Part shown: in pieces, positions 1-64,000 of the stretch
Position numbering within the stretch: the stretch's first letter is position 1
How the letters are laid out: the number at the start of each line of letters is the position of its first letter
NCBI GenBank assembly: GCA_038046345.1
Contig: JBBSWJ010000005.1
Span: forward strand, 24,784 to 88,783
Direction: 5' to 3'
DNA length: 64,000 nt
Source: Nanobdellota archaeon
GTDB lineage: Archaea > Nanobdellota > Nanobdellia > SCGC-AAA011-G17 > JACPNG01
Program-made: the position numbers and the translations under genes
The notes under the pieces: generated by a model
What the model saw: the letters and a program-made list of their open reading frames with translations, nothing else
Told to the model about the DNA's origin: nothing
Database searches by the model: none

Positions 1-387
1 ACTAAATGGGGGCACAAACCTTAAAGTCTGTTCCTGTTCATCAAAATAACATTCAGCAGTATTACCCTCAAGATTAGGAATGTATGTACATGGATCAAAC
101 GAATCAAGCCTAAGTCGTTTCTCTAATTCTTGATATACCTCCGATAACTCGTCATCACATTTATCTAGTTTATAGGTTGTACACGCTAGTCTTAGTTGAT
201 CATCAGCAAGGTAAAAACGTTTTTCTTCTGTAAGCTCCAACGCATTTATACATGCCATTCCTGATTGTAATTCAATAATGTAATTAAATCGCTCTGCACA
301 TGTAGGTTTTATCTTATCAGCCTCTGGTTTTTGCAAAAATAACAATAAAGCTAAACCAATAGATCCAGCAAAATTAATGATACCCAC
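1..387 (-). CDS. hypothetical membrane-anchored Cys-rich protein; the 3' part runs off the window
   Basis: The minus-strand frame is open from the window edge to 387 (129 codons, no stop). A GTG lies at 387-385 just after an upstream TAA. The N-terminus GIINFAGSIGLALLLFL looks like a signal or TM segment. It is absent from the ORF track because it has no stop inside the window. Confidence 0.3.
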   Translation of the reverse strand, partial: MGIINFAGSIGLALLLFLQKPEADKIKPTCAERFNYIIELQSGMACINALELTEEKRFYLADDQLRLACTTYKLDKCDDELSEVYQELEKRLRLDSFDPCTYIPNLEGNTAECYFDEQEQTLRFVPPFS

Positions 388-408
388 TGCATCTTAAGTG
401 TGCATAAT

Positions 409-416
409 CTATATAA
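409..416 (+). promoter_or_regulatory. TATA-like box (CTATATAA) upstream of bcp
   Basis: An A/T box lies 23 nt upstream of ATG 440. The same spacing is seen at several other genes in the window. Confidence 0.35.
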
Positions 417-439
417 GCTTATTGATAACTCTCTTATTT

Positions 440-907
440 ATGACTTTATCTGAAGGGGTTAGAGCTCCTAACTTTTTATTAAAAAACCAACATGGAGAGG
501 ATGTATCTAAAGATCATTTTAAGGGTAAGTGGGTTGTGCTTTATTTTTATCCAAAAGACAATACTCCTGGATGTTCAATGGAAGCAAATAATTTTACATC
601 TAAACTTAATAAGTTTAAGAAACTAAATGCAGTAATACTAGGCGTAAGTCCAGACTCATGTAAAAGCCATCTAAAATTCATAAAAGATGAGAAGCTAAAA
701 ATAATTTTATTAAGCGATGAAGATAAGTCTACATTGTCTGCATACGGTGTTTGGCAGGAAAAAAGTATGTATGGAAGAAAATATATGGGCGTAGTTAGAA
801 CAACCTTTTTAATAAATCCAGCAGGGATGATCAATAAGATATGGACAGATGTAAAAGTAAATGGTCATGTAGAAGCAGTATTAAAGTATATCAAGGACGC
901 AAACTAA
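440..907 (+). CDS. bcp: peroxiredoxin, Bcp / AhpC-TSA family
   Basis: The motif FYPKDNTPGCSMEA contains the peroxidatic Cys, in a thioredoxin-fold context. I moved the start from the track's GTG 398 to ATG 440 because of the upstream TATA box. Confidence 0.85.
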   Translation: MTLSEGVRAPNFLLKNQHGEDVSKDHFKGKWVVLYFYPKDNTPGCSMEANNFTSKLNKFKKLNAVILGVSPDSCKSHLKFIKDEKLKIILLSDEDKSTLSAYGVWQEKSMYGRKYMGVVRTTFLINPAGMINKIWTDVKVNGHVEAVLKYIKDAN

Positions 908-1877
908 GCTTTAGTGGAATAATCATAGTAGTTTCATTTCTTTTAATAGTAATGTTTATATCTGTTCCTGGGCTGATCCAAGCAACATGGTTTCTTAGTT
1001 CATTACTAGAAGTAATAGTCTTATTGTCTATAGCAATGATTAAATCACCCTGTTTAATTCCAGCGCCTAAAGCTGGGCCGGTATCATCAAATCCTGTAAC
1101 CAGTGATCCTTCAATAAAAACACCATTGCCTTTATCATCAAACTTGATAAGATCCTCGACAATAACACCAATGTAGCCACGATCAACTTTCCCATCATTT
1201 GTGAGAGTTAAAAAAATTTTTTTTACCAAATTACTAGGTATTGCAAAGCCCAACTCGCCAGCATTTTCTTCGGAAATAATAAAAGTATTAATCCCAATAA
1301 CTTTGCTATTCAGGTCTAACAAAGGCCCACCAGAATTACCGGGGTTAATTGAAGCATCAGTTTGGATAAAGTCTCTATAAACTGTTGGCCCGCGATCACG
1401 ATGTACTGCGCTGATAATCCCGGATGTAACAGTAAAGTCTAAACCAAATGGGTTTCCTATAGCTACAACTTCTGATCCAACTTTAGCGTTATCAGAATCT
1501 GCCAGTTCTAAGAAATCTAAGTTGTCAACGTTTATCTTTAAAACAGCAATGTCAGTGCTTTTATCAACTCCAACATTCTCGGCTACATAGATATTTTTGT
1601 TATGTAATCTAACAGTAATATTATCTGTGTCGTCAACAACATGATAGTTAGTTATTATATAACCGTCACTAGCAACAATAACTCCTGATCCAGTTTTTTC
1701 ATCAGCGCGTATAAACACAACAGAAGAAGTAGCTTTTTCAGCAACGTCTTCAATATTATTTATTGTTAAAACTTCTCCATAGTTATTCTGATAAAATAAA
1801 AATATAGATGCTAACTGAATGATTATTAGTATAATAATCACAGTCCAAAGAATCTTTATCTGGTCTCGCCTAAGCAT
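891..1877 (-). CDS. HtrA/DegP-type trypsin-like serine protease with N-terminal TM anchor and C-terminal PDZ-like region
   Basis: Contains the GNSGGPLLD catalytic Ser motif, TNYHVV (His) and DIAVLK (Asp). It has a hydrophobic N-terminus and a PDZ-like tail (GIKQGDLIIAIDNK). Confidence 0.85.
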   Translation of the reverse strand: MLRRDQIKILWTVIIILIIIQLASIFLFYQNNYGEVLTINNIEDVAEKATSSVVFIRADEKTGSGVIVASDGYIITNYHVVDDTDNITVRLHNKNIYVAENVGVDKSTDIAVLKINVDNLDFLELADSDNAKVGSEVVAIGNPFGLDFTVTSGIISAVHRDRGPTVYRDFIQTDASINPGNSGGPLLDLNSKVIGINTFIISEENAGELGFAIPSNLVKKIFLTLTNDGKVDRGYIGVIVEDLIKFDDKGNGVFIEGSLVTGFDDTGPALGAGIKQGDLIIAIDNKTITSSNELRNHVAWISPGTDINITIKRNETTMIIPLKLSLRP

Positions 1878-1909
1878 AGCTGAACCACGTAATATTGCTT
1901 ATATAAAGC

Positions 1910-2689
1910 TTATCTTACCCCAAATAATCTTAAGATCTTACTAAAATAATCTGGTTTAATAGGCGCACGTTCATCTATGTATGGTGCACCGCATAATTCA
2001 GAAGCAAGTTTTTTATATGAGACCGACGCATCAGATGTAGGGTGGGTATAAATAACATTATCTCGTAGGGCAAGACTCTCTTTAATCTCTATTGACTCAG
2101 GTATAATTGCTATAACCTTATGTTCTAACAAAGCTTCAATGTTCTCAATTGGGATTTCATCATTAGAATTACGATATCTTGTAACAACCACACCAAGAAT
2201 TTTTTTACCCATGTCTTCAGCAACACGAATAGTTTTTAATGCATCAGCTATTGCAGGCATTTCAGGATTTGTAGTAATAATAATCTCATCACTTGCATCT
2301 ATGGCTAATAATGCTTCTTTACCAAGCCCTGCAGCGCAGTCAATAATAACAAAATCAGTAAGCCCCTTTAAGCCACGTATTACCTGCTTAAGCCTGTCAG
2401 GTTTTGTATTCTTCATGTCATCAAGAGATATACTTGCGGGAACTATTTTAGTACCAGTAGGATGTATATAGACGGCTTCAGAGATATGATTCTTACCTTG
2501 TAATACATGGTTTAAATTGATTGGAACAACCGGGCTGCCGAGATAAATCCCTACATTGGGGGTAGTAAGGTTTGCATCCACAACAGTTACATCTTTACCA
2601 AAAAAGTTCAAAGCACAACCAAGAGACACAGCAGTAGTAGTCTTTGCCACACCGCCTTTACCACCAGTAATAAGGATATAACGAGTCAT
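1910..2689 (-). CDS. MinD/ParA-family P-loop ATPase
   Basis: Carries the deviant Walker A GGKGGVAKTTT and a DCAAG Walker B-like segment. Confidence 0.8.
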   Translation of the reverse strand: MTRYILITGGKGGVAKTTTAVSLGCALNFFGKDVTVVDANLTTPNVGIYLGSPVVPINLNHVLQGKNHISEAVYIHPTGTKIVPASISLDDMKNTKPDRLKQVIRGLKGLTDFVIIDCAAGLGKEALLAIDASDEIIITTNPEMPAIADALKTIRVAEDMGKKILGVVVTRYRNSNDEIPIENIEALLEHKVIAIIPESIEIKESLALRDNVIYTHPTSDASVSYKKLASELCGAPYIDERAPIKPDYFSKILRLFGVR

Positions 2690-2723
2690 AACTATGAATT
2701 GCCCACCAAACTTTTAAATGTTT

Positions 2724-3200
2724 CTATGTATCTTCTTCCTTCCAGGCCATACCACCGTTCTTATCAATCCATTCACGAGAAAATTGGTAGAACTCTTTTG
2801 TTGAAACAAAATAAGACATCAGTTTCTCTTGATTGACTTCTACTTTTTCTGCGATTAGGGTAACATTTTTACGGTATTCTTCGCGGCCTTTGATTTTATT
2901 TTTCACAATCTTCCTCATTAATAAGTACAATTTAACCCACTCCTTGATTTTTTTATTGTTTTTAAATAATTTTTTTTCAATGATCTCAATTCTCTCAACA
3001 TGGCTTTGCGGGATTATATTTATCATTTTTTTTCTTTTAGCTATTTCTAAAATATCCAAAAAGATATAATCCATTGCTTCAATAAGACGTGATAGGGTAT
3101 TATTAATAACATCAATTGTACGAGTGTACTTTAATGTAACATAAATCAGATGGTCCACACGTTGTAATTGTCCTTTTGCTGTGTCACTGTCTTCTAACAT
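2724..3200 (-). CDS. hypothetical helical protein, paralog of 3184..3663
   Basis: Shares the N-terminal pattern LQ.xDHLxYVT and overall layout with the upstream neighbour. The two genes overlap by 17 nt. Confidence 0.6.
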   Translation of the reverse strand: MLEDSDTAKGQLQRVDHLIYVTLKYTRTIDVINNTLSRLIEAMDYIFLDILEIAKRKKMINIIPQSHVERIEIIEKKLFKNNKKIKEWVKLYLLMRKIVKNKIKGREEYRKNVTLIAEKVEVNQEKLMSYFVSTKEFYQFSREWIDKNGGMAWKEEDT

Positions 3201-3663
3201 CGATGAATACCTTGTTAACCTTGCTCATGAATATTTTAGCTTGGTTGATATACTTTTTAATTGTTTCGATGGATAGGGCATTTGCCTTGAATGAAACATT
3301 AAACATAATAAACTTATCATCGCGGGATAATTCGAATGGGCTATTCTTATGTTCTGCTAATACACATCGAAGTTCTTCAATCAGATTAATTTGTGAAACA
3401 TCAAACTTATAACGTGGGCCGGACTTAAGTCTAAACAGCTCAATACGTGTGTGTATATCCTTAGAATAAATCGGAATACGTTTGTACATGCGATCGTATC
3501 GTAAAATAGCGTCCATACCAGCTACTAAAGAGTCATAGATATTCTCCATTATGCCTATTAACAATTTATTTTCCTTAACCAAGTTGTAAGTAACATATGT
3601 TAAATGATCGGCAGTTTGGAGCTTTCTATTAGCTAATTCAAGGAGTGCTTTGATTTCTTCCAT
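3184..3663 (-). CDS. hypothetical helical protein, paralog of 2724..3200
   Basis: LQTADHLTYVTYNL here matches LQRVDHLIYVTLKY in the neighbour. The two form a tandem pair. Confidence 0.6.
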   Translation of the reverse strand: MEEIKALLELANRKLQTADHLTYVTYNLVKENKLLIGIMENIYDSLVAGMDAILRYDRMYKRIPIYSKDIHTRIELFRLKSGPRYKFDVSQINLIEELRCVLAEHKNSPFELSRDDKFIMFNVSFKANALSIETIKKYINQAKIFMSKVNKVFIDVRRQ

Positions 3664-3703
3664 TTGTTTATTAAATAATAAAGCTTAATAAGTATTATTG
3701 TAA

Positions 3704-4036
3704 TCAATTATTTTTTTGTAAGTATAGGATTGCTCCAGCAATATCCCCTTCTTTTTCTAAAGCTTCTTTGGCTTCTTCTTCAGAACAGTTAGTTTGATCC
3801 ATAATTGTATTTATATCTTCTTGTGAGAACAGCTCCCTATCATGAACTTCAATGTCTCCTATTATCTGGAATGTATCTTGCCCCATCATATTAACTTTTG
3901 TAACTTGCGGGTTTAAGATAACTATTTCTTTGTCAGAAGTTTTAATGATTACTTCTTTTGCATCAATTTCTTCTTGTTTAATGCCTAGCTTCTTCATTGC
4001 TTTTTGCATTTCTTTAGGATTTATTCCAGGAAACAT
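3704..4036 (-). CDS. nac: nascent polypeptide-associated complex protein (archaeal NAC)
   Basis: Has the NAC-domain beginning MFPGINPKEMQKAMKKLGIK and a C-terminal UBA-like EEEAKEALEKEGDIAGAILYL. Confidence 0.85.
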   Translation of the reverse strand: MFPGINPKEMQKAMKKLGIKQEEIDAKEVIIKTSDKEIVILNPQVTKVNMMGQDTFQIIGDIEVHDRELFSQEDINTIMDQTNCSEEEAKEALEKEGDIAGAILYLQKNN

Positions 4037-4057
4037 GCAAGTTAGAAAAATATCAAA

Positions 4058-4065
4058 TATATAAA
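4058..4065 (-). promoter_or_regulatory. TATA box (TTTATATA on the minus strand) of nac
   Basis: A consensus-like archaeal TATA box lies 21 nt upstream of ATG 4036. This spacing implies a leaderless or near-leaderless mRNA. Confidence 0.5.
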
Positions 4066-4179
4066 ATTTCGCATTTTATGATAAATTCCGGTATAAGCGT
4101 AGTTTTATTACGCTTAATACATGTTAATTGCAATTTGAGAGCCCAAGCAAAACGGGGTACCAGCAGTGCAATATCCACT

Positions 4180-5049
4180 TTATATTTGAAGGTTAAAAGG
4201 ATGTTCAATTTCCTTTATTCCAATGCAATAATCAGAGAGACCACAATACAAATTAGAATGTTCATCTATGCCCCCTGGAAAAATGATGTCGTCTAATTCA
4301 GGACTTCTTTTTGAAGGCGAATATGGGAAATCGGCTCTTCTTGCCAGAATTCTTAAATCTGAATAAACACTAGTTTTCGGATTAAATCTAAAAGAGACAG
4401 CATAATAATGCTTTTTCAAATCCACTTCAGTTGTTGTTTTATGAGCCTTATGTCCAATCACTCCAATTTCTTCATCTGATAGTTTTATCGCTTGATTTAC
4501 ACCTCCCCAAGAACCATCCTCAAACAAACCATTGATTATATTGACATTATACCAATCATTTTCTGTGAATCTTTGTAGCTCATCAATTCTACTAATTTCT
4601 AAGTATCCAATTTTACATAATCCGCTAATTTTTTCTTGCGGCCTTGTAAAAACTCCAATTCTATCTTCCAAATCAACTAAACGAATATCTTTCATCCCTA
4701 CAGGGCCAGATGCAAAAAATTCCAAATTCCTAATTGAGTCTCCCCTATAAATATCTTGATTCCATATAATACCGTTTTCACATTTCTCGACTCTTACACC
4801 CAAAATAAATATTTCACCTTTCACTTTAACATATGCAGGATCCTGTAATTGAAGTGGGGTTACTGTATCATCAATCTCCCATTCATTCTCATTTAATTTA
4901 TATGCAAAAAATATTCTGGAATCTAATTCGCTATCAAGAGATTCAATTCTAATCCCTATATAGGTTTTTCCACTATCACAAAAAGGAACTGTGGGATTAT
5001 AAGCAGTTTTTCCTTTTATGTTTCTGATTGGTACAATTTTGGATTTCAT
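4180..5049 (-). CDS. hypothetical protein, possibly a beta-propeller (DUF1861-like); function unknown
   Basis: Long ORF with coding-like composition. The family assignment is from memory only and is weak. Confidence 0.55.
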   Translation of the reverse strand: MKSKIVPIRNIKGKTAYNPTVPFCDSGKTYIGIRIESLDSELDSRIFFAYKLNENEWEIDDTVTPLQLQDPAYVKVKGEIFILGVRVEKCENGIIWNQDIYRGDSIRNLEFFASGPVGMKDIRLVDLEDRIGVFTRPQEKISGLCKIGYLEISRIDELQRFTENDWYNVNIINGLFEDGSWGGVNQAIKLSDEEIGVIGHKAHKTTTEVDLKKHYYAVSFRFNPKTSVYSDLRILARRADFPYSPSKRSPELDDIIFPGGIDEHSNLYCGLSDYCIGIKEIEHPFNLQI

Positions 5050-5176
5050 TCTTACCTTATATTCAGAGATTAGAGGATATTTATAATGTTTTATTTTATA
5101 ATTACTAACAAATTAATAATTGAAAAATGAGCTGGCCCCCCTAAAATATAGCCTGCTTCGCAGATTATTGATAATC

Positions 5177-5184
5177 TTTATATA
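5177..5184 (+). promoter_or_regulatory. TATA box (TTTATATA) of the HAD gene
   Basis: Lies 22 nt upstream of ATG 5207. Confidence 0.45.
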
Positions 5185-5206
5185 ATGTATTTTCTTTTCA
5201 ATAGGT

Positions 5207-5842
5207 ATGACTTACAAATTAGTTTGTTTTGATATGGATGGAGTGATATTCAAAGATGTTAATTTCTGGATGGAACTCCATAAGAAATTCGGAACATTAG
5301 CACAGGGTATAGAATTAACAAAAAAATATCTCCATACGGATTATGATAGATTAGTAGAAGAGGTTGTTGTAAAGTTATGGAAAGGAAAAAATGCAAAACT
5401 CTATTATGATTTAGTTAATTCTATTGAATATCTGCCTGGCGTTCAAGAAACTTTTGCCCATCTCAAAACTAGAGGTTACATGACTGCCATAATTAGTGCT
5501 TCAAGTATTGATGTTGCCAGAAGAGTACAAAAAGACTGGGGGGTAGATCATATTTTTGCTAATGAATTAGTTATAAGAAATGGAAAAGTTACAGGGGAAT
5601 TTATCTGGCCAATAGGTGCTGGAAAAGAAAAGAAAGCACAAATAATACAAGGTTTATGTTTTAGTTTGGGTATCTCACCGAAAGAAGTAATTTATGTTGG
5701 CGATGGTGATACTGATATTGAAGCGTTTAAAGAAGTTGGAATTTCTATTGCGTTTAATTCATCTTCAGAAGAACTTAAAAAAGTCGCCAAATATTCAGTG
5801 AATACACATAATCTTGCAGATGTGATTAAGTACATCCATTAA
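5207..5842 (+). CDS. HAD-superfamily hydrolase (phosphoserine-phosphatase-like, subfamily IB)
   Basis: Shows the HAD motifs FDMDGV (motif I), ISASS (II) and GDGDTD (IV). Confidence 0.75.
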   Translation: MTYKLVCFDMDGVIFKDVNFWMELHKKFGTLAQGIELTKKYLHTDYDRLVEEVVVKLWKGKNAKLYYDLVNSIEYLPGVQETFAHLKTRGYMTAIISASSIDVARRVQKDWGVDHIFANELVIRNGKVTGEFIWPIGAGKEKKAQIIQGLCFSLGISPKEVIYVGDGDTDIEAFKEVGISIAFNSSSEELKKVAKYSVNTHNLADVIKYIH

Positions 5843-6143
5843 ATCAATTTTGCCCTTTATTCTATGTCTTGATGTAACGCTTCGCTCTCGCCTTAGGTTC
5901 GGAGAAATAAAAACTAAGGCTTAAGGATAGTAATGGTATATTTTAGATTAGGCTACAAAGCACATTCAATAATAATATTATCATCTGGATCATTTTTGAC
6001 TACATCAACTTTCTTTTTTGGTTTTACTAAAGTTACAAATTCCAGACGTTTACTTTACAGCTCACTAAAAATTATTTATCTGACGCTGGGTATAATTTAT
6101 TTTGGGCTCTTCTATAAACTACAAAGAGTAGAGAAACAACGAA

Positions 6144-6731
6144 ATGGCAACATTTATAAACTACAGTAAATATAGTTTTACTATGATAAATATATACAAA
6201 CAAGAGTTAACAGTATTACAACAAGAAATATTAAGGTTGTTATTTGTTAAAGCCGGGGTGTCTTTGAATCAAAGAAGAATAGCAAGAATGCTCAAAGTAA
6301 CGCCTCCGGCAGTTATGAAAGCTCTTCCAAAATTAGAAGAAAAAGCCTTAATAAATTTAAATCAAGATGAAGATTCTAAGAGATGGTCCATTGAGTTAAA
6401 CAGGGACAATCATAAAGTTATCCAACTAAAGCGGGTGGACAATCTAAGGCAAATATATAGTTCTGGATTAGCCGATTTTTTAGAAAAAGAATTCGCAGGA
6501 GCCACTATAATCCTTTTTGGTAGTTATTCAAGAGGTGAAGACACAATAACATCTGATATTGATATTGTAGTAATCGGGAGAAAAGAGAAACAAATGAAAT
6601 TAACTAATTTTGATAAAGCACTTGAAAGAACTATCTTCATCAACTTTTATTCTTCCTTTAAAGAAGTTCATAAGCATTTGAGAGAAAATATTTTTAATGG
6701 GATAATACTTGCAGGCGGAATTGAAATATGA
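6144..6731 (+). CDS. nucleotidyltransferase-domain protein with N-terminal wHTH (MNT-type antitoxin-like)
   Basis: Carries the minimal NTase motif GSYSRGEDTITSDIDIVV. The alternative start ATG 6183 also has a TATA-like box upstream. Confidence 0.75.
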   Translation: MATFINYSKYSFTMINIYKQELTVLQQEILRLLFVKAGVSLNQRRIARMLKVTPPAVMKALPKLEEKALINLNQDEDSKRWSIELNRDNHKVIQLKRVDNLRQIYSSGLADFLEKEFAGATIILFGSYSRGEDTITSDIDIVVIGRKEKQMKLTNFDKALERTIFINFYSSFKEVHKHLRENIFNGIILAGGIEI

Positions 6732-7174
6732 AAGATTTAAAACAATTTGAGGAATTTATAAGGACAGGTATTATCAAAAAACAATCACCAGATAAATCGA
6801 GGTCAAAGTTTTTGGTTATGGAAGCTGAGCAAGGTTATACTTACTTGCTTAAGTTAATAAAAACAATGGGTATTGAAAATCGGAATGCTAATGATTATGT
6901 GAAAAATTGCTATGATATTTTAATGGAGCTGACAAGAGCAAAGATGTTGCTTGAGGGATTAAACGCTTCTGGCTTTAAGGCACATGAATCAGAGATTGCT
7001 TACTGGTGGATTTTGCAGTTTAAAGAACAAGATATCCGATTCTTAGATAAAATTAGATTCTTTAGGAATGGGATGCTTTATTATGGAACAATCTTGGATA
7101 AGGAATACGCAGAGAAAGTGATAGAATTTACAAAAAATAATTATCAAAAATTGAAGGCCATCTTAAATAAATGA
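6728..7174 (+). CDS. HEPN-domain-like protein, partner of the upstream NTase
   Basis: Overlaps the NTase gene by 4 nt (ATGA). It is a roughly 150-aa helical protein with an FRNGMLYYG segment typical of HEPN partners. The call rests partly on context. Confidence 0.6.
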   Translation: MKDLKQFEEFIRTGIIKKQSPDKSRSKFLVMEAEQGYTYLLKLIKTMGIENRNANDYVKNCYDILMELTRAKMLLEGLNASGFKAHESEIAYWWILQFKEQDIRFLDKIRFFRNGMLYYGTILDKEYAEKVIEFTKNNYQKLKAILNK

Positions 7175-7422
7175 AATTCCAAAATGAATGGTATAACCAC
7201 TACTAACGACCACATGATGGAAAAAACCAATTCTAACGCTTGATTTATAACAGTTGGTTGTGATGAAAGAATAAAAAAAGAAGCAGTCAACAAAGCGCAT
7301 TTGATTCTTAGAAAAATTGCAAAAACTGAGGCTAAACTTACATTAACCAAAAATAAATATGGAACGGCTACAATTACCAATAAGCCTTTCAAAAAGCGCA
7401 GTAAGAAGGTATATACAAACAT
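7144..7422 (-). CDS. possible small 3-TM membrane protein (doubtful)
   Basis: Hydrophobic ORF. The track start at 7494 would overlap the Sec61-beta gene, so I trimmed it to the internal ATG. It could be an AT-rich artefact. Confidence 0.25.
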   Translation of the reverse strand: MFVYTFLLRFLKGLLVIVAVPYLFLVNVSLASVFAIFLRIKCALLTASFFILSSQPTVINQALELVFSIMWSLVVVIPFILEFHLFKMAFNF

Positions 7423-7453
7423 GTAATAAACGAAATACGTAATTAGACGTTGT

Positions 7454-7606
7454 TTAAATCCTAGCAAAGATAATCCCAAAAATAGAAACAACAAGAATCA
7501 AACCGACAACAAATTTTGGTGATATCTTAATCTTGCTTTTATACTCATCAAAATACCGGACAATTCCTCCACCGCTAGAAGGCATTTGTATTTTTTCATT
7601 TGACAT
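7454..7606 (-). CDS. preprotein translocase subunit Sec61-beta (archaeal SecG/Sec-beta), 50 aa
   Basis: Own translation: MSNEKIQMPSSGGGIVRYFDEYKSKIKISPKFVVGLILVVSIFGIIFARI. It has the G(L/I)xRYFDE motif followed by a single C-terminal TM, as in archaeal Sec-beta. The track missed it because it is under 60 aa. Confidence 0.75.
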   Translation of the reverse strand: MSNEKIQMPSSGGGIVRYFDEYKSKIKISPKFVVGLILVVSIFGIIFARI

Positions 7607-7643
7607 AAAAAAAGAAAGAAAAAAAGGTTTAAAAGAGTTTTGA

Positions 7644-8660
7644 TTAGTTCTTGCCTAAGATTGCATTAGCATAAGCCAGCAACTCGCTGTTAGCTGGGCT
7701 ACTACCTGATTGAGTTTGAGCACTACTGCCCCAGTAGGCACAGCTGCCATCAAAACCTTTTAGCTGAGATGTTACATTTGCTCTCAGATTATTATGGTGG
7801 TTTGTTATAAGCTCAACACGATCATTTAATAGTCTACCACCATTCGCAAGATAGATCGCAGTGATATCTGCTGGGCCTATAACCATTATGTTATCAAGCA
7901 TGGCTTTAGCATTATCAAGGCTTTCAGTATATGCAATTGCTGCTTTTACTTGAGCGTCATGTGCATGATGTAACATCTCAATGCTATCCCTAGTCTGCTC
8001 AGCTCTATTATGCAGAGATCTTGCGCATGCAGCTTTTTCATTAATGTCTATTTCTAACAAATGGCGAGCAACATCATATCTTATCTGCTCAGTTTCAGTA
8101 TATGGCCCTTTTATTTTACTGGCTATTTCATGCATCAAGAACTCTTGTTCTGATCGATGGTCCATTAACGTGTCGTAAGCGTTAGCAGCATCAATTGTTT
8201 CTCTACCGCGGTGTTTAAGCAGTACTTTCACATTATTTTGTGAGGTCCTATAAACTGTGCATAATCTAGTCAGGCAATCACTTATCCTGCCCAATGCGTC
8301 GGTCATAACATTAAAGAGTTTTCTCAATCCGGATGGTTCTTTTCCTGTGTTCAAATTTTGAGTTCCATTAAACGAGTCATATACCCCGAATATTCTGTCT
8401 GTTAACCTTATGTTATTCGTAGCATACTTTGAAGCTCCTTTAACATATTTAGCGAACGCTTTGTCAAAAGTGTAGGAATCACCAAGTATAGCTCTTAAAG
8501 TTCTTCCTTCATCAATCATAGCAGGTTTATCTAATTGTAATACCTCTTTAGAAAGTAACCCTGCTCTTTCTAGTCTTTCATCTAGGCTTAATATCTCTGC
8601 TTTCCCATTACCATTATCGGTTTCATTAATATCAATAACTGTTTCTTTTGCTGTGTTCAT
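7644..8660 (-). CDS. hypothetical helical protein, 338 aa, with higher GC than its neighbours
   Basis: Long ORF with no motif I can place. Confidence 0.6.
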   Translation of the reverse strand: MNTAKETVIDINETDNGNGKAEILSLDERLERAGLLSKEVLQLDKPAMIDEGRTLRAILGDSYTFDKAFAKYVKGASKYATNNIRLTDRIFGVYDSFNGTQNLNTGKEPSGLRKLFNVMTDALGRISDCLTRLCTVYRTSQNNVKVLLKHRGRETIDAANAYDTLMDHRSEQEFLMHEIASKIKGPYTETEQIRYDVARHLLEIDINEKAACARSLHNRAEQTRDSIEMLHHAHDAQVKAAIAYTESLDNAKAMLDNIMVIGPADITAIYLANGGRLLNDRVELITNHHNNLRANVTSQLKGFDGSCAYWGSSAQTQSGSSPANSELLAYANAILGKN

Positions 8661-8837
8661 ATAAATCCCCCCAGATAGTTTTTATAATCTGAAAGAATTT
8701 TGGCCAAATCTCTTTCAATAATTAAACATCCTAATTTCTGAATGTTATGAAAAAATAAAAAGAAAACCTTATTAAAAAAGGTTAATACTAAAAAACCGAA
8801 ATTATTACAGTATTCTATAAATATTTTTCAAACTAGA

Positions 8838-9893
8838 CTAACCAAAAGTAAATGTATTAAACAAAAATCCTTTCTTGTTTATATCTAACTTTAATGTATA
8901 ACTACCATGATTTCCTTCAATTAAGCTATACAGCCTAGCGGTATCAACAACCACAAATGACCGGGCCCCATCGAATTTTATATCAACACCAGCCTGATCT
9001 TTTGTTACATAATCATCATTTATATAAACGTCCATCTCTAAAGGTTCAGTTGAATGAGCAACTATATTCGCTGATTTACCAGAAAACTTAATGACTACAG
9101 ACGCTCTATCAAGATTTTCTAAGCTGTCTTGGTTGCTTAACCATAAACCATCAAGATAGAGAACATCATCTTCAAGTTTAACAGGTAAAGTATAATTTTT
9201 AACTTGATCCGGAGACAACCCCCCATTTGCTACATCTTGTTTTCTTGGCAAAGCAAATTTATATCCGGCGTATATCTCTGGTGTATAAGATAAATCAGAA
9301 GAACTAGGAATATCAGCAATTAAATCCATGTCTATTGCTTCCCCATTTTCAGCTAAAAGTTCCTGAATAACTTTTTCAGTTTCTTCATAAGCTCCTTCTC
9401 CTATATGGTCATACCGAATAAACCCATTTCTATCAATAAGGTATTTTCTTGGCCAATACTTATTCTGATATGCCCTCCAAGTTGCGTAATCATTATCTTG
9501 AACAACTGTGTAGCTAATGTTAAATCTTCTAATTGCATCTTGTACATTATTTGCATCTTTCTCAAACGGGAATTCTGGAGTGTGGACACCAATGATAACA
9601 AGCCCTTTATCGGAATAACGGTTATGCCATTCATTTAAGAATGGGATAGTGTGAATACAATTTATACAGGTGTATGTCCAAAAGTCAATTAAGATAACTT
9701 TACCATTAAGATCTTTGATTGATGGTTTATAGTCTGAATTAAAAAAACCAGAAATTCCAACTAGCTCAGGAGCTTTTATTAAACCATTCTCGATCACTGG
9801 TTCTTCTGAATACTCATTATTAGCACGCTCAAAATAATAAATAACCAAGACAACTATTATCAAAGTAATAATTAGCTTGTAAATTATTTTCAT
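8838..9893 (-). CDS. membrane-anchored thioredoxin-like protein with a DipZ-type C-terminal domain
   Basis: Has an N-terminal TM and the motif FWTYTCINC (CxxC) in a TlpA/redoxin-like fold. The C-terminal roughly 150 aa end in ...FTFG, as I recall for DipZ-type proteins. Confidence 0.75.
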   Translation of the reverse strand: MKIIYKLIITLIIVVLVIYYFERANNEYSEEPVIENGLIKAPELVGISGFFNSDYKPSIKDLNGKVILIDFWTYTCINCIHTIPFLNEWHNRYSDKGLVIIGVHTPEFPFEKDANNVQDAIRRFNISYTVVQDNDYATWRAYQNKYWPRKYLIDRNGFIRYDHIGEGAYEETEKVIQELLAENGEAIDMDLIADIPSSSDLSYTPEIYAGYKFALPRKQDVANGGLSPDQVKNYTLPVKLEDDVLYLDGLWLSNQDSLENLDRASVVIKFSGKSANIVAHSTEPLEMDVYINDDYVTKDQAGVDIKFDGARSFVVVDTARLYSLIEGNHGSYTLKLDINKKGFLFNTFTFG

Positions 9894-9923
9894 GAAGTTG
9901 GTAGCAGTTGAATATTTATAATA

Positions 9924-10652
9924 TTAATCCTTAACAGTCAAAAAAGCAAGATAAGCTAGAAATGTTGGAATCAATGGTAATATGCACGGACTCAAAAATG
10001 AAAGAAGCCCGCCAATAAATGCAATGCCTATATTTAAAGATCCATTAAAGCCATAATTATTCAAGTTTAGTTTTATAAGAAAATCTGCTGCAAATGAAAA
10101 GTTTGCAATACTGCTTAATTGATTAGTAAACACTAGTATTCCTAACAATATTAATATCACTCCAAATATTTTAGAAAGATATTTAGTTAAATTACCAGTA
10201 GCTGTTATAAACTTTTTAGCATGATCAGTAAATAATCCCACTAATAAAAATGGTATACCCAAACCAAGAGAGTAAGCAAACAATAAATAAGCTGCATGCG
10301 TTGGAGATACAACTGCTAAAGTAAGTATTGCACCAAGTATACCACTTACACAAGGTGTCCAACTAACTGCGAAAGCTGCGCCAAACACAAATGAGGTAAG
10401 ATAAGCTGAATTAAACCTTTTTTTTATTTTAAGCTTGTGGCTTATTTCAAAGAATCTAATTTTGATAAAACCTAGTAAATAGATACCAAAAATAATTATG
10501 ATTATGCCCCCAACTCTTCCAAGCCATTTTAGCACAACTAATGGCGCATGAGAAAAAACAGTTTGAAGCAATACCCCAATAATTGAGAATATAACTGAAA
10601 AGCCTAAAACAAAGAAAATAGTATTTATAAAAATTGTATAATCTTTTTTCAT
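9924..10652 (-). CDS. ccdA: CcdA/DsbD-family thiol-disulfide transporter with permuted helix order
   Basis: The motif WTPCVSGILGAIL (TM4-type) is mid-protein. The motif LSFLSPCILPLIPTFLAYL (normally TM1) is at the extreme C-terminus. The N-terminus starts with the FFVLGFSVIF segment that normally follows TM1. Confidence 0.75.
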   Translation of the reverse strand: MKKDYTIFINTIFFVLGFSVIFSIIGVLLQTVFSHAPLVVLKWLGRVGGIIIIIFGIYLLGFIKIRFFEISHKLKIKKRFNSAYLTSFVFGAAFAVSWTPCVSGILGAILTLAVVSPTHAAYLLFAYSLGLGIPFLLVGLFTDHAKKFITATGNLTKYLSKIFGVILILLGILVFTNQLSSIANFSFAADFLIKLNLNNYGFNGSLNIGIAFIGGLLSFLSPCILPLIPTFLAYLAFLTVKD

Positions 10653-10812
10653 GATATCATTAAAATAATGTCAATATATATAATTTTTGTTTAATAAAAA
10701 TGTAGGAAAACAAAGGTTTTAAAATTGCTTTTTGCGCAATAATTTAATCTAAGAGGAAACTTTTCTAAAGGTTTATAAACTCAAGCGTTCCATTATATAT
10801 AAGGAGCTAAAA

Positions 10813-11241
10813 ATGGACGAATTACCAGAAGCGGTATTTACATGGAAGGTAAGAGAAGATGGTTTAACAGAAGTAGTACAAGGTCATGCAACAATAAAAG
10901 ATATTTTATACGAAATAGCAAGGCAGGCTTATAGAGCATCAGTAATGGAGGCACCAATACCAGGACAATCCACGGACCCTCCATCAGACGAATTTCTAGC
11001 ACCATATTTTGCTCACTTACAATTTCCAACAGATGGAATAAGTATAGCGAGAACTGATAGACATGAAACTGATGAATTATTTGGGATGGACTATGTTGGT
11101 GGTTTGCCAGTTAAAACTTCAGTTGTCGCTAGAGATGGAAAAATATTGTTTTGTAGTAGATTATATGACATGAATCATCGTGTTGATCATCTACATGTAA
11201 TGCGAACTGCAAATATGGCACTTGAAATAAGATTACAATAA
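10813..11241 (+). CDS. hypothetical protein
   Basis: ORF preceded by AAGGAG 8 nt upstream of the ATG. No recognisable motif. Confidence 0.55.
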   Translation: MDELPEAVFTWKVREDGLTEVVQGHATIKDILYEIARQAYRASVMEAPIPGQSTDPPSDEFLAPYFAHLQFPTDGISIARTDRHETDELFGMDYVGGLPVKTSVVARDGKILFCSRLYDMNHRVDHLHVMRTANMALEIRLQ

Positions 11242-11614
11242 ATTTTAAAATTAAGACGCCAACCTCTTTTTTATTATTTCTTCAAATCTTAGATTTGACC
11301 AATTTTTTAGCCAGAACCTTAAATTGAAACTAACAACTATTAAGTGAGATGAATATTCGCTTAATATTACCATTTAGGATAAAAAGCGAGATTTTAGATA
11401 TTTCTTCCCCATATAACAGACTATATGTCAGATGAGGGTAAAAGTTATTCTCCAAATCCAGAAATACAGATTAATTAGCAAATTGATCAAGAAAATAAAC
11501 CTCAGAAGTTATTAAAATTAACTTAAGATATATCAATTTATTCTTTTAGAAAAGATAATCTGAAAGATTTTCGATTTTTTATGGTAGAAAAATATAAAGT
11601 AGTAAAGTATAATA

Positions 11615-12127
11615 GTGAATATGAAAGAAATAATCTTAATTCTGCTATTAACCTGTGGATGTGTAAGCATTCCAGAAGCTGGCATTGTAACAGAAGTAAT
11701 TGATGGTGATACATTCAAATTAAGCACAGGAGAAAGAGTAAGATTATTATGCATAAACACTCCAGAAAATGGTGAACCATATTTTAAAGAAGCAAAAGAT
11801 TTTTTAGAAAATTCTATATCCGGAAAAATAGTAAGATTAGAAGTAGACAAAACAAATTTAGATGATTACAGAAGATTATTACGTTATGTTTATGTTGATG
11901 ACATCTTAATAAATGAAGTTATTACAAAAGAAGGTCTTGCAGAAGTATTGATAATAAAACCAAACATAAAACATTGTGACAAAATAAAGCTAGCCGAAAA
12001 AATAGCACAAGAACAAAAAAAAGGTATTTGGAGTGTCAACCATGCAGGCTATCCGGAAGATACGCTAATGTTTCAAACTGCTGTGGTAACGGATAAATCA
12101 AAAAGTCACCACGTTGCATTGCAGTAG
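11615..12127 (+). CDS. secreted thermonuclease (staphylococcal nuclease-like)
   Basis: Has an N-terminal signal or lipobox-like LLLTCGC, then DGDTFKL...VRLLCINTPE...RLLRYV...KKGIW. The last roughly 30 codons overlap the convergent gene. Confidence 0.75.
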   Translation: MNMKEIILILLLTCGCVSIPEAGIVTEVIDGDTFKLSTGERVRLLCINTPENGEPYFKEAKDFLENSISGKIVRLEVDKTNLDDYRRLLRYVYVDDILINEVITKEGLAEVLIIKPNIKHCDKIKLAEKIAQEQKKGIWSVNHAGYPEDTLMFQTAVVTDKSKSHHVALQ

Positions 12128-12713
12128 TTATTCCAGAATTACCAGCACTACGCATAGCAGCTCCTACCATACCTTTCAAAACCATAACTTTTACCTGTTC
12201 ATCATTAATAAACTCATCCCCTTCAAAAAGTATTCTAAATTCGTCTAAAGCATTAGTAGAACGTAATATTCGTATTCTTTCACTTTTATCCAACTCGCCT
12301 TTAAATTCAGTATCATCAGGGACAACATCATCTAACCAATCAATATTTACAACTACAAGTAAAGAATAATTTCCTTTCATTGCGTTATAATCTTTTCTTG
12401 AAAAAGCTTCTTTTATTACTAAAACCTCCCCTTGTGTTAATTTAAAAGTCTCATCACTATTCAAGTCCTTTACACCGAATACAAAAGCATTATCCTTATC
12501 ATATAAGTATAACACCTTATCTGCGTTGCTTAATATTTCTTTAATCTGAGATGTTTCCTTAAGGATATTTTGAACAAAAAAACCACCAATGGATAATACA
12601 ATAACAAAAATCACAAAGATAATGCTAAGAATTTTTATAATAAACTTAGTAGTTCTAACAAACCACCAAACTAATAATATTATTAAAATTATAGGAATAA
12701 TTAGCCAGATCAT
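12036..12713 (-). CDS. hypothetical protein with two N-terminal TM helices
   Basis: ORF with a hydrophobic N-terminus. No recognisable motif. Confidence 0.5.
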   Translation of the reverse strand: MIWLIIPIILIILLVWWFVRTTKFIIKILSIIFVIFVIVLSIGGFFVQNILKETSQIKEILSNADKVLYLYDKDNAFVFGVKDLNSDETFKLTQGEVLVIKEAFSRKDYNAMKGNYSLLVVVNIDWLDDVVPDDTEFKGELDKSERIRILRSTNALDEFRILFEGDEFINDEQVKVMVLKGMVGAAMRSAGNSGITTAMQRGDFLIYPLPQQFETLAYLPDSLHG

Positions 12714-12764
12714 GGCTGTTTAACACCAGCAGTGTTTTTAAATATATTTGTAGTAAATTATCAT

Positions 12765-13118
12765 ATGGCAAACAAAAAAAGCTGCCACATATTAAGAGAA
12801 AAAGGAACCGAACCACCATTCACTGGAAAGTATTTGTACAACAAACAGAATGGAGTATACAAATGCGCTGGTTGCGGGCAGGAATTATTTTCTTCCCAAA
12901 AAAAATTTGATTCCGGAACTGGATGGCCAAGTTTTACTGAAGGAAAAAACATAGAACTAAAAGAAGATACAAGTTTTGGAATTAAAAGATTAGAAGTAAT
13001 ATGTAAAAAATGTAAAGGACATTTAGGTCACTTATTTAATGACGGACCAAGACCTACAAAGAAAAGATATTGCATTAACTCAGGTGCATTAAGCTTTAAC
13101 AAAATTAATAGCAGGTGA
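12765..13118 (+). CDS. msrB: peptide-methionine (R)-S-oxide reductase MsrB
   Basis: Has CAGCGQELF...GWPSF, CKKCKGHLGHLFNDGP and RYCINS. The start is set at ATG 12765, which has TTTTAAATA about 20 nt upstream. Confidence 0.85.
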   Translation: MANKKSCHILREKGTEPPFTGKYLYNKQNGVYKCAGCGQELFSSQKKFDSGTGWPSFTEGKNIELKEDTSFGIKRLEVICKKCKGHLGHLFNDGPRPTKKRYCINSGALSFNKINSR

Positions 13119-13472
13119 AACAACAATTGGGCGTTCAGCAATATCAACTGAAGCTGTTCTGAATGATTTTTTTAAATTTTCAAACACATTCTTCCCATCA
13201 AATTCTCCCCTGCAAGTATAAATTGAAAAGTATAAAGAATCATGTTCTGGATAAGTATGAATTGCAGCATGAGATTCAGATAACAATACTAAAATTGTAA
13301 GTCCCTGTGGTTTAAACTGATGTCTAAATACTTTAAGAATTGTAAACTTGTCAATTTTTAAAGCATACAGCAAAGATTTTTCTAAGAAATTATTATCTAA
13401 TAAAATCTTTTTTGGAACTCCATGCATTACACATGATATTTCATTTCCTACAGGACTTGATTCATACTCCAT
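13089..13472 (-). CDS. speH: S-adenosylmethionine decarboxylase proenzyme (small archaeal/bacterial type)
   Basis: Carries the LLSESHAAIHTYPE self-processing and active-site motif. Confidence 0.8.
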   Translation of the reverse strand: MEYESSPVGNEISCVMHGVPKKILLDNNFLEKSLLYALKIDKFTILKVFRHQFKPQGLTILVLLSESHAAIHTYPEHDSLYFSIYTCRGEFDGKNVFENLKKSFRTASVDIAERPIVVSPAINFVKA

Positions 13473-13646
13473 AGTGCAAATTATTAAGAATAGTTATTTA
13501 AAAAATTATTGTTTTTTAAAATATACTTCTTGTTTGTCTTAAGCATTCTAATTGCTATCTTTATCAACTGGATAAACAGGCCATCTGAACCCTCACGTGA
13601 AAACTGCCATTAATGCCTCATATGATTTATTCTTATCTACAAATGG

Positions 13647-14051
13647 TTATTTACGTAAAATCTTATCCATTACTTTACCTTTTGCTATCTCATCAACAAG
13701 CTTATCCAGATACCTTACTTGTTGTGTTAACGGGTTTTTGATTTCTTCTATACGATATCCACATATTACTCCTGTAATGAGATGAGCATTCGGAGTTAAT
13801 TTTGCTTTCTGAAAGAATATTTTAAAAGTTACTTTTTTATCAATAAGATTTTGTAGTTTCTTTTCATCAAAACCAGTTAACCACTCAATTACTTGATGCA
13901 ACTCTTTCTTTGTTCTACCTTTCTTCTCCACTTTTGCTACATAGTGCGGATACACAGATGAAAATGTCATATTTGCAATACGCTCATCGTGTTCGGATGT
14001 TGTTTTCATAATTATTTTTCCTTTTTTAAATTTTTGAATTCGTGTTTCCAT
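13647..14051 (-). CDS. DUF2200-like protein
   Basis: MTFSSVYPHYVAKVEKKGRTKKELHQVIEWLTG resembles the DUF2200 family as I recall it. The true start may be ATG 14009. Confidence 0.55.
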   Translation of the reverse strand: METRIQKFKKGKIIMKTTSEHDERIANMTFSSVYPHYVAKVEKKGRTKKELHQVIEWLTGFDEKKLQNLIDKKVTFKIFFQKAKLTPNAHLITGVICGYRIEEIKNPLTQQVRYLDKLVDEIAKGKVMDKILRK

Positions 14052-14284
14052 AGTATAAGTTAAATTAGATTTTTATATAAAGTTTGCTAGGCACCAACTC
14101 AAATTGAATATAACTTAGGCGATTAAACAAATATTTATCTGCTTTATAGCATAATATTGCAAAAAAAGCAGTTACGCAAAGTTTTCAACTATTATAACCC
14201 GAATTTTTAATGAAAATTTTTTAAAAACTCTACATGTAATAATTTAAAACTAACTCTAAAAATAAATCAATCTAATAAAAAAAG

Positions 14285-14315
14285 TGATATCATGTATATT
14301 GTGTGTAAAATGGTC
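14285..14315 (-). other. 3' half of the 23S pre-rRNA processing stem
   Basis: The sequence tgatatcatgtatattgtgtgtaaaatggtc pairs with 17306..17342. The paired blocks are attgtgtgtaa/ttacacacaat (11 bp), tgatatc/gatatca and ggtc/gacc. Confidence 0.7.
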
Positions 14316-17305
14316 TCGAGCTATTGGAAAATGCAGGCTTAATTTCTCGTTGCCTTGAAACTTACACCCCACTCCCATCAAACAGATCTTCTATCTGTGC
14401 TCTCCTTCTCTTTTCAAGGTGGGTTTCGTCCTTAGATGCTTTCAGGACTTATCCCACAAGGCGTAGCTGCCCGGCCTGCCTTGTCAGACAACCGGTACAC
14501 CAGAGGCCTCGAATCCTCGTTCCTCTCGTACTAAAGGATCCTTCCCCTCAGAAGATAAACAAATCCAGTAGATATCATACAAACTGTCTCACAACGTTCT
14601 TAACCCAGCTCACGATCCCTTTTAATAAGTGAACACCTTCACCCTTGGCCGCAAGCAGTACGTGGAAACTGTTAATTTCGACATACCATGCTCTTTTCCG
14701 CGCATTTCTGCACGACCACTCTACGATACAAGAATCTAATCTTTGTATCCGGATAGGAAGAGCCGACATCGAGGTAGCAAGCAGCGCCGTCGATAAACTC
14801 GGAATCAATTTATTGATCCTTTGAGCTCTTAGGCGCTACAACTCAATTATGCCCGAGATAGCTTTTCTGTCATGTCTAGCCCCCATCAATGAGGACATAG
14901 AAGTTCGCTAGGCCATACTTTCGTACCTGAATCCCGTATTGTTTGGAATCCAGTCAAGCCAGCTTTTGCCCTTGCACTCCACAGAGAATTTCTAAATCTC
15001 TTGAGCTGACCTTTGGGCCCTACTGATATCCTTTCAGCAGGGTCCCGCCCCAGGCAAACTATCCGCCAGTAGTTGTCTTTCATTACTGAAGTAAGTAATA
15101 TAGAATACAGAGGGTAGTATCTCACTTTTGCCTAAACGTACACTGGCGTGCACGCATCAACAGCTCCTACCTATTCTTAACACCATACTCCATACCACAG
15201 CTACAAGCTATAGTAAAGTTCTACGGGGTCTTCGCTTCCCACTGGAATTCTCTGGCCTTTGCACCAGAATAGTGTGTTCGGGAGGTTCTACGTAAAGACA
15301 GTGGATACCTCGTTACGCCATTCATGCAAGTCGTCAATCAAACGACAAGGTATTACGCTACCTTAAGAGAATTATAGTTATTCCCGCCGTTTACACGCTC
15401 TTAGCCCCCTTGAAAAGGAGTTTAAAGTACATGCACTGGGCAGACGTCACCTCCTATACAAACCATTACTGGCTAGCAGGAAGTTTCGTTTTTGTTAAAC
15501 AGTCGGGCATCCTTAGTTATTGAATCCTGTACTCGCAACTAAAAGCTACAAGCGCAGGAACCCCTTATGCCGAAGTCACAGGGCCAATATTGCCGATTTC
15601 CTTTACGTAAATTACCCCTCTCATACCTTAGGCTACTAACCCAGGGCACCTGTGCTGGTTCTGGATACGGTTATTTATGATCCTTCCATATTGTTTTTTC
15701 ACGGGCTCAAGGCATCTACCCAATCAACATACATTGACTATTCTCAGCTTTTCTCAGGTTCTCATCATGACAATTCTCCCCTGACATATGCTAATTAACA
15801 ACCATGTCTATGATTGTGGGTATAGCCCAAAGCAGCAACAATAAGGCTTTCGTCGCCGAATGTACATAAATAGTACTGGAATATTAACCAGTTTGCCTCT
15901 TCCCGCACGTCAATTTATGAGTGCAGTTAGGTCCGACTAACTCTTAGCTGAACTGCAGTGCTAAGAAAACCTTGCCCTTTCGGTATTAGAGAGTCTCACT
16001 CTATATAGGTCCTACTACCACCGGGATTCTTATTCGTACACGGTCCATTTACTTTCACAAGTATACTTCCATCCATGCACGACACCTATCTACCACCTTG
16101 CTTTACAGCAAGTCTGAAGTATCGGTCGTCAGTTTAGCCCCGTTAATTTTCAGGGCATAATACCTTGACGGGTGAGCTATTACGCTTTCTTTAGAGGATG
16201 GCTGCTTCTAAGCCAACCTCCCCGCTGTCTCTGGTATTACACACCATTCACCCTTTCACACTTAACTGACAGTTAGGGACCTTAACTTCAGGCTGGGATG
16301 TTCCCCTTTTGGGACACACGCTTACCGCGCGCCCCTGCTTCCCGCCTTCTACGACGCATTGACATTTGGAGTTGAACAAGAGTGAGAGGAATTTCTTCCC
16401 TTAACATTCTAATCCGTAGCTCTACAACCAATGCTATCTCGAGCGAGACTATTCTGCGGCATATTTCGATAGGAACAGGCTATTAGCAAACTCGATTGGC
16501 TTTTCACCCCTAATCCCAAATCATAAGAGCACATGCACGTAGCACCTCTTCAGGCCTCCACCTCGTATCACCAAGGCTTCACCTTGCTCAGGATTAGATC
16601 GTCTGCTTTCCGGTCAGACCCCCATGACTTAAGGCGCTTTCACACCTCGCTCCTCGCAAGCTGCGAGCATTTGCTTTCGCTCAGCATTCGTACTAAAAGT
16701 ACTTACGCTCGCCATGAAGATCAACTCCCCGGCCCGTTATTCAAAACGTACGGTGCAACTCATGCTGCACCATTCTATAACCGTAAGGTTTCAGGAACTT
16801 TTCACACCCTATCAGAGGTACTTTTCAATGTTCCATCACTGTACTATTTGCTATCGGACTTAAAACATATTTAGCCTTAGAAGTTGATGCCTCCTAAATT
16901 CCTGCTCAATATCCAATGAACAGTACTATGGATACTTGTAAATCTTTCACGATTATCCTACGGGGCTATCACCCTGTGTCGCATACCATTCCAGATAACT
17001 TTAGATAAACATGTTAAGATGAAAAACAAGTCCAAACACCACATGTTGCTTCTTTTTCAAGAAGTAATTCGGTTTAGGCTATACGGATTTCGCTCGCTGT
17101 TACTCACCGCATCTCAATTGATTTCTTTTCCTGCGGGTACTAAGACGCTTCAGTTCCCCGCGTTATACATCCTCTCGGATTTAATAGGAAGTCCTATTCG
17201 GGAATCATTGGTTCGTAGGCTGCATGCGCCTCGCCAATGCATTTCGTAGCTTGCCACGCCCTTCATCTTTGTTTTTAAGCCGAATCATCCACCTTACGGC
17301 GTAAT
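14316..17305 (-). rRNA. 23S rRNA (ends approximate)
   Basis: Reverse-complement matches are seen to the sarcin-ricin loop AGUACGAGAGGAAC (near 14520), GAGCUGGGUU.AGAACGU.GUGAGACAGUU, CCUCGAUGUCGGCU, AAGACCCCGU and the 5' GGAUGAUUCGGC...GAAGGGCGUGGCAAGC. The gene is bounded by a long flanking inverted repeat. Confidence 0.9.
14795..14820 (-). other. 26-nt BHB-like insert (candidate mini-intron) in 23S helix 89
   Basis: RNA sense reads AAGA-GCUC-AAA-GGAUCAAUAAAUUGAUUCC-GAGU-UUA-UCGAC. The elements are a 4-bp helix GCUC:GAGU (one G.U), 3-nt bulges AAA and UUA, and an inner 7-bp hairpin. Removal gives GAGCUCAAAUCGACGG, against the canonical GAG(U/C)(U/C)CAUAUCGAC. Confidence 0.45.
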
Positions 17306-17342
17306 GACCTATAATTACACACAATACCTATACACGATATCA
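17306..17342 (-). other. 5' half of the 23S pre-rRNA processing stem
   Basis: Complement of 14285..14315. Confidence 0.7.
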
Positions 17343-17440
17343 TTAAATGAATATTTCATCTGTCCTAAGACTATGATATCCTTCACCCACAACAATTCAG
17401 TTTGTGAGTTGCACTATTTCATTAAAAAATGAATATGATA

Positions 17441-17548
17441 TGGACCCGTCGGGAAAATCGACGATCCAAGATGTCTAATGCAAATCGTTTTCGAACCCGA
17501 GGCCCCTACCTTGCAAGGGTAATGCTCTACCAGCTGAGCTACGGGCCC
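17441..17548 (-). tRNA. tRNA-Ala(UGC) with a 35-nt intron in the T-loop, located in the 16S-23S spacer
   Basis: RNA: GGGCCCG UA GCUC AGCUGGUA GAGC A UUACC CUUGCAA GGUAG GGGCC UCGGG UUCGAA[35 nt]U CCCGA CGGGUCC A. The G3:U70 alanine identity pair is present and the anticodon is UGC. Confidence 0.85.
17455..17489 (-). other. BHB intron of tRNA-Ala between T-loop positions 59 and 60
   Basis: The outer helix h is the T-stem UCGGG:CCCGA. The central helix H is UUCG:CGAU (3 bp plus U.U). The bulges are AAA and UUU. The inner helix h' is ACGAU(UU):(GG)AUCGU. Cutting after the 2nd bulge nt gives a 7-nt T-loop UUCGAAU. Confidence 0.75.
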
Positions 17549-17564
17549 AAACAATTGGATTGAC

Positions 17565-17599
17565 TGTACGAGATTAATTTCAGTGATTAGAATAGTAAA
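17565..17599 (-). other. 3' half of the 16S pre-rRNA processing stem
   Basis: tgtacgagat (17565-74) pairs with atctcgtaca (19205-14). gaatagtaaa (17590-99) pairs with tttactactc (19178-87), with one G.U at the RNA level. Confidence 0.65.
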
Positions 17600-17605
17600 A
17601 AAAAT

Positions 17606-19140
<1,535 letters not shown>

Positions 19141-19177
19141 TATTTTGGTCGCATAAAATTGGAAATTTTTGTAATAC

Positions 19178-19214
19178 TTTACTACTCATAACCATTGCTG
19201 CTTTATCTCGTACA
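19178..19214 (-). other. 5' half of the 16S pre-rRNA processing stem
   Basis: Complement of 17565..17599. Confidence 0.65.
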
Positions 19215-19329
19215 TCATACTTAATACTTCTGATTAAGTATTCACGTATTATATCACTAAAGTGATATTTTAAGAAGATTAAAAACTATGCTCAATCTTC
19301 ATTAAGTGAAACAAGTGTTGGCATCTAGC

Positions 19330-19337
19330 TTATAAAT
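19330..19337 (-). promoter_or_regulatory. candidate rRNA operon TATA box (ATTTATAA on the minus strand)
   Basis: This is the only strong TATA-like element upstream of the 16S leader, about 115 nt before the processing stem. Confidence 0.35.
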
Positions 19338-19448
19338 ATTTCTGTTCATGTGCTATAGCATGATAAACGAAAAATTAGTTTGGGCCTGACTTTCAATTTC
19401 GTATAACATACGAAGTCAGGTAAAAGATATTCGTATCCAAAACTGCTT

Positions 19449-19706
19449 TCATTTCCTAGCTTTCTTTATGGCACTTTCAACATCAGCTTTGGTTATACCT
19501 TTCTCCTTGGCGAATTGCTGCGTTTTTTGAAGCAGTTTATCAAAGTTTTTGAATGAAGGCATCGTTACTTTTTTTAGTATGACTGTATCATCTTCTCCAA
19601 CAACTACAAATTTTTCCCCTTCCTTTAAGCCTAATTGCTCCCTTATATCCAAAGGTATAACTACCTGCCCTCTTGAGCTCATGCTTGTTATTTCCAATCT
19701 TTGCAT
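19449..19706 (-). CDS. AbrB/MazE/SpoVT-family DNA-binding protein (antitoxin-like, no adjacent toxin)
   Basis: SSRGQVVIPLDIREQLGLKEGEKFVVV is a typical swapped-hairpin AbrB motif. Confidence 0.75.
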   Translation of the reverse strand: MQRLEITSMSSRGQVVIPLDIREQLGLKEGEKFVVVGEDDTVILKKVTMPSFKNFDKLLQKTQQFAKEKGITKADVESAIKKARK

Positions 19707-19878
19707 TTTGTTTGCCTCCTTGATAAGAATATCTTATTAGTAAGAGTATCTTATATGTAAATGCTGTGCTTTGGGGGATGTAGCACAATCTGTATTGGTT
19801 AGCAGGAAACTAAACCTAATTTTGTCCCTCAGCCCAATCACAAGAAATACTTATAAGTTATAAAAAATATGCATACTA

Positions 19879-20556
19879 ATGCTTACCCCAATAATCCTTG
19901 CTTGTCTTCTGTCAATAGCGCATATTTTCAGCGAAAAAATAAGTAGTGCCATTGAAGAATATCACGAAAAGATATTAAGTTTTAATTCAGGATTGTTCAT
20001 TGCGTTTTTATTTTTATTTTTAATACCTGGAGCAATTAAAGAAAGTCTAAACTTAAAAAATGTATTTTATTACATGCTTACTGGGTTAGTTGCGTTTCAT
20101 TTGGCAGAAAAATATTTGTATCAACATATTAGACATAAAAAAGAACTTATGAAAGAACTTGCATGGCTGCACATTATAGGCTTCTTTATTGATTATTTTG
20201 TTATTGGATTAGTTTTGTCATTAACGTTTATCACGGAAAAAGAACTAACTTTTTTAATATTTTTACCTTTTTTGCTGCATACAGTTTCTTCATCATTTTC
20301 CCTAGAGCACATTACTGAAAGATTTAACAATAAGCTACTAAAAATGTTATTGTCAATAGCTACAATAATAGGTGCAATTGCCGGACTTTTTTTACAGCTT
20401 ACAAAAGCTATACTGCCTTTAATATATCCAGTGTCAGTTGGAATATTAATTTACATTACTATGAGGGACATGATACCCAAAGGTAAGGATAAAAACCCAT
20501 TATTATTCTTGATCGGTGTTATGATAACTGTATCAGTGTTTATAATCACTAACTAA
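19879..20556 (+). CDS. polytopic membrane protein, possibly a ZIP-like metal transporter
   Basis: Has about 7 hydrophobic segments and His/Glu pairs within TMs (AFHLAEKY, LLHTV...LEH). The function is weakly supported. Confidence 0.5.
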   Translation: MLTPIILACLLSIAHIFSEKISSAIEEYHEKILSFNSGLFIAFLFLFLIPGAIKESLNLKNVFYYMLTGLVAFHLAEKYLYQHIRHKKELMKELAWLHIIGFFIDYFVIGLVLSLTFITEKELTFLIFLPFLLHTVSSSFSLEHITERFNNKLLKMLLSIATIIGAIAGLFLQLTKAILPLIYPVSVGILIYITMRDMIPKGKDKNPLLFLIGVMITVSVFIITN

Positions 20557-21607
20557 TCTTCTTAAGCGAATAAAGCACTTTTTCAAAGACAGAGTAAGCA
20601 TATTTTAGTTCTTGAACGCTGGTCAATTGGCTTATGCTTAATCTTAACGCGCTTTTAATTCGCTCCTCAGGCAAATTCATAGCTAACAGGACATGGCTTG
20701 GCTTCTGTTCTCTGGCCGAACAAGCACTCCCAGAACTAACAAAAACTTTTTTATGCGATAGATGTTGTAACATATCCATGCTTAGAACACCAAATGATAT
20801 ATTTAACAATCCATGTACACTCTTTTTTGGAGTATTAACCACCCCAAGAGCCCTGAATCTTTCAAATTCTTTTAATACTTTGGAAGAAATAGGAGAATAA
20901 TTTTGAATAGCTTTTGCAAAACCAGCAATTCCAGGGACATTTTGTGTACCAGCACGTAACCCAAACTCTTGAGAACCAGCAATTAAAGATTTTGCTTTAG
21001 TAGGATCATTCACGAACACAGCACCAACTCCTTTTGGTCCGTGAATCTTATGAGCGCTAATAGTAAGAAAATCAACAGGAATCTTCTTCACGTTAAAATC
21101 TAGCTTACAAAAACTCTGAACTATATCAGTATGAAACAGAGCTTTACAATCACGAGCCACATCATTCCAGTATTTTATATCTTGAATAGCACCTACCTCG
21201 TTATTAACATGAATAACAGATATTAATCCCGTGCCTAGCTGAGGTTCATATTCCTTAACGAAACATTCTTTATCAACGGGTAAAAGTTTATAATTGCATT
21301 CTTTGCCTGGATCAAGTAATGACTTATGTTCAACAGCGCTCATTAAAAGTTTTTTATTTCTTGGAACTTGTTTTATAATAAAATTATTCCCTTCAGAACC
21401 GCAAGAAGTAAAAATAATCTGATCAGCATTAGCATTAATCTTTTTTGCAACAACTTCTCTAGATCTTTCCAGAGCATCTGCTGCTACTTCACCTAAACGA
21501 TGCATTGAAGAAGGATTGCCAAACTTTTCATTGAAAAAAGGAAGCATGGATTCTACCACTGATTTTGTTACAGCAGTAGTAGAAGCACTATCAAGATAAG
21601 CTTGCAT
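20549..21607 (-). CDS. cysteine desulfurase (class V aminotransferase, NifS/IscS-like)
   Basis: Has YLDSASTT, the SAHKIHGPKGVG PLP-lysine motif and SSGSACS. The start is trimmed to MQAYLDS (ATG 21607), which avoids overlap with the divergent gene. Confidence 0.85.
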   Translation of the reverse strand: MQAYLDSASTTAVTKSVVESMLPFFNEKFGNPSSMHRLGEVAADALERSREVVAKKINANADQIIFTSCGSEGNNFIIKQVPRNKKLLMSAVEHKSLLDPGKECNYKLLPVDKECFVKEYEPQLGTGLISVIHVNNEVGAIQDIKYWNDVARDCKALFHTDIVQSFCKLDFNVKKIPVDFLTISAHKIHGPKGVGAVFVNDPTKAKSLIAGSQEFGLRAGTQNVPGIAGFAKAIQNYSPISSKVLKEFERFRALGVVNTPKKSVHGLLNISFGVLSMDMLQHLSHKKVFVSSGSACSAREQKPSHVLLAMNLPEERIKSALRLSISQLTSVQELKYAYSVFEKVLYSLKKIS

Positions 21608-21657
21608 TTGCTTGATATAACAAATAGTATTTAAATAAGTTTCTTTTAAAAAAATCA

Positions 21658-22266
21658 ATGATGCGCGCAAAAAAACTAAGTAATGATGTGTGGGAGCTGT
21701 CCGGAGGATTACAACCAAGCTCAAATGTATATTATATTAAGTCCATGCAATTGCTAATAGACTTAGCAAGCGAAAAAAATAAAGCAGACTTATTACAGCA
21801 GCTAGAGTTCATAAATGTAAAAGTTGAAGATATTAAGATCATTATTCTAACACACTTTCACTTTGACCACATTGGCAACTCAAAACTATTTAAACACGCA
21901 AAATTCTATGCTTCAGAAGATGAAATTATTAGCTATAGATTTGCACCAAGAAAAACAACTGGTAGCACTGGAAAAGAAATAGAAGGAATAAACATAAAAA
22001 AAATACCTGAAAGAATAGGTATTCTAAAAATCATTAAAACTCCAGGGCATACTAGAGGTTCTATATGCATACTCAAAGAAGATGATAAAATATTATTTAC
22101 CGGAGATACATTATTTCGAAATGGAGCGGTTGGTTGCACCAAACTACCAACATCTGTACCAAAAAAGATGGAAGAATCATTAAAAACTTTGTTAGCTATC
22201 CCACACAACGAATTAGGACCGGGGCACAATCTTGAAGATGGACTTATACTACAACAACATCATTAA
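21658..22266 (+). CDS. MBL-fold metallo-hydrolase
   Basis: Contains THFHFDHIGN and TPGHTRGS. Confidence 0.8.
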   Translation: MMRAKKLSNDVWELSGGLQPSSNVYYIKSMQLLIDLASEKNKADLLQQLEFINVKVEDIKIIILTHFHFDHIGNSKLFKHAKFYASEDEIISYRFAPRKTTGSTGKEIEGINIKKIPERIGILKIIKTPGHTRGSICILKEDDKILFTGDTLFRNGAVGCTKLPTSVPKKMEESLKTLLAIPHNELGPGHNLEDGLILQQHH

Positions 22267-22690
22267 TTATAACGAATTATACGGAGAAGAACAAGAACAA
22301 AAACTTAAGATTATTAAAGAATATTTCGGAGAGTGTAAAGTACTTGACGTAGGATGCGGAACATTATTATCTAAAAAATATTTCAAAGATGTAACAGGAA
22401 TAGATCCAACTGGAATACCGCCAGCAATAAAAGGTGTTGCTGAATCGCTGCCATTTAAAGATAAAGAATTTGATTTGGTAATTTGTGTAACGGTTTTACA
22501 CAATGTAAACAATCCTGAAAAAGCTATACAAGAATTAAAACGAGTAAGCAAGGGAAAGATAGCAATAACATTACTAAAAAAAAGCAGTAAACTTCAATGT
22601 TTAAAAGAATTAACAGAAAAGTACTTTAAAAAATTTAAAATGATAGAGGAAAAAAAAGATATCATATATCTAATCAAATATTCTGAATAG
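22232..22690 (+). CDS. class I SAM-dependent methyltransferase
   Basis: Contains VLDVGCGTLL (motif I) and FDLVICVTVLHNV. Confidence 0.75.
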   Translation: MKMDLYYNNIINYNELYGEEQEQKLKIIKEYFGECKVLDVGCGTLLSKKYFKDVTGIDPTGIPPAIKGVAESLPFKDKEFDLVICVTVLHNVNNPEKAIQELKRVSKGKIAITLLKKSSKLQCLKELTEKYFKKFKMIEEKKDIIYLIKYSE

Positions 22691-24505
22691 CTTTCCCTTT
22701 TCATTATCTTTCTCTTCTGAGTCACGCTTGCCCATCTGTGTTTCAGACTCTTTAATTTGTTTCAGCATTTGTTCTCTATAATCTTTTAATGCCTCTTCAC
22801 GGCTAGCAAACTTGATAGAAGAAACAGGGTTTAATGCTGACTCAGCTTTTTTCTTTTTCAAAATTGAGATGTACTTAGCTTCTTTACGCATTTTCTTATG
22901 AGCGATTATCTCTAATCTTTTCCTTCGTTTGAACATGGCAAGAAGAGCGTAAACTACTAATCCGATAACAGCTATAAACAGGATCCATGATAAAAAGCCA
23001 CTATTACTAACTGAGCTTGTCCCGTCTACATAAACAGCAGGAAAGTTTTTAACGAAATCACCGCTTACAACATCAATGTCATATACCCCCGTTACAACAT
23101 TCCTACCTAAAGGAAAAATAACCTCTTGATTTGTTGTTAAACTGGTTTTTTTGACAGCAACAATTGAGTCATCATAACTAATCCTTATTGGACGGTCATA
23201 AACAGTATTGCCTTTGTTTATAATAACTAAATTCTGACCTGATAAAAAAATATCAAGCAATTCAAGTGTTTCAATAAAAAAACTACTTAATTTTGATATG
23301 CCTCCCACTTCTGCTTGCACTGAAAACTCTCCTGGATTGGCATCTGCAGGCAGGGTAAATAATAAAGGTTTGTTAGCATCAACAACTTCACGGATAACCA
23401 GCTTGCTTCTAGAATCACGAAGTGAAATAGTTACTGCCTCATCAAGTGGATCACCAGCCTGGTCATATACTAATGGAGTAATCTCAATAGTTTCTCCAGG
23501 TAAGATTTGATTGGCGCTTAAATCTATAGTAAGCTCGTTTAGTTTTGCAATAACTTCCATAACAACATCAACAACACCATTATTGCCAAAATCATCTACA
23601 ATTCTAACTTCCGCTGTATGTTTGCCAGAAGCTATATCAGATGGAACTATCAGCTCATATGAATAAACTCCACCTTCAATGATAGTATTAAATGTCTCAT
23701 TCATAAAACGTATAACTACAGTACCATCTAGTATCTCTTCTTGTAATGTTGTTTTAGCATCACCAAAAATCTTTATCTTATCGCCAGGGTAAACTTGTGT
23801 TTTACTAAGGGATGCAGATGCATACAGATCACTAACAAAGGTAAAGGATGCGACATCTTCAAAATTTTTGTTATTCCCATAAATATCTCTAACATTTAAA
23901 TCAATATTATAAATTCCGGCAGGGATTCTATTTCCAACAAAAGTATAGATTAAATCACCATCAGAAAAACTAGCGACATCAACAAAGAATTTTGAGTTGT
24001 TATCAGAAAAATAAATACTAACAGCACCAGAAGTATCTAAACCATTCAGCTTGGATATTGTACCTGTTAAAACTATGCTATCCCCAGCTTGTACGATATC
24101 TTTATCAACAAAAAAAGATCCTTGTAAATCTTTAGTTACTAAAAAATTATTTGATGCTGCAGACTCTACAACTTGGTTGCCTTCAACTAATGAAAATTCC
24201 AAAAAACATGTACCTTCCATTTCAGTACTTACAACAATTTTTGATATAGCAAAATCTTGAGGGAACGTCTTTTTTTCTCTGCCATCTAAAGAAATTGCTG
24301 TCATTGGAAGATCAAAATAAGTAGCTCCGCAATTAATGCTTGGTTTTAATACACCATCAAAATCTGTTTCTCTTGACACATAACCAGATATTTCAATTTG
24401 GTCACCAAGATTATACACACTTTGATCTGGAGCGTTTAAGCTAATTATAGCAGCTACAGATGGAATTAATATCAATAAGAACACCAACAATCCTGCTTTT
24501 TTCAT
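22670..24505 (-). CDS. large secreted surface protein with Ig-like repeats, a C-terminal TM anchor and a Lys-rich cytoplasmic tail
   Basis: Has an N-terminal signal peptide, a beta-rich repetitive body and a TM segment WILFIAVIGLVVYALLAMF followed by KRRKR. Confidence 0.7.
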   Translation of the reverse strand: MKKAGLLVFLLILIPSVAAIISLNAPDQSVYNLGDQIEISGYVSRETDFDGVLKPSINCGATYFDLPMTAISLDGREKKTFPQDFAISKIVVSTEMEGTCFLEFSLVEGNQVVESAASNNFLVTKDLQGSFFVDKDIVQAGDSIVLTGTISKLNGLDTSGAVSIYFSDNNSKFFVDVASFSDGDLIYTFVGNRIPAGIYNIDLNVRDIYGNNKNFEDVASFTFVSDLYASASLSKTQVYPGDKIKIFGDAKTTLQEEILDGTVVIRFMNETFNTIIEGGVYSYELIVPSDIASGKHTAEVRIVDDFGNNGVVDVVMEVIAKLNELTIDLSANQILPGETIEITPLVYDQAGDPLDEAVTISLRDSRSKLVIREVVDANKPLLFTLPADANPGEFSVQAEVGGISKLSSFFIETLELLDIFLSGQNLVIINKGNTVYDRPIRISYDDSIVAVKKTSLTTNQEVIFPLGRNVVTGVYDIDVVSGDFVKNFPAVYVDGTSSVSNSGFLSWILFIAVIGLVVYALLAMFKRRKRLEIIAHKKMRKEAKYISILKKKKAESALNPVSSIKFASREEALKDYREQMLKQIKESETQMGKRDSEEKDNEKGKLFRIFD

Positions 24506-24718
24506 GGGATAAAATAATTAAATACTATATAAATAGTTTACTATACTAAAATTGCTGTGAACCGATATAAAGCTAAGTTTCAGACCAGCCGAATAACCAT
24601 GTAGAACGCTTAAAGGTGCCGATCTTTTAATAAGCTAGATCAGTCAATAAAGAGGATTATTACCAAAACAGTTTTGATGCACAGGTAAGTTTAAATATTT
24701 GCTTGAAATAAAAAAATT

Positions 24719-26596
24719 ATGAGGATTATAACATTACATACTGATTATATAGAATTTGAAGTCAAAAAAAAGGCAATAAAAGATGTTCCAGATGCACCAA
24801 AAGGAAAACAGAAAATAGAAGAATGTTTAGTAGTATTAACTGCTGTTGAAAAAACTGATGAGCCAGACATTAAAAATATAGTGCAACAATTAGTAAAAGA
24901 AGTAACAAATATAGCAGGTGAAGTAAAAACAGATAAGATCGTGTTATACCCTTACGCACATTTAAGCTCTAATCTTTCCAGTCCCAAACCAGCGCAAGAA
25001 GTAATAGAGCTTGCTAGAAAAGGTTTATCAAAAAAGTTTAAAGTGTTCAGTGCGCCATTTGGTTATTACAAAAGTTTTGAATTAAAATGTAAGGGCCATC
25101 CGCTGTCTGAACTATCAAGAGAATTTAAACCAGTAAAAGATGGAGAGAATAAAGCAGTTGCAGCAGAGAAGAAACTAAAAAGTGAATGGTATATAATTGA
25201 TACAACTGGGGCATTAAAGAAAATAAAATACGATAAAAATAAGATTATAGGATTTGATTTTAGTAAGTATAAGACTTTAGAGAAATTTGCACAATATGAG
25301 CTTGCAAAAGTAAGAGCGGTAAATCAGGAACCTCCGCATGTTAGGCTGATGAGAAAACTGGAATTAGTGGACTATGAACCAGGAAGTGATCCGGGAAATC
25401 TAAGATATTATCCTAAGGGGAGGTTGATTAAAAGTTTGTTAGAACAATTTACCACTGAAAAAATGATAGATTACGGTGCAATGGAAATTGAGTCACCAAT
25501 AATGTATGATTATGAACATCCTTCATTAAAAAGTTATATGAACAGGTTCCCAGCAAGACAATATACAATACAAACACCTAACAAGAAGGTTTTTTTGCGA
25601 TTTGCTGCTTGCTTTGGTCAATTCTTAATGCAGAGAGATGCACAAACTTCATATAAGCATTTGCCCACAAGATTATATGAACTAACAAGATATTCCTTTA
25701 GAGCAGAACAACATGGAGAGCTAACAGGATTAAGAAGATTACGCGCATTTACAATGCCGGACTGTCATGCATTTTGCGCAGATATAGAACAAGCAAAAGA
25801 AGAGATGTTAAAGCGATTAGAAGTTTCAAGACAATTACAAGGAGAGATAGGATTTGATTTTAGAAATGACTTTGAATTTGCAATAAGGGTAACAAAAGAA
25901 TTCTATGGAAAAAATAAAGAATTTGTGAACAGTTTAGTAAAGAAATGGAATAAGCCAACTTTATTAGAAATCTGGGATAAGAAATTTTTTTATTTTATAT
26001 TAAAGTATGAATGGAATTATGTGGATAATTTAGATAAAGCTGCAACACTAACAACTGATCAAATAGATGTAGAAAATGCAAAAAGATATGGTATTACTTA
26101 TATTGATTCTAATGGTAAGAAACAATTTCCGCTTATACTGCATTTATCACCAACGGGAGCAATTGAAAGAGTATTGTATGCATTACTTGAAAGAGCGGCA
26201 AAAGAAGAAAAAGATGGAAAGGTTCCAACATTACCATTATGGTTAAGTCCTACACAAGTAAGATTAATTCCTGTTTCTTTAGAGAAACATAAAGGTATTA
26301 CAGATAAAATGATGGAACAATTTCAAGAAGCTAATATCAGAGTGGATATTGACGATAATGGGGAGAGTATTGGAAAGAGAATAAGAGAAGCAGAGCTAGA
26401 ATGGGTGCCATACATCATTGTTATTGGTGACAAAGAAAAAGATGGAACTATCACTGTACGTAAAAGAGGTATAAAAGAACAAAAGGATATGAAGGTTGAA
26501 AGTTTAATTAAAGAGATAGAACGAGAAGTTAAAGGTAAACCTTTCAAAAAGCTGCCTTTACCACGGTATTTATCTAAAAGAATTAGATTTGTATGA
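24719..26596 (+). CDS. thrS: threonyl-tRNA synthetase, archaeal type with N-terminal editing domain
   Basis: Has the archaeal-type N-terminus MRIITLHTDYIEFE, a class II core (RLYELTRYSFRAEQHGELTGLRRLRAFTMPDCH) and a C-terminal anticodon-binding domain. Confidence 0.9.
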   Translation: MRIITLHTDYIEFEVKKKAIKDVPDAPKGKQKIEECLVVLTAVEKTDEPDIKNIVQQLVKEVTNIAGEVKTDKIVLYPYAHLSSNLSSPKPAQEVIELARKGLSKKFKVFSAPFGYYKSFELKCKGHPLSELSREFKPVKDGENKAVAAEKKLKSEWYIIDTTGALKKIKYDKNKIIGFDFSKYKTLEKFAQYELAKVRAVNQEPPHVRLMRKLELVDYEPGSDPGNLRYYPKGRLIKSLLEQFTTEKMIDYGAMEIESPIMYDYEHPSLKSYMNRFPARQYTIQTPNKKVFLRFAACFGQFLMQRDAQTSYKHLPTRLYELTRYSFRAEQHGELTGLRRLRAFTMPDCHAFCADIEQAKEEMLKRLEVSRQLQGEIGFDFRNDFEFAIRVTKEFYGKNKEFVNSLVKKWNKPTLLEIWDKKFFYFILKYEWNYVDNLDKAATLTTDQIDVENAKRYGITYIDSNGKKQFPLILHLSPTGAIERVLYALLERAAKEEKDGKVPTLPLWLSPTQVRLIPVSLEKHKGITDKMMEQFQEANIRVDIDDNGESIGKRIREAELEWVPYIIVIGDKEKDGTITVRKRGIKEQKDMKVESLIKEIEREVKGKPFKKLPLPRYLSKRIRFV

Positions 26597-27309
26597 TGAA
26601 AAGATCTCTAAGAACATTATTGCTTGCTGCTTGTTTTACTGTTATCTATGATGGTGTAAACGCAATTACAGATGTTATCGACCCAAAGAGCATACCCTCT
26701 TCCAATGAGCACAAGCGTAATATAGAATGGCTCGCTCTAGTAAATGAGGAACTTGCAGATGTCATAGCTGAACATGTTAGAAAGATCTTTGAGCAGGGGT
26801 TTGCAGAGCACTTCAGTAAAAACGATTTCTATCATGGACATTTTATAGCTGCAGACCAAGAAAAATGTAAACAGCTTGAAGAAATTAAGGGTTTCACTGA
26901 GGAAGACTGGCGTAGGTTATATTTATCTGCAAAACCACATTTCCTTTATCATACATTTGAAAACACTTGGCTAAGAGATCCATACATGGGATTGCCGCGG
27001 AGTATTATTGGAACCTTGGGTGGAGAAATACAGCCAGTAAGAACAGACACTAAAAACTTTATAAGCCACGGCACAGTAAACAGTAAGGATACATTTAGAG
27101 TTGGTAATATAACCTATAGTGGCATGTGTGATGCAATATTACTCAGATCAAACAGTCATGAAGGTAGTGAGATCTTTTTTAATGACGGGAAATTTAATTA
27201 TATTCCAAATTACTCACAGTTCTACATCTTACCAACCCCAAAAGGAAGATATAAAGCTAATGGGGAGAACTTTGATATTTATTTTGATATTCATAGGCTG
27301 CCAAGATAA
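26593..27309 (+). CDS. hypothetical secreted protein
   Basis: Overlaps thrS by 4 nt (ATGA) and has a signal-like N-terminus. Confidence 0.55.
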   Translation: MMKRSLRTLLLAACFTVIYDGVNAITDVIDPKSIPSSNEHKRNIEWLALVNEELADVIAEHVRKIFEQGFAEHFSKNDFYHGHFIAADQEKCKQLEEIKGFTEEDWRRLYLSAKPHFLYHTFENTWLRDPYMGLPRSIIGTLGGEIQPVRTDTKNFISHGTVNSKDTFRVGNITYSGMCDAILLRSNSHEGSEIFFNDGKFNYIPNYSQFYILPTPKGRYKANGENFDIYFDIHRLPR

Positions 27310-27371
27310 GTTTTATCCGTAACAAGTGAAAATACAACATTTTTAAAGAGCAAAAAGAAATACTTTCACTA

Positions 27372-27872
27372 ATGCTAGATCAGTTAAAAGAAGAGGTTGA
27401 AACATTAAGGTACACAAAAGAGTTCATAGACTACAAATCTAAACATTCAAATGCGTATCTTTGTGCAGGATTCAAAATAATAGATCATTTAGGTAAGATA
27501 CCATGGCAGATTGATTTTTATTGTCCTGATAAAAAAATTATAACAACATTTATCTTTGATAAATCTTTAGAACAAAAAGAAACAGACGAAATAAGTCCAG
27601 CAGAAGAAGAAATAAAAGAATTAAACCTTGAAAATATTGATATAGACTTCTCAAAAACATTAGAGATTATTGATAAAATAATTCAAGAAAAATATCCAAC
27701 CCAAAAATCTAACAAAATTATAGTTGTACTTCAAAAAATCAACGGAATAGAAACATGGAATGTTAGTCATTTAACAGATCAGTTTAACATATTAAATGTA
27801 TGTATTAATGCCCAAACTGGTGAAGTAATTAAAGAAAAACTTCAGCAGATAATCTCCTTCAAGCAAAATTAA
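27372..27872 (+). CDS. hypothetical protein (C-terminus weakly PepSY-like)
   Basis: ORF with the C-terminal pattern WNVS...NVCINAQTGEVI. Confidence 0.5.
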   Translation: MLDQLKEEVETLRYTKEFIDYKSKHSNAYLCAGFKIIDHLGKIPWQIDFYCPDKKIITTFIFDKSLEQKETDEISPAEEEIKELNLENIDIDFSKTLEIIDKIIQEKYPTQKSNKIIVVLQKINGIETWNVSHLTDQFNILNVCINAQTGEVIKEKLQQIISFKQN

Positions 27873-27881
27873 TTTATTATC

Positions 27882-28148
27882 ATGGAATTAACTGAAATAA
27901 TAGCAAATTTGCCAATACTACCGCCGGTTCATACTTGCAGAGAACCAGTTAGTTCACAACACTTAGCAAGGATTAAAATGAATATGCCATCACTTATTAC
28001 TTTAGAAACACATCACATTCTGGGAAGAAACGAAGCAAGCACTATGATATTCTATGGGGATAGATTTGACAAGTCAGGAAAAACAACAAGTTATCAAAGT
28101 TTATATGTACAATTCATTGAAAGTTACGAAATTCTAGACCAAGAATAA
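27882..28148 (+). CDS. hypothetical protein
   Basis: ORF only. Confidence 0.4.
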   Translation: MELTEIIANLPILPPVHTCREPVSSQHLARIKMNMPSLITLETHHILGRNEASTMIFYGDRFDKSGKTTSYQSLYVQFIESYEILDQE

Positions 28149-28202
28149 CGGTGTGTAAACCTTTAAAAAGTATTTTAACAAATTATATTGCCGTGAGCAA
28201 AT

Positions 28203-29921
28203 ATGATAAGACAACCAGTTGTGGCATTTGTAGGGCATGTAGACCATGGAAAATCTAGTATACTTGAATTTATCAAAGAAGTTCCTATAACCAAAAAAGA
28301 GGCTGGAGGTATAACCCAGGCCATAAAAGCATATACAGTACCTTTCGAGAAAATAAAGAAAATCTGTGGTACACAGTTAGAATCTTTAAAACAAGATGTC
28401 ACCATACCCGGAATATTATTTATTGATACACCGGGGCATGCAGCATTCACAAGCTTAAGGAAACGTGGCGGGAATATCTCTGACATAGCAATATTGGTCA
28501 TAGACATAAATGAAGGATTAAAACCACAAACAATTGAAGCAATAGAAATATTAAAGACATTCAAAACTCCGTTTGTTGTTGCATTAAACAAAATTGATTC
28601 AATCCAAGGATGGAGACCAAATAAAAGCAAGCCAGTCTTGCAAAATATAAAATCTCAAGCAGCAAGAACACAAACCATGCTTGATGAAAGGCTATACGAA
28701 ATTTTAGGTAACCTATTTACTCACGGGATACAAAGCGAGAGATTTGACAGAGTAGAAGATTTCACAAAAACAGTTGCAATAATCCCCATAAGCGCAAAAA
28801 CCGGTGAAGGTATCCCAGAACTATTGATGATAATAACTGGGCTATGCCAAAAATACCTAGAAGACTCTTTAAAAATTGAAGTTAGCGGAACGGGAAGCGG
28901 GACATTGCTTGAGGTAAATGATGAACGTGGTCTGGGCACCACTCTTAATATGATCTTATACGATGGTACAATAAAAATAAATGATACCATAGTAATCGGT
29001 GGGGTAAATAGTCCTATTACTACAAAAGTAAGAAGTATAAGACTTTATGAAGGGAAAAAGTTTACAACACCAAAGTCAATAAGCGCTGCAGCTTCTATAA
29101 ATATAATCGCACCGAGCATAAAAGATGCAGTGCCTGGCATGCCAATTAAAGTAGCAACTCCAAATAGTTTAGAAGAGATTAAAGTTAGTATACAGAAAGA
29201 AATAAGTGAATCCATTATTGAAACAGAAGAAGAAGGTATTGTACTAAAAGCAGATAGTCTTGGTGGTTTAGAAGCACTTACTAAGTTACTTAAAGAAAAA
29301 AAAGTTCCAATTAAAAAAACCGGTCTTGGTGGCATAACAAAAAAAGACATTGCAACAGCTGCTGCAGCTAAAAATGATATAAATAAAGTGATACTAGCTT
29401 TTAATATACCCACTGAAAAGGATAGTTCTATAAAAATAATACAAGCTGATGTAGTCTATAAAATAATAGAAGATTATGAACGATGGGTCTTAGAAGAAGA
29501 AAAAAAGAATACCAACAAAGAGTTCGAGGGAGTTACTAGACCAGCTAAATTAGAATTTTTACAACATTACGTTTTTAGGCAATCTAATCCAGCTATAATC
29601 GGGGTTAGGATTATTGGGGGCAAAATAAAAGTAGGGATGATACTAATAAAGGATGGTAAGGAGCTTGCAAGAATAAAAGAGATACAGCATGAAAAAGAAA
29701 ATGTAACAGACGCAGTTAAGGGGCAGGAAGTAGCAATTGCATTACCAGGGATAACAGTTAGCAGACAGATAAATGAAGGGGATATTATGTATTCTGACAT
29801 AACCGAGAACGAATACTTAAAGCTTAAAAAATTAAAAAGCTTTTTAAATCCAGAAGAAGTTGAAATTTTAAAGGAGATAGCCCAAATTAAAAGAAAAATA
29901 AAAAAGTTATGGGGGGTATAA
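28203..29921 (+). CDS. infB: translation initiation factor aIF5B (IF-2 homologue)
   Basis: Has [22 protein letters not shown] and NKID GTPase motifs and a four-domain length. Confidence 0.9.
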   Translation: MIRQPVVAFVGHVDHGKSSILEFIKEVPITKKEAGGITQAIKAYTVPFEKIKKICGTQLESLKQDVTIPGILFIDTPGHAAFTSLRKRGGNISDIAILVIDINEGLKPQTIEAIEILKTFKTPFVVALNKIDSIQGWRPNKSKPVLQNIKSQAARTQTMLDERLYEILGNLFTHGIQSERFDRVEDFTKTVAIIPISAKTGEGIPELLMIITGLCQKYLEDSLKIEVSGTGSGTLLEVNDERGLGTTLNMILYDGTIKINDTIVIGGVNSPITTKVRSIRLYEGKKFTTPKSISAAASINIIAPSIKDAVPGMPIKVATPNSLEEIKVSIQKEISESIIETEEEGIVLKADSLGGLEALTKLLKEKKVPIKKTGLGGITKKDIATAAAAKNDINKVILAFNIPTEKDSSIKIIQADVVYKIIEDYERWVLEEEKKNTNKEFEGVTRPAKLEFLQHYVFRQSNPAIIGVRIIGGKIKVGMILIKDGKELARIKEIQHEKENVTDAVKGQEVAIALPGITVSRQINEGDIMYSDITENEYLKLKKLKSFLNPEEVEILKEIAQIKRKIKKLWGV

Positions 29922-30335
29922 ATGGCTGAGATAAAATTTAACATAAGTAATCCTAAAACAGGAAAAAGTTATAAGAGAACAATAGAAACAAATGAATTTT
30001 TAGGAAAACAAATGAATAATACTATTAATGGCGAGCTATTAGAACTGCCAGGTTATGAACTGCAAATAACTGGTGGATCAGATAATTCTGGATTCCCAAT
30101 GCGTGCAGACATACCTGGATCAAAAAGAATAAAGGCTCTGTTATCGGGTGGTACTGGTATCCATCTTAAGATGAAGGGGTTAAGAAAAAGAAAAAGTGTG
30201 ACTGGTAGAGAGATCGGATCAAGCATTGCCCAGATTAATCTAAAGATTATAAAAGCTGGTCCTAAGAGTATTGAAGAAAATTACGGGATTGAACCAAAAG
30301 TAACTGAAGAAAAACCTGTTCAGGCTGAAGAATGA
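29922..30335 (+). CDS. rps6e: ribosomal protein S6e
   Basis: The MAEIKFNISNPKTGKSYK... GYELQITGGSDNSGFPMR pattern is typical of eS6. Confidence 0.85.
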   Translation: MAEIKFNISNPKTGKSYKRTIETNEFLGKQMNNTINGELLELPGYELQITGGSDNSGFPMRADIPGSKRIKALLSGGTGIHLKMKGLRKRKSVTGREIGSSIAQINLKIIKAGPKSIEENYGIEPKVTEEKPVQAEE

Positions 30336-30616
30336 AATATAAAACAAAAAGTGTTATAATCGGTAGAAAAAAGAAGGATAAAGAGGATGTACTTTTTAGA
30401 CCATGTTTCATAGCATTATTTGACTTAAATGACCCGCATAAAGCTAATGAAGTACCAAAAGAGATTATTGAAATAAAAAAAGCAAAACGTATTGATATCA
30501 TTGACTTTAAATTAAAGTTTATGTTGATGGGCGGTGATATTGTGATAAATGACTTAAAGTGGATTGAAGTACAAGAAGAAAATGGTAATGTAAGGATTAC
30601 TGGACAACAAGTATAA
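30332..30616 (+). CDS. hypothetical protein co-transcribed with rps6e
   Basis: Overlaps rps6e by 4 nt (ATGA). Confidence 0.5.
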   Translation: MKYKTKSVIIGRKKKDKEDVLFRPCFIALFDLNDPHKANEVPKEIIEIKKAKRIDIIDFKLKFMLMGGDIVINDLKWIEVQEENGNVRITGQQV

Positions 30617-30676
30617 TAATTATTTGTGTTCTTGTTGCTTAATATTTTGTAATTCTTATGGCATTATGTAAAAAGT

Positions 30677-31303
30677 CTATCTTTCCCTATCTTGATTTAT
30701 GCACACATAAGTTATACTTTCCCGCTTTAATATGCGATGAATTTGTGATAATGGTCTGATATGATGAGCTTCCATTACTACAACTAAAGGTTTTGTTGTC
30801 TTTGGTTGATATTCAACAATCCTATTACCCATTCTTCTCTCTCGATATATCACTTCAATTGGTGATTCAGTTGTACATATATATTCTGGATATTTTCTAT
30901 GTATTTCTTTTTCGACTATGTCTAATTCAGCATAGGATAAATCAATACCTATTGCAATGAAACCATATTTTTCAGCCCACGCCATCACATGTTTATCCTC
31001 TGATAATGATTTATCAGATAATTCAAAATCATCAATACAATTTACCGGAACACCTTCTAAAAAAGTATGTCTTTTTACACCAGGATCATATCTTCTTGCA
31101 CCAAGAAATTCGTGTAATAAATAATCTGGTTTAGCTTGTTCAATAATTTCTTCTTGCTCTTCATGATGTTGAAACTTAGCATATCCCTCTCCCAGAATGA
31201 TTATTAAAGGTTCATCTCCGTAGAAATGGTATCCGCATCCATTTGATATACACCATTCCCTGATAACTTTTTTTTCAAGCATCTGGAAAATAATAGTTTT
31301 CAC
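30677..31303 (-). CDS. hypothetical protein
   Basis: ORF only. Confidence 0.5.
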   Translation of the reverse strand: MKTIIFQMLEKKVIREWCISNGCGYHFYGDEPLIIILGEGYAKFQHHEEQEEIIEQAKPDYLLHEFLGARRYDPGVKRHTFLEGVPVNCIDDFELSDKSLSEDKHVMAWAEKYGFIAIGIDLSYAELDIVEKEIHRKYPEYICTTESPIEVIYRERRMGNRIVEYQPKTTKPLVVVMEAHHIRPLSQIHRILKRESITYVCINQDRER

Positions 31304-31426
31304 TTTTTAAATTTTTCTATCTGTAACCACTTTATAATAGAGTCCATATAATAATTCTACGCCATTGATGAAATTTAGACGGGCCATCCAAAAGCCATAA
31401 CACAACAATCCCCATTACAAGAAAGG

Positions 31427-31434
31427 TTTATAAA
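31427..31434 (+). promoter_or_regulatory. TATA box (TTTATAAA) of the aIF2-gamma gene
   Basis: AAAGGTTTATAAAAA lies 22 nt upstream of ATG 31457. Confidence 0.45.
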
Positions 31435-31456
31435 AACCTCCTTTGATTAAGCTTCT

Positions 31457-32695
31457 ATGAAAAAAACAAACGAGGTACTTCAACCAGAAATAAATATTGG
31501 ACTGGTAGGTCATGTAGACCATGGGAAAACAACTATTCTTGAAAGACTATCAGGTAAATGGGCAGATACTCATTCAGAAGAAATAAAACGTGGAATCACA
31601 ATCAGACTCGGCTATGCAAACACTACAATATACCAATGCCCAAAATGCAAAGAATTACCATACACAACACAAGAAAAATGCCAAAAATGTAAGTCTAAAT
31701 CAAGCCCAGTAAGATCAATAAGCTTCATAGATGCTCCAGGTCATGAAACTTTGATGGCAACAATGCTTTCAGGAGCAGCAATAATGGACGCAGCCTTGTT
31801 GTTAATAGCAGCAAACGAAGAATGCCCGCAACCTCAAACTAAAGAACATTTAACAGCATTAAGCATGATAGGAATAAAGAACATTATTATAATCCAAAAC
31901 AAAATTGATCTTGCAACAGAAGACCAACTTAAAAAAAATTACAATCAAATAAAAAATTTTGTTAAAGGAACAATAGCTGAAAAGGCAATAATCATTCCAA
32001 TATCAGCACAACATAATGCAAATATTGATATCTTAGTCAATGCAATACAAGAAGAATTTAAAACACCAAAAAGAGATCCAAAAAAAGTACCTTTAATGCT
32101 TATAGCTAGAAGTTTTGATGTAAACAAACCGGGTACAGAAATACAGCAATTAATTGGTGGTGTAATAGGAGGAAGCTTAAAGCAAGGAGTCATAAAAATA
32201 AAAGATAAAATAGAGATTAAACCAGGAATTAAATCAGAAAAAGATGGAAAAATAACTTATATTCCAATCCAAACAGAAGTTGTAAATATTAATAGTGGAT
32301 CAAACAAACTTAACGAAGCAAGACCCGGCGGTAGCATTGCAATATTAACAAAATTAGATCCTTCAATAGTAAAATCAGATAGTTTATCCGGAGGATTAGT
32401 AAGCCATCCTGGGGGATTACCTGAAACAAGAATAGAGCTATTATTAAAACCAGAATTACTTGAACGTGTTGTTGGCAGCGGTGAAGAAGCTAAAGTAACT
32501 TCCATAAAAAAAGGAGAACCACTAATGCTTAATGTTAACGCAACAGCAACAATAGGAGTTGTCACCGAATTAAAAAAAGATTTAATTAGAGTTAAACTAA
32601 AAAGACCAATCTGTGCATTCAAAGAAGATAGGATTACATTATCTCGATTGCTAGGAAGTAAATTTAGGCTTATTGGTATAGGAAGCATTGCTTAA
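31457..32695 (+). CDS. eif2g: translation initiation factor aIF2 gamma subunit
   Basis: Has [12 protein letters not shown], the zinc knuckle CPKC...CQKC, DAPGH and NKID. Confidence 0.9.
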   Translation: MKKTNEVLQPEINIGLVGHVDHGKTTILERLSGKWADTHSEEIKRGITIRLGYANTTIYQCPKCKELPYTTQEKCQKCKSKSSPVRSISFIDAPGHETLMATMLSGAAIMDAALLLIAANEECPQPQTKEHLTALSMIGIKNIIIIQNKIDLATEDQLKKNYNQIKNFVKGTIAEKAIIIPISAQHNANIDILVNAIQEEFKTPKRDPKKVPLMLIARSFDVNKPGTEIQQLIGGVIGGSLKQGVIKIKDKIEIKPGIKSEKDGKITYIPIQTEVVNINSGSNKLNEARPGGSIAILTKLDPSIVKSDSLSGGLVSHPGGLPETRIELLLKPELLERVVGSGEEAKVTSIKKGEPLMLNVNATATIGVVTELKKDLIRVKLKRPICAFKEDRITLSRLLGSKFRLIGIGSIA

Positions 32696-32697
32696 GA

Positions 32698-33018
32698 TCA
32701 TTCTTTCTTGTTAAAAGCATCATAAACATCATAAATAATATATCCAGCAGCTCTGCCAGGGAAAGTCAAGAAATGACCAACCGCACCACTGATTGGATGA
32801 TCTTCAGTAAACCACTCATATGTCATCTGTTCAATACTTGCTGGATCTCTCCCTAGCAGTGGCCGTATCTGAATCAACATTGCAGAATTTACCAAAAGCA
32901 AATTTATAGAAAAAAGTTTCCAATATAATCCCAGCATGCGCTTAAAGTAATTATCCTCAGAACGAATAGCACGTTTTAGTTTATCAGAGCGATTATCATT
33001 ATACATCTTTTGCCTCAA
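32698..33018 (-). CDS. hypothetical small protein downstream of gyrA
   Basis: ORF that overlaps the gyrA stop by 20 nt and has one hydrophobic segment. Confidence 0.4.
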   Translation of the reverse strand: MRQKMYNDNRSDKLKRAIRSEDNYFKRMLGLYWKLFSINLLLVNSAMLIQIRPLLGRDPASIEQMTYEWFTEDHPISGAVGHFLTFPGRAAGYIIYDVYDAFNKKE

Positions 33019-35428
33019 GATTATTCATGATAACACGTGCAATAGTAGTAAGTTTATCATTTTGGTCCAATCTCATTAGTCTAACCCCTTGAGTATTTCT
33101 GCCAACCACACCAATATCTTTTGCATTAGTACGTATGATTATACCATTTTCGCTCATTAACATAACCTCATTATTCTCTTTAACAGTTTTTATTCCAACT
33201 ACTTTTCCATTCCGCTCTGATGTTTGAATATTAATAACTCCCTTTCCACCGCGGCGAGTTAACCGATATTCACTTATTTCAGTACGTTTACCAAAGCCAT
33301 TTTCTGTAACCGTTAATAAAAAGCCAGCTGGAAGGGCAACCTCCATACCGATTACTTCATCATCACTATCAAGTTTTATACCTCTAACTCCAGAAGCATT
33401 ACGCCCTACACTAGGTACATCCTTATCACTAAAACGAACTGCCATTCCATTTTTAGATGCAAGTATAATTTCAAGATTTTTAGGTGTTAAACGTGCTTGT
33501 ACTAAATTATCCCCCTCGCGAAGTTTTATGCTAGCAATCCCACCGCGGCGTGGATTTGAAAAATCAGACAGTGAAGTTTTTTTTATTACGCCTTTTTTTG
33601 TAGCAAACAGTATAAACAATGGATCACTAAAATTTTTTATAGGCAAAACAGCACTGATCATTTCACCATCAACTAACTGTAATAAGTTAACTAATGCAGT
33701 GCCAAGACCATAACGGGAAATTTCAGGAACATGGAAGACTGGTAACCAGTGCACTTTTCCAAGATTTGTAAATACCAACAGCGTATTATGATTGCTTGTT
33801 ATAAACATTTGTTCAACAATATCTTCTTTTTTAGTAGCTGCACCAACAATCCCACGCCCACCACGTTTCTGTTGGCGATAAGTAACTAATGGTATTTGTT
33901 TAATGTATCCAGCTTTAGTGATTGTGATAACTACATCTGCCTCTTGTATTAGATCTTTGCTTTCTAAAATTAAGTCGGCTTCATTATCAAGCTGAATAAT
34001 TTCAGTTCTTCTGCTATCACCATATAATGTTTTCATTTCAATTGCTTCATCTTTAACAATTCCGAGTATACGTTTCGGATTATCAAGTAAACTTTTTAGT
34101 TCTGCAATAAATTTAATAAGTTCATCATGCTCAGTTTGTATTCTTTCTCGTTCAAGACCAGTAATCTTCTGCAGCTTCATATCAAGAATTGCTTGAGACT
34201 GGATATCAGAAAGATTGTAATTAGCAGTTAATGATTGTTTTGCTACTTCAGCATTCTCAGCTTTCTTTAATAAAACAATTATTGGATCGATATTTTGAAG
34301 TGCAATACTTAAACCAGCAAGGATATGCAAACGCTTCTGAGAAACTTCCAAATCAAATTGAGTTCTTCTGGTGACAACTTCCTTTCTATGAAGAATATAA
34401 CTTTCAAGTGCTAATTTAAGCGGGAATAACACTGGGCGACTTTTATCGAGCGCCAGCATATTAACTCCAAACGTGCTTTGCAGTTGGGAATGTTTAAATA
34501 ACTGGTTTGATAGAACTTCTGGGTTTGCAGAATCCTTTAATATCAGTACTATACTCATACCGCCCCTGTCAGATTCATCTCGTATATCACGTATTCCTTC
34601 TATTACTTTGGTTCTAACAAGGTCAGCTATCTCTTCAATAATTGTTGCTTTATTTGTTTGGTAAGGTATCTCTCTGATAATTATTCTTTTATCTTTGATC
34701 TCCGTTCTTGCACGAACAATAATCTTTCCTCTACCAGTTATGAAAGCATTTTTAATGCCATTAGTTCCAATTATTAATCCGCCAGTTGGAAAGTCTGGTC
34801 CTTTAATAAAACTCATTAATTCTTCAACTGATATGTCGGGATTATCAATCAAAGCAACTAATGCATCACATGTCTCAGTAAGATTATGCGGCGGGATATT
34901 TGTCGCCATACCAACAGCAATACCTGAACTCCCGTTTACTAATAGATTTGGGAATTTAGACGGAAGAACAACTGGTTCTTGTGTAGATGCATCAAAATTT
35001 GGTATTAAGTTCACTGTATTTTTCTCTATGTCTGATAATAATTCCTCACCAATCTTTGCAAGTCTTGCTTCAGTATATCTCATATGCGCTGGAGTGGTAA
35101 AATCTACACTACCAAAGTTACCATGACCATTTATCAATGGGTACCTTAATGAAAAATCCTGTGCCATTCTAACAAGCGAATCATAAATTGCTGAGTCTCC
35201 ATGCGGATGATACCTAAAACAATCACCTACTATCCTTGCAGATTTAACAAAGGGCTTATTATTTTTTAACCCCATGCCATGCATAGAATATAATAATCGC
35301 CTATGAACTGGTTTAAGCCCATCACGAACATCTGGTAATGCTCTCGAGGTTATCACAGACATAGCATAATTTATGTAATTAGCCTTCATCTCATCTTCGA
35401 CTAATTTTTGCTGTATTTGTTCTGGCAT
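32999..35428 (-). CDS. gyrA: DNA gyrase subunit A
   Basis: Has YAMSVITSRALPDVRDGLKPVHRR, the active-site AHMRYTEARL and C-terminal beta-pinwheel repeats. Confidence 0.92.
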   Translation of the reverse strand: MPEQIQQKLVEDEMKANYINYAMSVITSRALPDVRDGLKPVHRRLLYSMHGMGLKNNKPFVKSARIVGDCFRYHPHGDSAIYDSLVRMAQDFSLRYPLINGHGNFGSVDFTTPAHMRYTEARLAKIGEELLSDIEKNTVNLIPNFDASTQEPVVLPSKFPNLLVNGSSGIAVGMATNIPPHNLTETCDALVALIDNPDISVEELMSFIKGPDFPTGGLIIGTNGIKNAFITGRGKIIVRARTEIKDKRIIIREIPYQTNKATIIEEIADLVRTKVIEGIRDIRDESDRGGMSIVLILKDSANPEVLSNQLFKHSQLQSTFGVNMLALDKSRPVLFPLKLALESYILHRKEVVTRRTQFDLEVSQKRLHILAGLSIALQNIDPIIVLLKKAENAEVAKQSLTANYNLSDIQSQAILDMKLQKITGLERERIQTEHDELIKFIAELKSLLDNPKRILGIVKDEAIEMKTLYGDSRRTEIIQLDNEADLILESKDLIQEADVVITITKAGYIKQIPLVTYRQQKRGGRGIVGAATKKEDIVEQMFITSNHNTLLVFTNLGKVHWLPVFHVPEISRYGLGTALVNLLQLVDGEMISAVLPIKNFSDPLFILFATKKGVIKKTSLSDFSNPRRGGIASIKLREGDNLVQARLTPKNLEIILASKNGMAVRFSDKDVPSVGRNASGVRGIKLDSDDEVIGMEVALPAGFLLTVTENGFGKRTEISEYRLTRRGGKGVINIQTSERNGKVVGIKTVKENNEVMLMSENGIIIRTNAKDIGVVGRNTQGVRLMRLDQNDKLTTIARVIMNNLEAKDV

Positions 35429-35429
35429 T

Positions 35430-37316
<1,887 letters not shown>

Positions 37317-37503
37317 TTACCCTTATCTATCTTTAGATAGGGCTTATTTTTAAAGTTTTCTAAATAAAAAGTGCTTAAATTTTGATACTAGACGGCTTTA
37401 CAAGCATGTTTTTGTCTTTATAACCAAGACTGTAAATTTAACTTTACTACTCAAGAATAGGTATAATACAAAGATTTAAAAAGTAGTAAAGATTTTTAAC
37501 TAT

Positions 37504-37947
37504 ATGAGCATATCATTAATACCAAGAGAGCCTAATGGAAACTTATTAATCGAGCGCGAAGATGGGCTAATATTACTACTCATTGGAGATTGTTTTATAC
37601 AGAGTGATAAAGAGGGCACGATTGTTTACGGAACTAGCTACCATGATGGATGGTGCTCTGATCAGCAGGTAAGCCCATTTAATATAGCAAGGTGTGTAAT
37701 CCCAATTAGTGATGGAAGAAGCCAACAAATGAGAACAAAAAGATTAGCAAGAGAGTTGTTGAAAAATAGGTATGGAATGGCACTTACAGCCCCGCACATT
37801 AACAAAGCATATAATTATATGTCCAGACAATTAACAGCCCAATGTAATCTCAACCCAACACCACTTGACGAATTGGAGCAAATATTCAACTTTTATGCAG
37901 ACTGGATAAAAGACAGACCAAAAAAACCACGCAAAGTAGTCAGATAG
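37504..37947 (+). CDS. hypothetical protein
   Basis: ORF only. Confidence 0.45.
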   Translation: MSISLIPREPNGNLLIEREDGLILLLIGDCFIQSDKEGTIVYGTSYHDGWCSDQQVSPFNIARCVIPISDGRSQQMRTKRLARELLKNRYGMALTAPHINKAYNYMSRQLTAQCNLNPTPLDELEQIFNFYADWIKDRPKKPRKVVR

Positions 37948-38002
37948 CCTATTACACCAAGTATAATAATTTACTACTTTAGAGTGTTAAAACGTAGAAA
38001 GC

Positions 38003-38010
38003 TTTATATA
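38003..38010 (+). promoter_or_regulatory. TATA box (TTTATATA) of the TrmB-family gene
   Basis: Lies 17 nt upstream of ATG 38028. Confidence 0.4.
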
Positions 38011-38027
38011 CCCGCCAGTTTGTCAAA

Positions 38028-38840
38028 ATGATAGATAACATGATAGTACAAGAAGAATTTTTAAAAAAGCTAAGAGCATCATTTGATTTGAATATTTATG
38101 AAGTAAAAGTATGGACTGCGCTCCTGTCAAGGGGATTAGCCACAGCAGGAGAACTATCTGACATAAGCAATGTGCCAAGGTCTAGAAGTTACGATGTATT
38201 AGAATCATTAGAAAAAAAAGGTTTTGTAATAATGAAAATAGGAAAACCAATAAAGTATATCGCAGTATCCCCAGAAGAAATTCTTAAACGTGTAAAAAAA
38301 GTAATCACAATTAACGCAGGGGAACAAATAAGATCATATGATAATATAAAATCAAGTAATCTATTCAGCGAACTTGAATTATTGTACAAACAAGGAATAG
38401 ACAAAGTTGAGCCAACAAGCCTTTCCGGAGCAATTCGCGGTCGTGACGCTATTTATAATCATATTGAATCACTAATGGAACAAGCCAAAAAAACAGTCAC
38501 TATTTCAACCACATATGATGGATTTCAAAGAAAAGTTATAAATTTCATAGACACCTTCAAGAAACTTAAATCAAGAGGGATAAAAATTAGGATTATGGTA
38601 TCTCCAAACAAAGAAGCAAGAAATATCGTGAAAGAATTAAAAGGTATTGCTGAAATAAGGATAAACCAGTCCGATGCCACTTCAAGATTTATTATAGTAG
38701 ACAACAAAAACGTGATGTTCATGCTTTCAAATGATAAAGACGTACATGAAAGCTATGATATAGGCATATGGGTAAATACTCCTTTCTTTGCAACAGCTCT
38801 TGAGAACTTGTTTGATATAAACTGGGATAAGCTAAAATAA
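38028..38840 (+). CDS. TrmB-family transcriptional regulator
   Basis: YEVKVWTALLSRGLATAGELSDISNVPRSRSYDVLESLEKKGFV is a typical TrmB wHTH. It also has a C-terminal effector-like domain. Confidence 0.85.
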   Translation: MIDNMIVQEEFLKKLRASFDLNIYEVKVWTALLSRGLATAGELSDISNVPRSRSYDVLESLEKKGFVIMKIGKPIKYIAVSPEEILKRVKKVITINAGEQIRSYDNIKSSNLFSELELLYKQGIDKVEPTSLSGAIRGRDAIYNHIESLMEQAKKTVTISTTYDGFQRKVINFIDTFKKLKSRGIKIRIMVSPNKEARNIVKELKGIAEIRINQSDATSRFIIVDNKNVMFMLSNDKDVHESYDIGIWVNTPFFATALENLFDINWDKLK

Positions 38841-38978
38841 TCAAACATAATCTCAGGTTAATACAAGACTAGCACCAGTTATAAAAAGTTTCAAAGTAGA
38901 CCATAAAAAACTAAACAACTAATAGCTACCAACATCAACCCTTAATTTTATAAACATCTACAATCTATAACTATCCTT

Positions 38979-40490
38979 ATGAATTCAGAACTAATAGATA
39001 GTTTACACCCATTAGAAAGAAAAATTATACCGCTCATCACCCAGAATATGAATTTTAATACATTACTAGAAAAAACAGGTATGGGCGAAGTTGAATCATT
39101 AAGAGCATTACAATGGCTTGAAAAAAAGAAAGCTTTAATCTTACATAGAGATGTCATAGAAGTAATATCTTTAGGAAAAAACGGTAAAGAGTACCTACAA
39201 CAAGGCTTGCCAGAGAGAAAATTCTTAAAAGTTTTACTAACACCACTATTACTCACAGATGTTCAGACCAAGATAAACCTGTCAAAAGAAGAATTAAATG
39301 TCTCACTAGGAGTATTAAAAAGAAGAAAATTAATAGACTTAGAAAAAGGAAAAGCTTCAATCACACAGCAAGGCAAAAATTTTTTTAAGAAAGATTTTCC
39401 AGAAGAGATATTCCTAAAGAGCTTACCAACAGAAACTAAAAATCTAAAAGAAGAAGAGCTTAGCATATTTAAAGAACTATTAGAAAGGAAAGACATACTT
39501 CAAGTAGATATTAGAAAAGTAAGGAAAATTGAACTAACAGATATTGGTAAACAGCTACAAGCTCAAAAATTAGATAATGTAATGAACAAACTTACACCAT
39601 CAATGTTAAAAACCGGATCTTGGAAAAACACTATTCTACGGCCATATGATCTAGAACAAGACGTTGGCAAACGACACTACGGCAAAAGACATTTTGTTAA
39701 TCAATCAATTGCTTACGCAAGGAGAGTCTGGTTAGACATGGGGTTTAAAGAAATGACCGGAACATACACACAAACTAGCTTTTGGAATTTTGATGCATTG
39801 TTCACTGCTCAAGATCACCCAGTAAGAGATTTGCAGGATACTTTTTACATAGAACATCCTTCAAATGGCAAACTACCAAACAAACAATTAGTTAATTCTA
39901 TAAAAAAAGTTCACGAATATGGGGGCAATACCAAAAGTTTAGGCTGGAGGTATAAATGGGATCCAAAAGCAGCATCAAGAAATGTTTTGAGAACTCATAC
40001 TACCTGTTTATCTGCAAAAACATTATACAGCCTAAGAAATTCTAATAGTTCAGCAAAATTTTTCGCTCTTGGTAAAAATTTTAGAAACGAAACAATTGAC
40101 TGGGGGCACTTATTTGAATTTAATCAAACTGAAGGTATTGTAATCGATCCAAGTGCTAATTTCAGAGATCTACTTGGTTATTTAAAGCAGTTCATGAAAA
40201 AGATGGGTTACAAAAAAGTCAGGTTTAGGCCTGCCTACTTTCCGTACACATTTTGTAGTACAGAGTTTGATGTTTTTCATCCAGTGCATAAGAAATGGAT
40301 TGAGCTTGGCGGTGCAGGAATGTTACGCCCAGAAGTTGTTATTCCATTATTAGGAAAAGATATTCCTGTATTAGCCTGGGGCCCTGGATTTGATAGGATT
40401 ATGACAGATTACTACAAAATTAACGATCTTAGAGACATATACAAAAATGATATTAAACAATTAAGAGAAACAAAAGTATGGTTAAAATAA
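38979..40490 (+). CDS. pheS: phenylalanyl-tRNA synthetase alpha subunit (archaeal/eukaryotic type)
   Basis: Has N-terminal wHTH repeats and a class II core (HPVRDLQDTFY, LRTHTT, FRNE, GAGMLRPEV). Confidence 0.9.
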   Translation: MNSELIDSLHPLERKIIPLITQNMNFNTLLEKTGMGEVESLRALQWLEKKKALILHRDVIEVISLGKNGKEYLQQGLPERKFLKVLLTPLLLTDVQTKINLSKEELNVSLGVLKRRKLIDLEKGKASITQQGKNFFKKDFPEEIFLKSLPTETKNLKEEELSIFKELLERKDILQVDIRKVRKIELTDIGKQLQAQKLDNVMNKLTPSMLKTGSWKNTILRPYDLEQDVGKRHYGKRHFVNQSIAYARRVWLDMGFKEMTGTYTQTSFWNFDALFTAQDHPVRDLQDTFYIEHPSNGKLPNKQLVNSIKKVHEYGGNTKSLGWRYKWDPKAASRNVLRTHTTCLSAKTLYSLRNSNSSAKFFALGKNFRNETIDWGHLFEFNQTEGIVIDPSANFRDLLGYLKQFMKKMGYKKVRFRPAYFPYTFCSTEFDVFHPVHKKWIELGGAGMLRPEVVIPLLGKDIPVLAWGPGFDRIMTDYYKINDLRDIYKNDIKQLRETKVWLK

Positions 40491-42137
40491 ATGCCCACAA
40501 TAACACTAAACAGAAAAGTATTTGAAAGGCTGGTTGGTAAGAAACTTCCAACTGAAAAGCTTAAAGATCGTATTAGTATGCTTGGCACTGATCTTGAAAA
40601 AGTTACAGACAATGAAATTATTGTTGAAGTTTTCCCTAATCGCCCGGATATGCTATCAGAACAAGGTTTTGCAAGGGCATTTAGTAGTTTTATCGGCGTT
40701 AAAAAAGGTTTAAGGAAATATAAAGTAAGAGAATCAAATGAACAAGTAATTGTACACCCGCAAGTTAAGAATATTAGACCCTTTACTGCTTGTGCTATTG
40801 TTAAAAACTTAAAGTTTACTGACGAAAGCATTCGCGAGATAGTGCAAATCCAGGAGAAATTACATATTACTTACGGGCGTAACAGGAAGCGCTGTGCTAT
40901 TGGGGTATACCCTTTAGACAAGATATCATTACCAATTCATTACACAGCAAAAAAACCATCAGAAATCAAATTCCAACCTTTAGATAAAGATAAAGAACTG
41001 AAAGCTGACGAAATTCTTAAACTGCATCCTACTGGCATAGAGTATGCTCATTTGCTTAAAGATGCTGTATTATTCCCAATTTTTCACGATTCAAGAGATA
41101 ATATTCTTTCAATGCCGCCAATAATTAATTCTGAAACAGCTGGGAAGATTACAGAAGATACTAAAGATGTATTTGTTGAATGTTCAGGGCATGATCTAAC
41201 TGTGTTAGAGATATGTTTAAACATTATTGTTACTGCACTAGCAGATATGGGCGGAGATATTTACAGCATGAAAATAAACTATGGCTCTAAGCAAGTAATC
41301 ACACCAAATCTAACACCAAGAAAAATCAAAATGGATAGTTCATATTATAATAAACTGCTTGGGCTTAATCTTTCTAACTCTCAAATTAAATCATTCTTAT
41401 TAAGGATGGGTTATGATGTCCAAGGTAGTACCATTTTAATTCCTGCTTATCGTGCAGATATCCTTCATCAAGTGGATATTGCAGGAGATATTGCTATTGC
41501 TTACGGATATGAAAATTTTAAAGAAAAAATACCTGATGTAGCAACAATTGCTGAAGAGGATAGTTTGGAAAATTTTAAAGAAAAAGTAATCACTATATTA
41601 TTAGGCTTAGGATTTTTAGAGACAAGCACTTATCATATCACTAGCGAAACAATTCAAAATGAAAAGATGAATAATAAATTTCCATTAATCAAACTAAGTA
41701 ACGCACTAAGCCAGGAATTTACTGTTATCCGTTCAAAGATGCTGCCCTGTTTAATGCAGGTTCTTTCAGAAAATTTACATCATGAATACCCTCAAAATCT
41801 GTGTGAGATTGGTAGAGTCTTTAAAGAAGAGAAAACTACTGAGACTGGAATTAATGAAAATGAGAATCTAGCCATAGTAATAGCTCATGGTAACTCTGAT
41901 TTTTCAGAATTAAAAAAAGTATTATCCACATTGATGTCTGCTTTGAGTATTAAATACATCATAAAACCAACAGTTCACAATTCTTTTATCAAAGGTCGTG
42001 TTGGAAATATTATAATCAACAAAAAAGAACTTGGTTATATTGGTGAGTTACATCCGCAAGTCTTAACTAATTTTAACTTAGGAGTTCCAGTTGCAGCTTT
42101 AGAATTAAATATTAATGAATTATTTAAACTTGTATAA
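40491..42137 (+). CDS. pheT: phenylalanyl-tRNA synthetase beta subunit
   Basis: Starts immediately after pheS. It has the archaeal PheT layout MPTITLN..., NRPDMLSEQG and a B3/4 domain. Confidence 0.9.
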   Translation: MPTITLNRKVFERLVGKKLPTEKLKDRISMLGTDLEKVTDNEIIVEVFPNRPDMLSEQGFARAFSSFIGVKKGLRKYKVRESNEQVIVHPQVKNIRPFTACAIVKNLKFTDESIREIVQIQEKLHITYGRNRKRCAIGVYPLDKISLPIHYTAKKPSEIKFQPLDKDKELKADEILKLHPTGIEYAHLLKDAVLFPIFHDSRDNILSMPPIINSETAGKITEDTKDVFVECSGHDLTVLEICLNIIVTALADMGGDIYSMKINYGSKQVITPNLTPRKIKMDSSYYNKLLGLNLSNSQIKSFLLRMGYDVQGSTILIPAYRADILHQVDIAGDIAIAYGYENFKEKIPDVATIAEEDSLENFKEKVITILLGLGFLETSTYHITSETIQNEKMNNKFPLIKLSNALSQEFTVIRSKMLPCLMQVLSENLHHEYPQNLCEIGRVFKEEKTTETGINENENLAIVIAHGNSDFSELKKVLSTLMSALSIKYIIKPTVHNSFIKGRVGNIIINKKELGYIGELHPQVLTNFNLGVPVAALELNINELFKLV

Positions 42138-42428
42138 AACCTTAGAAAATTCATAAATTTTATCACCATCAAACTGAATTCCTTCTTTTTGTAACAATTT
42201 CTTTTTATTTTTACTTCCATAAACAAATCCACCAATTTTTCCGCTTGAGTTTACTGCTCTATGGCATGGAACTTCTTGGCAACGATTTTTATTCAAGGCA
42301 CTTCCAACTGCCCTGTAAGCTGTAGTGCCTAATTTTTCTGCTACTATCTTGTACGTAGATACTTTACCGGATGGTATTTCTTTAACAACGGTCCATACTC
42401 TTTTATTTAAAGATATTTTTTCAGCCAT
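42120..42428 (-). CDS. ogt: methylated-DNA-protein-cysteine methyltransferase, DNA-binding/active-site domain only
   Basis: Has VPCHRAV with the active-site Cys and the helix-turn-wing context YRAVGSALNKN. Confidence 0.8.
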   Translation of the reverse strand: MAEKISLNKRVWTVVKEIPSGKVSTYKIVAEKLGTTAYRAVGSALNKNRCQEVPCHRAVNSSGKIGGFVYGSKNKKKLLQKEGIQFDGDKIYEFSKVLYKFK

Positions 42429-43030
42429 TCTTTTATTTTATTTATTAATGCTTTATCGAGCATATTTACCCCGTGTAATTTATTATGTAATTCTAGTAGT
42501 TCCTTTTCCTCGTTAGGAATGCTTCCATAAATAGTACTGGAAGTTTCAGTGCTGTATCCATCACCATCACCAACAACTATCAAGGTAGGTATATTTAACA
42601 TTGCGGAATTCTCATCAATGTCTATACCACGATAGTTAAGCCCAGGAGACAGCGCAACTACTGTTTTTAAATTATGATCCACTCCGTATTTTATTGCTAA
42701 ATTTGCGCCTATGCTTGCACCGATTATACCGATTTCAGTAACTTTTTTTTCTTTTAAGTATTTCTCTGCAGCTTCTATATCATTTATCATATTATTAAAA
42801 TCTTTATCATTAAAACTTCCCCATTCTAAATCTGATGCACCATGCCCTCTTAGGTCAATAGCAATCATATGATACTCTGTTAGCTCATTAATCAGTTTAT
42901 TCCAGGATTCTTTTGATGAAGCTAACTGGTGTAAAAATATTATTCCTTTTGTTGATTCACCTTTAAAATAACTAGCAGCAATACTTATCCCGTCTGTTGT
43001 GATTAGCTCTACATTTTGTTCCATGGTCAT
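42407..43030 (-). CDS. alpha/beta hydrolase
   Basis: Has the GASIGAN nucleophile elbow, an HQL oxyanion region and a C-terminal His. Confidence 0.7.
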   Translation of the reverse strand: MTMEQNVELITTDGISIAASYFKGESTKGIIFLHQLASSKESWNKLINELTEYHMIAIDLRGHGASDLEWGSFNDKDFNNMINDIEAAEKYLKEKKVTEIGIIGASIGANLAIKYGVDHNLKTVVALSPGLNYRGIDIDENSAMLNIPTLIVVGDGDGYSTETSSTIYGSIPNEEKELLELHNKLHGVNMLDKALINKIKEWLKKYL

Positions 43031-43076
43031 ATTGCTTTACAATAAAACTTTTAAATGTTTTGATACACCAACTGTT

Positions 43077-43325
43077 ATGGTTGATTACGATTTAGAAATT
43101 GAGGAAGCAGTTCAAATTATAAGCTCAGAAAAAGCCAAAACTGTGCTAGTCCAATTACCTGACGGACTAAAAAAAGAAGCTACTTTAATTTCAAGTATTC
43201 TAAAAGAAAAAACTGGTGCAGAAATTATTATTTGGGCAGAATCTACATTTGGAGCATGCGACATCCCAGACCTACCAGTAGACATAGTTATACAGTGGGG
43301 GCATACTCAATGGACAACCAAATAA
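43077..43325 (+). pseudogene. dph2: truncated dph2 (diphthamide synthesis radical-SAM enzyme), N-terminal ~80 aa only
   Basis: MVDYDLEIEEAVQIISSEKAKTVLVQLPDGLKKEATLISSILKEKTGAEIIIWAESTFGACDIP...IQWGHT matches the N-terminal domain of archaeal Dph2 (first cluster Cys in GACD). A stop follows, and no remainder is seen downstream. Confidence 0.6.
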
Positions 43326-43900
43326 GAGTAGTAATAGCTGGTGGGCCATATTGTGGTAAAACAACAGTAATAAATGAATTAAGCACACAGGGCTTTAGGA
43401 CAATAAACGAAGCAACAACGGAGATTATTAAAAAGGAACAAGAAGCAGGTAATAACGAACCATGGTTAGAAAGAGAAAAATTTCAGAAAAAAATCATGGA
43501 TCTTCAAATTCAACAGTTTAATTCAGCAAAAAATAATGTAATTACTTTTTATGATCGGGGTTTAGTTGATGGATTAGCATACTATCATTTAGATGGCATT
43601 GACCCACCAAAAGAACTAACAGAACATGCCTCAAAAAAAAGGTATAATCTTGTTTTCATTCCGGATCTTATTGAAGGATTCAAACCTGACAAAACTCGTG
43701 GTGAATCACTTGAAGAACGTAAGCTAGTTCATGAGCTTATCAGAAAATGTTATTCTGATCATGGTTATAATGTAATTAATATACCAAGCATAAGCGTTTC
43801 TGAACGTGTATTGTTTATTAAAAAGAAGATTAGCGAGCATAAACTACTTTTAAAAGATAATATACGCCGAGAGCAGGATTTGAACCTGCATATCCGTTAG
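43310..43900 (+). CDS. AAA_28-type P-loop ATPase/kinase-like protein
   Basis: Has VVIAGGPYCGKTT Walker A and FYDRGLVDGLAY. The start is set at MDNQIRV (ATG 43310). The 3' end overlaps the antisense tRNA-Ser. Confidence 0.7.
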   Translation: MDNQIRVVIAGGPYCGKTTVINELSTQGFRTINEATTEIIKKEQEAGNNEPWLEREKFQKKIMDLQIQQFNSAKNNVITFYDRGLVDGLAYYHLDGIDPPKELTEHASKKRYNLVFIPDLIEGFKPDKTRGESLEERKLVHELIRKCYSDHGYNVINIPSISVSERVLFIKKKISEHKLLLKDNIRREQDLNLHIR

Positions 43901-43960
43901 GAAACAAGCTTACTGGTATAATTTCCAGGCTTGCGCAATACCAAGTTATGCGATCTCGGC
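43865..43960 (-). tRNA. tRNA-Ser(GGA) with a 12-nt canonical intron
   Basis: The acceptor is GCCGAGA/UCUCGGC with discriminator G. The anticodon stem is CAAGC/GCUUG and the loop is CU-GGA-A[AUUAUACCAGUA]A. It has a long variable arm (UCC-UAAC-GGA) and T-arm GCAGG-UUCAAAU-CCUGC. Confidence 0.85.
43911..43922 (-). other. canonical (37/38) BHB intron of tRNA-Ser
   Basis: The central helix is CUGG:CCAG and the bulges are AAA and UAA. Confidence 0.75.
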
Positions 43961-44038
43961 ATGTTATTGAAATAGGTATGTCATTAAAAAATGTTTTGTT
44001 AAGAGAATATTTATAATGTTTCATATACCATCGTGATT

Positions 44039-44878
44039 ATGCCATTTAGTAAAAAGAGGGCGGCTATGCTTAGCATGTTTACAGCGCTTGCTATTTCTAC
44101 ATCTCCAGCTGTATTTACAGAAAAGCTTTCAACGAGCAGTGGCCAAGTACACATAAGCCAAGAGACTGTAACCCCCGGCACAAATCGCGTCCCAAAAATT
44201 AGGGCTTATACTCATAAAAGAGTAGTCCAACCTTTACTTTCAAGAAGTATTGATAGCATACTAACTGATCCAGAATCTTATGGAATAATGCCAGCACTCA
44301 TTTATGGAGAAGAAAAACTAATTTATATTCCAGCTTCAGAGTATTTATCATTCAAAGCTAGGCCACATGAGATGAAAAGATGGAGTGATTATCTGAATTT
44401 TTTAACTCCAGAAAACATGACAATAGCAGCACTTGGACAATTATTTACTTTCAGCAGAGACCAAAAAAATGGAACAAAGATTGAAAATACAAAAGCTGAG
44501 CAAGCAGCAGAGGTAGTAAGATTTGTCCAAAACAATGTGTTATATGATGCGATTATTGAAACAGAACAAGACTATATAAGATTCCCAGTTGAAACCTTAT
44601 TTGAAAGAAACGGAGATTGTGAAGACCTAGCCATTCTTGCAGCATCAATAATGCAGTCTATCGGTATCAAAATTGCTATCATAGTATTGCCACCAATAAA
44701 TACCAAGGAAGAAAAGCCTCATGCCGCTCTGGGAGTAACAGGCAATTTTGAAGGAAAATACTACGACGTTGGTAATGAAAGATATTATTATACTGAACTC
44801 AATGGTAAAACAAGAAAGATTGGTAGTTCACAATCAAGGTATAGATATCGAGACGTTATTTTGTATATCCCAGAATAA
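44039..44878 (+). CDS. secreted transglutaminase-like cysteine peptidase-fold protein
   Basis: Has a signal peptide, an NGDCEDLAILAASIMQSIG (Cys) context and a later PHAALGV (His). Confidence 0.5.
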   Translation: MPFSKKRAAMLSMFTALAISTSPAVFTEKLSTSSGQVHISQETVTPGTNRVPKIRAYTHKRVVQPLLSRSIDSILTDPESYGIMPALIYGEEKLIYIPASEYLSFKARPHEMKRWSDYLNFLTPENMTIAALGQLFTFSRDQKNGTKIENTKAEQAAEVVRFVQNNVLYDAIIETEQDYIRFPVETLFERNGDCEDLAILAASIMQSIGIKIAIIVLPPINTKEEKPHAALGVTGNFEGKYYDVGNERYYYTELNGKTRKIGSSQSRYRYRDVILYIPE

Positions 44879-44879
44879 T

Positions 44880-45188
44880 TTACTTCTGTAGGCGTATAAA
44901 TATTTGTACCCACTCAGGTATTGGCAGTCTCATTATCAGCCTTAAGGCCCGTTCATCATCATCTAAATCTATAAGCCTCTTATGTATCCTCATTTCAAAA
45001 TTATCAAAACTAGCTTTTCCATCACCGCATGGGCTTCTTCGTGTAGTAATCTTCAGTTTCTGTGTAGGTAAAGGTATTGGTCCATATACTTTTACTTTAG
45101 TTTTTTTAGCAATACCAACAATAGCAGAACTTATTTCATTCATTGCATCTATATTCGGGCTAGATAGATTTATTCTTGCTTTTTGCAT
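44880..45188 (-). CDS. rps10: ribosomal protein S10 (uS10)
   Basis: MQKARINLSS...GPIPLPT...RSPCGDG...FEMRIHKRLIDL. Confidence 0.9.
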   Translation of the reverse strand: MQKARINLSSPNIDAMNEISSAIVGIAKKTKVKVYGPIPLPTQKLKITTRRSPCGDGKASFDNFEMRIHKRLIDLDDDERALRLIMRLPIPEWVQIFIRLQK

Positions 45189-45289
45189 ACTGATATCATT
45201 TTTATTAGGTTTATAAATATTACCATGATAAAAATTCCATTAAAATAGTCCATAATAATATTTATTAAGATTATAAGCACGCTATAGTT

Positions 45290-46696
45290 ATGGCAATAAA
45301 GATGGGGTTAACATTTGATGATGTTTTACTTGTTCCAAAATTCTCAAATATAACTTCCAGAAAAGATGTAGACACAAGTAGTTATTTAACAAAAAATATT
45401 AAACTTCATGTCCCTATAGTTAGCGCTAATATGGATGTTGTTACCGAATCTCGTATGGCTATATCCATGGCCCGGATTGGTGGTATTGGCTTTCTTCATC
45501 GTTTTATGTCTATAGAAGAAGAGACAGACCGTGTCTTTCGTGTTAAACGCGCAGAAACTATAACCGTTGAGAAGCCATTCACTTTAACTCCTGACAAAAC
45601 CTTAAAAGACGCAAAAAAGCTTATGCAGGAACATGGTGTTACTGGAATTCTTATCACGAACAACCAAAACAAGCTTATGGGTATTCTCACATCGCGTGAT
45701 ATCCGATTTGAAACAGATGATTCCAGGATTATAAAAAGTATTATGACAACAGACTTAATTACCGCCCCGGCCAAGACTTCTTTAGACTCTGCCAAAAATA
45801 TTTTAAACAAGAACAAGATAGAAAAACTTCCTTTAGTTGATTCTTCCAATCATTTAACCGGATTAATCACATCAAGAGATATTCTTAAAAGAAAAGAATT
45901 TCCAAATGCCTCTAAAGACAAAAAAGGCAGGCTGATGGTTGGTGCAGCAATTGGAGTTAAGCCGGGCGAACTAGAGCGTGCTAAGTCATTGGTTAATGCT
46001 GATGTTGATTTATTGGTTATTGACATAGCTCATGGGCATTCTTTATCAGTAATCAAAATGTTAAGAACTTTAAGAAAGAAATTTGATATAGATATTGTTG
46101 CAGGCAATGTAGCAACAATGGACGGTGTTAGAGATCTAACTAAAGCCGGTGCTGACGGTATCAAAGTAGGCATTGGCGGGGGATCAATCTGCACTACAAG
46201 GATTGTTACCGGCTCAGGTGTACCACAGCTAAGTGCAATTATGGCCTGTTCTAAAGCTGCAGCTGGTAAAGTACCAATCAATGCAGATGGTGGTATTAGA
46301 AATAGCGGTGATATCACTAAAGCTTTAGCTAGTGGAGCTAGCACAGTTATGCTTGGTTCATTATTAGCTGGGACTGATGAAAGCCCTGGAATTCATATTA
46401 CTAAAGATGGTAAAAAATATAAAATGACTCGGGGTATGGCTTCTATAAGCGCGCGTACTTCCGTTTCAAAGGATACAAATGATATCCAAGAATACGTTGC
46501 TGAAGGTATTGATGGGCTTGTTCATTATCGTGGTAGTGTTAATGACATCATTCAACAATTAGTTGGTGGATTACGCTCAGGTATGAGTTATTGCGGTGCA
46601 TCATCCATAATCAACTTACAAAAAAATGCTGAATTTGTTAGAATAAGTCATGCTGGATTAACTGAATCAAAATCACATGACATAGAAAAGATGTAA
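45290..46696 (+). CDS. guaB: IMP dehydrogenase with CBS pair
   Basis: Has GLTFDDVLLVP, VSANMDVVTE and GIGGGSICTTR with the catalytic Cys, plus an internal CBS tandem. Confidence 0.92.
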   Translation: MAIKMGLTFDDVLLVPKFSNITSRKDVDTSSYLTKNIKLHVPIVSANMDVVTESRMAISMARIGGIGFLHRFMSIEEETDRVFRVKRAETITVEKPFTLTPDKTLKDAKKLMQEHGVTGILITNNQNKLMGILTSRDIRFETDDSRIIKSIMTTDLITAPAKTSLDSAKNILNKNKIEKLPLVDSSNHLTGLITSRDILKRKEFPNASKDKKGRLMVGAAIGVKPGELERAKSLVNADVDLLVIDIAHGHSLSVIKMLRTLRKKFDIDIVAGNVATMDGVRDLTKAGADGIKVGIGGGSICTTRIVTGSGVPQLSAIMACSKAAAGKVPINADGGIRNSGDITKALASGASTVMLGSLLAGTDESPGIHITKDGKKYKMTRGMASISARTSVSKDTNDIQEYVAEGIDGLVHYRGSVNDIIQQLVGGLRSGMSYCGASSIINLQKNAEFVRISHAGLTESKSHDIEKM

Positions 46697-46697
46697 C

Positions 46698-47978
46698 TTA
46701 TTTCTTAACTATTTCTAAGCACACACCTGCAGCTACAGTTGCTCCAGCGTCCCTAATAGCAAAACTTGCCATTTGTGGAATAACAGATTGTTTTTCTATT
46801 ATTAATGGCTTTGTTGGTTTTATTTTTACTTCAGCAACGTCATCATTTTTTATAAAATCAGGATTTCGTTGAGCTATTTGACCTGTGGTTGGATCAAGTT
46901 TTCCAACTAATTCAGTAAACTGACATGCTACTTGAGCTGTGTGTATATGGAATACTGGTGTATATCCAACGGTTATAACAGTTGGATGATTGATAACAGC
47001 TATTCTAGCAGTAAACTCACTCACTACTGTTGGCGGATTTGTTTCATGGCCTAGTACATCTCCCCTTGCAATATCTTTTTTGCCTATGCCTCTTACATTA
47101 ATCCCTATATTATCGCCAGGTTCTGCCATTGGCACTTGTTCATGGTGCATTTCAATACTTTTTACTTCCCCTCTGACTCCGGTTCCTTCCCTTGCTGGTA
47201 AGATCATTATTTTATCTCCAACCTTCATAACTCCAGTTTCTATTCTAACAACTGGCACAACTCCTATACCGGTTATGTTATAAACATCTTGTATTGGCAT
47301 TCTTAATGGTAACTCGGTTGGTTTTTCGGGTGGTTTGAATAGATCTAATTGCTCCATTAATGTTGGTCCTGTATACCATTTCATATTCTCAGATTTCTTT
47401 ACTATATTATCCCCTTTTAGAGAGGCTAAAGGTATGAATGGCACTTCTTCTACTTTAAATCTTGCACTTTTTAATAATACACTAACTTCATCTTTTACTT
47501 TATTGAATTTTGCTTGATCATATTGGATAACATCCATTTTATTAACAGCTACTGCTAGTTGTTTTATACCAAAAGTTTTACATAGCCACGCGTGTTCTTT
47601 TGTTTGTTCTTTTATTCCTTCTGTTGCTGCTACTACTAATATCCCTACATCTGCTTGTGAAGCTCCTGTTATCATATTTTTCACAAAGTCTTTATGTCCA
47701 GGCGCATCAATTATAGTATATTCATATTTTTTTGTAACTAATTTTTGATGAGATAAATCTATTGTGACTCCCCTCTCTCTTTCTTCTTTTAGAGTGTCCA
47801 TAACAAATGCAAATTCAAACCCAACCTTTCCTAACTCTGCTGCTTTCTCTTTCAATTTTCTCATAGCTTGTTCATCAACATTACCGCTGTCATACAACAG
47901 TCTACCTACGCTAGTGGACTTTCCATGGTCTACATGCCCAACAAATATTATGTTGATGTGTGGTTTTTCCCTTGCCAT
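46698..47978 (-). CDS. tuf: translation elongation factor aEF-1 alpha
   Basis: Has [14 protein letters not shown] and NKMD. AAGGAG lies 7 nt upstream of the ATG. Confidence 0.95.
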
Positions 47979-48261
47979 TAGTTTACTCCTTTAATTTTAT
48001 TGTTTTTATTGCATTTCAGATTAAACCTACTTTATAAAGATTTCTATTTGCCAGTTTTTGCCAGATCACCTACAGCTATTAGTCGGTCGTTCTAAACAAG
48101 TTTATGCTGAAGAAAAGAACATTATAAATAAAGCTAAACAGGTATTATAGACTCCTTGGAATTTCTCAAATTCTTTTACTTTAATCTTTTTATTTTTTTT
48201 ATTTATCATACTGGAAAGATACAAGCTTTCTTATATTTCTCTTCTTCCTTTCAAAAGTAGG

Positions 48262-48359
48262 TAAGAGCATCACAAAGGTTAAATGAGTATTCCAGATATT
48301 GGCTCCACCACGCAGCCCAAACCAAATAGATACTCTTAAAAGGCAGTTCTGTGCTCTTA
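48262..48359 (+). ncRNA. candidate structured RNA or 5'-UTR element (unknown class; strand uncertain)
   Basis: The closing stem is taagagca/tgctctta (8 bp). Nested stems are gagtat/atactc, cca/tgg and ggct/agcc. It forms a local GC-rich island in AT-rich intergenic DNA, just upstream of the zinc-ribbon ORF. Confidence 0.3.
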
Positions 48360-48388
48360 TGTAAGAATGCATATATGGAGGAACCTAA

Positions 48389-48559
48389 ATGAGCTTTGAT
48401 AATAGAAACCGGGACGGTTTTCGTAACGATGGCCCTAAAGAAATGCACAAAACGAATTGTACAGATTGTGGAGCTGACTGTGAAGTACCTTTTAAGCCTA
48501 CAGTAGGAAAAGCTGTTCGTTGTGCAGAATGCTTTAGAAAAAGTAAAGACAGAAGATAA
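48389..48559 (+). CDS. small zinc-ribbon protein (56 aa, CxxC-x17-CxxC)
   Basis: Own translation: MSFDNRNRDGFRNDGPKEMHKTNCTDCGADCEVPFKPTVGKAVRCAECFRKSKDRR. GGAGG lies 8 nt upstream of the ATG. The C..C..C.VPFKP....PV.C..CF pattern recurs in small archaeal and bacterial proteins. Confidence 0.65.
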   Translation: MSFDNRNRDGFRNDGPKEMHKTNCTDCGADCEVPFKPTVGKAVRCAECFRKSKDRR

Positions 48560-48694
48560 TCTTGAATTTTTATCCAAGTCTAGGCTTGGATTTTACTGTT
48601 TTTTTTAAAAAACTTAGATACTTGATACATTTAGGATAAGCTATTCGTAAATTTTTTTTAGTTGTATTTAGCTTATTGGTTTAAGTCACCTAAT

Positions 48695-51049
48695 TTAATC
48701 CCGTCTTTTAACATAGAAGTAACCTACTATAATTAAAACAATAACAATTATTGTTACAATCCACATAATCCTTCCAAATCCTTTCTCACTAATCTTTTCT
48801 TCAATATCTCCGCTAACAGTAGGAATTTCTTCACTTGGTGCTGATTCTTCTTCGGCTACAACCTCAAGATCTTTTAGTTTTAAAACAGTAATTGTTGCAA
48901 CCCCGTTAGTAATGCTTTCTAAAGTTACCTGTGCATTAGGTGTTCCGTCTCCGTCCATATCAACATCCTTTGTTTCTCCAACACTTAATGTTACTTCAGC
49001 TTTGTAACTTTCAATAGTAAAAGTTAAAGTATTCTCATTTACTTTAACAAAAGTGATAGTATGCGCATCAGTGCCACTTAAACTAAATACCTTAATACTG
49101 CCTTGCGATCCAACAAAAGTGGTCTTATCACTTGTACTCAGGTCTGCGTCTAATACTAGTTCCTCACCAGATCTGCTAATACCGCTCCCGCCGCCCGAGC
49201 TTGATGCATCTCCGCCGCCAGTGCTAGTGAAAACAATAAACGTTATTATACCAGTGCTAGTTGTAGTGTGCACAACTTGATCTTTTGTTGTGCATTCAAC
49301 ATTATAAGTACCTGCTTCATTAGTATCAGTATTCTTAAATTCTTGATCACTGCAAGTTTCGCTGGTTTTAGTAATAGTGCTACCACCTGGTTTAGTTATC
49401 TTAATACTACAAGTGTTCATACCACTTACACTATCAGTTCCAGAGCAGCCATATTTTATGCTGCTGAATGGATTGATATTCTTGTCTGCTGGTTCTGTAA
49501 GCGCAACAGTAGGCACCCCTCCGTCAAGAACAAAACTGCCTCTGTAATATTTTGGCCATTGAGCTACTGCAGTTGAATTTATCTTAATAATAAAATTAGT
49601 ATAATTTCCATCGCTGCTATCATTTGCTACACCTTTGCCAATAGTACCGTTATATAGCGTGATATTAGTTGCTCCATAAGCACCTGTAGTTATGTTTGTT
49701 AGGTTTAAGTAACCATTCGCAGCAACCCCATTATTTTCCTCTGTTCCAAAATCTGCAGTAGTATTAAATGTAAAATAACCATAAGCATTTTTATTTCTTG
49801 TATTTGCTGCAACAGCAATTACCCCGCCACTGCCTTCGATTGTAAAGGTTAGCAATGAATTTGCCTGTAAGTACCCTACACCACTCCTTCCAGACCCTAG
49901 TTGGTTTTTATCAAAATCCAATACATTTCCTGCTTCATCAGTTATGTTTAAAGCAGTTATATTAGGCTGACCGTCAAGCCCTATAAACATAAATGGATTA
50001 TCTGTTAAGAAATTATTATCTGATGTGTCATTAATTGTAATGCTATTACCAACTGTATCATACGCTCTTATCACGAATGTTGTTGCATTCCCTTTAGTAT
50101 CCCCCTTATCATTTCCATCAGATCCAGTTCCAACACAGTCTAAATCAATAACCCCTTCGTATGTTCTATTACCAGATTGTGTATCGCTTGTTGTCATTGA
50201 AACATTTCCATACTGCCCTGTAGAAGCAGTTTCTGTAGTTGATGCAGTAGCATTGCTGCTGTTGCATACATAATAAAGGTCTACTGTATCAAAATGGGTA
50301 TCTTGAAGATCAACTTTTACTGTTGTATTTTCTATTGGCATATAAGCCCCATCATTATAAGATCCGGTTTGGAACAAAAGTGATGCCTGGCCAGTCCCAT
50401 TTGCGCGGCTAAAATTCCCTCCAACTAAACCATCAGAGATATTTATAGACATTATTTGTGGGTAGTAAGTGTCTATATAAGTGTACATAAGTGTTGAGTT
50501 TGTTGCTGATGTGCTATCAGCCATATAAATAGTTACATTCCAGTCCTGTCTGCGGCTATGTCCAATACCATCCACTTTATCTGCTGTAAGGTTTACACTG
50601 AATATATAATGACCTGGTAATGTTCCATTATCTGTATTATTCCACCAAATATTACTTAACGTCCCGTCCGTGCTGTTACCAAAGTTCCAGCTTCCTGAAC
50701 CATTTGTTGCATTTGCATGTCCATCAACACCAACAGAACCGATACCATTTGATCTATTAAAATCAAGTCCTGAAGGTTGAAAAGTAAAATTACTAGGAAT
50801 TGTTATATTAACCACTGAAAAATTTGCAGAATCTGCGCTATTAAAAATAATAGAAAAATTAAATCTTACATTTGTGTTGTTCCTTTGAACTATCCCCGAA
50901 AATGCCGTTGTTGTTGCTACTGTGTCGCTTATACTTAAATTTGATCCTGTATTTGCAGTGGTATCAAGATCTGCAATAGTAACACTAAAATGGAATAATC
51001 CAAACAGTAACAGTACAATCATCAATTTAATTTTTGTATTCAATAACAT
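48695..51049 (-). CDS. large surface (S-layer-like) protein, sequon-rich, with C-terminal TM anchor
   Basis: Has a signal peptide, dozens of N-x-S/T sequons, a Gly/Ser linker, and a C-terminal TM IMWIVTIIVIVLIIVGYFY followed by KRRD. Confidence 0.75.
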   Translation of the reverse strand: MLLNTKIKLMIVLLLFGLFHFSVTIADLDTTANTGSNLSISDTVATTTAFSGIVQRNNTNVRFNFSIIFNSADSANFSVVNITIPSNFTFQPSGLDFNRSNGIGSVGVDGHANATNGSGSWNFGNSTDGTLSNIWWNNTDNGTLPGHYIFSVNLTADKVDGIGHSRRQDWNVTIYMADSTSATNSTLMYTYIDTYYPQIMSINISDGLVGGNFSRANGTGQASLLFQTGSYNDGAYMPIENTTVKVDLQDTHFDTVDLYYVCNSSNATASTTETASTGQYGNVSMTTSDTQSGNRTYEGVIDLDCVGTGSDGNDKGDTKGNATTFVIRAYDTVGNSITINDTSDNNFLTDNPFMFIGLDGQPNITALNITDEAGNVLDFDKNQLGSGRSGVGYLQANSLLTFTIEGSGGVIAVAANTRNKNAYGYFTFNTTADFGTEENNGVAANGYLNLTNITTGAYGATNITLYNGTIGKGVANDSSDGNYTNFIIKINSTAVAQWPKYYRGSFVLDGGVPTVALTEPADKNINPFSSIKYGCSGTDSVSGMNTCSIKITKPGGSTITKTSETCSDQEFKNTDTNEAGTYNVECTTKDQVVHTTTSTGIITFIVFTSTGGGDASSSGGGSGISRSGEELVLDADLSTSDKTTFVGSQGSIKVFSLSGTDAHTITFVKVNENTLTFTIESYKAEVTLSVGETKDVDMDGDGTPNAQVTLESITNGVATITVLKLKDLEVVAEEESAPSEEIPTVSGDIEEKISEKGFGRIMWIVTIIVIVLIIVGYFYVKRRD

Positions 51050-51115
51050 GCACCTCTATTTTTTTAATAAAATTATAATAAACCACTAACTTATAAACCT
51101 TTCTTAAAAAATTTA

Positions 51116-53902
51116 TTATAATTCTTTTATACCCTTTCTATCTTTTATTTGTTTTCTTATTTTATCTTGCAATGATTCAGGCAGCTTCTCATACATTTGG
51201 TCTACCACAAAATAGCTACCCCGGCCACCAGTAGCGGATCTTAAGTCGCTGCTTAATCCAAACATTTCACCAACAGGTAGCTTGCATTTAACGGTCATTT
51301 GTACTCCCTCTTGTTGCACTTCTAACAATTGCCCTCTTTTATTTTGTATTAATTTAGATACATCTCCTAAATAATCACTAGGCGCTCCAATATGTAATTC
51401 CTGTACTGGCTCATAAATATATGGTTTTCCTGTTAGTATAGCCTCTCTTATCCCCTCTCTTACAGCGGGGTATACCTGGGCTGGCCCACGATGTATTGCA
51501 TCTTCATGTAATTTCATATCAGTAACTCTTACTTTCATCTTCATTGTTGGTTCTTTTGCAAGTATTCCAGCATCGCAAACCTGTTCAAAACCATCTATTA
51601 CTAATTCTATTACTTCACCTATCTGAACTATACCACGAGTGTCATCAACTAATAAGTTTCCCTTGTATATATCCCTATATTTCTTCGCGTCTTTTAAGAT
51701 AACTCCTTTCTCTTCTAATTTTTTAAATGTATCAACATCCTTTTTTTTAAGCCTGCCATCAGGTATTTCTCCGTCCCTCATTAATTGATAAATCTCATCT
51801 TCTAAAGGTTCAACAATAAAAAAGAATTTATTATGTTTATTTGGGGATTTTCCTTCTTTTTCTTCAGATACCTTGGTTACCGCTTCTCTGTACACAACAA
51901 TAGGCGGGCTTGTCCTTACTTGCAAACCTTTTTCTGTTTTTATCCTATTCTCAATAACTTCTAAATGTAGTTCGCCCATTCCAGAAATTAAGTTTTCTCC
52001 TGTCTCCTCATTAATTTCGATTGTTATTGTTGGATCCTCTTTGTTTACTTGCTTTAGTACTTCAACAAGTTTTGGCAAGTCAGCAGGAGATGTTGCTTCA
52101 ATACTTTTTGTAACAACCGGGTCAAATATATGTTTTATTGCTTCAAACGGTTCCATTTCTTCAGATGCAATTGTCTCTCCAGCAAACACATTTTTTAACC
52201 CCACTAAACCTACAATATTACCAGCAACTGCTTTTTCAACGGTTACTCTTTGAGCTCCTTTGTATATCGATACCTGTTGTATTCTAATCTTTCTTTTTGC
52301 ATTGATCATATATGCATCATCGCCCTGTCTTACAGTTCCAGAGAATAATCTACCAGCCGTTACTTCTCCTGCATGTTTATCAATAACAATTTTTGTTGCT
52401 ACAAAAGCAGTCGGACCATTAGGATTACAGTTTACTAATGACTTTCCAATTTCAGAATCTAAATCTCCATGCCATATTTTTGGCACTCTGTATTTCTGAG
52501 CGTCTACAGGGTTTTTATGGTGTGCTATTACCATCTCGAGGACAACTTCATGCAATGGCGCTTTTTTTGCTATACCCTTCCATTCATCATTTTCATATGC
52601 TTTTATAACATCTTTAAAGCTCAGCCCATTTCTTAGCATATAAGGAGCAGATAACGCCCAATTATGAAATGCAGATCCAAATGCTACACTCCCATCTTTA
52701 ACATGAACTAACCATTTTTCTTTAAATTCTTCTGGGGCTACACTCTGTATGAACTTGTTTATCTCAGTTATTATTTTCACAAATCTTTCTTGCATTGCTT
52801 CAGGTGTTAGTTTTACTTCTTTTATTAAACGATCAACTTTGTTTATGAATAATACTGGCTTGACTCTTTCTCTTAACGCTTGACGCAACACGGTTTCTGT
52901 TTGAGGCATTATACCTTCTACTGCATCACATAATACTATTGCCCCGTCTACAGCTCTCATCGCTCTTGTTACATCTCCTCCAAAGTCTACATGCCCGGGC
53001 GTGTCAATTAGATTTATTAGAAAATCTTTTCCATTAATTACGTGAACCATAGATACATTTGCTGAATCAATTGTGATCCCGCGTTCTTGTTCATCTGCGT
53101 GGAAATCCAAAGCTAATTGTTTTCCAGCTAACTCTTGTGACATCATCCCGGCTCCTGCCAATAAATTATCTGAGAATGTTGTATTATGGATCACCATTCC
53201 CTCAGCAACAAAATTATGATTGTCTGCAACTGTAAAATCGTATACCATATCTTTCTGTGTTATCTCTTTTGAATTAACCTCACAGTACATAATATCTTCA
53301 CTTAATATTTTATTCTCTTGGATTAATATTTGTCCATTATTCTCTATTTTTTCTTTATAACCACTTAATGAGATTGATATTGCATCTTTTTGGTGCGGCC
53401 AACTTTTCATGCAAACTACAAGATCCTTCAATTCTAATTCTCTTGCTTCTTTATAACAAAAGTCACGTGCGAGCCTATCCAAAACTAAATAACGATGTTC
53501 TGGTGTTGTTTCAATTGAGCTGCCATTTTTTAATTTTATTTTTATTAGTTCACCGCCAGTTAATTTCCAAGCAAGGCTGATTAGTTTCTTTTCTATTTTC
53601 CCTGAATCTTTATTTAATGATAATACCTTAACACATTGGCTTGTAACATCATAAACAACATGACCATTCTTTTTTTCAAATAGTTTTCCATTTTTTATGA
53701 TCTTATCAAATAGCTTCTCTGCCTGTATAACTGAGCTATCACCTAAAATAATTCTAGACTCACCAGAAATACATTTCCCATGATATCGTTCTATGAAGGG
53801 TTAACTCGATAGAAAATCGATATGGGCGCATATAGCTATATTTCTGATTTGTTCCGGTTCATTCATTAATTTAACAACTTTTTCTGCTATCTTATCCGCC
53901 AT
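51116..53902 (-). CDS. fusA: translation elongation factor aEF-2, interrupted by a 33-nt BHB intron and a 197-aa mini-intein
   Basis: Exon 1 (53902..53816) encodes MADKIAEKVVKLMNEPEQIRNIAICAHID. Exon 2 (53782..51116) starts HGK, continues through the intein, then TTFSDNLLAGAG...DTPGHVDF...NKVDRL...HEDAIHRGPAQ. The lengths are 87 and 2667 nt and both are in frame. The predicted mature protein is about 720 aa. Confidence 0.85.
53183..53773 (-). mobile_element. mini-intein (197 aa) inserted after the P-loop GK of aEF-2
   Basis: Starts CISGESRIILGD (block A). It has ETTPEHRY (block B, TxxH) and ends VAEGMVIHN, followed by the +1 Thr of the extein (TTFSDN). Confidence 0.8.
53783..53815 (-). other. 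33-nt BHB intron within the aEF-2 coding sequence (contains an in-frame TAA)
   Basis: RNA 53826->53777: CCCAU-AUCG-AUU-UUCUAU-CGAGUUAACCCUUC-AUAGAA-CGAU-AUC-AUGGG. All three helices are perfectly Watson-Crick, with two 3-nt bulges separated by 4 bp. Excision restores AHID|HGK. Confidence 0.75.
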
Positions 53903-54314
53903 AGCTTAACTATTCATAATGATGACTTTTTAAGTTTTTCTGAATAACAAAATATTGCGTTGTCTTGGCTTACAGAATACTTTAGCTACTATTAGGCATC
54001 CAACCTAATATTGCTTGAAGGCCAAAAAGATTATTGTTCATATTTAGTACAGATTTGTACATTTAATGAACTATGTAAATGTTTTGTAGAAACAATTACT
54101 GCAGGCGTTAATGGCAAAACCAAATAACCATAAGAAGATATATTCGTTTCAAAGAGGAAAATTTTATATCTCCATAATAGGGGAGTTTCTTGCTTCAGGA
54201 AAAACTGCCACTTGCTAGTCTCTAAAATTACATTAGTTTTAAGTAAAGCAGTGGGGTAATTAGACAATACTATTTTAATTTCTAATGTCAAGAATTTACA
54301 AAAAATCATCAGTT

Positions 54315-54611
54315 CTAAATCTTTATTCCATGTTTTAAATTTTTTTGAAAGTCTTCCACTTGATTAAGATCAACATCTACAAATATTCCTTCATACTTAC
54401 ATCTCACACATCTCTTCACAGGTCTAGCAAACTGATGCCCCCATAGGATTTCAGAATTCTTTGATGAATCACCGCAATTAGGGCATAATGATATGTATAA
54501 CCATCGCATTACATCTTTGCTTCTTGTTTTACGAAAAAAAATATACCAACCTATTAAAGCAAGTATAACAGCTATAATCGCTATCATTACAACCACTTTA
54601 AGTAATTCCAT
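54315..54611 (-). CDS. small membrane-anchored zinc-ribbon protein
   Basis: Has an N-terminal TM followed by CPNCGD...CVRCKYEG. Confidence 0.45.
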   Translation of the reverse strand: MELLKVVVMIAIIAVILALIGWYIFFRKTRSKDVMRWLYISLCPNCGDSSKNSEILWGHQFARPVKRCVRCKYEGIFVDVDLNQVEDFQKNLKHGIKI

Positions 54612-54720
54612 CGTGGCTTATTTTGTTTAACTACCTTATAAAATTAGCCAATGAATAAAGTCATTACTGGATAATAGTCAATATCAAAAGTATTAAAAAC
54701 CATGAAAACTAGAACAAACC

Positions 54721-55338
54721 ATGATAAACCGTGAAGCTGCATACTACATCAAGAGGGCTATTAGAACGGGAGGAGTATCCCCTAAGCTTGAGGAATTAAG
54801 AGGGCATCATCCTCCATCATTAGTTCATTCATTTATTGTGAGTTATACAACAGCACAAATTGGATTAATAGCAGGATACAGTCCATCAGATATAAAATTC
54901 GCTGTATTATGTGCTTTATTACATGATGTCGGCAAATACAGAATACCAGAAGCCATACTTTCAAGCCCGAAAAAACTAACCACCAAAGAAAGATATACTA
55001 TCAACCACCATCCACGTCATGGTCATAACATTCTAGTTGGCTTTGATCGAGATGTTGCAACAGTTGCTGCAGCGCATCATGAACCGTTCATAGACGGTTA
55101 CCCAAGAAAGGAAAGAAGATCAAACCAAGATGGGCTTAGACACACAATTGAATCAGTTGGTCTTGTTGATGTAATAGCAGCTCTTACAGAACCACCCAGA
55201 ATCAGACCATATCGCGGGATACCATTCACCCCAACAGAAACAATAGGCTTGTTAAAAGAAAAATTTACTGGAGACCCAACACTCATAGATGTAGCAGAAC
55301 GTTTAATGGCCATGAGAAAAACAAGACTCCAACTATAA
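54721..55338 (+). CDS. HD-GYP-like HD-domain phosphohydrolase
   Basis: Has LLHDVGKYRIP, NHHPRHG and AAHHEPFIDGYPR (compare HHExxDGxGYP). Its GC content is higher than its neighbours. Confidence 0.7.
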   Translation: MINREAAYYIKRAIRTGGVSPKLEELRGHHPPSLVHSFIVSYTTAQIGLIAGYSPSDIKFAVLCALLHDVGKYRIPEAILSSPKKLTTKERYTINHHPRHGHNILVGFDRDVATVAAAHHEPFIDGYPRKERRSNQDGLRHTIESVGLVDVIAALTEPPRIRPYRGIPFTPTETIGLLKEKFTGDPTLIDVAERLMAMRKTRLQL

Positions 55339-56514
55339 TCTAAGACTAGTAAATTTATGTTCGTATTTCTTACAAAAATGTAACGGATCCTGAATTACCT
55401 CACCGCTATAAGGCTTTAATTCTGTTTTATCAAATTTTTCAACGTAATCTTTTGGTAATCCCGGGCATATTTTTTTTAAAGAACACTCGCTGCATGGTTT
55501 AAGATGTTTATAATAATGTAATTGCCTGTATGTTGATAACACTTCATTAAATTTTGTGTATAATCCTCTTTTATTGTAACGAGGTGCTCTAAATGGATAA
55601 ACTACTAAGCCAGCTATGAACGCTCCAACAACTGGAAAAATTCCTAGATTATGTTTAATATTAAGATACGGATCCCATTCCTTATCTTCATACATCTTTT
55701 GCCACATGGTTCTTACATGTTCTTCATGGCCTTTTAGCATACAGTATGGCATCCATCTTACATTAATAACTTTAAACTGATCTTTATACTTTTGTATAGA
55801 CTTTGATAAAGCATCACCTATCTGATTATAATTTGCAAATCTTACTTTTTCATCGCTGGTGTTAGTTGCTTCTTGGGATGGATTAAAAACTAACAAATTA
55901 ACTTCAGATGGGGCATATGGTTTAATTTTTTCAAATAATTTATCACAATGCTCAAAGTTAAGGTTCGTTATAGTCATGTTAAATCTTAGTTCAACCTCTT
56001 TTCTTTTTGATATGTTATCAACAGCTTTCCAAATTCGATCAAACGAACCAGAAATATTCACAAGATTTTCATGTTCTTCTTTTGTTGTTCCATGAGTTGA
56101 AAAGAGAATATCATTTAACCCTGCATCTACTAAACTGTTTGCATATTTTTCATCTGCCAATCGAATACCATTAGTAATTATGCATATTTTTACAAAACCA
56201 ATATCTTTAGCATACTTTATTATTTCTAATAAGTCCGGCCTTATTGTTGGTTCACCACCAGATATGTCTACTTGATCAATTCCAAGAGACTTTGCTTCCC
56301 TGAATCTTGATTTTACTTCATTAGTTGAAAAATCTTTTGTTGTTTGGGCTTTTATTGAATCAAGATAATAACAAAAACTGCATCTTGCATTGCATGCAAA
56401 TCCCATTTGCATCACAAATCTTCTTGTGCTTCTTCTAACTATATCTTTTGTCCCATCACCGCGTATCTTTTCTATAAGTGGCACAATTTTTTGTTTTCTT
56501 TTATAGATCTTCAT
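55333..56514 (-). CDS. radical SAM protein with a C-terminal Cys-rich (SPASM/twitch-like) region and an internal hydrophobic segment
   Basis: Has the CNARCSFC CxxxCxxC cluster, a GGEPT SAM motif and the C-terminal CSECSLKKIC. It also has the hydrophobic stretch GIFPVVGAFIAGLVVYPF. Confidence 0.75.
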   Translation of the reverse strand: MKIYKRKQKIVPLIEKIRGDGTKDIVRRSTRRFVMQMGFACNARCSFCYYLDSIKAQTTKDFSTNEVKSRFREAKSLGIDQVDISGGEPTIRPDLLEIIKYAKDIGFVKICIITNGIRLADEKYANSLVDAGLNDILFSTHGTTKEEHENLVNISGSFDRIWKAVDNISKRKEVELRFNMTITNLNFEHCDKLFEKIKPYAPSEVNLLVFNPSQEATNTSDEKVRFANYNQIGDALSKSIQKYKDQFKVINVRWMPYCMLKGHEEHVRTMWQKMYEDKEWDPYLNIKHNLGIFPVVGAFIAGLVVYPFRAPRYNKRGLYTKFNEVLSTYRQLHYYKHLKPCSECSLKKICPGLPKDYVEKFDKTELKPYSGEVIQDPLHFCKKYEHKFTSLRL

Positions 56515-56564
56515 TTTGCTTGATAATACCCATTAAAGTAGTAATATAAATGTATTTCTCTTAG

Positions 56565-57377
56565 TTAATAATGTGGTGGTGGAGCACTATGTGTCTTGGT
56601 GACTGGGATAGTCTCCTGCATAGCTAAGTCTGCAAAGAAAACTATTGCCCATCTTGCTATTCCATCAGAATATGGCTTACTATTTATTTGTATAACATCA
56701 TGCCATGCTTGCGGTAGAAATCCTCCTTCAGTTGCATCAGGGAAAGTACATGCCGGCATGAATATTGCTTTTCCATCATGATGCTCTATCATTGTTTTAG
56801 GCCCATCCTTTGATCCGATTCTTAAACCAGGTGTACTTTCTGCTATTGCAATTGTTATTCCGCCACTATCAATATGATTTGTTGCAATATATTCTCCTTT
56901 AGTCTCAGGATCATAAGCAATAAATCTTAAAAAAAATCTTGGATAGATAGAATCATCATAGAATTTATCTCTGATAGCCGGATATTTAAAACTTAACGCA
57001 GATAATATCCTATTAAGTGTTATACATGATTCTTGATAAATTTGCTTAGCATGCCTTAAAAATGGATCAGCCCTGCCATCTTGTATAGCAATTTTATCTT
57101 CTAATAATGGTGAATAATGAAACAGTCTTTTGTTATCATAATGGCCCTTACGTTTTTTTCTTCTTACATAACCTATTTCTCCATTTTTGCTATCATGCGG
57201 TACATTAGGATGCCATAAAAACATATCAAAAAGTAAATGTTCAGGTATATCTAAAAAACCAATAAACGCATCTGCTGCTTTTTTTAGTTGATCACCTGGA
57301 ATACCAAAATCAACCATAGCATAACATTTTTCCCTGGTTTCTTTTACAATATATTCAAAAAGCTCTCTACCCTCCAT
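56565..57377 (-). CDS. 2-oxoglutarate/Fe(II)-dependent oxygenase (IPNS-like fold)
   Basis: Has the HxD motif in ATNHIDSGG, a distal His in QAWHDV and RWAIVFF (Rx-S/A-like). Confidence 0.65.
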   Translation of the reverse strand: MEGRELFEYIVKETREKCYAMVDFGIPGDQLKKAADAFIGFLDIPEHLLFDMFLWHPNVPHDSKNGEIGYVRRKKRKGHYDNKRLFHYSPLLEDKIAIQDGRADPFLRHAKQIYQESCITLNRILSALSFKYPAIRDKFYDDSIYPRFFLRFIAYDPETKGEYIATNHIDSGGITIAIAESTPGLRIGSKDGPKTMIEHHDGKAIFMPACTFPDATEGGFLPQAWHDVIQINSKPYSDGIARWAIVFFADLAMQETIPVTKTHSAPPPHY

Positions 57378-57460
57378 AGTATTTACAAGCTGCCTTAAAG
57401 TTTATAATTATTACTACAGCCCAACTAAAAATTTATAACCATTATTCATTAATTAAAATC

Positions 57461-58024
57461 ATGAAAAAAGTATCCCAAAAATTGTTTGAAGGTGATGCCT
57501 TGGATATTGCCAGAAATATGTTAGGTAAAGTCATTGAATATGATGGTTGTTCGGGCATGATCGTTGAATCTGAAGCTTATAAATCAGATCCAGCATCACA
57601 TGCATATAAGATTACACCTAGGAGTGAGATTATGCTTACAACTTATGGAAATATTTATGTTTACCTGATCTACGGAATGTATTTTTGTTTAAACATAACC
57701 ACTAATAAAGAAGCAATCGGGGCAGTTTTAATTCGTGCTATTGAACCACTGAGTGGCATTAAAAAGATGGAATCAAGAAGGAGAACCAAAAACATTCTCA
57801 ATCTTACTTCTGGTCCAGGCAAACTATGTCAAGCATTAAATATTTCTAAGGGTTTGAATAATACTAAAGTTAATGATAGTATTAAAATTTTTAATTATAA
57901 AGAATTTAAAGATAATCAAATAACATCATCTAAGAGGATTGGTATTAGCAATGGAAAAGATTTAGACTGGAGATTTTTTGTCAGTGGTAATAAATTTGTA
58001 AGTAAAAATCACCAAAAACTTTAA
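57461..58024 (+). CDS. mpg: DNA-3-methyladenine glycosylase (MPG/AAG family)
   Basis: Has ESEAYKSDPASHAY, GNIYVYLIYGMYFCLNI and GPGKLCQALNI. Confidence 0.85.
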   Translation: MKKVSQKLFEGDALDIARNMLGKVIEYDGCSGMIVESEAYKSDPASHAYKITPRSEIMLTTYGNIYVYLIYGMYFCLNITTNKEAIGAVLIRAIEPLSGIKKMESRRRTKNILNLTSGPGKLCQALNISKGLNNTKVNDSIKIFNYKEFKDNQITSSKRIGISNGKDLDWRFFVSGNKFVSKNHQKL

Positions 58025-58049
58025 TAGATGTAATTCTTGTTTATAGCTT

Positions 58050-58274
58050 ATGGGTATAACTGAGGTTCTAATCATTGCATTGGTAAGCATAATTATTTAT
58101 GAGTTCTTTAAACGAATGATTACATTTAAGCTTGTTGTTCTTGTATTACTTATGATCATTATTAGTTTTCTTATTTTAACCGGTAAGATAAGCGACTTCT
58201 TTTCAGATGTGGTGGGACCAACTTCTGCAGCAGTTATAGACACTGTTAAATATGCCCTGTCTGGATTAGTTTAA
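58050..58274 (+). CDS. small 2-TM membrane protein
   Basis: Hydrophobic ORF. No recognisable motif. Confidence 0.35.
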   Translation: MGITEVLIIALVSIIIYEFFKRMITFKLVVLVLLMIIISFLILTGKISDFFSDVVGPTSAAVIDTVKYALSGLV

Positions 58275-58958
58275 TACTACCTTTGGGCTGCTATCTATCT
58301 CTAATTTTTTTATGGTTCCATCGATGGTTAATATTAAACTTTCCATAAACAATGAACCACTGTATCTGCTCACTCTTGTTTCTTCGCCTTCTACTTCAAA
58401 ACTACCGCTTTTATCAACATCTAATGAGCCTACAGGCATAAAAGTAAAGGATTCTACATCAATTTGTGGTATCTTTAAAGTGTTTATATTAAGTATTGTT
58501 GAGATCTTTAATGTATCTAATTCTTTTGCTAATTCTCCATCATTTAACACAACATTCTGTACCTTTCCGTCCAACTGCAAAGTTCCAACCTCGCTTAGTT
58601 TTATTGGTCCATCATACCCAAATAATATTAATTTAGAATCTTTAGGAGCTCTAATATTAAAATCATCTAATAACAGATTCCCGCCGCCATTTTTTAACAT
58701 CACCTCTAATGTTATACCTTCCCCTCTTAATTCCAGCTTAGGCAATGATATTTGAGCATGCAAACCAAATGGCTCTTTATTTTCATAACTATCACCAGTT
58801 ATACCAACAACCATTCCAGTGATTACATTATCACTATCTGTTATTGAAGAATACACAAACAATCCTACCACTCCTAATACTACAATTATTAAAAACACTT
58901 TAAAATCCCTTCTAAGTCTGTATCCCAATGGTACTTGATTTTGTTGAGGGTATGGCAT
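58266..58958 (-). CDS. hypothetical N-terminally anchored extracellular protein
   Basis: ORF with a single N-terminal TM. Confidence 0.5.
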   Translation of the reverse strand: MPYPQQNQVPLGYRLRRDFKVFLIIVVLGVVGLFVYSSITDSDNVITGMVVGITGDSYENKEPFGLHAQISLPKLELRGEGITLEVMLKNGGGNLLLDDFNIRAPKDSKLILFGYDGPIKLSEVGTLQLDGKVQNVVLNDGELAKELDTLKISTILNINTLKIPQIDVESFTFMPVGSLDVDKSGSFEVEGEETRVSRYSGSLFMESLILTIDGTIKKLEIDSSPKVVLN

Positions 58959-59033
58959 TTAATTTCATAACAGGTTCCGTATATATAAAAACTTTCCGGT
59001 ATTTTTTTAAATGTGTAACATTACTGTTTAACA

Positions 59034-59525
59034 ATGGAAAATAGGGAAGAGCTTATTTTATCAATTAAGCAGTCACGAAAAACATATTTATTTGAATATC
59101 TAGCTGGTTTTATTATTCTTGGTATGTTACTTATTTTTTACAAGTACAACATTAAGATTAATGATAGCATATTTTATTTTTTGATTATTGTTAGTATTGC
59201 TGCTATTCTTTATCCAGAATTTGACAGAAACTTTATTATCCCAAGGTATAAAATCACTGATAAAAAGATTTCTATCATTACTGGTGTTATTAAACAATCT
59301 GTAAAAAATATTCATTTTCTTCCTTTAGGTTTTATCCCAGAGATCAACCTATCACAAGATAGGCTACCTCATCTATTGAATTATGGTACTATTTCTATCA
59401 ATTCAGGTAATGATTATTTTAAGATCAAGAATATTGATAATCCGAAGAATGTTATGGGCCTTATTGAAGAGCTCATAGAATCAAATAGAATGAGTATGTC
59501 AAGTAATTCTAAAATTGAAAAATAA
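59034..59525 (+). CDS. membrane protein with a bacterial PH (bPH_2/YdbS-like) domain
   Basis: Has two N-terminal TMs followed by YKITDKKISIITGVIKQSVKNIHFLPLG...YGTISINSG. Confidence 0.5.
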   Translation: MENREELILSIKQSRKTYLFEYLAGFIILGMLLIFYKYNIKINDSIFYFLIIVSIAAILYPEFDRNFIIPRYKITDKKISIITGVIKQSVKNIHFLPLGFIPEINLSQDRLPHLLNYGTISINSGNDYFKIKNIDNPKNVMGLIEELIESNRMSMSSNSKIEK

Positions 59526-59657
59526 TAAATTATAACATTAATTAAGCTAGAATATCAGAATAATATTGTACCAACTATATGGTAACAAACAATAGGAAGG
59601 TATTTAAACAGCAAAAACGACTACTTTTCAGTGGATATCCTTATCCAGTAAAAGCTG

Positions 59658-59795
59658 ATGGAACAAAAAAACAAAAGAAAAGAAATAATCTGTGAGAACT
59701 GCGGTGCTATTTACCTATCTGAAAACATCCCGCATAATCTACAGTGTACTTGCGAAAACACAATATTCCATTTTACAAACGAAGTACCTGCCTAA
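59658..59795 (+). CDS. possible small Cys-rich (zinc-ribbon-like) protein, 45 aa
   Basis: Own translation: MEQKNKRKEIICENCGAIYLSENIPHNLQCTCENTIFHFTNEVPA. An imperfect palindrome lies upstream. Support is weak. Confidence 0.3.
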   Translation: MEQKNKRKEIICENCGAIYLSENIPHNLQCTCENTIFHFTNEVPA

Positions 59796-60580
59796 AACAG
59801 TAATAAAATGCCGTATCCAACAAAACAACCAGCGGTTATAAATGGCATTGCAGGGTAATATCTTTTTTTCTTAGATATAAACAACAAGGTCAACAACCCC
59901 AACATTGCTGTGAGTGATATTATCAAACTCAAAAACCCGTAATCTACCATAAGCACCCCCGCAAATATCAAAGGAAACGCTATATCCCCCCCGCCAAGTA
60001 TAGCCATATTATTCTTGTATTTTATCAAAAATCCAGCAAATAGCTTTTCTTTAGCCTGAAACTTAGCTAAAGATACCATATGTTTGGTCTTCCTCACAGC
60101 TATAAAATCATAAGCTGATACGCCAATTAACACAAGAGAAGCTATTTCTATGCTTAATACCGGCGCAAACAATGCAGATATAGCCCCATAAACAAATAGT
60201 TCAGTAAAATTATGCACAATTACATTATTCCTAAATAGCCTTAATGCTACAAATACAATTGCTACAATAAACGCAATGGTTGAATGAAAAAATGCAGAAA
60301 AAGACACTGAAAGAGTTAGCAGTATCGCCATACTAAACCAAATCTTCCATAAGACACCTAGCTTAAGTTTTATCAGTAATAAGAGCAATATTGTAAGCAC
60401 AACTATTACTATTATTATGTACATAGTTGAACTTAATGGTTTTTCAACATTTATGCTTGGTCTTTCAAGATTATACGGTAAATCTTTATTTAAGTAAACA
60501 CTTGTAACATACAAGCCGATTAAATGGGAAACTAAAAACAATATTAATATGATCACATTTATCTTGCTTGGGTGCTTCAT
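59792..60580 (-). CDS. presenilin/signal-peptide-peptidase homologue (A22 aspartyl intramembrane protease)
   Basis: Polytopic protein with YD (SAYDFIAV), GxGD (LGGGDIAFP) and a PAL-like YYPAMPFI motif in the expected order. Confidence 0.75.
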   Translation of the reverse strand: MKHPSKINVIILILFLVSHLIGLYVTSVYLNKDLPYNLERPSINVEKPLSSTMYIIIVIVVLTILLLLLIKLKLGVLWKIWFSMAILLTLSVSFSAFFHSTIAFIVAIVFVALRLFRNNVIVHNFTELFVYGAISALFAPVLSIEIASLVLIGVSAYDFIAVRKTKHMVSLAKFQAKEKLFAGFLIKYKNNMAILGGGDIAFPLIFAGVLMVDYGFLSLIISLTAMLGLLTLLFISKKKRYYPAMPFITAGCFVGYGILLLF

Positions 60581-60844
60581 GATAATTAGTCTAAGCCTTT
60601 CCTATTTTAACTTATTGAAAACTTGAGCTGTAAAGTAAAAGTAGCTCACAACATCAGAATTTAACGAAGTCTTCATGTAGTTTGAATATTATATCCAGCT
60701 TATAGAAGAATTGAACCCAAACCAGCATTAACATCTTAGACTTTTTCTCTACTATATCTAACATCTACAAGTGAGATAGACTCACCATTGTTTAATAGTT
60801 ATAATAATACAAATATTTATAAGCAATTGCCACTAAAACGGCGG

Positions 60845-61765
60845 ATGAATTACAATAAAACATTCCGTAGGGTTATATGTAGCTTAGTCTTATTATGTGG
60901 GTTATACCACAAAACTCTTGGAATAGACTCAAAAACATTACCCCTGAAGTTTCCTAACGCACAAGAAATATTTAGACCAAGAATAGCCAATAATTTAGAA
61001 ACAGTAATAGAATCCAATATAACCCACGCTCATGAAAGATTTGTTAGAACTCTCAGATGGGATGAAACCATATCTAAAGCTGAAGAAAAATATAATATAG
61101 AAAAAGGTTTACTTGCGGGGTTAATCATGCAAGAAAGCATGGGCGATCCATTATCATTAAATGAAAGCAACGATGGTGGCGCTGGATTAATGATGTTTCA
61201 ACCAGGAACTGCAAGAAATTATGGCCTAAAGGTAATTGGTAGCTCAAATAAGACTGGTAGAGATACAGATCATGGAAAACAACTTCGAAAGTTAGTTGAT
61301 ACACAAGATCGCAACTACCAAGTACTTGCTGAAATTGATGAAAGGTTTGACGTAAACAAAAGTATAGATGCTGGAGCAAAGTATCTTCATGACCTACATG
61401 CATCACACGACTCATGGGACATGGCACTCTCTGCTTATAACAAAGGAAAACCAGTAAGAAGACCAAATTCTACACAACACGTAAAAAGCACAAGAAGATT
61501 TCAATGGTATTATGAAACGAACGGTGGAAAAATAGGTCAATATTACGAATATATAAGAACAAACAGCCGCGGTGAAGACATTTTTAGGTATGAAATACGC
61601 CAAAGTGACAGCCCTAGGAGTATTGCAAATAATTTTAATATATCAGATGATAGAAACAGATACAAAAAAATAAAACCATCAGATGTTGTAGATAAAAACA
61701 GACACCTAGCAGGCAATAAACTTAGCACTGGTCAGACAGTTTTTGTAAAAGCAACACCTAATTAA
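60845..61765 (+). CDS. lytic transglycosylase (SLT domain) with a C-terminal LysM-like segment
   Basis: Has [10 protein letters not shown] (catalytic Glu-Ser), [10 protein letters not shown] and ALSAYNKG. The C-terminal pattern is [11 protein letters not shown]...STGQTVFV. The start is set at MNYNKTF with a signal anchor. Confidence 0.7.
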
Positions 61766-62861
61766 ACATTTTTTCAAAGAAGTTTTTCTGGGGGCTTAAT
61801 CTTTCTTTGTTTTCTTTTCCTAACTGTAATAATAATTCTTTTTCCACCTTAGTTAATTTTTGGGGAGTTTTAACATGAGCATGAACAAATTGATCTCCAT
61901 GTCCATATCCATTAATATCAGGTAAGCCCTTGCCTTTAAGTCTGAATGTGGTATTACTCTGTGTTCCTGCAGGTACTTTAATTTTGGTAGTTCCTTCCAA
62001 TGTTGGTACTTCTAGCTCAGCGCCCAATGCTGCTTGTGAAAAGCTTATTGGGAGATCAATATGAACATCTATTCCATCTCTCTCAAAAAGTTCATGCTGC
62101 CTCACTCTTACTACTACTAATAAATCACCAGAAGCACCATGTTTTACAGCTGTACCTTCTCCATGTACTCTTATTATTTGACCATCATCTATGCCGGGAG
62201 GAATTTTTACTTTTATAGTCTTTTCTTTGAATAATATTCCATCACCATCACAATGCTTACATTCATTTTTTGGTACCTGACCCTTTCCTTGACATTCACT
62301 GCATAGAGTTTGCGCTGAAAAAATTCCAAATGGTGTTCTTTGTTGTTTGATGATTCTTCCCTTGCCATGACATTTGGAGCAATTTACCAAGTCACCATCC
62401 TCAGCACCAGTACCATCACAATGCTCACAAAGGATATTCTTTTCTAGTTTTATTGTTTTGTCTAGTCCATTGATTACATCTTCAAAGTCTATTGTTACAT
62501 CAGTTCTTATATCATTCCCTTTGGCTGCTCTTCTGTTGCCAGCACCAAAGAACGATTCAAAAATACTACCGCCAAATAAATCACCAAAAAGATCTTCGAA
62601 ATTTGTTCCACGAAATATATCTTCTTGGGAATATCTCTGATCAAATCCTGCATGCCCAAACTGATCATATGCTTTTCTCTTTGATTCATCTGACAACACT
62701 GCATAAGCTTCAGAAATCTCTTTGAATTTTTCTTCTGCGCCTTCTTCTTTTGATCGATCTGGATGGTATTTTAACGCAAGCTTCTTATAAGCTTTCTTTA
62801 TCTCTTCCTTACTAGCGCCTTTACTAACACTCAGTATTTCATAATAGTCTCCTTTAGTCAT
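61758..62861 (-). CDS. dnaJ: chaperone DnaJ
   Basis: Has the J-domain [32 protein letters not shown], a G/F region and four CxxCxGxG zinc motifs. Confidence 0.93.
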
Positions 62862-62886
62862 TCAGCACCTTTGTAAGCAAGAGTTT

Positions 62887-64000
62887 TTAACTCTTTTTCT
62901 TTTTCTTTTTTTCCTCAACTACTTCAGCGTCTACAACCTGTTCTTCATTCTTTGTTTCAGAAGCTGCTTTCTTTGCAGCTTCTTCGTACATTTTAGCACC
63001 GATCTCTTGAGTTTTCTTCTGTACTTCTTCTAATTGTCTTTTTATCTTTGCTGTATCATCTGTTTTCACTGCTTCTTTTAATGCATCAATTTCTTTTTGA
63101 ACTGTTTCAACAGTCTTTTTATCAGCTTTATCACCAAATTCTTTTATCATTTTCTCAGTGCTGTAAATAAGTTGATCTGCTGAGTTTCTTACCTCGATAC
63201 CTTCTTTCTTCTTCTTGTCTTCTGATTCATGTGCTTGTGCGTTCTTCAAAAGTTCTTCTACTTTTTCCTTGCTCATTCCTGAACCGCCGGTTACAGTAAT
63301 TTTTTGCTGTTTCCCTGTAGCTCTATCCTGCGCAGACACATTTACAATTCCATTTGCATCTATATCAAATGTCACTTCAATCTGTGGCACGCCCCTAGGT
63401 GCAGGTGGTATTCCATCAAGCATAAATCTGCCCAAGCTCTTATTGTCAGCTGCCATCTCTCTTTCTCCTTGCAGTACATTGATCTCAACTCCAGGCTGAT
63501 TATCTGCTGCAGTAGAGAATACTTGCGATTTCTTAGTTGGTATTGTTGTATTCCTTTCTATCAAAGGTGTTCTTATGCCACCAAGTGTTTCTATGCCTAA
63601 TGTTAATGGTGTTACATCTAATAGCAAGACATCTTTAACCTCGCCGCCTAATATACCTGCTTGTATTGCTGCGCCTAGAGCAACTGCTTCATCAGGGTGC
63701 ACACTTTTATCTGCTTCCATTTTGGTTAGATCTTTTACTATAGCTTGCACTTTTGGTATTCTTGTTGATCCGCCAACCAAGATTACATGATCAATACCGT
63801 CTATTTTTGCGTCTTTAATGGCCTGTTTCACAGGATTTTTTAGTCTGTCAAATATTGATTCATTTAATTCTTCAAACTTTGCTCTGGTCAGCTTAATATC
63901 CAGGTGTAATGGTCCTGATTGTCCAGCAGTTATAAATGGCAGGTTTATCTGTGCTTGCAAACTGCTTGACAATTCTATTTTTGTTTTTTCTGCAGCTTCT
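62887..64000 (-). CDS. dnaK: chaperone DnaK (Hsp70); the 5' part lies outside the window
   Basis: The frame stays open to the window edge (...[25 protein letters not shown]). It has a substrate-binding domain, a lid and an EEVD-less Lys-rich tail. The track start is an internal TTG. Confidence 0.93.

What the first reader, a model, noticed from the sequence alone, without database searches (positions are those of the whole stretch)
9924..10652. CcdA homologue with its first Cys-bearing helix moved to the C-terminus (apparent circular permutation)
In CcdA/DsbD-family proteins as I know them, the order is TM1 (…LSF(L/I)SPC(V/I)LP(L/M)xPxYL…), then TM2 (…FxLGFSxVF…), TM3, TM4 (…WTPCxGPxL…), TM5 and TM6.

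Here the protein starts directly with the TM2-type segment (FFVLGFSVIFSIIGVLL) and has WTPCVSGILGAIL in the middle. After the sixth hydrophobic segment and a ~30-aa linker, it ends with GGLLSFLSPCILPLIPTFLAYLAFL, which is a near-perfect TM1 motif.

A TATA-like box lies right upstream of the ATG, so no N-terminal exon is missing. Because CcdA has an even number of helices, appending TM1 after TM6 preserves topology. Both redox cysteines are retained. This is what duplication followed by truncation (circular permutation) would produce, and I am not aware of it being described for this family.
Basis: partly seen in the sequence, partly recalled or inferred. Interest (0 to 1): 0.65.

Follow-up and report, generated by a model that had tools for sequence, protein, structure and literature searches.

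The report
Circularly permuted CcdA membrane electron transporter
This archaeal gene encodes a CcdA-type membrane protein (it passes reducing power out of the cell) whose first helix, carrying one of the two essential cysteines, now sits at the end of the chain; the rearrangement is real, conserved and apparently undescribed.

Summary
The 242-aa ORF (9924-10652, minus strand) matches CcdA in wrap-around fashion. Residues 5-187 align to TM2-TM6 and residues 205-241 to TM1, both against Thermus CcdA (PDB 5VKV) and against a profile of 54 canonical CcdAs. Both redox cysteines (Cys101 in WTPC, Cys223 in SPC) are present and invariant in 43 aligned homologues. Stop codons upstream of the ATG exclude a missing N-terminus.

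All 120 closest homologues, mostly Woesearchaeota/Nanoarchaeota metagenome genomes, share this order. They are annotated only generically as "CcdA" or "TauE/SafE".

The closest canonical-order relatives are other DPANN proteins, about 56% identical in the core. Their C-terminal tail is the first half of the new TM6-TM1' linker. The break lies in the TM1-TM2 cytoplasmic loop. This anatomy fits tandem duplication, fusion and truncation, but I found no intermediate.

Some Chloroflexota and Trueperaceae proteins have the same order and are phylogenetically separate, so the order changed at least twice.

A DipZ-type thioredoxin gene follows both permuted and canonical genes, so the function is probably unchanged. 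Charge distribution predicts that both termini have moved from outside to inside.

I found no literature report. Verdict: a new variant of a known kind, moderately to highly interesting.

The parts
9924..10652 (-). Permuted ccdA gene (242 aa plus stop). Helix order is TM2-TM3-TM4-TM5-TM6-linker-TM1'.
   Evidence: ORF list. Pfam DsbD_TM at 48.8 bits. Wrap-around alignments to 5VKV and to a canonical profile. The identical protein P0001 is recorded in NCBI as 'MAG: cytochrome c biogenesis protein CcdA [Nanoarchaeota archaeon]'.
10092..10640 (-). Core, residues 5-187. It corresponds to canonical TM2-TM6 plus the post-TM6 tail.
   Evidence: Aligns to canonical profile positions 53-235 at 173 bits and to 5vkv_A residues 41-209.
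10350..10361 (-). WTPC motif of TM4 (residues 98-101), holding redox Cys101.
   Evidence: Codons read directly from the sequence. W98, P100 and C101 are invariant in 43 homologues. The AF2 model shows a helix break at 99-102.
10032..10124 (-). New TM6-TM1' linker (residues 177-207), predicted to be extracytoplasmic.
   Evidence: Its first half (LSSIANFSFAADFL) matches the C-terminal tail of canonical Woesearchaeota CcdAs (LPRIANLAFAGSLVKP). About 9-12 G/S/N-rich residues then precede the former N-terminus. Mean K+R is 1.3.
9930..10040 (-). Relocated TM1 (TM1', residues 205-241). Contains the SFLSPCILPLIP motif.
   Evidence: Aligns to canonical profile positions 5-41 at 46.8 bits and to 5vkv_A residues 2-33.
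9984..9992 (-). SPC codons (residues 221-223), holding redox Cys223.
   Evidence: Codons read directly from the sequence. S218, F219, L220, P222 and C223 are invariant and S221 is nearly invariant in 43 homologues.
8838..9893 (-). Downstream partner gene, 30 nt after ccdA. It encodes a membrane-anchored DipZ-type thioredoxin-like protein: an N-terminal TM anchor, a Redoxin domain with a C-I-N-C motif and a Thioredoxin_10 C-terminal domain.
   Evidence: Pfam Redoxin and Thioredoxin_10. PDB 2hyx_A 'Protein dipZ' at E 7.8e-47. The same gene lies immediately downstream of both permuted (L001, L002, L006) and canonical (L003, L004, L010, L015) archaeal ccdA genes.
10674..10683 (-). TATA-like box TTATATATAT, 22-31 nt upstream of the ATG. 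No Shine-Dalgarno sequence lies between them, which fits a leaderless archaeal mRNA.
   Evidence: Read from the minus-strand sequence. Weak evidence on its own in an AT-rich genome.

Best explanation
The gene encodes a functional CcdA-type transmembrane thiol-disulfide electron transporter whose helix order is circularly permuted. Canonical CcdA runs TM1 to TM6. This protein runs TM2-TM3-TM4-TM5-TM6, then a linker of about 30 aa on the outside, then TM1.

How it most likely works (inferred). The six helices assemble into the usual CcdA fold. In that fold TM2, 3, 5 and 6 form the scaffold. The two cysteine-bearing helices, TM4 (Cys101) and the relocated TM1' (Cys223), sit in the centre and form the redox-active disulfide. 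The protein takes reducing equivalents from cytoplasmic thioredoxin and passes them to the CxxC site of the membrane-anchored DipZ-type thioredoxin encoded immediately downstream. That partner then reduces extracytoplasmic substrates.

Consequences of the permutation (inferred from loop charges). Both termini lie in the cytoplasm instead of outside. TM2 becomes an ordinary N-in signal anchor. TM1' is tethered from the outer face to TM6 instead of from the inner face to TM2. With only 4-15 residues after it in most family members, TM1' must insert after translation ends.

Origin (inferred from junction anatomy). Two ccdA copies fused in tandem in a DPANN archaeal lineage. TM1 of the first copy and TM2-TM6 of the second were then lost. 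The break is in the cytoplasmic TM1-TM2 loop. The same order in some bacteria arose through at least one separate change.
For: Shown:
- Wrap-around alignments to 5VKV and to canonical profiles.
- Pfam DsbD_TM above its threshold.
- All 120 nearest homologues share the order and both cysteines.
- Forty-nine columns are invariant, including both Cys/Pro motifs, in 43 sequences averaging 63% identity, which indicates purifying selection.
- Mean K+R is 15 in predicted cytoplasmic segments against 1.4 in external ones. For the window protein itself the counts are 14 and 1.
- A DipZ-type partner gene follows immediately after both permuted and canonical relatives. Redoxin-only partners follow the bacterial permuted genes in L011 and L014.
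- The canonical Woesearchaeota C-tail equals the first half of the linker. The permuted N- and C-ends map to the two halves of the canonical TM1-TM2 loop.
- Core identity to canonical DPANN CcdAs is 56%, against 38% to other permuted proteins. A split uniting Woese-type permuted and canonical DPANN sequences and excluding all bacterial-type permuted ones appears in 193 of 200 NJ bootstraps. Monophyly of all permuted sequences appears in 0 of 200.
- Literature: TM1 and TM4 are described as the mobile central helices inside an O-shaped scaffold (PMC7329351, citing Zhou and Bushweller 2018).
Against: - No biochemical data exist for any permuted member.
- The structure model has only moderate confidence, and I had no coordinates. 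I therefore could not show that TM1' occupies the TM1 position or that the two cysteines are within bonding distance.
- No TM1-...-TM6-TM1' or fused tandem intermediate appeared among about 360 proteins and 80 genomic loci. Duplication-truncation is therefore not distinguished from a fission-and-refusion route.
- Deep branches of the NJ tree are unreliable, so only two or more order changes are robust, not the 15-22 that parsimony suggests.
Confidence: 0.85

Rival explanations
1. The permuted order changed the function. With both termini inside and TM1 tethered from the outside, the protein would no longer act as a simple CcdA. It might use a different electron donor or work in a different direction. 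Alternatively it might act as a small-molecule exporter, like other LysE-superfamily or ArsG/TauE-type proteins.
For: Some homologues are named 'sulfite exporter TauE/SafE family protein' by NCBI. There is a weak NCBIfam similarity to ArsG, 44.9 bits. The tether of the mobile helix has changed (with PMC7329351).
Against: The ArsG score is far below its cut-off of 200. No Pfam family other than DsbD_TM is hit. Both redox cysteines and their Pro-rich motifs are invariant. The same DipZ-type thioredoxin partner follows permuted and canonical genes.
Confidence: 0.08
2. The permutation arose by gene fission in the TM1-TM2 loop followed by reordering and refusion of the two pieces, not by tandem duplication and truncation.
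For: No tandem or TM1-core-TM1 intermediate was found. Short proteins holding only the linker and TM1' exist in the databases, for example P0124, P0125 and P0152.
Against: Those short proteins come from short contigs and look like truncated ORFs. None of the 80 loci shows a separate TM1-only gene next to a TM2-6 gene. The junction keeps the full canonical C-tail and the full canonical N-terminus, separated by only about 10 new residues. That is the simple product of reading through from one tandem copy into the next.
Confidence: 0.2
3. The C-terminal helix is not a relocated TM1. It would be a duplicated TM4-like helix or a convergent Cys-Pro motif added to a CcdA that lost TM1.
For: CcdA is an internal 3+3 repeat, so TM1 and TM4 resemble each other. 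The TM1' profile gives faint hits (3-11 bits) on TM4 in some proteins.
Against: The segment aligns to profile positions 5-41 (TM1) at 46.8 bits, E 1e-16, and to residues 2-33 of 5VKV. It is nearly identical in motif to the TM1 of the closest canonical relatives: SFLSPC[VI]LPL[IV]PAFL.YL.
Confidence: 0.02
4. The arrangement is an assembly, frameshift or gene-calling artefact, or a decaying pseudogene.
For: The window comes from a metagenome-assembled genome. One unrelated homologue (P0145) does show a suspicious exact repeat with a frameshifted tail.
Against: The same order is present in all 120 nearest protein clusters, from many sources. Some occur on up to 50 contigs, and on contigs as long as 481 kb. 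It is also present in seven species-representative genomes. The ORF is intact and strongly conserved.
Confidence: 0.01

Closest known systems
CcdA of Thermus thermophilus (PDB 5VKV) and CcdA generally (Pfam PF02683 DsbD_TM)
   Same: About 34-40% identity over TM2-TM6, plus a clear TM1 match. The SPC and TPC cysteine motifs are the same. There are six hydrophobic helices, a similar size (242 against 232 aa), and an adjacent thioredoxin-like acceptor gene.
   Different: TM1 follows TM6 instead of preceding TM2. Both termini are predicted inside rather than outside. A new conserved external linker of 25-38 aa joins TM6 to TM1'. The TM1-TM2 cytoplasmic loop is cut.
Canonical-order CcdA of DPANN archaea (e.g. 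P0133 and L009 Woesearchaeota; L003 and L004 Micrarchaeota; L008 Undinarchaeales)
   Same: These are the nearest relatives, at about 56% core identity. They have the same post-TM6 tail motif (L.RIANLAFA) and the same DipZ-type gene downstream.
   Different: They keep the order TM1 to TM6 and are 237-238 aa long with an N-terminus of only 2-3 residues before TM1.
DipZ of Mycobacterium tuberculosis (PDB 2HYX and 5CYY cover its C-terminal part)
   Same: The downstream gene product matches the DipZ thioredoxin plus C-terminal domain at E 8e-47. From general knowledge, DipZ carries a CcdA-type membrane domain fused to this module, so the two window genes together correspond to a split DipZ.
   Different: Here there are two separate genes 30 nt apart. 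The thioredoxin module has its own TM anchor, and the membrane component is permuted.
E. coli DsbD
   Same: A homologous transmembrane core with a cysteine in TM1 and another in TM4, and a disulfide-cascade mechanism (weak NCBIfam hit).
   Different: DsbD has flanking periplasmic domains (PMC2631958 abstract) and is about 570 aa. The window protein has neither domain, and the NCBIfam score is 27 against a cut-off of 330.
VKOR / DsbB relationship (proposed circular permutation of a four-helix membrane oxidoreductase)
   Same: Another membrane thiol-disulfide oxidoreductase pair for which gene duplication and deletion leading to circular permutation was proposed (PMC4555120).
   Different: That case rests on structure alone, between families with no clear sequence similarity. 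[quoted passage not shown] Here the permutation is evident at the sequence level, with canonical relatives about 56% identical.

Membership tests
CcdA / DsbD_TM (Pfam PF02683) | Profile match above the curated threshold | tested here: met
   48.8 bits against a gathering score of 27.1, in two stretches.
CcdA / DsbD_TM (Pfam PF02683) | Two conserved redox cysteines in membrane-embedded Pro-Cys motifs (TM1 SPC, TM4 TPC) | tested here: met
   Cys223 (SPC) and Cys101 (TPC). C101, C223, P100 and P222 are invariant in 43 homologues.
CcdA / DsbD_TM (Pfam PF02683) | Six transmembrane helices | tested here: met
   There are six hydrophobic segments. The AF2 helices are consistent with this.
CcdA / DsbD_TM (Pfam PF02683) | Collinear helix order TM1 to TM6, as two consecutive 3-TM repeats | tested here: not met
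   The alignment wraps: window 5-187 = profile 53-235 and window 205-241 = profile 5-41.
CcdA / DsbD_TM (Pfam PF02683) | N- and C-termini on the extracytoplasmic side | tested here: not met
   The positive-inside analysis predicts both termini in the cytoplasm. This is a prediction, not an experiment.
CcdA / DsbD_TM (Pfam PF02683) | Genomic pairing with an extracytoplasmic thioredoxin-like acceptor | tested here: met
   A DipZ-type Redoxin gene lies 30 nt downstream and is conserved in related loci.
CcdA / DsbD_TM (Pfam PF02683) | Transfers reducing equivalents across the membrane by thiol-disulfide exchange | not testable with these tools
   Requires genetics or biochemistry.
DipZ (fused CcdA-thioredoxin) | Membrane domain and thioredoxin module in one polypeptide | tested here: not met
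   Two ORFs are separated by a stop codon and 30 nt.
DsbD (NCBIfam NF001419) | Score above the cut-off, and flanking periplasmic domains | tested here: not met
   27.1 bits against a cut-off of 330. The protein is 242 aa with no extra domains.
ArsG permease (NCBIfam NF040495) | Equivalog score above the cut-off | tested here: not met
   44.9 bits against a cut-off of 200.
TauE/SafE sulfite exporter (a name NCBI gives to some homologues) | Match to a TauE family profile | tested here: not met
   At E <= 1 the only Pfam family hit is DsbD_TM.

The most novel reading that the evidence does not exclude
CcdA is a polytopic membrane redox transporter that has undergone natural circular permutation repeatedly and independently, in DPANN archaea, Chloroflexota, Deinococcota and possibly many more lineages. 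Each time the break is in the same loop. The change flips both termini from outside to inside and re-tethers one of the two mobile catalytic helices, yet the function is kept. That would make it an unusually clear, sequence-evident and recurrent natural circular permutation of an alpha-helical membrane transporter. It would also provide a ready-made natural experiment on membrane-protein insertion order and on the proposed elevator mechanism.
Probability: 0.45. Interest if true: 0.75.

Novelty: new variant of a known kind. Interest (0 to 1): 0.62.

Why it matters
Natural circular permutations are well documented for soluble proteins but are rarely reported for alpha-helical membrane proteins. 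A 2015 paper proposing one between VKOR and DsbB, on structural grounds only, described itself as the first report (PMC4555120).

This case is unambiguous at the sequence level. The closest canonical relatives are about 56% identical in the core, and hundreds of natural variants exist. It raises three questions that can be tested directly.

1. **Assembly order.** Can a six-helix redox transporter assemble when a catalytic central helix is synthesised last and must insert after translation ends?
2. **Mechanism.** Does the proposed elevator movement of TM1 and TM4 tolerate moving the TM1 tether from the inner to the outer face?
3. **Selection.** Why has this order been fixed in a large DPANN clade? 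One speculative possibility is that it removes the need to translocate the N-terminus, and opens both termini to cytoplasmic fusions.

There is also a practical point. Domain-order-blind annotation hides such variants under the generic name "CcdA", or misnames them "TauE/SafE".

Tried and rejected
**Structural confirmation was weak.**
- The AF2 model reached only pLDDT 69.6.
- The tools give no coordinates and no permutation-aware superposition, so I could not verify the position of TM1'.
- The afdb50 library was unavailable.

**The search for duplication intermediates found none.**
- Junction-only query against 1.84 billion cluster representatives.
- Eighty species-genome loci.
- A synthetic query joining both junctions, TM1-loop-TM2 plus TM6-linker-TM1'.
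- No protein had TM1 at both ends, and no tandem ccdA pair appeared. P0145, with two TM1 copies, looks like an assembly or frameshift artefact.

**An attempted independent marker for shared ancestry failed.** I compared the insertions in the TM3-TM4 loop between permuted and canonical proteins. The insertions are not demonstrably homologous across the two classes.

**The count of independent events is not usable.** Parsimony on bootstrapped NJ trees gives 15-22 order changes. I reject this number because the deep branches are unresolved. Only two or more changes are supported.

**Other checks.**
- Five literature searches for a prior description returned nothing relevant. A sixth, broader search on permuted transmembrane proteins also returned nothing on CcdA. 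The CIRPIN survey of circular permutations does not mention CcdA, DsbD or membrane proteins.
- The CcdA structure paper and the Bushweller review were not held.
- I checked for a relic of the old TM1 upstream of the ATG and for a second ccdA copy in the window. Neither exists.

Full report
**What is there**

The window is archaeal. It carries an archaeal 16S rRNA (17606-19140, minus) and 23S rRNA (14304-17316, minus) and has 34% G+C.

The ORF 9924..10652 on the minus strand encodes 242 aa and is the longest possible ORF in its frame. The 160 nt between its ATG and the divergent neighbour at 10813 contain several in-frame stops. No ORF there matches a TM1 profile.

A TATA-like TTATATATAT lies 22-31 nt upstream of the ATG, with no Shine-Dalgarno sequence in between. 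This fits a leaderless archaeal transcript but is weak evidence in an AT-rich genome.

The identical protein is in NCBI as 'MAG: cytochrome c biogenesis protein CcdA [Nanoarchaeota archaeon]'.

**Is the order really permuted?**

Yes. Four independent comparisons agree.

- Pfam DsbD_TM (PF02683) is hit at 48.8 bits (cut-off 27.1) in two stretches. The main stretch covers protein 9-175 = model 46-215 of 219, so the first 45 or so model positions are absent from the N-terminus.
- Against the solved Thermus CcdA (5vkv_A), residues 9-185 align to CcdA 41-209 (98.9 bits). Residues 205-236 align to CcdA 2-33 (29.2 bits; SLNIGIAFIGGLLSFLSPCILPLIPTFLAYLA against SLSLTAAFLAGVLSFLSPCVLPLVPTYLFYLG).
- A family profile of the permuted proteins gives the same wrap.
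- A profile I built from 54 canonical-order CcdAs puts window 5-187 on positions 53-235 (173 bits) and window 205-241 on positions 5-41 (46.8 bits, E 1e-16).

The C-terminal helix is therefore TM1-type, not TM4-type. The TM1' profile gives only 3-11 bits on TM4 in other proteins. Only one CcdA-like ORF exists in the 64 kb window.

**Is it an accident of this contig?**

No. All 120 best database hits (clusters at 90% identity, 59-93% identical to the query apart from P0001, which is the window protein itself) start with a short K/R-rich tail followed by the TM2 motif FFVLGFS. All carry one cysteine near position 101 and one near 223. They come from several public sources. Some clusters are seen on up to 50 contigs, and on contigs as long as 481 kb.

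In an alignment of 43 of them (mean identity 63%), 49 columns are invariant. These include W98, P100, C101, S218, F219, L220, P222, C223, P226 and L227. The linker also holds conserved positions. This is the signature of a functional protein under selection.

**Topology**

Across the 43 sequences, mean K+R counts are as follows.

| Segment | Predicted side | Mean K+R |
|---|---|---|
| N-tail | inside | 2.5 |
| TM2-TM3 loop | outside | 0.0 |
| TM3-TM4 loop | inside | 7.0 |
| TM4-TM5 loop | outside | 0.1 |
| TM5-TM6 loop | inside | 3.5 |
| TM6-TM1' linker | outside | 1.3 |
| C-tail | inside | 2.0 |

For the window protein itself the totals are 14 inside and 1 outside.

By the positive-inside rule, each helix keeps the orientation it has in canonical CcdA. 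In DsbD the homologous membrane domain is flanked by periplasmic domains (PMC2631958 abstract), so TM1 enters from outside. In the permuted protein both chain termini are predicted to be cytoplasmic instead of external.

**Where did it come from?**

I classified them with separate profiles for TM2-6 and TM1.

- **Permuted:** two Woesearchaeota (L001, L002), one MAG labelled Saccharibacteria (L006), three Chloroflexota (L011, L012, L014) and one Trueperaceae (L029).
- **Closest to the window protein but in canonical order:** Micrarchaeota (L003, L004), Undinarchaeales (L008), Woesearchaeota (L009, L013) and Nitrososphaerales (L005, L007, L010).

A junction-only search of 1.84 billion cluster representatives gave 635 hits at E <= 0.001. 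Among the best 150, 38 are permuted, 18 of them with a near-complete core. These are 35-59% identical to the query junction.

Comparing termini is telling.

- Canonical Woesearchaeota proteins end ...FTNQ-LPRIANLAFAGSLVKP. The permuted family continues ...FTNQ-LSRIANLAFASN.LI.LN, followed by about 10 G/S/N-rich residues and then the old N-terminus (..LNIGIAF.AG..SFLSPC...).
- The canonical TM1-TM2 loop (SG-TAAAEIKKDSRKAKA) is split. Its start forms the permuted C-tail (AS-T..K) and its end forms the permuted N-tail (MKQKRDW).

This is what in-frame fusion of two tandem copies followed by loss of both outer parts would leave. However, no TM1-core-TM1 or fused tandem protein was found. I looked in the 150 representatives, in the 80 loci, and with a dedicated double-junction query whose top 120 hits were all 200-262 aa. 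A fission-and-refusion route therefore remains possible.

**One event or several?**

Core (TM2-6) identity of the Woese-type permuted proteins is shown below.

| Compared with | Core identity |
|---|---|
| Canonical DPANN CcdAs | 56% |
| Nitrososphaerales CcdAs | 50% |
| Other permuted proteins | 38% |
| Other canonical proteins | 36% |

In 200 neighbour-joining bootstraps, a split containing the Woese-type permuted and canonical DPANN sequences and excluding all bacterial-type permuted sequences appears 193 times. Monophyly of all permuted sequences never appears. The order therefore changed at least twice.

Parsimony on these trees gives 15-22 changes. I do not trust that number because the deep branches are unresolved. 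Insertions in the TM3-TM4 loop gave no independent marker.

**Function**

Thirty nucleotides downstream lies a 351-aa protein with an N-terminal membrane anchor, a Redoxin domain (C-I-N-C) and a Thioredoxin_10 domain. Its best structural relative is the thioredoxin module of M. tuberculosis DipZ (2hyx_A, E 7.8e-47).

The same gene sits directly downstream of permuted (L001, L002, L006) and canonical (L003, L004, L010, L015) archaeal ccdA genes. Redoxin-only genes follow the permuted Chloroflexota genes in L011 and L014. The permuted protein thus keeps the usual acceptor.

The most likely function is the standard one. It would relay reducing equivalents from cytoplasmic thioredoxin, via the Cys101/Cys223 pair, to an extracytoplasmic thioredoxin-like protein. 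Whether the end use is cytochrome c maturation is doubtful for DPANN archaea and was not tested. This doubt rests on my general knowledge of these organisms.

In the published model, TM1 and TM4 move inside an O-shaped scaffold formed by the other helices (PMC7329351). The permutation therefore re-tethers one of the two mobile helices from the inner to the outer face. It also makes that helix the last element synthesised, with only 4-15 residues after it in most family members. From this I infer that it inserts after translation ends.

**Comparison with what is known, and novelty**

The protein passes the sequence, cysteine-motif, helix-number and gene-context criteria for CcdA. It fails the collinear-order criterion and, by prediction, the termini-outside criterion. 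It is not DsbD, ArsG, TsoB or TauE by their curated thresholds.

Five full-text searches for a prior description returned no account of a permuted CcdA or DsbD, and a broader search on permuted transmembrane proteins also found none. A 2026 systematic survey of circular permutations does not mention CcdA, DsbD or membrane proteins.

The nearest precedent is the structure-based proposal that VKOR and DsbB are circular permutants. Its authors called it the first report for alpha-helical membrane proteins (PMC4555120). The library does not cover most subscription journals, so an earlier mention cannot be excluded.

I rate this a new variant of a known kind. It is real, conserved, probably functionally conservative, and unusual in architecture and evolution.

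Noticed in passing
window 14304-19140 (-) and 43865-43960 (-): The window holds an archaeal 23S-16S rRNA operon. Rfam reports a tRNA match of only 57 nt in the 16S-23S spacer (17492-17548) and a 96-nt tRNA match at 43865-43960. ARAGORN finds no tRNA anywhere in the 64 kb. These may be intron-containing or otherwise atypical tRNAs.
   Followed up: no
L006 3914-6878 (contig CAZPJV010000001.1): A MAG labelled 'Candidatus Saccharibacteria' carries a Woese-type permuted ccdA (56% identity) with a DipZ-type thioredoxin gene about 1 kb downstream. This is either misbinning of an archaeal contig or transfer between DPANN and CPR organisms.
   Followed up: no
protein P0145 (291 aa): A canonical-type CcdA with an exact tandem repeat of about 56 aa covering the TM1 region, followed by a Gly/Ala/Arg-rich tail that looks frameshifted. 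It is probably an assembly artefact, but it could be a fresh local duplication of the TM1 segment.
   Followed up: partly
proteins P0212 (360 aa) and P0233 (340 aa): These permuted CcdAs carry an extra hydrophobic insertion of 80-100 aa, probably several added helices, in the TM3-TM4 loop. The two insertions are homologous to each other (blastp E 1.6e-6). Canonical P0168, P0184 and P0187 have different insertions in the same loop.
   Followed up: partly
proteins P0150, P0191, P0240: These short CcdA-like proteins appear to lack single helices: the TM4 region in P0150, TM2 in P0191, and TM2-3 in P0240. They may be fragments or real reduced variants.
   Followed up: no
window 6144-7174 (+): A 195-aa protein fuses a MarR-type winged helix to a nucleotidyltransferase domain. 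It overlaps by 4 nt with a 148-aa ORF that has no Pfam match. This may be a toxin-antitoxin pair of the nucleotidyltransferase (MNT)/HEPN kind.
   Followed up: no
window 11615-12127 (+) and 12036-12713 (-): A staphylococcal-nuclease homologue with a hydrophobic N-terminus. Its 3' end overlaps by about 90 nt the 3' end of a convergent 225-aa membrane-anchored ORF of unknown family.
   Followed up: no

What the first reader, a model, noticed from the sequence alone, without database searches (positions are those of the whole stretch)
14795..14820. 26-nt BHB-like micro-insert at the tip of 23S helix 89
Between GCGCCUAAGAGCUCA and UAUCGACGGCGC there are about 26 extra nt. The canonical sequence there is ...AAGAG(U/C)(U/C)CAUAUCGAC..., which I remember from E. 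coli and methanogen 23S.

In RNA sense the region parses as GCUC / AAA / GGAUCAAUAAAUUGAUUCC / GAGU / UUA.
- a 4-bp helix GCUC:GAGU with one G.U
- flanking bulges: two 3-nt bulges on opposite strands
- an inner 7-bp hairpin

This has the geometry of a BHB, though the outer exon-exon helix is weak (2 bp before an internal loop). At the base of helix 89, the stem shows compensatory changes (A2455-U2496 and G2456-C2495 equivalents), so this rRNA is under selection. The insert could be the smallest kind of rRNA intron or a lineage-specific tip extension.
Basis: partly seen in the sequence, partly recalled or inferred. Interest (0 to 1): 0.5.

Follow-up and report, generated by a model that had tools for sequence, protein, structure and literature searches.

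The report
Mini BHB intron in 23S helix 89
The 26 extra bases at the tip of helix 89 of this archaeon's 23S rRNA gene are most likely a tiny protein-spliced (bulge-helix-bulge) intron, one of at least five in the same rRNA operon. This is a known kind of element at what appears to be an undescribed site, in a DPANN (Nanoarchaeota) genome.

Summary
The 23S gene (window 14304-17316, minus strand) has 28 nt where the archaeal LSU model has 2, exactly at 14795-14820. The insert and its flanks form a strict hBHBh' motif: GA:UC, then GCUC:GAGU, with AAA and UUA bulges on opposite strands, then GGA:UCC.

Cutting after the second nucleotide of each bulge removes exactly 26 nt and restores a canonical-length helix 89 loop. 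A 12-nt intron at position 37/38 of a tRNA-Ser in the same window is consistent with that cut rule.

Four more rRNA inserts in the operon (23S after 2521 and 2534; 16S after 793 and 800) also have in-phase BHB cores. So does a T-loop intron in the spacer tRNA-Ala.

Two very distant uncultured archaea carry unrelated 36-nt and 29-nt inserts at the same helix 89 position with the same geometry. About 90 other archaeal 23S genes have none. An independent assembly has the identical sequence.

Splicing itself is not shown, because no RNA data could be searched. Short hairpin BHB introns in archaeal rRNA genes are already described, so this is a new member of a known kind.

The parts
14304..17316 (-). 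23S rRNA gene (host gene)
   Evidence: Rfam RF02540, 2405 bits, full length model 1-2987
14795..14820 (-). Predicted 26-nt mini-intron AGGAUCAAUAAAUUGAUUCCGAGUUU. It lies after E. coli position 2477 in the terminal loop of helix 89. The 5' cut is at 14821|14820 and the 3' cut at 14795|14794.
   Evidence: Strict BHB scanner; insertion length; shuffle P = 5.8e-4
14827..14828 (-). Exonic helix h, 5' strand (GA). It pairs with UC at 14792-14793, and these are the top two base pairs of helix 89.
14823..14826 (-). Central 4-bp helix, exon strand GCUC (helix 89 loop nucleotides 2472-2475)
   Evidence: pair probabilities 0.98-0.99
14820..14822 (-). 5' bulge AAA. The predicted cut is after the second A.
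   Evidence: unpaired probability 1.0
14801..14819 (-). Intronic hairpin h' (GGAUCAAUAAAUUGAUUCC). It folds either as GGA:UCC next to the central helix followed by UCAA:UUGA, or as 7 bp in the MFE register.
14797..14800 (-). Central 4-bp helix, intron strand GAGU
14794..14796 (-). 3' bulge UUA. The predicted cut is after the second U, and the A becomes the first 3'-exon nucleotide.
14792..14793 (-). Exonic helix h, 3' strand (UC)
14719..14750 (-). Sister mini-intron of 32 nt, after E. coli 2521 (helix 90/helix 91 junction). BHB: UC CUAU ccg GAUACAA..UUGUAUC GUAG agu GG. Splicing restores the universal AUCC|UGG.
   Evidence: shuffle P = 7e-5
14653..14705 (-). Sister mini-intron of 53 nt, after E. 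coli 2534 (helix 91 loop). BHB: GCAG aaa UGCG..CGUA CUGC uug. Splicing restores the 18-nt helix 91.
   Evidence: shuffle P = 2.7e-4. The exon helix is offset by one U (relaxed form).
18380..18411 (-). 16S mini-intron A of 32 nt, after E. coli 793 (790 loop). BHB: UUAG aua CAAAUAUU..AAUAUUUG CUAA aua.
18342..18372 (-). 16S mini-intron B of 31 nt, after E. coli 800. BHB: CCCG aga GUGAUGUG..UAUAUCAC CGGG aau. A 7-nt micro-exon ACCCGAG (18373-18379) separates it from intron A.
17455..17489 (-). 35-nt BHB intron at position 59/60 in the T-loop of the spacer tRNA-Ala(UGC) gene (17441-17548)
   Evidence: Sequence, parsed by hand. The spliced T-loop is UUCGAAU. Rfam matches only part of the gene.
43911..43922 (-). 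12-nt BHB intron at the canonical position 37/38 of tRNA-Ser(GGA) (gene 43865-43960). It serves as an in-genome check of the cut rule.

Best explanation
The 26 nt are an ORF-less bulge-helix-bulge (BHB) mini-intron in the terminal loop of helix 89 of the 23S rRNA gene of a DPANN archaeon (annotated by NCBI as a Nanoarchaeota MAG).

In the pre-rRNA, four helix 89 loop nucleotides (GCUC) pair with the 3' end of the insert (GAGU). This 4-bp helix is flanked by the 3-nt bulges AAA and UUA on opposite strands. It is closed on the exon side by the top two pairs of helix 89 (GA:UC) and on the intron side by the insert's own hairpin.

The archaeal tRNA-splicing endonuclease (EndA) would cut after the second nucleotide of each bulge. 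An RtcB-type ligase would join the exons to give ...AAGAGCUCAA|AUCGAC..., a canonical-length helix 89 loop, and would probably circularise the 26-mer.

What is shown: the structure, its phase, its recurrence in this genome, and its recurrence at the same site in other lineages. What is inferred from the established archaeal pathway: cleavage, ligation and the enzymes. The intron itself probably has no function for the cell. It is likely a minimal remnant or selfish passenger that persists because it is removed cleanly.
For: 1. Insert size and position: a 26-nt insert at 14795-14820.

2. Motif: a strict hBHBh' with a 4-bp central helix, two 3-nt bulges, and h of 2 and h' of 3 Watson-Crick pairs. 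This matches the definition in PMC7714728. The MFE fold draws it, and the central-helix pair probability is 0.98-0.99.

3. Phase: the BHB-predicted excision length equals the insertion length, and the spliced loop has the canonical length. For shuffled inserts P = 5.8e-4. In-phase BHBs occur at 0.3% of random pseudo-insertions in the same rRNAs.

4. Cut rule: consistent with this genome's own tRNA-Ser. It places a 12-nt intron at 37/38 and gives anticodon GGA on a tRNA with a long variable arm.

5. Sister inserts: four other rRNA inserts in the operon lie at universally conserved functional sites (16S 790 loop; 23S helix 90/91). All have in-phase BHB cores whose removal restores consensus sequence such as AUCC|UGG and GGAUUAGAU|ACCCGAG|UAGUCC.

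6. Other lineages: the two organisms found by the metagenome scan (L121/L122 and L125) share only 64-71% 23S identity with the window and each other. They carry 36-nt and 29-nt inserts of unrelated sequence at the same helix 89 position, with the same geometry. There is one compensatory change in the central helix, U:A to C:G.

7. Absence elsewhere: about 90 other archaeal 23S genes have no insert there.

8. Independent assembly: it has the same sequence.

9. Precedent: short (<50 nt) hairpin BHB introns in archaeal rRNA genes, including pairs 7-8 nt apart, are described (PMC4496867).
Against: - No RNA-level evidence was available: no junction reads and no circular intron reads.
- EndA and RtcB genes are not in the 64-kb window, so their presence in this genome is assumed.
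- The exon helix is only 2 bp and the central helix contains a G.U.
- No close relative exists in the searched data (the next homologue of a neighbouring protein is 53% identical). Recent gain or loss therefore cannot be shown.
- For three of the four sister inserts, local thermodynamic folding does not favour the 4-bp central helix (probability <0.1).
- No BHB processing stems were found around the 16S and 23S genes.
Confidence: 0.85

Rival explanations
1. Retained expansion: the 26 nt stay in the mature 23S rRNA as a lineage-specific extension of the helix 89 tip, and the BHB-like shape is incidental.
For: The insert is a stable hairpin that could stack on helix 89. The three lineages carrying an insert here differ in length (26, 29 and 36 nt), which superficially resembles expansion-segment variation. 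DPANN rRNAs are divergent: this one has G2447C, C2452U and A2453U.
Against: - The length differences are confined to the inner hairpin. The 4-bp helix and the two 3-nt bulges are invariant in geometry although the sequences are unrelated.
- In-phase BHB by chance is about 0.06-0.3%.
- No length variation at this loop was seen in about 100 other 23S genes.
- The same architecture occurs in inserts within the 16S 790 loop and helix 91, which are very unlikely to tolerate insertions. That they would not tolerate them is an inference from ribosome biology.
- Helix 89 and helices 91-92 are A-site components that fold with uL16 and the sarcin-ricin loop (PMC11912913).
Confidence: 0.08
2. Intervening sequence without ligation: the BHB is cut by EndA but the ends are not rejoined, giving a 23S rRNA fragmented at helix 89. 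This would be analogous to bacterial intervening sequences.
For: The same structural evidence as for the intron. Archaeal EndA also acts at non-intron BHB sites in pre-rRNA (PMC7714728).
Against: The neighbouring inserts leave micro-exons of 7 nt (16S) and 13 nt (23S) that carry universally conserved nucleotides. These would be lost without ligation. Known archaeal BHB cleavage products are ligated (PMC7714728).
Confidence: 0.05
3. Artefact or dead gene: the insert is an assembly error, or the operon is a decaying pseudogene accumulating junk insertions.
For: The source is a metagenome-assembled genome. Three unusual substitutions occur in the peptidyl-transferase core.
Against: An independent ENA assembly with different contig ends is identical through the insert. 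The gene scores 2405 bits full length. Of 27 key functional nucleotides checked, 23 match E. coli. Of the other four, A2058G is, from my knowledge, the usual archaeal state; G2447C, C2452U and A2453U are unusual. Random junk would not form five in-phase BHB motifs.
Confidence: 0.02

Closest known systems
Short (<50 nt) hairpin-forming BHB introns of 16S rRNA genes in Thermoproteales, Desulfurococcales and Aigarchaeota (Jay & Inskeep 2015, PMC4496867)
   Same: Size class, no ORF, and a BHB core made of exon and intron nucleotides. Insertion is in highly conserved rather than variable rRNA regions. Several can occur per gene, including pairs separated by 7-8 nt, as with the 7-nt micro-exon here.
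   Different: The host gene and site differ: 23S helix 89 loop, after E. coli 2477. The 16S sites here (793, 800) are not among the 13 listed loci (374...1391). The host is a mesophilic, AT-rich DPANN/Nanoarchaeota MAG rather than a thermophilic crenarchaeon. No homing-endonuclease intron is nearby.
Classical archaeal 23S rRNA introns (Desulfurococcus, Pyrobaculum, Staphylothermus, Aeropyrum). The properties listed are from my own knowledge; only confirms that these orders carry 23S rRNA introns.
   Same: Removed at a BHB by the tRNA splicing endonuclease, with exons ligated and the intron circularised. Located in functionally important parts of domains IV and V.
   Different: Those are hundreds of nucleotides long and often encode LAGLIDADG homing endonucleases. 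This one is 26 nt with no coding capacity.
Archaeal pre-tRNA BHB introns, canonical (37/38) and non-canonical (e.g. 59/60 in ARMAN-2; PMC5829648)
   Same: Same motif and presumably the same enzymes. The window itself holds one of each type (tRNA-Ser 37/38, tRNA-Ala 59/60), with the same AAA 5' bulge as the helix 89 intron.
   Different: The host RNA is rRNA. The exon helix is the top of helix 89 rather than an anticodon or T stem.
rRNA expansion segments (e.g. Asgard ES9/ES39; from my own knowledge)
   Same: Extra helical RNA inserted at the tip of a conserved helix.
   Different: Expansion segments sit on the subunit periphery, vary gradually in length among relatives, are retained, and have no reason to form a 3-4-3 BHB in phase with the insertion boundaries.

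Membership tests
Archaeal BHB (splicing-endonuclease) intron | Central helix of exactly 4 bp | tested here: met
   GCUC:GAGU, 3 Watson-Crick pairs plus 1 G.U; pair probabilities 0.98-0.99
Archaeal BHB (splicing-endonuclease) intron | Two 3-nt bulges on opposite strands, each immediately 3' of its central-helix strand | tested here: met
   AAA (14820-14822) and UUA (14794-14796). The tRNA-Ser intron in the same window has the same topology.
Archaeal BHB (splicing-endonuclease) intron | Flanking helices h (exon side) and h' (intron side), each with at least 2 Watson-Crick pairs (canonical hBHBh'; PMC7714728) | tested here: met
   h = GA:UC (2 bp); h' = GGA:UCC (3 bp), continued by UCAA:UUGA
Archaeal BHB (splicing-endonuclease) intron | Symmetric cuts in the bulges remove exactly the inserted sequence and restore the intron-less gene | tested here: met
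   Predicted excision is 26 nt and the insertion is 26 nt. The spliced AAGAGCUCAA|AUCGAC has the canonical 16-nt length.
Archaeal BHB (splicing-endonuclease) intron | Sporadic presence or absence at a homologous site, with the BHB core kept while the intron sequence differs | tested here: met
   Absent in about 90 archaeal 23S genes. Present with unrelated sequence in L121/L122 (36 nt) and L125 (29 nt, one C.A mismatch).
Archaeal BHB (splicing-endonuclease) intron | Cleavage by EndA, exon ligation and intron circularisation in vivo | not testable with these tools
   No RNA-seq or circRNA data could be searched
Archaeal BHB (splicing-endonuclease) intron | Genome encodes EndA and an RtcB-type ligase | tested here: inconclusive
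   Neither is among the 40 ORFs (mostly >=150 aa) scanned of the 64-kb window. The rest of the genome was not available.
rRNA expansion segment | Located in a region that varies in length among rRNAs | tested here: not met
   The helix 89 loop has a fixed length in all other 23S genes examined and in the Rfam consensus
rRNA expansion segment | Retained in mature rRNA | not testable with these tools
   Needs RNA data
Group I / group II self-splicing intron | Catalytic RNA core recognisable by covariance models | tested here: not met
   No Rfam intron family matched in the window. 26 nt is far too short for such a core.

The most novel reading that the evidence does not exclude
The helix 89-tip (2477) and helix 91-loop (2534) positions may be recurrent targets for ORF-less mini-introns across very deeply separated archaea. 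The window organism, L122 and L125 share both sites at only 64-71% 23S identity. Some uncultured archaea carry dozens of such 22-60-nt BHB introns per rRNA operon: at least 27 in-phase ones in L122.

This would imply one of two things. Either mini-introns spread without a homing endonuclease, for example by reverse splicing through EndA and ligase followed by reverse transcription and recombination. Or the introns in the late-folding A-site module are very old and may act as an assembly checkpoint.
Probability: 0.2. Interest if true: 0.65.

Novelty: new member of a known kind. Interest (0 to 1): 0.4.

Why it matters
If spliced as predicted, this extends short BHB rRNA introns, known mainly from thermophilic Crenarchaeota and Aigarchaeota, to a groundwater DPANN archaeon. 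It also extends them to a helix 89 loop site that I did not find described.

The work shows that small-genome archaea can carry at least seven BHB introns within one 64-kb stretch: five in rRNA and two in tRNA.

There are practical consequences. The two 16S introns interrupt the binding region (E. coli 785-806) of widely used universal 16S primers (785F/806R class, from my own knowledge), so amplicon surveys may miss such organisms. The tRNA-Ala and tRNA-Ser genes are missed or miscalled by standard tools.

The shared intron sites in distant lineages offer a testable handle on how ORF-less archaeal introns originate and spread.

Tried and rejected
- The single genome-contig scan used too loose a pattern. 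It served only as a panel of about 100 intron-less 23S genes.
- A viral-contig scan found nothing.
- The metagenome scan gave 5 loci. One was a bacterial duplication artefact (L123) and one a chance hit in a protein-coding region (L124).
- The search for BHB processing stems flanking the 16S and 23S genes gave only chance-level candidates.
- ARAGORN found no tRNAs in default mode. With introns allowed it miscalled tRNA-Ser as tRNA-Thr and produced a spurious 1.9-kb-intron tRNA.
- Looking for close relatives through a neighbouring protein failed: the next homologue is 53% identical and sits on a 1.7-kb contig. The NCBI protein P0001 was not on record for contig look-up.
- The attempt to name the organism of L122 through its spacer ORF gave no taxon.
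- A repeat or mobile-element origin of the 26-mer was rejected: there is no other copy in the window at up to 3 mismatches.
- Loose BHB scanning alone is uninformative, with 1023 hits in 5.6 kb. Only in-phase matches at insertion sites were used.
- Literature searches found no description of a helix 89 intron. The library is incomplete, so this is not proof of novelty.
Full report
**What is there.** The window carries an archaeal rRNA operon on the minus strand: 16S at 17606-19140 and 23S at 14304-17316 (Rfam, 1342 and 2405 bits).
- In the covariance-model alignment, the window has 28 nt between AGAGCUCA and UCGAC where the consensus has 2.
- MAFFT alignments to five euryarchaeal 23S genes and to E. 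coli rrlH place the same 26-nt window-specific insertion in the terminal loop of helix 89.
- The RNA reads ...GCGCC UAA GA GCUC AAA GGAUCAAUAAAUUGAUUCC GAGU UUA UC GAC GGCGC....

**Anatomy.** I wrote a scanner for the strict bulge-helix-bulge topology: exon helix h, a 4-bp helix, then a 3-nt bulge on the 5' strand; intron helix h', the complementary 4 nt, then a 3-nt bulge and h on the 3' strand.
- The scanner finds exactly one such motif spanning the insert: h = GA:UC (14827-14828 with 14792-14793), central helix GCUC:GAGU, bulges AAA and UUA, and h' = GGA:UCC continued by UCAA:UUGA.
- This meets the published definition of a canonical hBHBh' motif: a 4-nt helix, two 3-nt bulges, and outer helices of at least two Watson-Crick pairs (PMC7714728).
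- An unconstrained fold of 61 nt gives this structure as the minimum (-21.3 kcal/mol, z = -3.4).
- In a 113-nt context the central-helix pairs have probability 0.98-0.99 and the 5' bulge is unpaired with probability 1.0.

**Phase test.** With symmetric cuts in the two bulges, the excised length equals the distance between the two central-helix strands.
- That distance is 26 nt, the same as the insertion.
- Cutting after the second bulge nucleotide gives ...AAGAGCUCAA|AUCGAC.... This has the 16-nt length of the intron-less sequence AAGAGNNCAUAUCGAC seen in about 100 other 23S genes.
- The cut rule can be checked inside this genome. The Rfam tRNA at 43865-43960 has the core CAAGC CUGG aaa UUAUA CCAG uaa GCUUG. 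The rule removes 12 nt at position 37/38 and yields anticodon loop CUGGAAA, i.e. tRNA-Ser(GGA). This fits the tRNA's long variable arm. ARAGORN's alternative parse, Thr, does not fit it.

**Chance.** Loose BHB matches are common: 1023 in 5.6 kb. I therefore asked only for in-phase motifs at insertion sites.
- Shuffling the 26 nt in place gives an in-phase BHB as good as the observed one in 0.058% of 200,000 trials.
- Random pseudo-insertions of 20-60 nt in the real rRNAs give a minimal in-phase BHB in 0.3%.

**The insert is not alone.** The alignments reveal four more inserts in the operon, all at universally conserved positions.

| Gene and site (E. coli numbering) | Length | Window coordinates | BHB core | Result of splicing |
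|---|---|---|---|---|
| 23S after 2521 | 32 nt | 14719-14750 | UC CUAU ccg GAUACAA..UUGUAUC GUAG agu GG | restores the universal AUCC\|UGG |
| 23S after 2534 (helix 91 loop) | 53 nt | 14653-14705 | GCAG aaa UGCG..CGUA CUGC uug | restores an 18-nt helix 91 |
| 16S after 793 (790 loop) | 32 nt | 18380-18411 | UUAG aua, 8-bp hairpin, CUAA aua | see below |
| 16S after 800 | 31 nt | 18342-18372 | CCCG aga, 8-bp hairpin, CGGG aau | see below |

- MAFFT reports the two 16S introns as one 63-nt insert in the 790 loop. They are separated by a 7-nt micro-exon, ACCCGAG.
- Removing both gives GGAUUAGAU|ACCCGAG|UAGUCC. This has the same length as the archaeal consensus GGAUUAGAUACCCGGGUAGUCC and differs from it at one base.
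- Shuffle P values for these four range from 2.7e-4 to below 5e-6.
- The spacer tRNA-Ala (17441-17548) carries a 35-nt insert in its T-loop with the core UCGGG UUCG aaa ACGAUUU..GGAUCGU CGAU uuu CCCGA. Its removal gives the canonical T-loop UUCGAAU (parsed by hand). Position 59/60 is a known non-canonical intron site in DPANN tRNAs (PMC5829648).
- Caveats: three of the four sister inserts lack an adjacent exon helix or have it offset by one nucleotide, which makes them relaxed forms. For three of them, local folding does not favour the 4-bp helix (probability <0.1). The helix 89 intron is the best-formed of the set.

**Comparative evidence.** A pattern scan of 241 million metagenome records looked for 10-40 extra nt at this loop and returned three genuine 23S contigs from two organisms.
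- L121/L122 have 36 extra nt: GA GCCC auu CGUCUAGU..GUUAGGCG GGGC gua UC. Splicing gives AAGAGCCCAU|AUCGAC, which fits the pattern AAGAGNNCAUAUCGAC seen in most of the intron-less archaeal genes.
- L125 has 29 extra nt: GA GCCC acg GUGGA..UCCAU AGGC aua UC. It has one C.A mismatch.
- The three intron sequences are unrelated and the inner hairpins differ in length. The 2 + 4 bp, 3-nt bulge geometry and the insertion position are the same.
- The third central-helix pair changes on both sides: U:A in the window, C:G in the other two.
- The three 23S genes are only 64-71% identical to each other, about as far apart as each is from Sulfolobales, Hadarchaeota or methanogens. This is a rough MAFFT-based estimate.
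- All three also share the helix 91-loop site 2534, with central helices GCAG:CUGC or GCAG:CUGU.
- About 90 archaeal 23S genes from Halobacteria, Methanomicrobia, Methanosarcinales, Sulfolobales, Hadarchaeota and others have no insert at helix 89.
- The pattern is presence or absence at one exact site, with a conserved BHB core and free intron interior. That is the pattern expected of an intron, not of an expansion segment.

**Source and reliability.**
- A neighbouring protein is 100% identical to an NCBI entry from a 'Nanoarchaeota archaeon' MAG. The next homologue is 53% identical, so no close relatives were available.
- An independently assembled ENA contig from Hainich groundwater (L127) ends inside the 23S gene. 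It matches window 3647-15270 with two mismatches, neither in the inserts.
- Of the 27 key functional nucleotides checked, 23 match E. coli. Of the other four, A2058G is, from my knowledge, the usual archaeal state; G2447C, C2452U and A2453U are unusual. The gene does not look like a pseudogene.

**Mechanism (inferred).** By analogy with established archaeal tRNA and rRNA splicing, EndA recognises the BHB and cuts both bulges. An RtcB-type ligase then joins the exons and circularises the intron (PMC7714728; PMC6125680).
- Helix 89 and helices 91-92 are A-site elements that fold late together with uL16 and the sarcin-ricin loop (PMC11912913).
- From general ribosome knowledge, the 16S 790 loop is an interface and P-site element. 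Retention of inserts there is implausible. By parsimony, the helix 89 insert, built the same way, is removed too.
- Neither enzyme gene lies in the window, and no RNA data could be queried. Splicing is therefore predicted, not shown.

**Rivals.**
- A retained tip extension (about 8%) would need the BHB geometry, its phase, and its recurrence in three lineages and five sites to be coincidental.
- Cleavage without ligation (about 5%) would discard the 7-nt and 13-nt micro-exons, which hold conserved nucleotides.
- An artefact or pseudogene (about 2%) is contradicted by the second assembly and by the conservation of the gene.

**Relation to what is known.**
- BHB introns in archaeal rRNA genes are long established.
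[quoted passage not shown] These include pairs 7-8 nt apart.
- Nawrocki et al. (PMC6125680) note BHB introns next to group I introns in archaeal rRNA genes; many of their host sequences are from DPANN phyla.
- The present element is therefore a new member of a known kind.
- What appears new is the site (23S 2477; also 2521, 2534 and 16S 793, 800, none of which are in the published 16S list), the host (a mesophilic DPANN MAG), and the sharing of sites 2477 and 2534 among very distant lineages.
- It is not the smallest such intron. L122 has a 22-nt example.
- I found no description of a helix 89 intron in the searchable literature, but that library is incomplete.

**Verdict.** Novelty is modest, and interest is moderate (0.4). 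The interest comes mainly from the clustering of mini-introns in functional centres, the practical consequences for primer-based and tRNA-finding surveys, and the side observation of rRNA operons with dozens of mini-introns.

Noticed in passing
window 14719-14750 and 14653-14705 (minus strand): Two further mini-introns in 23S domain V: 32 nt after E. coli 2521 and 53 nt after 2534. They are separated by a 13-nt micro-exon (UGGUCGUGCAGAA). Their removal restores AUCC|UGG and an 18-nt helix 91.
   Followed up: yes
window 18342-18411 (minus strand): The 63-nt 'insert' in the 16S 790 loop is two adjacent BHB mini-introns of 32 and 31 nt, after E. coli 793 and 800, with a 7-nt micro-exon ACCCGAG between them. 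They interrupt E. coli positions 785-806, where (from my own knowledge) widely used universal 16S primers bind.
   Followed up: yes
window 17441-17548 (minus strand): The spacer tRNA-Ala(UGC) has G3:U70 and a 35-nt BHB intron in the T-loop (59/60; intron 17455-17489). Rfam matches only 57 nt of the gene and ARAGORN misses it.
   Followed up: yes
window 43865-43960 (minus strand): A class II tRNA-Ser(GGA) with a 12-nt BHB intron at 37/38 (43911-43922). ARAGORN with introns enabled calls it tRNA-Thr(GGT).
   Followed up: yes
window 14851, 14846, 14845 (minus strand): Unusual substitutions in the peptidyl-transferase core relative to E. coli and the archaeal consensus: G2447C, C2452U and A2453U, while C2499 is unchanged. 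In the alignment U2586 also reads A and C2594 reads U. The other key nucleotides checked are conserved, apart from the usual archaeal G2058.
   Followed up: partly
L122 (SMTZ1_10000220) 705-2884 and 6375-10485; L121 is the same organism: An uncultured archaeon whose 16S is 2180 nt and 23S is 4111 nt. It has at least 12 + 15 inserts of 22-37 nt (plus a few over 100 nt) that form strict in-phase BHB motifs. That is roughly 27 or more mini-introns in one rRNA operon, including inserts at 23S 2477 and 2534 and at 16S 793. The lineage was not identified.
   Followed up: partly
L125 (Ga0315310_10003851) 408-4108: Another uncultured archaeon with a 3701-nt 23S gene. It carries about 8 in-phase BHB inserts of 29-110 nt, including sites 2477 and 2534 and one at 2517, 4 nt from the window's 2521 site.
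   Followed up: partly
window 51116-53482 (minus strand): The aEF-2 ORF begins with an intein-splicing domain (Pfam PF14890), so the EF-2 gene appears to contain an intein. The upstream extein part was not examined.
   Followed up: no
window 13900-14303, 17317-17605, 19141-19700: No convincing BHB-bearing processing stems were found flanking the 16S or 23S genes, and Rfam detects no 5S rRNA in the window.
   Followed up: partly
L060 (uncultured archaeon) and L001/L010/L019/L037 and similar loci (Eremiobacteraeota, Dormibacteraeota): L060 has foreign sequence directly upstream of AACAGAG (about E. coli 2449), which is probably another intron. Several Eremiobacteraeota and Dormibacteraeota 23S genes have non-canonical sequence replacing the 5' side of the helix 89 region.
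   Followed up: no
window 14450, 15270, 21060: Independent assemblies (Logan ERR3858113-5, ENA ERZ1292643) all break inside or next to this rRNA operon. L030, labelled Nanoarchaeia, has a 23S fragment about 82% identical to the methanogen-type reference 23S genes L096 and L083, so it may be mis-binned.
   Followed up: no

Follow-up and report, generated by a model that had tools for sequence, protein, structure and literature searches.

Splicing of a protein-coding transcript at a BHB motif has been confirmed for only one archaeal gene in the literature we searched, cbf5 of some Crenarchaeota (PMC2738675; PMC12397907 cites only that case). The cbf5 introns are short and ORF-less, lie in a coding gene with a BHB over the exon-intron boundaries, and show a patchy distribution, lineage-specific loss and misprediction of the host gene (PMC2738675). 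All of this holds as well for the aEF-2 introns described here. The proposed mechanism class is common to both, whereas the intron family is different: the host gene is aEF-2 (TIGR00490), the hosts are mesophilic, AT-rich DPANN archaea (Woesearchaeota/Nanoarchaeia) rather than Desulfurococcales/Sulfolobales, and insertions occur at four positions in ~20 nt, compared with one in cbf5. Unlike in cbf5, the aEF-2 intron lies in P-loop codons beside an intein site, and its splicing is predicted here from sequence. Watanabe in 2002 and Yoshinari in 2006, like Yokobori in 2009 (PMC2738675), reportedly dealt with the cbf5 pre-mRNA intron.

Non-canonical tRNA introns of Thermoproteales, ARMAN and other DPANN archaea lie, like the tRNA-Ala intron here, outside position 37/38 (in this case at T-loop position 59/60) and use a relaxed HBh' motif (PMC5829648, PMC12397907). 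High tRNA intron density goes with EndA variants carrying extra loops, the types in the comparison being alpha4 with an L3 loop, epsilon2 and (alpha-beta)2 (PMC5829648, PMC12397907). Unlike the tRNA cases in those two reports, the DNA analysed here extends the tRNA-intron geometry to an mRNA. Archaeal rRNA BHB introns (Thermoproteales 16S, PMC4496867; DPANN LSU and SSU, with group I introns, PMC6125680) occupy conserved cores, occur several to a gene and interrupt universal primer sites, and the same was found for the rRNA introns below. In contrast to the cases in PMC4496867 and PMC6125680, however, these are all 26-53 nt long and have no homing-endonuclease ORF. The 16S position 793/794 is absent from the 13 loci of PMC4496867, and locus 803 of that set is near our 800/801 site.

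Introns in the tRNA and rRNA genes

We analysed a 64,000-nt stretch of DNA (the window) from a Woesearchaeota-like DPANN archaeon of Hainich groundwater; the Hainich wells are the source of ERZ1292643 and ERR3858113-5. Over the 16S gene and 23S domain V, ENA and Logan assemblies made independently for this population are 99.4-100% identical to the sequence, with no indels, and it is therefore not an assembly artefact. Within 40 kb there are at least eight BHB introns: one each in tRNA-Ser, tRNA-Ala and the aEF-2 mRNA, two in the 16S and three in the 23S gene. The initial annotation had placed five intervening sequences in these same genes, and all five are present, but the count was too low. 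We consider it highly probable that the stretch carries these BHB introns and that splicing by EndA and RtcB restores the tRNA and rRNA cores as well as the aEF-2 P-loop. The features in the structural RNA genes are as follows.

14304..17316, minus strand: 23S rRNA gene (Rfam LSU_rRNA_archaea, 2405 bits)
14653..14705, minus strand: 23S intron d, 53 nt, at E. coli 2534/2535 (H91 loop), H GCAG/CUGC
14706..14718, minus strand: 23S micro-exon UGGUCGUGCAGAA, 13 nt, E. coli 2522-2534
14719..14750, minus strand: 23S intron c, 32 nt, at E. coli 2521/2522 (H91)
14795..14820, minus strand: 23S intron 1, 26 nt, at E. coli 2477/2478 (H89 loop)
17441..17548, minus strand: tRNA-Ala(UGC) gene in the 16S-23S spacer, with G3:U70 (ARAGORN tRNA-Ala(tgc) once the intron is removed)
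17455..17489, minus strand: tRNA-Ala T-loop intron, 35 nt, at 59/60
17606..19140, minus strand: 16S rRNA gene (Rfam SSU_rRNA_archaea, 1342.5 bits)
18342..18372, minus strand: 16S intron b, 31 nt, at E. coli 800/801
18373..18379, minus strand: 16S micro-exon ACCCGAG, 7 nt, E. coli 794-800
18380..18411, minus strand: 16S intron a, 32 nt, at E. coli 793/794 (790 loop)
43865..43960, minus strand: tRNA-Ser(GGA) gene (Rfam tRNA, 46.4 bits; ARAGORN tRNA-Ser(gga) once the intron is removed)
43911..43922, minus strand: tRNA-Ser canonical intron, 12 nt, at 37/38

A BHB was taken to be two 3-nt bulges on opposite strands with a 4-bp helix between them, each bulge lying 3' of its own helix strand. The central helix (H) has 4 bp in all three 23S introns, both 16S introns, aEF-2 and tRNA-Ser, and 3 bp plus a U.U mismatch in tRNA-Ala. 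Flanking helices are more variable, with h of 5 bp and h' of 6 bp in aEF-2, 5 bp for each in tRNA-Ala, h only in tRNA-Ser and mostly h' only in the rRNA introns. Both 16S introns, along with the aEF-2 introns of relatives at positions other than the Asp codon (D site), are of the HBh' form with no outer helix. Such relaxed motifs would be compatible with a broad-specificity endonuclease. Cuts placed by rule, between the second and third nucleotides of either bulge, yield functional host sequence for the P-loop, the tRNAs and the 23S rRNA. Self-splicing was rejected: no catalytic core of a group I or group II intron was matched by the Rfam covariance models even at E <= 1, and inserts of 12-53 nt are far too short. 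The same search at E <= 1 gave no further tRNAs or other RNAs. The introns had also been described as AT-rich, which is correct compared with the rRNA (GC of 0.16-0.43 vs 0.45-0.48) but not when the genome (0.33) or the aEF-2 coding sequence (0.35) is taken as the reference.

Neither tRNA was found by ARAGORN at default settings unless the predicted intron was removed. The tRNA-Ser intron pairs as h CAAGC/GCUUG and H CUGG/CCAG, with a 3' bulge UA|A and the 5' splice site in a terminal loop. For tRNA-Ala, the T-stem itself forms h (UCGGG/CCCGA), followed by H (U.U)UCG/CGA, bulges AA|A and UU|U, and h' ACGAU/AUCGU. A 33-nt register for this intron, with a perfect TCGA/TCGA central helix, was discarded because the T-loop would become 9 nt. 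The relative L101 also carries an intron at this point of the T-loop, but its sequence is different.

For the 16S gene, the insert had initially been taken as one 61-nt element; two introns, 32 and 31 nt long and separated by a micro-exon of 7 nt, describe it better. Intron a has H UUAG/CUAA, bulges AU|A and AU|A, and an h' of 8-10 bp, while intron b has H CCCG/CGGG, bulges AG|A and AA|U, and h' GUGAUGUG/UAUAUCAC. The junctions predicted after splicing are GGAUUAGAU|ACCCGAG|UAGUCC, and the predicted mature 16S has an A at E. coli 799, giving C.A opposite C783 where the usual pair is C:G. Removal of a single 61-nt intron would keep the C783:G799 pair and leave a near-consensus product (GAUAC|CCGGGAAUAGUCC). 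That product, however, is 2 nt longer than the consensus because of an insertion, and at the 61-nt boundaries only three of the four H pairs form, with neither h nor h'; the site is missing from the H = 4 scan. A further 18 metagenomic 16S loci carry only an intron at exactly 793/794, and the 15 distinct intron sequences, of which the window's own is one, all have h'. L101 has both introns, of different sequence (the one at 800/801 is 48 nt, H CCCG/UGGG), around the same 7-nt micro-exon, and its 5' intron starts directly after GGATTAGAT with no AC next, so the AC must derive from the micro-exon. Given these observations, a single intron is improbable. Both 16S introns fall in the binding region of the widely used primers 785F/806R, and such organisms would therefore escape amplicon surveys.

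The initial annotation had allowed for more than one 23S insert, and there are indeed two more, of 32 and 53 nt, around a 13-nt micro-exon. Intron 1 has H GCUC/GAGU, bulges AA|A and UU|A, an h' formed by a 7-bp hairpin and a weak, 2-bp outer helix; the z-score of the intron is -3.4. Intron c has H CUAU/GUAG and h' GAUACAA/UUGUAUC. Removal of introns c and d leaves a 16-nt spacing that matches the Rfam consensus and L101 exactly, and the region of the micro-exon is contiguous in L101 as TGGGCGTGCAGAA. The 23S junctions predicted after splicing are UAUCC|UGGUCGUGCAGAA|GCGGCC, and a further spliced junction predicted in RNA from the window is GAGCUCAA|AUCGAC. The H89 insert pattern had no match in the first metagenome scan. 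Inserts relative to E. coli 23S at 274, 634 and 1537 fall in variable regions and were not counted as introns.

DPANN rRNAs are known to carry insertions, and in bacterial 23S rRNA, intervening sequences are excised without ligation. Retention of the rRNA inserts as expansion segments, or their excision to leave fragmented rRNA, is nevertheless very unlikely. The inserts are in the 790 loop, H89 and H91, each has BHB geometry, and without ligation the 7-nt (790 loop) and 13-nt (H91) micro-exons would be lost. The L101 23S lacks all three introns and has the length of the predicted ligated product, from which its H91 stem differs in having G:U for U:G, a compensatory change. Thermoproteales 16S already provides a documented case of introns separated by 7 nt (loci 901 and 908; PMC4496867).

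The interrupted aEF-2 P-loop

The aEF-2 gene is interrupted twice, by the BHB intron and by a mini-intein.

53816..53902, minus strand: aEF-2 exon 1, encoding by translation MADKIAEKVVKLMNEPEQIRNIAICAHID, with GAT (Asp) of the P-loop as last codon
53783..53815, minus strand: aEF-2 pre-mRNA BHB intron, 33 nt (MFE fold, strict motif scan and covariation with nine homologous cases)
51116..53782, minus strand: aEF-2 exon 2, beginning CAT GGG AAA (HGK)
53183..53773, minus strand: mini-intein, 197 aa (CISGES...VIHN|T), after HGK of the P-loop and 9 nt downstream of the RNA intron

As in cbf5, a protein reading frame is broken by a BHB intron: the insert splits the P-loop as AHID|HGK, and its fifth codon is an in-frame TAA. 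The hBHBh' structure came from an unconstrained MFE fold of 53775-53835 (minus strand), with h CCCAU/AUGGG, H AUCG/CGAU, bulges AU|U and AU|C, and h' UUCUAU/AUAGAA, and the rule-based cut restores HID|HGK, giving exactly AHIDHGK. A strict Watson-Crick hBHBh' (h >= 5, H = 4, h' >= 6) was found only at this site in the 128 kb of both strands, where 0.025 were expected. Looser motifs were rejected as evidence on their own, as there were 243 matches with G.U allowed and h and h' of at least 4, and at h >= 5 and h' >= 6 the loose scan gave 11 matches vs 11.6 in shuffles, the level of chance.

Public gene calls list exon 1 as a separate 33-aa ORF; gene callers at exon 2 gave a truncated 788-aa ORF (51116-53482) and nothing longer. 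The product after RNA splicing and intein removal scores 1051 bits against TIGR00490 (cutoff 738) and covers positions 4-718 of 720. With its N-terminal 425 aa as query against a 5.8-billion-protein set, no near-identical spliced aEF-2 was among the matches listed. The mini-intein has an N-terminal Cys, a C-terminal His-Asn followed by Thr, and both splicing blocks (TIGR01445 N-terminal, 59.8 bits, cutoff 24.5; TIGR01443 C-terminal, 28.2 bits, cutoff 15.6), and Pfam Intein_splicing is present on the public gene call. HGK|T of a GTP-binding P-loop is a typical site for the inteins of P-loop NTPases (PMC4760082). The intein is a separate, protein-level element, and the unusual point is the RNA intron within 9 nt of it.

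aEF-2 introns in related DPANN genomes

Inserts of 30-38 nt with stops or frameshifts were found in the aEF-2 gene of 9 of 80 related DPANN genomes (nine other species, all Woesearchaeota/Nanoarchaeia MAGs); 69/80 relative loci have an uninterrupted P-loop. The inserts occupy four positions within ~20 nt, in the same P-loop codons, and their removal restores AHIDHGK. Lengths that shift the frame include 31 and 32 nt, and three of the introns are in phase 2, inside a codon (L007, L043 and L056). An in-frame stop occurs no more than five codons from the 5' splice site in 10/10 aEF-2 introns, and exon 1 with its start codon is kept in all ten intron-bearing species. The inteins of the relatives occupy the same site as that of the window.

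When the aEF-2 introns were aligned on a fixed geometry, 86.7% of cells were paired vs 45.3% after shuffling (0/500 shuffles reach the observed value). Changes on both sides were seen at 9/9 pairs, with slid controls at 29-42%, a count that is slightly biased by taking the best BHB among the 1-3 frame-restoring cuts per locus. The conserved pairing is between exon nucleotides -6 to -3 and intron nucleotides -6 to -3, together with the 3-nt bulges, and the 3' strand of H follows its exon partner (ATCG/CGAT, GCAC/GTGC, GCAT/ATGC, TGGT/ACCA). The central helix has only 3 bp, with A.G, in L025, L028, L037 and L040. An exon-exon helix h (GCC-CAT ... CAT-GGG) of at least 4 bp is present in five of the six D-site intron loci vs 3/68 intron-less loci (Fisher p = 2e-5). 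The choice of codons in the exons thus maintains the outer helix in aEF-2. In the sister species L040 and L043, the intron cores are homologous and offset by 5 nt.

The stop codon in the insert and the truncated ORF given by gene callers could also be read as signs of a decayed gene, or of a fault in sequencing or assembly, with a functional aEF-2 elsewhere; one relative MAG does have two aEF-2 loci (L033 and L051), and duplicates or bin contamination therefore do occur. We regard this as extremely unlikely, given that the remaining 2.7 kb is flawless, with 1051 bits to the aEF-2 equivalog, that ten species have kept exon 1 and its start codon, and that their inserts are confined to ~20 nt, are all BHB-capable and show compensatory changes, with exon codons that co-vary with the presence of the intron. 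A split-protein reading was rejected as well.

Programmed translational bypassing of the 33 nt, as for T4 gene 60 or mitochondrial 'byp' elements, would account for the gap with no RNA splicing, and in three respects the inserts do resemble such elements: they are 30-38 nt long, have a stop close behind the take-off site and contain a hairpin. The take-off and landing codons, however, do not match in the window (GAT vs TAT) or in any relative (GAT vs GTT or TTT elsewhere), and the three phase-2 inserts start inside a codon. Bypassing also has no need of the conserved exon-intron pairing and 3-nt bulges, which EndA does need, and the same geometry is seen in the tRNA and rRNA genes of this genome, where translation is irrelevant. 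Bypassing is thus highly improbable, and splicing of the aEF-2 transcript is the reading we retain.

Proposed splicing pathway and its reach

In the predicted fold of each primary transcript, a 4-bp helix has a 3-nt bulge on either strand, and each bulge holds one of the two splice sites. EndA, the tRNA-splicing endonuclease, would cut both bulges behind their second nucleotide, giving 2',3'-cyclic phosphate and 5'-OH ends, and the RtcB ligase would join the exons, with the intron expected as a circle; both enzymes, the chemistry of cleavage and splicing in vivo are inferred from the motifs and the restored products. Neither an EndA nor an RtcB gene was among the window ORFs scanned against Pfam. 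Splicing of the tRNAs and rRNAs would restore the anticodon loop, the T-loop, the 16S 790 loop and 23S H89 and H91. From the aEF-2 transcript, 33 nt with the stop codon would be excised and CAU AUC GAU | CAU GGG AAA rejoined, with a predicted junction of CAUAUCGAU|CAUGGGAAA, and the mRNA would then code for the intact AHIDHGK. The translated precursor would still hold the 197-aa mini-intein after HGK, to be taken out by protein splicing. Given an RNA intron with an adjacent intein, mature aEF-2 would therefore need both RNA and protein splicing within 12 codons.

The nearest parallel outside the Archaea is the splicing of HAC1 and XBP1 by IRE1, with ligation by Trl1 or RtcB, in which, as proposed for aEF-2, a protein endonuclease cuts a structured mRNA, a tRNA ligase joins it, and no functional protein comes from the unspliced mRNA. 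The endonuclease is different, though, twin stem-loops take the place of the BHB, and the system is regulatory. With a stop in all ten aEF-2 introns, only transcripts processed by EndA and RtcB could yield elongation factor 2, and the intron may, together with the adjacent intein and by analogy with eukaryotic IRE1-XBP1, be a checkpoint coupling elongation capacity to the state of tRNA splicing and RNA repair. In a related reading, it may belong to a mobile family that targets the same P-loop DNA as the intein, which would fit the four insertion positions in ~20 nt and the 5-nt shift between L040 and L043. We offer this pair of readings tentatively and consider it rather unlikely that either is correct.

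The picture proposed initially, of BHB introns across tRNA, rRNA and mRNA in a lineage rich in micro-introns, is borne out by the structures, the exact restoration of host sequence, the covariation and the empty sites of relatives. The suggestion that other broken genes might be interrupted by introns found no second example: none was apparent among the window ORFs scanned against Pfam, and 0/37 neighbouring EF-1alpha genes in relatives were interrupted. An ORF-continuity screen for more mRNA introns gave 270 candidates and was set aside as non-discriminating in an AT-rich genome.

aEF-2, an essential and universal translation GTPase, would be the second host gene for BHB mRNA splicing, in at least ten DPANN species, and archaeal mRNA splicing looks wider than one gene, reaching another superphylum and moderate temperatures. 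The compact 60-nt aEF-2 substrate (53775-53835, minus strand) is now at hand for tests of archaeal mRNA splicing. For annotation, the division of aEF-2 into a 33-aa fragment and a truncated ORF, together with the invisibility of the tRNAs, skews DPANN marker-gene phylogenies and completeness estimates. The 7- and 13-nt micro-exons and the clustering of an RNA intron and an intein in one P-loop provide material for studies of intron gain, loss and movement. In L007, the aEF-2 RNA intron splits the Lys codon (AA|A) exactly where the intein inserts.

The aEF-2 intron and the adjacent intein

The GTP-binding P-loop of aEF-2 (AHIDHGKT) is interrupted in the window by 33 nt, and the initial annotation's reading of this insert as an mRNA intron of the bulge-helix-bulge (BHB) type is borne out. 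BHB motifs are written here as strict (hBHBh') or relaxed (HBh'), with h the outer exon-exon helix, H the central helix and h' the inner intron helix. One fixed rule was applied to all sites: nucleotides -6 to -3 of the two splice sites are paired with each other, each bulge has 3 nt, and cleavage (marked by a hyphen in the bulges below) comes after its second nucleotide. Folded to its MFE, the 61-nt region at the aEF-2 site forms a textbook hBHBh', and the rule-based cuts join CAU AUC GAU to CAU GGG AAA, restoring AHIDHGK. The minus-strand frame reads MADK...NIAICAHID, 11 codons (FLSS*PFIERY), HGK, the mini-intein (CISGES...VIHN) and then TTFSDNLL... to the stop.

53783-53815, minus strand: aEF-2 intron, nt 88-120 of the CDS; h CCCAU/AUGGG; H AUCG/CGAU; bulges AU-U, AU-C; h' UUCUAU/AUAGAA
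53183-53773, minus strand: mini-intein (197 aa) following HGK in the P-loop; RNA intron 9 nt away

With RNA intron and intein removed, the product matches the TIGR00490 equivalog over positions 4-718 of 720 (1051 bits), and the mini-intein matches N-terminal and C-terminal intein models. In the public gene calls for these contigs, aEF-2 appears only as a truncated 788-aa ORF, joined in one case by the 33-aa exon 1. The aEF-2 site is the only Watson-Crick-only hBHBh' match on both window strands (h at least 5, H 4, h' at least 6), compared with 0.025 in composition-preserving shuffles. When G.U pairs were allowed, hBHBh'-like matches numbered 11 against a shuffle expectation of 11.6; the others, e.g. 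37344-37379 (+), 43499-43526 (-) and 20304-20333 (-), were put down to chance because their count is at the shuffle level.

The window has a GC content of ~33%, and among the proteins it encodes are archaeal ThrRS, PheRS alpha and beta, aIF5B, aIF2-gamma, EF-1alpha, gyrase A and B and aEF-2. A genome collection at the species level gave Woesearchaeota/Nanoarchaeia (DPANN) MAGs as the nearest aEF-2 relatives, at no more than 75% identity, and exact-protein matches place the window's population in Hainich groundwater metagenomes. Adjoining aEF-2 on its downstream side is a 784-aa protein (48695-51049, minus strand), rich in Thr, Ser and Asn, with numerous N-x-S/T sequons and a transmembrane helix at its C-terminus, secreted or anchored and probably surface-layer or adhesin-like.

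aEF-2 introns in related loci

Among 80 related aEF-2 loci from DPANN genomes (L-numbers denote related loci), the P-loop is uninterrupted in 69, some of which have an intein after HGK, and the N-terminus is absent in two. The other nine carry 30-38-nt inserts with in-frame stops, mostly frame-shifting too, whose removal restores AHIDHGK.

After the P-loop Asp codon (D site), as in the window: L024, L025, L028, L037, L040
Within the Ile codon: L043, L056
After the first His codon: L017
Within the Lys codon, at the intein insertion point: L007

At every interrupted locus exon -6 to -3 pairs with intron -6 to -3, the cut position having been picked by motif quality among one to three equivalent options, and the intron strand varies with its exon partner (ATCG/CGAT, GCAC/GTGC, GCAT/ATGC, TGGT/ACCA). 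The 5´ bulge is followed by a hairpin that differs in sequence between loci. In a fixed-geometry ungapped alignment of these introns, 86.7% of cells were paired compared with 45.3% after shuffling (0 of 500 shuffles as high) and 29-42% in slid controls, and all nine pairs showed double-sided changes. The central helix is only 3 bp, with an A.G, in four introns, and those off the D site have no outer helix; both kinds are relaxed motifs. The outer helix, which requires GCC-CAU ... CAU-GGG, has 4 bp or more at 5 of the 6 D-site loci with an intron and at 3 of the 68 loci without one (p = 2e-5); exon codon choice tracks the presence of the intron.

The introns are scattered on the aEF-2 neighbour-joining tree and intron-less sisters are common, a pattern that points to introns lost and gained repeatedly or relocated over short distances. 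Relocation is what the sister species L040 and L043 look like: their intron cores are visibly related (AGTTTAAGTT...CTTAACT) and lie 5 nt apart, while the 3´ pairing strands suit different exon partners (CGAG vs GTGC). All ten aEF-2 introns have an in-frame stop no more than five codons from the 5´ splice site. The chance estimated from base composition is ~0.3 per independent intron, so the early stops are suggestive, but the ten are mutually related.

Inteins at the window's aEF-2 site were also seen in L008, L019, L020, L022, L037, L057 and L075. Since the coding inserts of the relatives' inteins span ~585 to 1540 nt, some probably include a homing endonuclease. Two contigs of one MAG (DATDYF01, SMAG_U8158; L033 and L051) each carry an intact aEF-2 gene, which could be duplication, strain mixture or bin contamination and bears on the alternative of a second functional aEF-2 copy.

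Predicted splicing and precedents

The sequences document how the introns are built, the exactness with which their removal restores functional sequence, covariation, sites left empty in relatives and exon codons adapted to the intron. By what is established for archaeal splicing, the tRNA-splicing endonuclease EndA would recognise the BHB motif and cut in both bulges, the ligase RtcB would join the exons and circularise the intron, and the aEF-2 precursor protein would next undergo intein splicing. On RNA that is not spliced, ribosomes would meet the intron's stop codon and release a peptide of 33 residues. With their relaxed motifs and non-canonical positions, the introns would imply an endonuclease of broad specificity, a property reported for DPANN EndAs that carry extra loops (PMC5829648). 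A Pfam scan of ORFs in the 64-kb window found neither EndA nor RtcB.

In tRNA and rRNA, BHB introns are familiar, also at non-canonical positions and several to a gene, and DPANN rRNA genes are among the hosts on record (PMC6125680). Among protein-coding genes, cbf5 in Crenarchaeota is the sole confirmed case in the literature searched, and a 2025 structural paper on splicing enzymes cites it alone (PMC12397907). An intron in aEF-2 is not described within that literature, which does not imply absence elsewhere. Judged by sequence, the aEF-2 and cbf5 introns share a mechanism class; the host gene and lineage are new, and the several insertion positions, the neighbouring intein and the very small size are unusual.

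Introns in the tRNA and rRNA genes

The remaining introns lie in two tRNA genes and an archaeal rRNA operon.

17606-19140, minus strand: 16S rRNA, followed by the spacer tRNA
14304-17316, minus strand: 23S rRNA
43865-43960: second tRNA
14795-14820, minus strand: 23S intron, 26 nt; H GCUC/GAGU; bulges AA-A, UU-A; inner hairpin 7 bp
14719-14750 and 14653-14705, minus strand: 23S H91 introns, 32 and 53 nt, with a 13-nt micro-exon between
18380-18411, minus strand: 16S intron, 32 nt; H UUAG/CUAA; inner helix 8-10 bp
18342-18372, minus strand: 16S intron, 31 nt; H CCCG/CGGG; inner helix GUGAUGUG/UAUAUCAC

Independent ENA/Logan assemblies agree with the window at 99.4-100% identity over 16S and 23S domain V with no indels, so the inserts are not single-assembly artefacts. 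Sequences flanking the 16S (19141-19420 with 17549-17605) and 23S (17317-17440 with 14100-14303), minus strand, could base-pair into extended processing stems (duplex energies -33 and -40 kcal/mol), usual for archaeal rRNA operons; no 5S rRNA gene was found in the window.

Default ARAGORN called no tRNAs in the window. tRNA-Ser(GGA) has 12 additional nt at positions 37/38 (outer helix the anticodon stem, central helix CUGG/CCAG, 3´ bulge UA-A), and tRNA-Ala(UGC), with G3:U70, has 35 in the T-loop at 59/60 (outer helix the T-stem, central (U.U)UCG/CGA, bulges AA-A and UU-U, inner ACGAU/AUCGU). Once exactly these nucleotides were removed, both undetected precursors became clean ARAGORN cloverleaves, in agreement with the initial annotation of a 12-nt canonical and a 35-nt T-loop intron. 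A 33-nt register for tRNA-Ala gives a perfect central helix and was rejected for its 9-nt T-loop. The spacer tRNA-Ala of the relative L101 (Ga0209542_10003175, reverse strand, ~7990-8130) has two introns, at 37/38 and in the T-loop, the latter fitting the cut rule less neatly than the window's.

In 23S domain V, comparison with the Rfam model gave an H89 loop of 28 nt vs 2 and an H91 of 101 nt vs 16. The 26-nt intron expected here appears in the unconstrained MFE fold (z = -3.4), and the suspected "possibly more" proved to be the two H91 introns. Removing both leaves AUCCUG, 16 nt and CAAGGG, equal to the consensus spacing, with the stem GGUCG/CGGCC formed. The 23S of L101 lacks all three introns, and its contiguous DNA aligns to the predicted spliced sequence with no gaps and a compensatory change in that stem. 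The sites correspond to E. coli 2477/2478, 2521/2522 and 2534/2535. Outside domain V, pairwise alignment with E. coli, coarser than the Rfam alignment, placed other inserts only in variable regions. With its introns (111 nt in all) taken out, the 23S falls ~85 nt short of the Rfam archaeal model, with deletions at E. coli 143-171, 1868-1882 and 2783-2795; it appears reduced in spite of its introns.

The 16S 790 loop holds ~60 additional nt. An intervening sequence had been rightly located here, as a single 61-nt unit; the fixed rule instead fits two introns separated by a 7-nt micro-exon, ACCCGAG. The spliced product GGAUUAGAU-ACCCGAG-UAGUCC has consensus length and one G-to-A difference (E. 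coli position 799), with a predicted C.A pair in place of the C:G of most archaea. The 61-nt alternative has a poor motif and leaves a 2-nt insertion. Moreover, L101 has both introns at the same sites, with an identical micro-exon and differing intron sequences, and since its first begins immediately after GGATTAGAT, the AC of GAUAC derives from the micro-exon, which excludes the single-intron reading.

A metagenome scan found 19 archaeal 16S loci with an insert at 793/794, 18 with the first intron alone, each with its own inner helix; the 15 distinct sequences, including the window's, all have one. These loci (L097-L115) are mostly GC-rich and from JGI metagenomes. Thermoproteales 16S genes provide a precedent for introns seven nucleotides apart, and the 13 loci listed for them do not include 793/794 (PMC4496867). 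In L104 and L108/L109, the stretch immediately before AACCGG does not resemble 16S, a hint that another intron ends at that point, close to locus 781. Both window introns (18342-18411, minus strand) fall within E. coli 785-806, where the 785F/806R primers common in amplicon work bind; surveys with these primers would probably miss organisms like the window's host.

What the first reader, a model, noticed from the sequence alone, without database searches (positions are those of the whole stretch)
17441..17548. Spacer tRNA-Ala(UGC) carries a 35-nt intron at a non-canonical T-loop position (59/60)
The 16S-23S spacer tRNA has all alanine features: a G3:U70 pair, a UGC anticodon and a normal D-arm and anticodon arm. 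However, its T-stem halves UCGGG and CCCGA are 42 nt apart.

A BHB can be drawn with the T-stem as the outer helix.
- central helix H: UUCG:CGAU (3 bp plus U.U)
- bulges: AAA and UUU
- inner helix: ACGAUUU:GGAUCGU

Cutting after the second bulge nucleotide removes 17455..17489 and leaves a perfect 7-nt T-loop UUCGAAU. As far as I know, non-canonical tRNA intron positions have been described mainly in Thermoproteales-type Crenarchaeota. Here one sits in the tRNA embedded in the rRNA operon of an AT-rich, DPANN-like genome. Standard tRNA finders restricted to 37/38 introns would miss this tRNA.
Basis: partly seen in the sequence, partly recalled or inferred. Interest (0 to 1): 0.6.

Follow-up and report, generated by a model that had tools for sequence, protein, structure and literature searches.

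The report
T-loop intron in rRNA-spacer tRNA-Ala
The alanine tRNA gene between the 16S and 23S rRNA genes of this small groundwater archaeon is interrupted in its T-loop by a 35-base intron of the ordinary archaeal type; this kind of intron is already known, but it turns out to be shared by the same tRNA in more than 100 distantly related environmental archaea.

Summary
On the minus strand, 17548..17441 is a 108-nt tRNA-Ala(UGC) precursor lying between 16S and 23S. Its T-stem halves (UCGGG/CCCGA) are 42 nt apart. Removing 17489..17455 (35 nt) gives a 73-nt sequence that ARAGORN calls a perfect tRNA-Ala(tgc). The unspliced gene is missed by ARAGORN and only partly matched by the Rfam tRNA model.

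The flanks draw a near-canonical bulge-helix-bulge (BHB) motif with cuts at 59/60. It gave about 100 distinct spacer tRNA-Ala(UGC) genes with a 15-45 nt insertion at the same place. Their 16S genes are only 70-83% identical to the window's. Insert sequences are free, but the T-stem and central helix covary, A59 and U60 are fixed, and the adjoining intron bases vary.

Carriers include Nanoarchaeota/Woesearchaeota (the window), Aenigmarchaeota and Thermoplasmata. A 59/60 intron has already been described in Crenarchaeota and in the DPANN archaeon ARMAN-2. This is therefore a new member of a known kind. The new element is its wide conservation in the spacer tRNA.

Splicing itself was not shown. 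In passing, the window's EF-2 gene appears to carry a perfect 33-nt BHB intron in its P-loop codons.

The parts
17441..17548 (-). tRNA-Ala(UGC) precursor gene, 108 nt. It starts 57 nt after the 16S 3' end and ends 124 nt before 23S.
   Evidence: Sequence read. Rfam places 16S at 17606-19140 and 23S at 14304-17316, both on the minus strand.
17490..17548 (-). 5' exon, tRNA positions 1-59: acceptor 5' strand with G3, D arm, anticodon arm with UGC, variable loop, T-stem 5' strand UCGGG (17496-17500), and T-loop U54-A59.
   Evidence: The Rfam tRNA model aligns 17492-17548 at 36.1 bits.
17455..17489 (-). Predicted 35-nt BHB intron, AACGAUUUGCAUUAGACAUCUUGGAUCGUCGAUUU. Its parts are: third base of the 5' bulge (17489); inner helix ACGAUUU (17482-17488) paired with GGAUCGU (17461-17467); 14-nt loop (17468-17481); central-helix 3' strand CGAU (17457-17460); first two bases of the 3' bulge (17455-17456).
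   Evidence: Removing it gives a sequence ARAGORN calls tRNA-Ala(tgc). Boundaries are supported by invariant A59 and U60 next to variable intron bases in 101 homologues.
17492..17495 (-). Central BHB helix, 5' strand (U54 U55 C56 G57). It pairs with CGAU at 17457-17460, giving U.U, U-A, C-G and G-C.
   Evidence: Across homologues, position 57 covaries with its partner (A-U 30, G-C 18, G-U 2, unpaired 16 of 66 distinct constructs).
17441..17454 (-). 3' exon, tRNA positions 60-73: U60, T-stem 3' strand CCCGA (17449-17453), acceptor 3' strand CGGGUCC with U70, and A73. No CCA is encoded.
17606..19140 (-). 16S rRNA gene (context).
   Evidence: Rfam SSU_rRNA_archaea, 1342 bits.
14304..17316 (-). 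23S rRNA gene (context).
   Evidence: Rfam LSU_rRNA_archaea, 2405 bits.

Best explanation
The 16S-23S spacer of this DPANN (Nanoarchaeota/Woesearchaeota-like) archaeon encodes a functional tRNA-Ala(UGC). The gene is interrupted between nucleotides 59 and 60 of the T-loop by a 35-nt intron of the archaeal bulge-helix-bulge (BHB) type.

In the precursor, the T-stem is the outer helix. U54-G57 pair with the last CGAU of the intron to form the 4-bp central helix. A58-A59-A and U-U-U60 are the two 3-nt bulges. A 7-bp intron hairpin is the inner helix.

Inferred steps, not shown here: the tRNA splicing endonuclease EndA cuts after the second base of each bulge. An RtcB-type ligase joins A59 to U60, giving the T-loop UUCGAAU and a 73-nt tRNA. 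The intron is released and probably circularised.

The intron is one copy of an old or repeatedly kept feature of the rRNA-spacer tRNA-Ala in many archaeal lineages.
For: - In-silico splicing gives a perfect tRNA-Ala(tgc) cloverleaf with G3:U70 and A73.
- The BHB has the same strand topology and cut rule as the canonical 37/38 intron of the window's tRNA-Ser(GGA). There the rule correctly restores a 7-nt anticodon loop and a class II tRNA.
Of the 122 sequences analysed (these loci plus the window and L070), 114 have a perfect 5-bp T-stem split by 22-52 nt. Of the 95 whose acceptor stem my script could also pair, 88 have the 16S 3' end within 400 nt upstream.
- Rfam confirms the 16S-tRNA-23S order in five carrier loci.
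- ARAGORN calls tRNA-Ala(tgc) in 93 of 105 in-silico spliced homologues.
- In 102 distinct inserts the central helix has 4/4 pairs in 73 and 3/4 in 26.
- The T-stem occurs in 11 variants, all compensated. Position 57 and its partner run A-T 42, G-C 32, A-C 0. A59 is present in 100/101 and U60 in 101/101, while the flanking intron bases vary.
- On an anchored alignment, 96.1% of cells are paired against 86.9% in shuffles (0/500 reach it), and at most 64.5% with slid partners.
- Carriers' 16S genes are 70-83% identical to the window's, so many independent lineages keep the arrangement.
- From the literature: 59/60 is a listed non-canonical BHB position (PMC4090602). A 59/60 intron of ARMAN-2 tRNA-Cys was used as a substrate in cleavage assays (PMC5829648).
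Against: - No RNA data: cleavage, ligation and the mature tRNA are inferred.
- No EndA or RtcB gene was found among about 50 window ORFs scanned with Pfam. This is weak evidence against, because the window is probably only a small part of the genome.
- The central helix here has a U.U mismatch.
- The BHB is 0.4 kcal/mol above the MFE, and the fold is not more stable than shuffles.
- The BHB motif alone is common by chance in this AT-rich DNA.
- The comparative set was gathered with a pattern that fixed UUGC, GGGUUCRA and CCC....GGUCCA, and I then kept only hits with a fully paired T-stem. Those features are therefore partly selected for.
- An intron-less tRNA-Ala(UGC) elsewhere in the genome cannot be excluded.
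Confidence: 0.88

Rival explanations
1. The locus is a decayed or non-decoding tRNA-like element. The insertion is never removed, and the structure serves at most as an RNase P / RNase Z processing signal that separates 16S from 23S.
For: ARAGORN does not find the unspliced gene. The Rfam model only matches by skipping the T arm. No splicing enzymes were found in the window. A second tRNA-Ala(UGC) gene could not be searched for.
Against: All tRNA-Ala identity and architecture features are intact. In about 100 diverged homologues the split T-stem stays perfectly complementary through compensatory changes. A59 and U60 stay fixed, and a BHB is kept around a freely changing insert. That pattern is what selection for excision and for a working T arm predicts. 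A processing signal alone would not need the anticodon loop, G3:U70 or a restorable 7-nt T-loop.
Confidence: 0.05
2. It is a real intron, but the cuts are not at 59/60. The A-run and U-run at the boundaries allow other registers, for example 58/59 or 60/61.
For: The junction sequence is degenerate (A58 A59 A A ... U U U U60). A subfamily of carriers (L070, L146, L171, L206, L230) has four bases, not three, between the central helix and the T-stem. The geometry is therefore not rigid in every lineage.
Against: Only the 59/60 register follows the rule of cutting after the second bulge base on both sides, and it gives UUCGAAU. Across 101 homologues the base before the cut is A in 100 and the base after the cut is U in all, while the neighbouring intron bases vary freely. 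That places the exon borders exactly there.
Confidence: 0.05
3. The insertion is an assembly or chimera artefact of a metagenome contig.
For: rRNA operons are hard to assemble. The other contigs of this organism that were found start or end just outside the 23S end of the operon and do not cover the spacer tRNA.
Against: Analogous insertions at the same position occur in more than 100 independent contigs from many projects and in a GTDB representative Woesearchaeota MAG. The insert forms a specific motif.
Confidence: 0.01

Closest known systems
59/60 intron of ARMAN-2 (Candidatus Micrarchaeum acidiphilum) pre-tRNA-Cys(GCA). Described by Fujishima et al. 2011 (PMC3239211) and used as a mini-helix substrate in Kaneta et al. 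2018 (PMC5829648).
   Same: Same insertion point (T-loop 59/60), same kind of intron (EndA substrate), and a DPANN host.
   Different: A different tRNA (Cys, not the rRNA-spacer Ala). The ARMAN-2 motif is a relaxed hBH, whereas the window's is a nearly full hBHBh'. ARMAN-2 uses an epsilon2 EndA. The EndA type of this genome is unknown.
Non-canonical BHB introns of Crenarchaeota, especially Thermoproteales. Positions include 59/60 (Marck and Grosjean 2003 and Sugahara et al. 2008, as cited in PMC4090602).
   Same: A position-independent BHB intron: the T-stem serves as outer helix, and the intron sequence is free outside the motif.
   Different: Here the host is a mesophilic, AT-rich DPANN archaeon, and the intron sits in the tRNA embedded in the rRNA operon. 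No sign was seen of the intron-sequence sharing between different tRNAs that is reported for Thermoproteales. The only other tRNA in the window has an unrelated 12-nt intron.
Canonical 37/38 archaeal tRNA intron, for example the window's own tRNA-Ser(GGA) at 43865-43960.
   Same: Same geometry: a 5-bp stem, then 4 loop bases pairing with the 3' end of the intron, with cuts after loop base 6 and before loop base 7. Position 59/60 in the T arm is the structural equivalent of 37/38 in the anticodon arm.
   Different: It is in the T arm instead of the anticodon arm, so finders that allow only anticodon-loop introns miss it.
Intron-less spacer tRNA-Ala of euryarchaeal 16S-tRNA-23S operons (PMC8997704).
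   Same: Same operon layout and the same tRNA identity.
   Different: The textbook spacer tRNA-Ala is described without an intron. Here, and in more than 100 environmental operons, it carries one in the T-loop, and in some cases a second insertion in the D loop.

Membership tests
Archaeal BHB (EndA-dependent) tRNA intron | Two 3-nt bulges on opposite strands, separated by a 4-bp helix. | tested here: met
   Bulges are AAA and UUU. The helix is UUCG/CGAU, with 3 pairs plus U.U. Among 102 distinct homologous inserts the helix has 4/4 pairs in 73 and 3/4 in 26, and the 3' bulge is 3 nt in 89.
Archaeal BHB (EndA-dependent) tRNA intron | Flanking outer and inner helices (full hBHBh' form). | tested here: met
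   The outer helix is the T-stem UCGGG/CCCGA (5 bp). The inner helix is ACGAUUU/GGAUCGU (7 bp). Both are part of the MFE structure.
Archaeal BHB (EndA-dependent) tRNA intron | Cutting after the second base of each bulge restores a canonical tRNA. | tested here: met
   The 73-nt product is called tRNA-Ala(tgc) with the 7-nt T-loop UUCGAAU. The same rule works for 93/105 homologues.
Archaeal BHB (EndA-dependent) tRNA intron | The motif is conserved by covariation while the intron sequence and length drift. | tested here: met
   Inserts are 15-45 nt with unrelated sequences. 96.1% of cells are paired against 86.9% in shuffles (0/500). Three pairs show changes on both sides.
Archaeal BHB (EndA-dependent) tRNA intron | EndA and an RNA ligase (RtcB) are encoded by the organism. 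| tested here: inconclusive
   Neither was found among about 50 ORFs of the 64-kb window. The rest of the genome is not available. DPANN lineages are reported to carry alpha4-type EndA with an L3 loop (PMC5829648).
Archaeal BHB (EndA-dependent) tRNA intron | Experimental cleavage and ligation, and a mature spliced tRNA. | not testable with these tools
   No RNA data or enzyme assay is available.
tRNA-Ala | G3:U70 wobble pair in the acceptor stem, discriminator A73, and an alanine anticodon. | tested here: met
   G3:U70, A73 and UGC are read directly from the sequence.
Self-splicing group I / group II intron in a tRNA gene | A catalytic core of several hundred nucleotides. | tested here: not met
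   The insert is 35 nt. No Rfam intron family matches the region, even at E <= 10.

The most novel reading that the evidence does not exclude
The 59/60 intron of the rRNA-spacer tRNA-Ala(UGC) may be an ancient, vertically kept feature shared by several DPANN phyla and Thermoplasmata, and kept because it does something. One possibility is that it ties release of the spacer tRNA, and so separation of pre-16S from pre-23S, to the same EndA activity that processes archaeal pre-rRNA. It could do this by masking the T-loop/D-loop elbow that RNase P and RNase Z recognise until the intron is removed. My evidence shows wide conservation of position and motif. It shows nothing about function or ancestry, and repeated gain at a structurally favoured site is not excluded.
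Probability: 0.15. Interest if true: 0.6.

Novelty: new member of a known kind. Interest (0 to 1): 0.4.

Why it matters
There are three practical consequences and one conceptual one.

- **Missed gene.** This tRNA, possibly the genome's only tRNA-Ala(UGC) gene (a second copy could not be looked for), is invisible to ARAGORN and only half-seen by the Rfam tRNA model. MAG tRNA complements and completeness estimates for DPANN and some Thermoplasmata will undercount unless a finder aware of non-canonical introns is used.
- **Biased spacer analyses.** Spacer-based analyses of archaeal rRNA operons will misjudge the spacer if the intron is ignored.
- **A large natural data set.** About 100 diverged copies of one intron at one site show what EndA needs: the outer helix, the 4-bp helix, 3-nt bulges, and fixed A59 and U60.
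- **EndA has many substrates in this group.** In the same window, EndA substrates appear to include a T-loop intron, an anticodon-loop intron and possibly an mRNA intron. This fits reports that DPANN lineages have many disrupted tRNA genes.

Tried and rejected
- **Wasted genome scan.** Only L070 (a Woesearchaeota MAG) was a true hit, and L007 (Desulfurococcaceae) was a normal tRNA. I therefore could not survey GTDB genomes, estimate how many DPANN spacers lack the intron, or look for a second tRNA-Ala in this MAG.
- **BHB motif scan.** A naive BHB scan of the window gave about 610 hits, and its shuffle control timed out. The motif alone is useless as a detector here.
- **rRNA processing stems.** I looked for BHB motifs in the 16S and 23S processing stems to show EndA acting on the same transcript. 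The 16S flanks form a 10-bp helix (UGUACGAGAU/AUCUCGUACA) followed by an irregular internal loop, with no canonical BHB. For 23S there is only a weak candidate. This is unresolved.
- **Splicing enzymes.** Pfam scans of about 50 window ORFs found no EndA or RtcB.
- **Literature.** Searches found no paper describing this particular spacer-tRNA intron. The supplement of PMC5829648, which may list DPANN intron positions, is not held.
- **Other intron types and guide RNAs.** A group I/II intron was rejected by size and by the lack of any Rfam hit. By eye, the intron sequence has no C box (RUGAUGA) or D box (CUGA), so it is not a C/D-box guide RNA.

Full report
**What is at the locus**

Rfam places an archaeal 16S gene at 17606-19140 and a 23S gene at 14304-17316, both on the minus strand. 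The finding lies between them. Read on the minus strand, 17548..17441 is:

GGGCCCG UA GCUC AGCUGGUA GAGC A UUACC CUUGCAA GGUAG GGGCC UCGGG [42 nt] CCCGA CGGGUCC A

The two T-stem halves are 42 nt apart instead of 7.

ARAGORN finds no tRNA here, with or without its intron option. The Rfam tRNA model reaches 36.1 bits only by deleting the T arm and using part of it as a false acceptor strand. Deleting 17455..17489 (35 nt) gives a 73-nt sequence that ARAGORN calls tRNA-Ala(tgc), with a perfect cloverleaf and the T-loop UUCGAAU.

**The motif**

The T arm plus insert reads:

UCGGG-UUCG-AAA-ACGAUUU-(14 nt)-GGAUCGU-CGAU-UUU-CCCGA

- Outer helix: the T-stem.
- Central helix: UUCG/CGAU (U.U, U-A, C-G, G-C).
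- Bulges: two 3-nt bulges, AAA and UUU.
- Inner helix: 7 bp.

The MFE structure contains the T-stem and the inner helix. Adding the central helix costs only 0.4 kcal/mol.

I checked the strand topology against a canonical case in the same window. The tRNA at 43865-43960 reads CAAGC-CUGG-AAA-UUAUA-CCAG-UAA-GCUUG. Cutting after the second base of each bulge removes 12 nt at 37/38 and yields a class II tRNA-Ser(GGA). The T-loop insert has the same layout, so 59/60 is the T-arm equivalent of 37/38.

The motif alone proves little. A naive scan finds about 610 BHB-like sites in this 34%-GC window, and the fold is no more stable than shuffles (z = -0.8).

**Comparative evidence**

My first collection scan was badly designed and mostly returned bacterial tRNAs. 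It did yield one true relative, L070, a 'Candidatus Woesearchaeota archaeon' MAG. There a tRNA-Ala(UGC) between 16S and 23S has a 32-nt insert at the same place.

A tighter pattern (UUGC, 14 N, GGGUUCRA, 17-47 N, CCCNNNNGGUCCA) matched only L070 among the 123 loci held at that point.

- Of the 122 sequences analysed (the 120 metagenome loci plus the window and L070), 114 have a perfectly complementary 5-bp T-stem split by 22-52 nt.
- Of the 95 whose acceptor stem my script could also pair, 88 have the 16S 3' end within 400 nt upstream. The eight sequences that failed the T-stem test are tandem tRNAs or chance matches.
- Rfam confirms the 16S-tRNA-23S order in L070, L233, L170, L124 and L221. 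It again gives only truncated tRNA hits there.
- After in-silico removal of the insert, ARAGORN calls tRNA-Ala(tgc) in 93 of 105 sequences. Most of the rest carry an additional insertion in the D loop.

**What is conserved and what is not**

The 102 distinct inserts are 15-45 nt long and unrelated in sequence.

- The central helix has 4/4 pairs in 73 and 3/4 in 26.
- The T-stem occurs in 11 sequence variants, all compensated.
- Position 57 is A with partner U in 42 cases and G with partner C in 32. It is never A with C.
- A59 is present in 100 of 101 and U60 in 101 of 101. The first intron base (A 62, U 25, C 7, G 6) and the last two intron bases vary. This places the exon borders exactly at 59|60, as the rule of cutting after the second bulge base predicts.
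- On an anchored alignment of 66 distinct constructs, 96.1% of cells pair against 86.9% in shuffles (0 of 500 reach it). With slid partners the figure is at most 64.5%. The covariation score is 0.326 against 0.145.

Two caveats apply. The pattern fixed several bases, and I kept only hits with a fully paired T-stem, so the T-stem figure is partly a selection effect. The central-helix, A59 and U60 results are not affected by this.

**Who carries it**

- The window's ThrRS is 100% identical to an NCBI protein labelled 'Nanoarchaeota archaeon'. Its next relatives (60-64% identity) are labelled Woesearchaeota or Nanoarchaeia.
- Contigs carrying an identical window protein come from Hainich groundwater (well H51, 0.1 um filter fraction).
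- Carriers' 16S genes are only 70-83% identical to the window's.
- L170 (T-stem GUGGG/CCCAC group) encodes a ProRS 77-79% identical to Aenigmarchaeota proteins.
- L233 (AUGGG/CCCAU group, 21-nt insert) encodes an SRP54 95% identical to a Thermoplasmata MAG protein.

The feature therefore spans at least two DPANN phyla and reaches outside DPANN.

**Mechanism**

What is shown: the gene architecture, the restorable cloverleaf, and the conserved and covarying BHB.

What is inferred from established knowledge of archaeal tRNA splicing: EndA recognises the BHB wherever it sits and cuts in both bulges, and an RtcB-type ligase joins the exons. The released intron is probably circularised.

No EndA or RtcB gene is present in the roughly 50 window ORFs scanned. 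That is unsurprising for a window that is probably only a small part of the genome. The literature reports alpha4-type EndAs with an extra L3 loop in diverse DPANN lineages, together with many disrupted tRNA genes (PMC5829648).

**Comparison with what is known**

- 59/60 is listed among the known non-canonical intron positions (PMC4090602).

So both the kind of element and its occurrence in DPANN are already described. I found no paper noting that the rRNA-spacer tRNA-Ala carries this intron, or that it is so widely conserved. The library is incomplete, however, and tRNAscan-SE 2.0 may well annotate these genes routinely.

**Verdict**

This is a new member of a known kind, of moderate interest.

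The rivals are unlikely. A non-spliced tRNA-like element is hard to reconcile with the covariation pattern. A different cut register is hard to reconcile with the fixed A59 and U60. An assembly artefact is excluded by more than 100 independent contigs.

**Side observation**

The aEF-2 gene (minus strand, 53902..51116) contains a 33-nt insert at 53815..53783, with an in-frame stop, inside the P-loop codons (AHID | insert | HGK). The surrounding RNA forms a perfect hBHBh':

- outer helix CCCAU/AUGGG
- central helix AUCG/CGAU
- bulges AU|U and AU|C
- inner helix UUCUAU/AUAGAA

Cutting by the same rule removes exactly the 33 nt and restores AHIDHGK. A mini-intein of about 190 aa follows directly after HGK. 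The mRNA BHB introns I found described in the literature are those of the crenarchaeal cbf5 gene (PMC2738675). This candidate deserves its own follow-up.

Noticed in passing
window 53783-53815 (minus strand), within the aEF-2 gene 51116-53902: A 33-nt insert with an in-frame TAA splits the P-loop codons (AHID | insert | HGK). The RNA forms a perfect hBHBh': CCCAU/AUGGG, AUCG/CGAU, bulges AUU and AUC, UUCUAU/AUAGAA. Cutting after the second bulge base removes exactly 33 nt and restores AHIDHGK. This is a candidate BHB intron in a protein-coding gene of a DPANN archaeon. The mRNA BHB introns I found in the literature are those of crenarchaeal cbf5 (PMC2738675)..
   Followed up: partly
window about 53200-53780 (minus strand), inside aEF-2: Directly after HGK there is a mini-intein of about 190 aa (CISGES...VIHN|TTFSDNLLAGAGMM; weak Pfam Intein_splicing hit). 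The EF-2 P-loop region is thus interrupted twice within 9 nt, once at RNA level and once at protein level.
   Followed up: partly
window 43865-43960 (minus strand): The second tRNA is tRNA-Ser(GGA), with a 12-nt intron at 37/38 (CUGGAA|AUUAUACCAGUA|A). Its 5' bulge merges into the terminal loop, giving a short bulge-helix-loop form. ARAGORN places the intron one base off and mis-calls it tRNA-Thr(ggt).
   Followed up: yes
L233 9950-10037 (also L140, L174, L208, L240): The same 59/60 insert (21-22 nt, inner helix GCUGG/CCAGC) sits in the spacer tRNA-Ala of a 16S-tRNA-23S-5S operon. A neighbouring SRP54 gene is 95% identical to a Thermoplasmata MAG protein, so the feature is not confined to DPANN.
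   Followed up: partly
L131, L148, L151, L156, L165/L180, L190, L195, L235, L239 (upstream half of their spacer tRNA-Ala): These carriers have a second insertion of about 16-35 nt in the D loop in addition to the T-loop insert, for example L156: GCUC AGUGGUA [CUUUGCGUGAGCUGUUGCUUAUGUGGAGCACAAA] AGAGC. I did not analyse them for BHB geometry.
   Followed up: no
L070, L146, L171, L206, L230 (T-arm of spacer tRNA-Ala): A subfamily has CGAA followed by four bases (GAGU or UAGU) before the T-stem. That is a 4-nt 3' bulge, or else an 8-nt T-loop if the standard cut rule applies. The exact cut site there is unclear.
   Followed up: partly
window 19141-19400 with 17549-17605, and 17317-17440 with 14050-14303: The 16S flanks pair (10-bp helix UGUACGAGAU/AUCUCGUACA, then an irregular loop and further helices), but I found no canonical BHB in the 16S processing stem and only a weak candidate for 23S.
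   Followed up: partly
L170 4513-5367 and 7778-12965: In this Aenigmarchaeota-like locus the 23S match spans 5.2 kb, which implies large insertions. A LAGLIDADG ORF lies just upstream of, and slightly overlapping, the 16S match.
   Followed up: no
window 48695-51049 (minus strand): A 784-aa ORF with no Pfam match lies between the EF-2 and EF-1alpha genes, in what is otherwise a translation-factor cluster.
   Followed up: no
window 2506-4532: With its intron option on, ARAGORN reports a 'tRNA-Ser(act)' with a 1936-nt intron. The span covers protein-coding ORFs (a NAC-domain gene and others) and is a false positive.
   Followed up: partly
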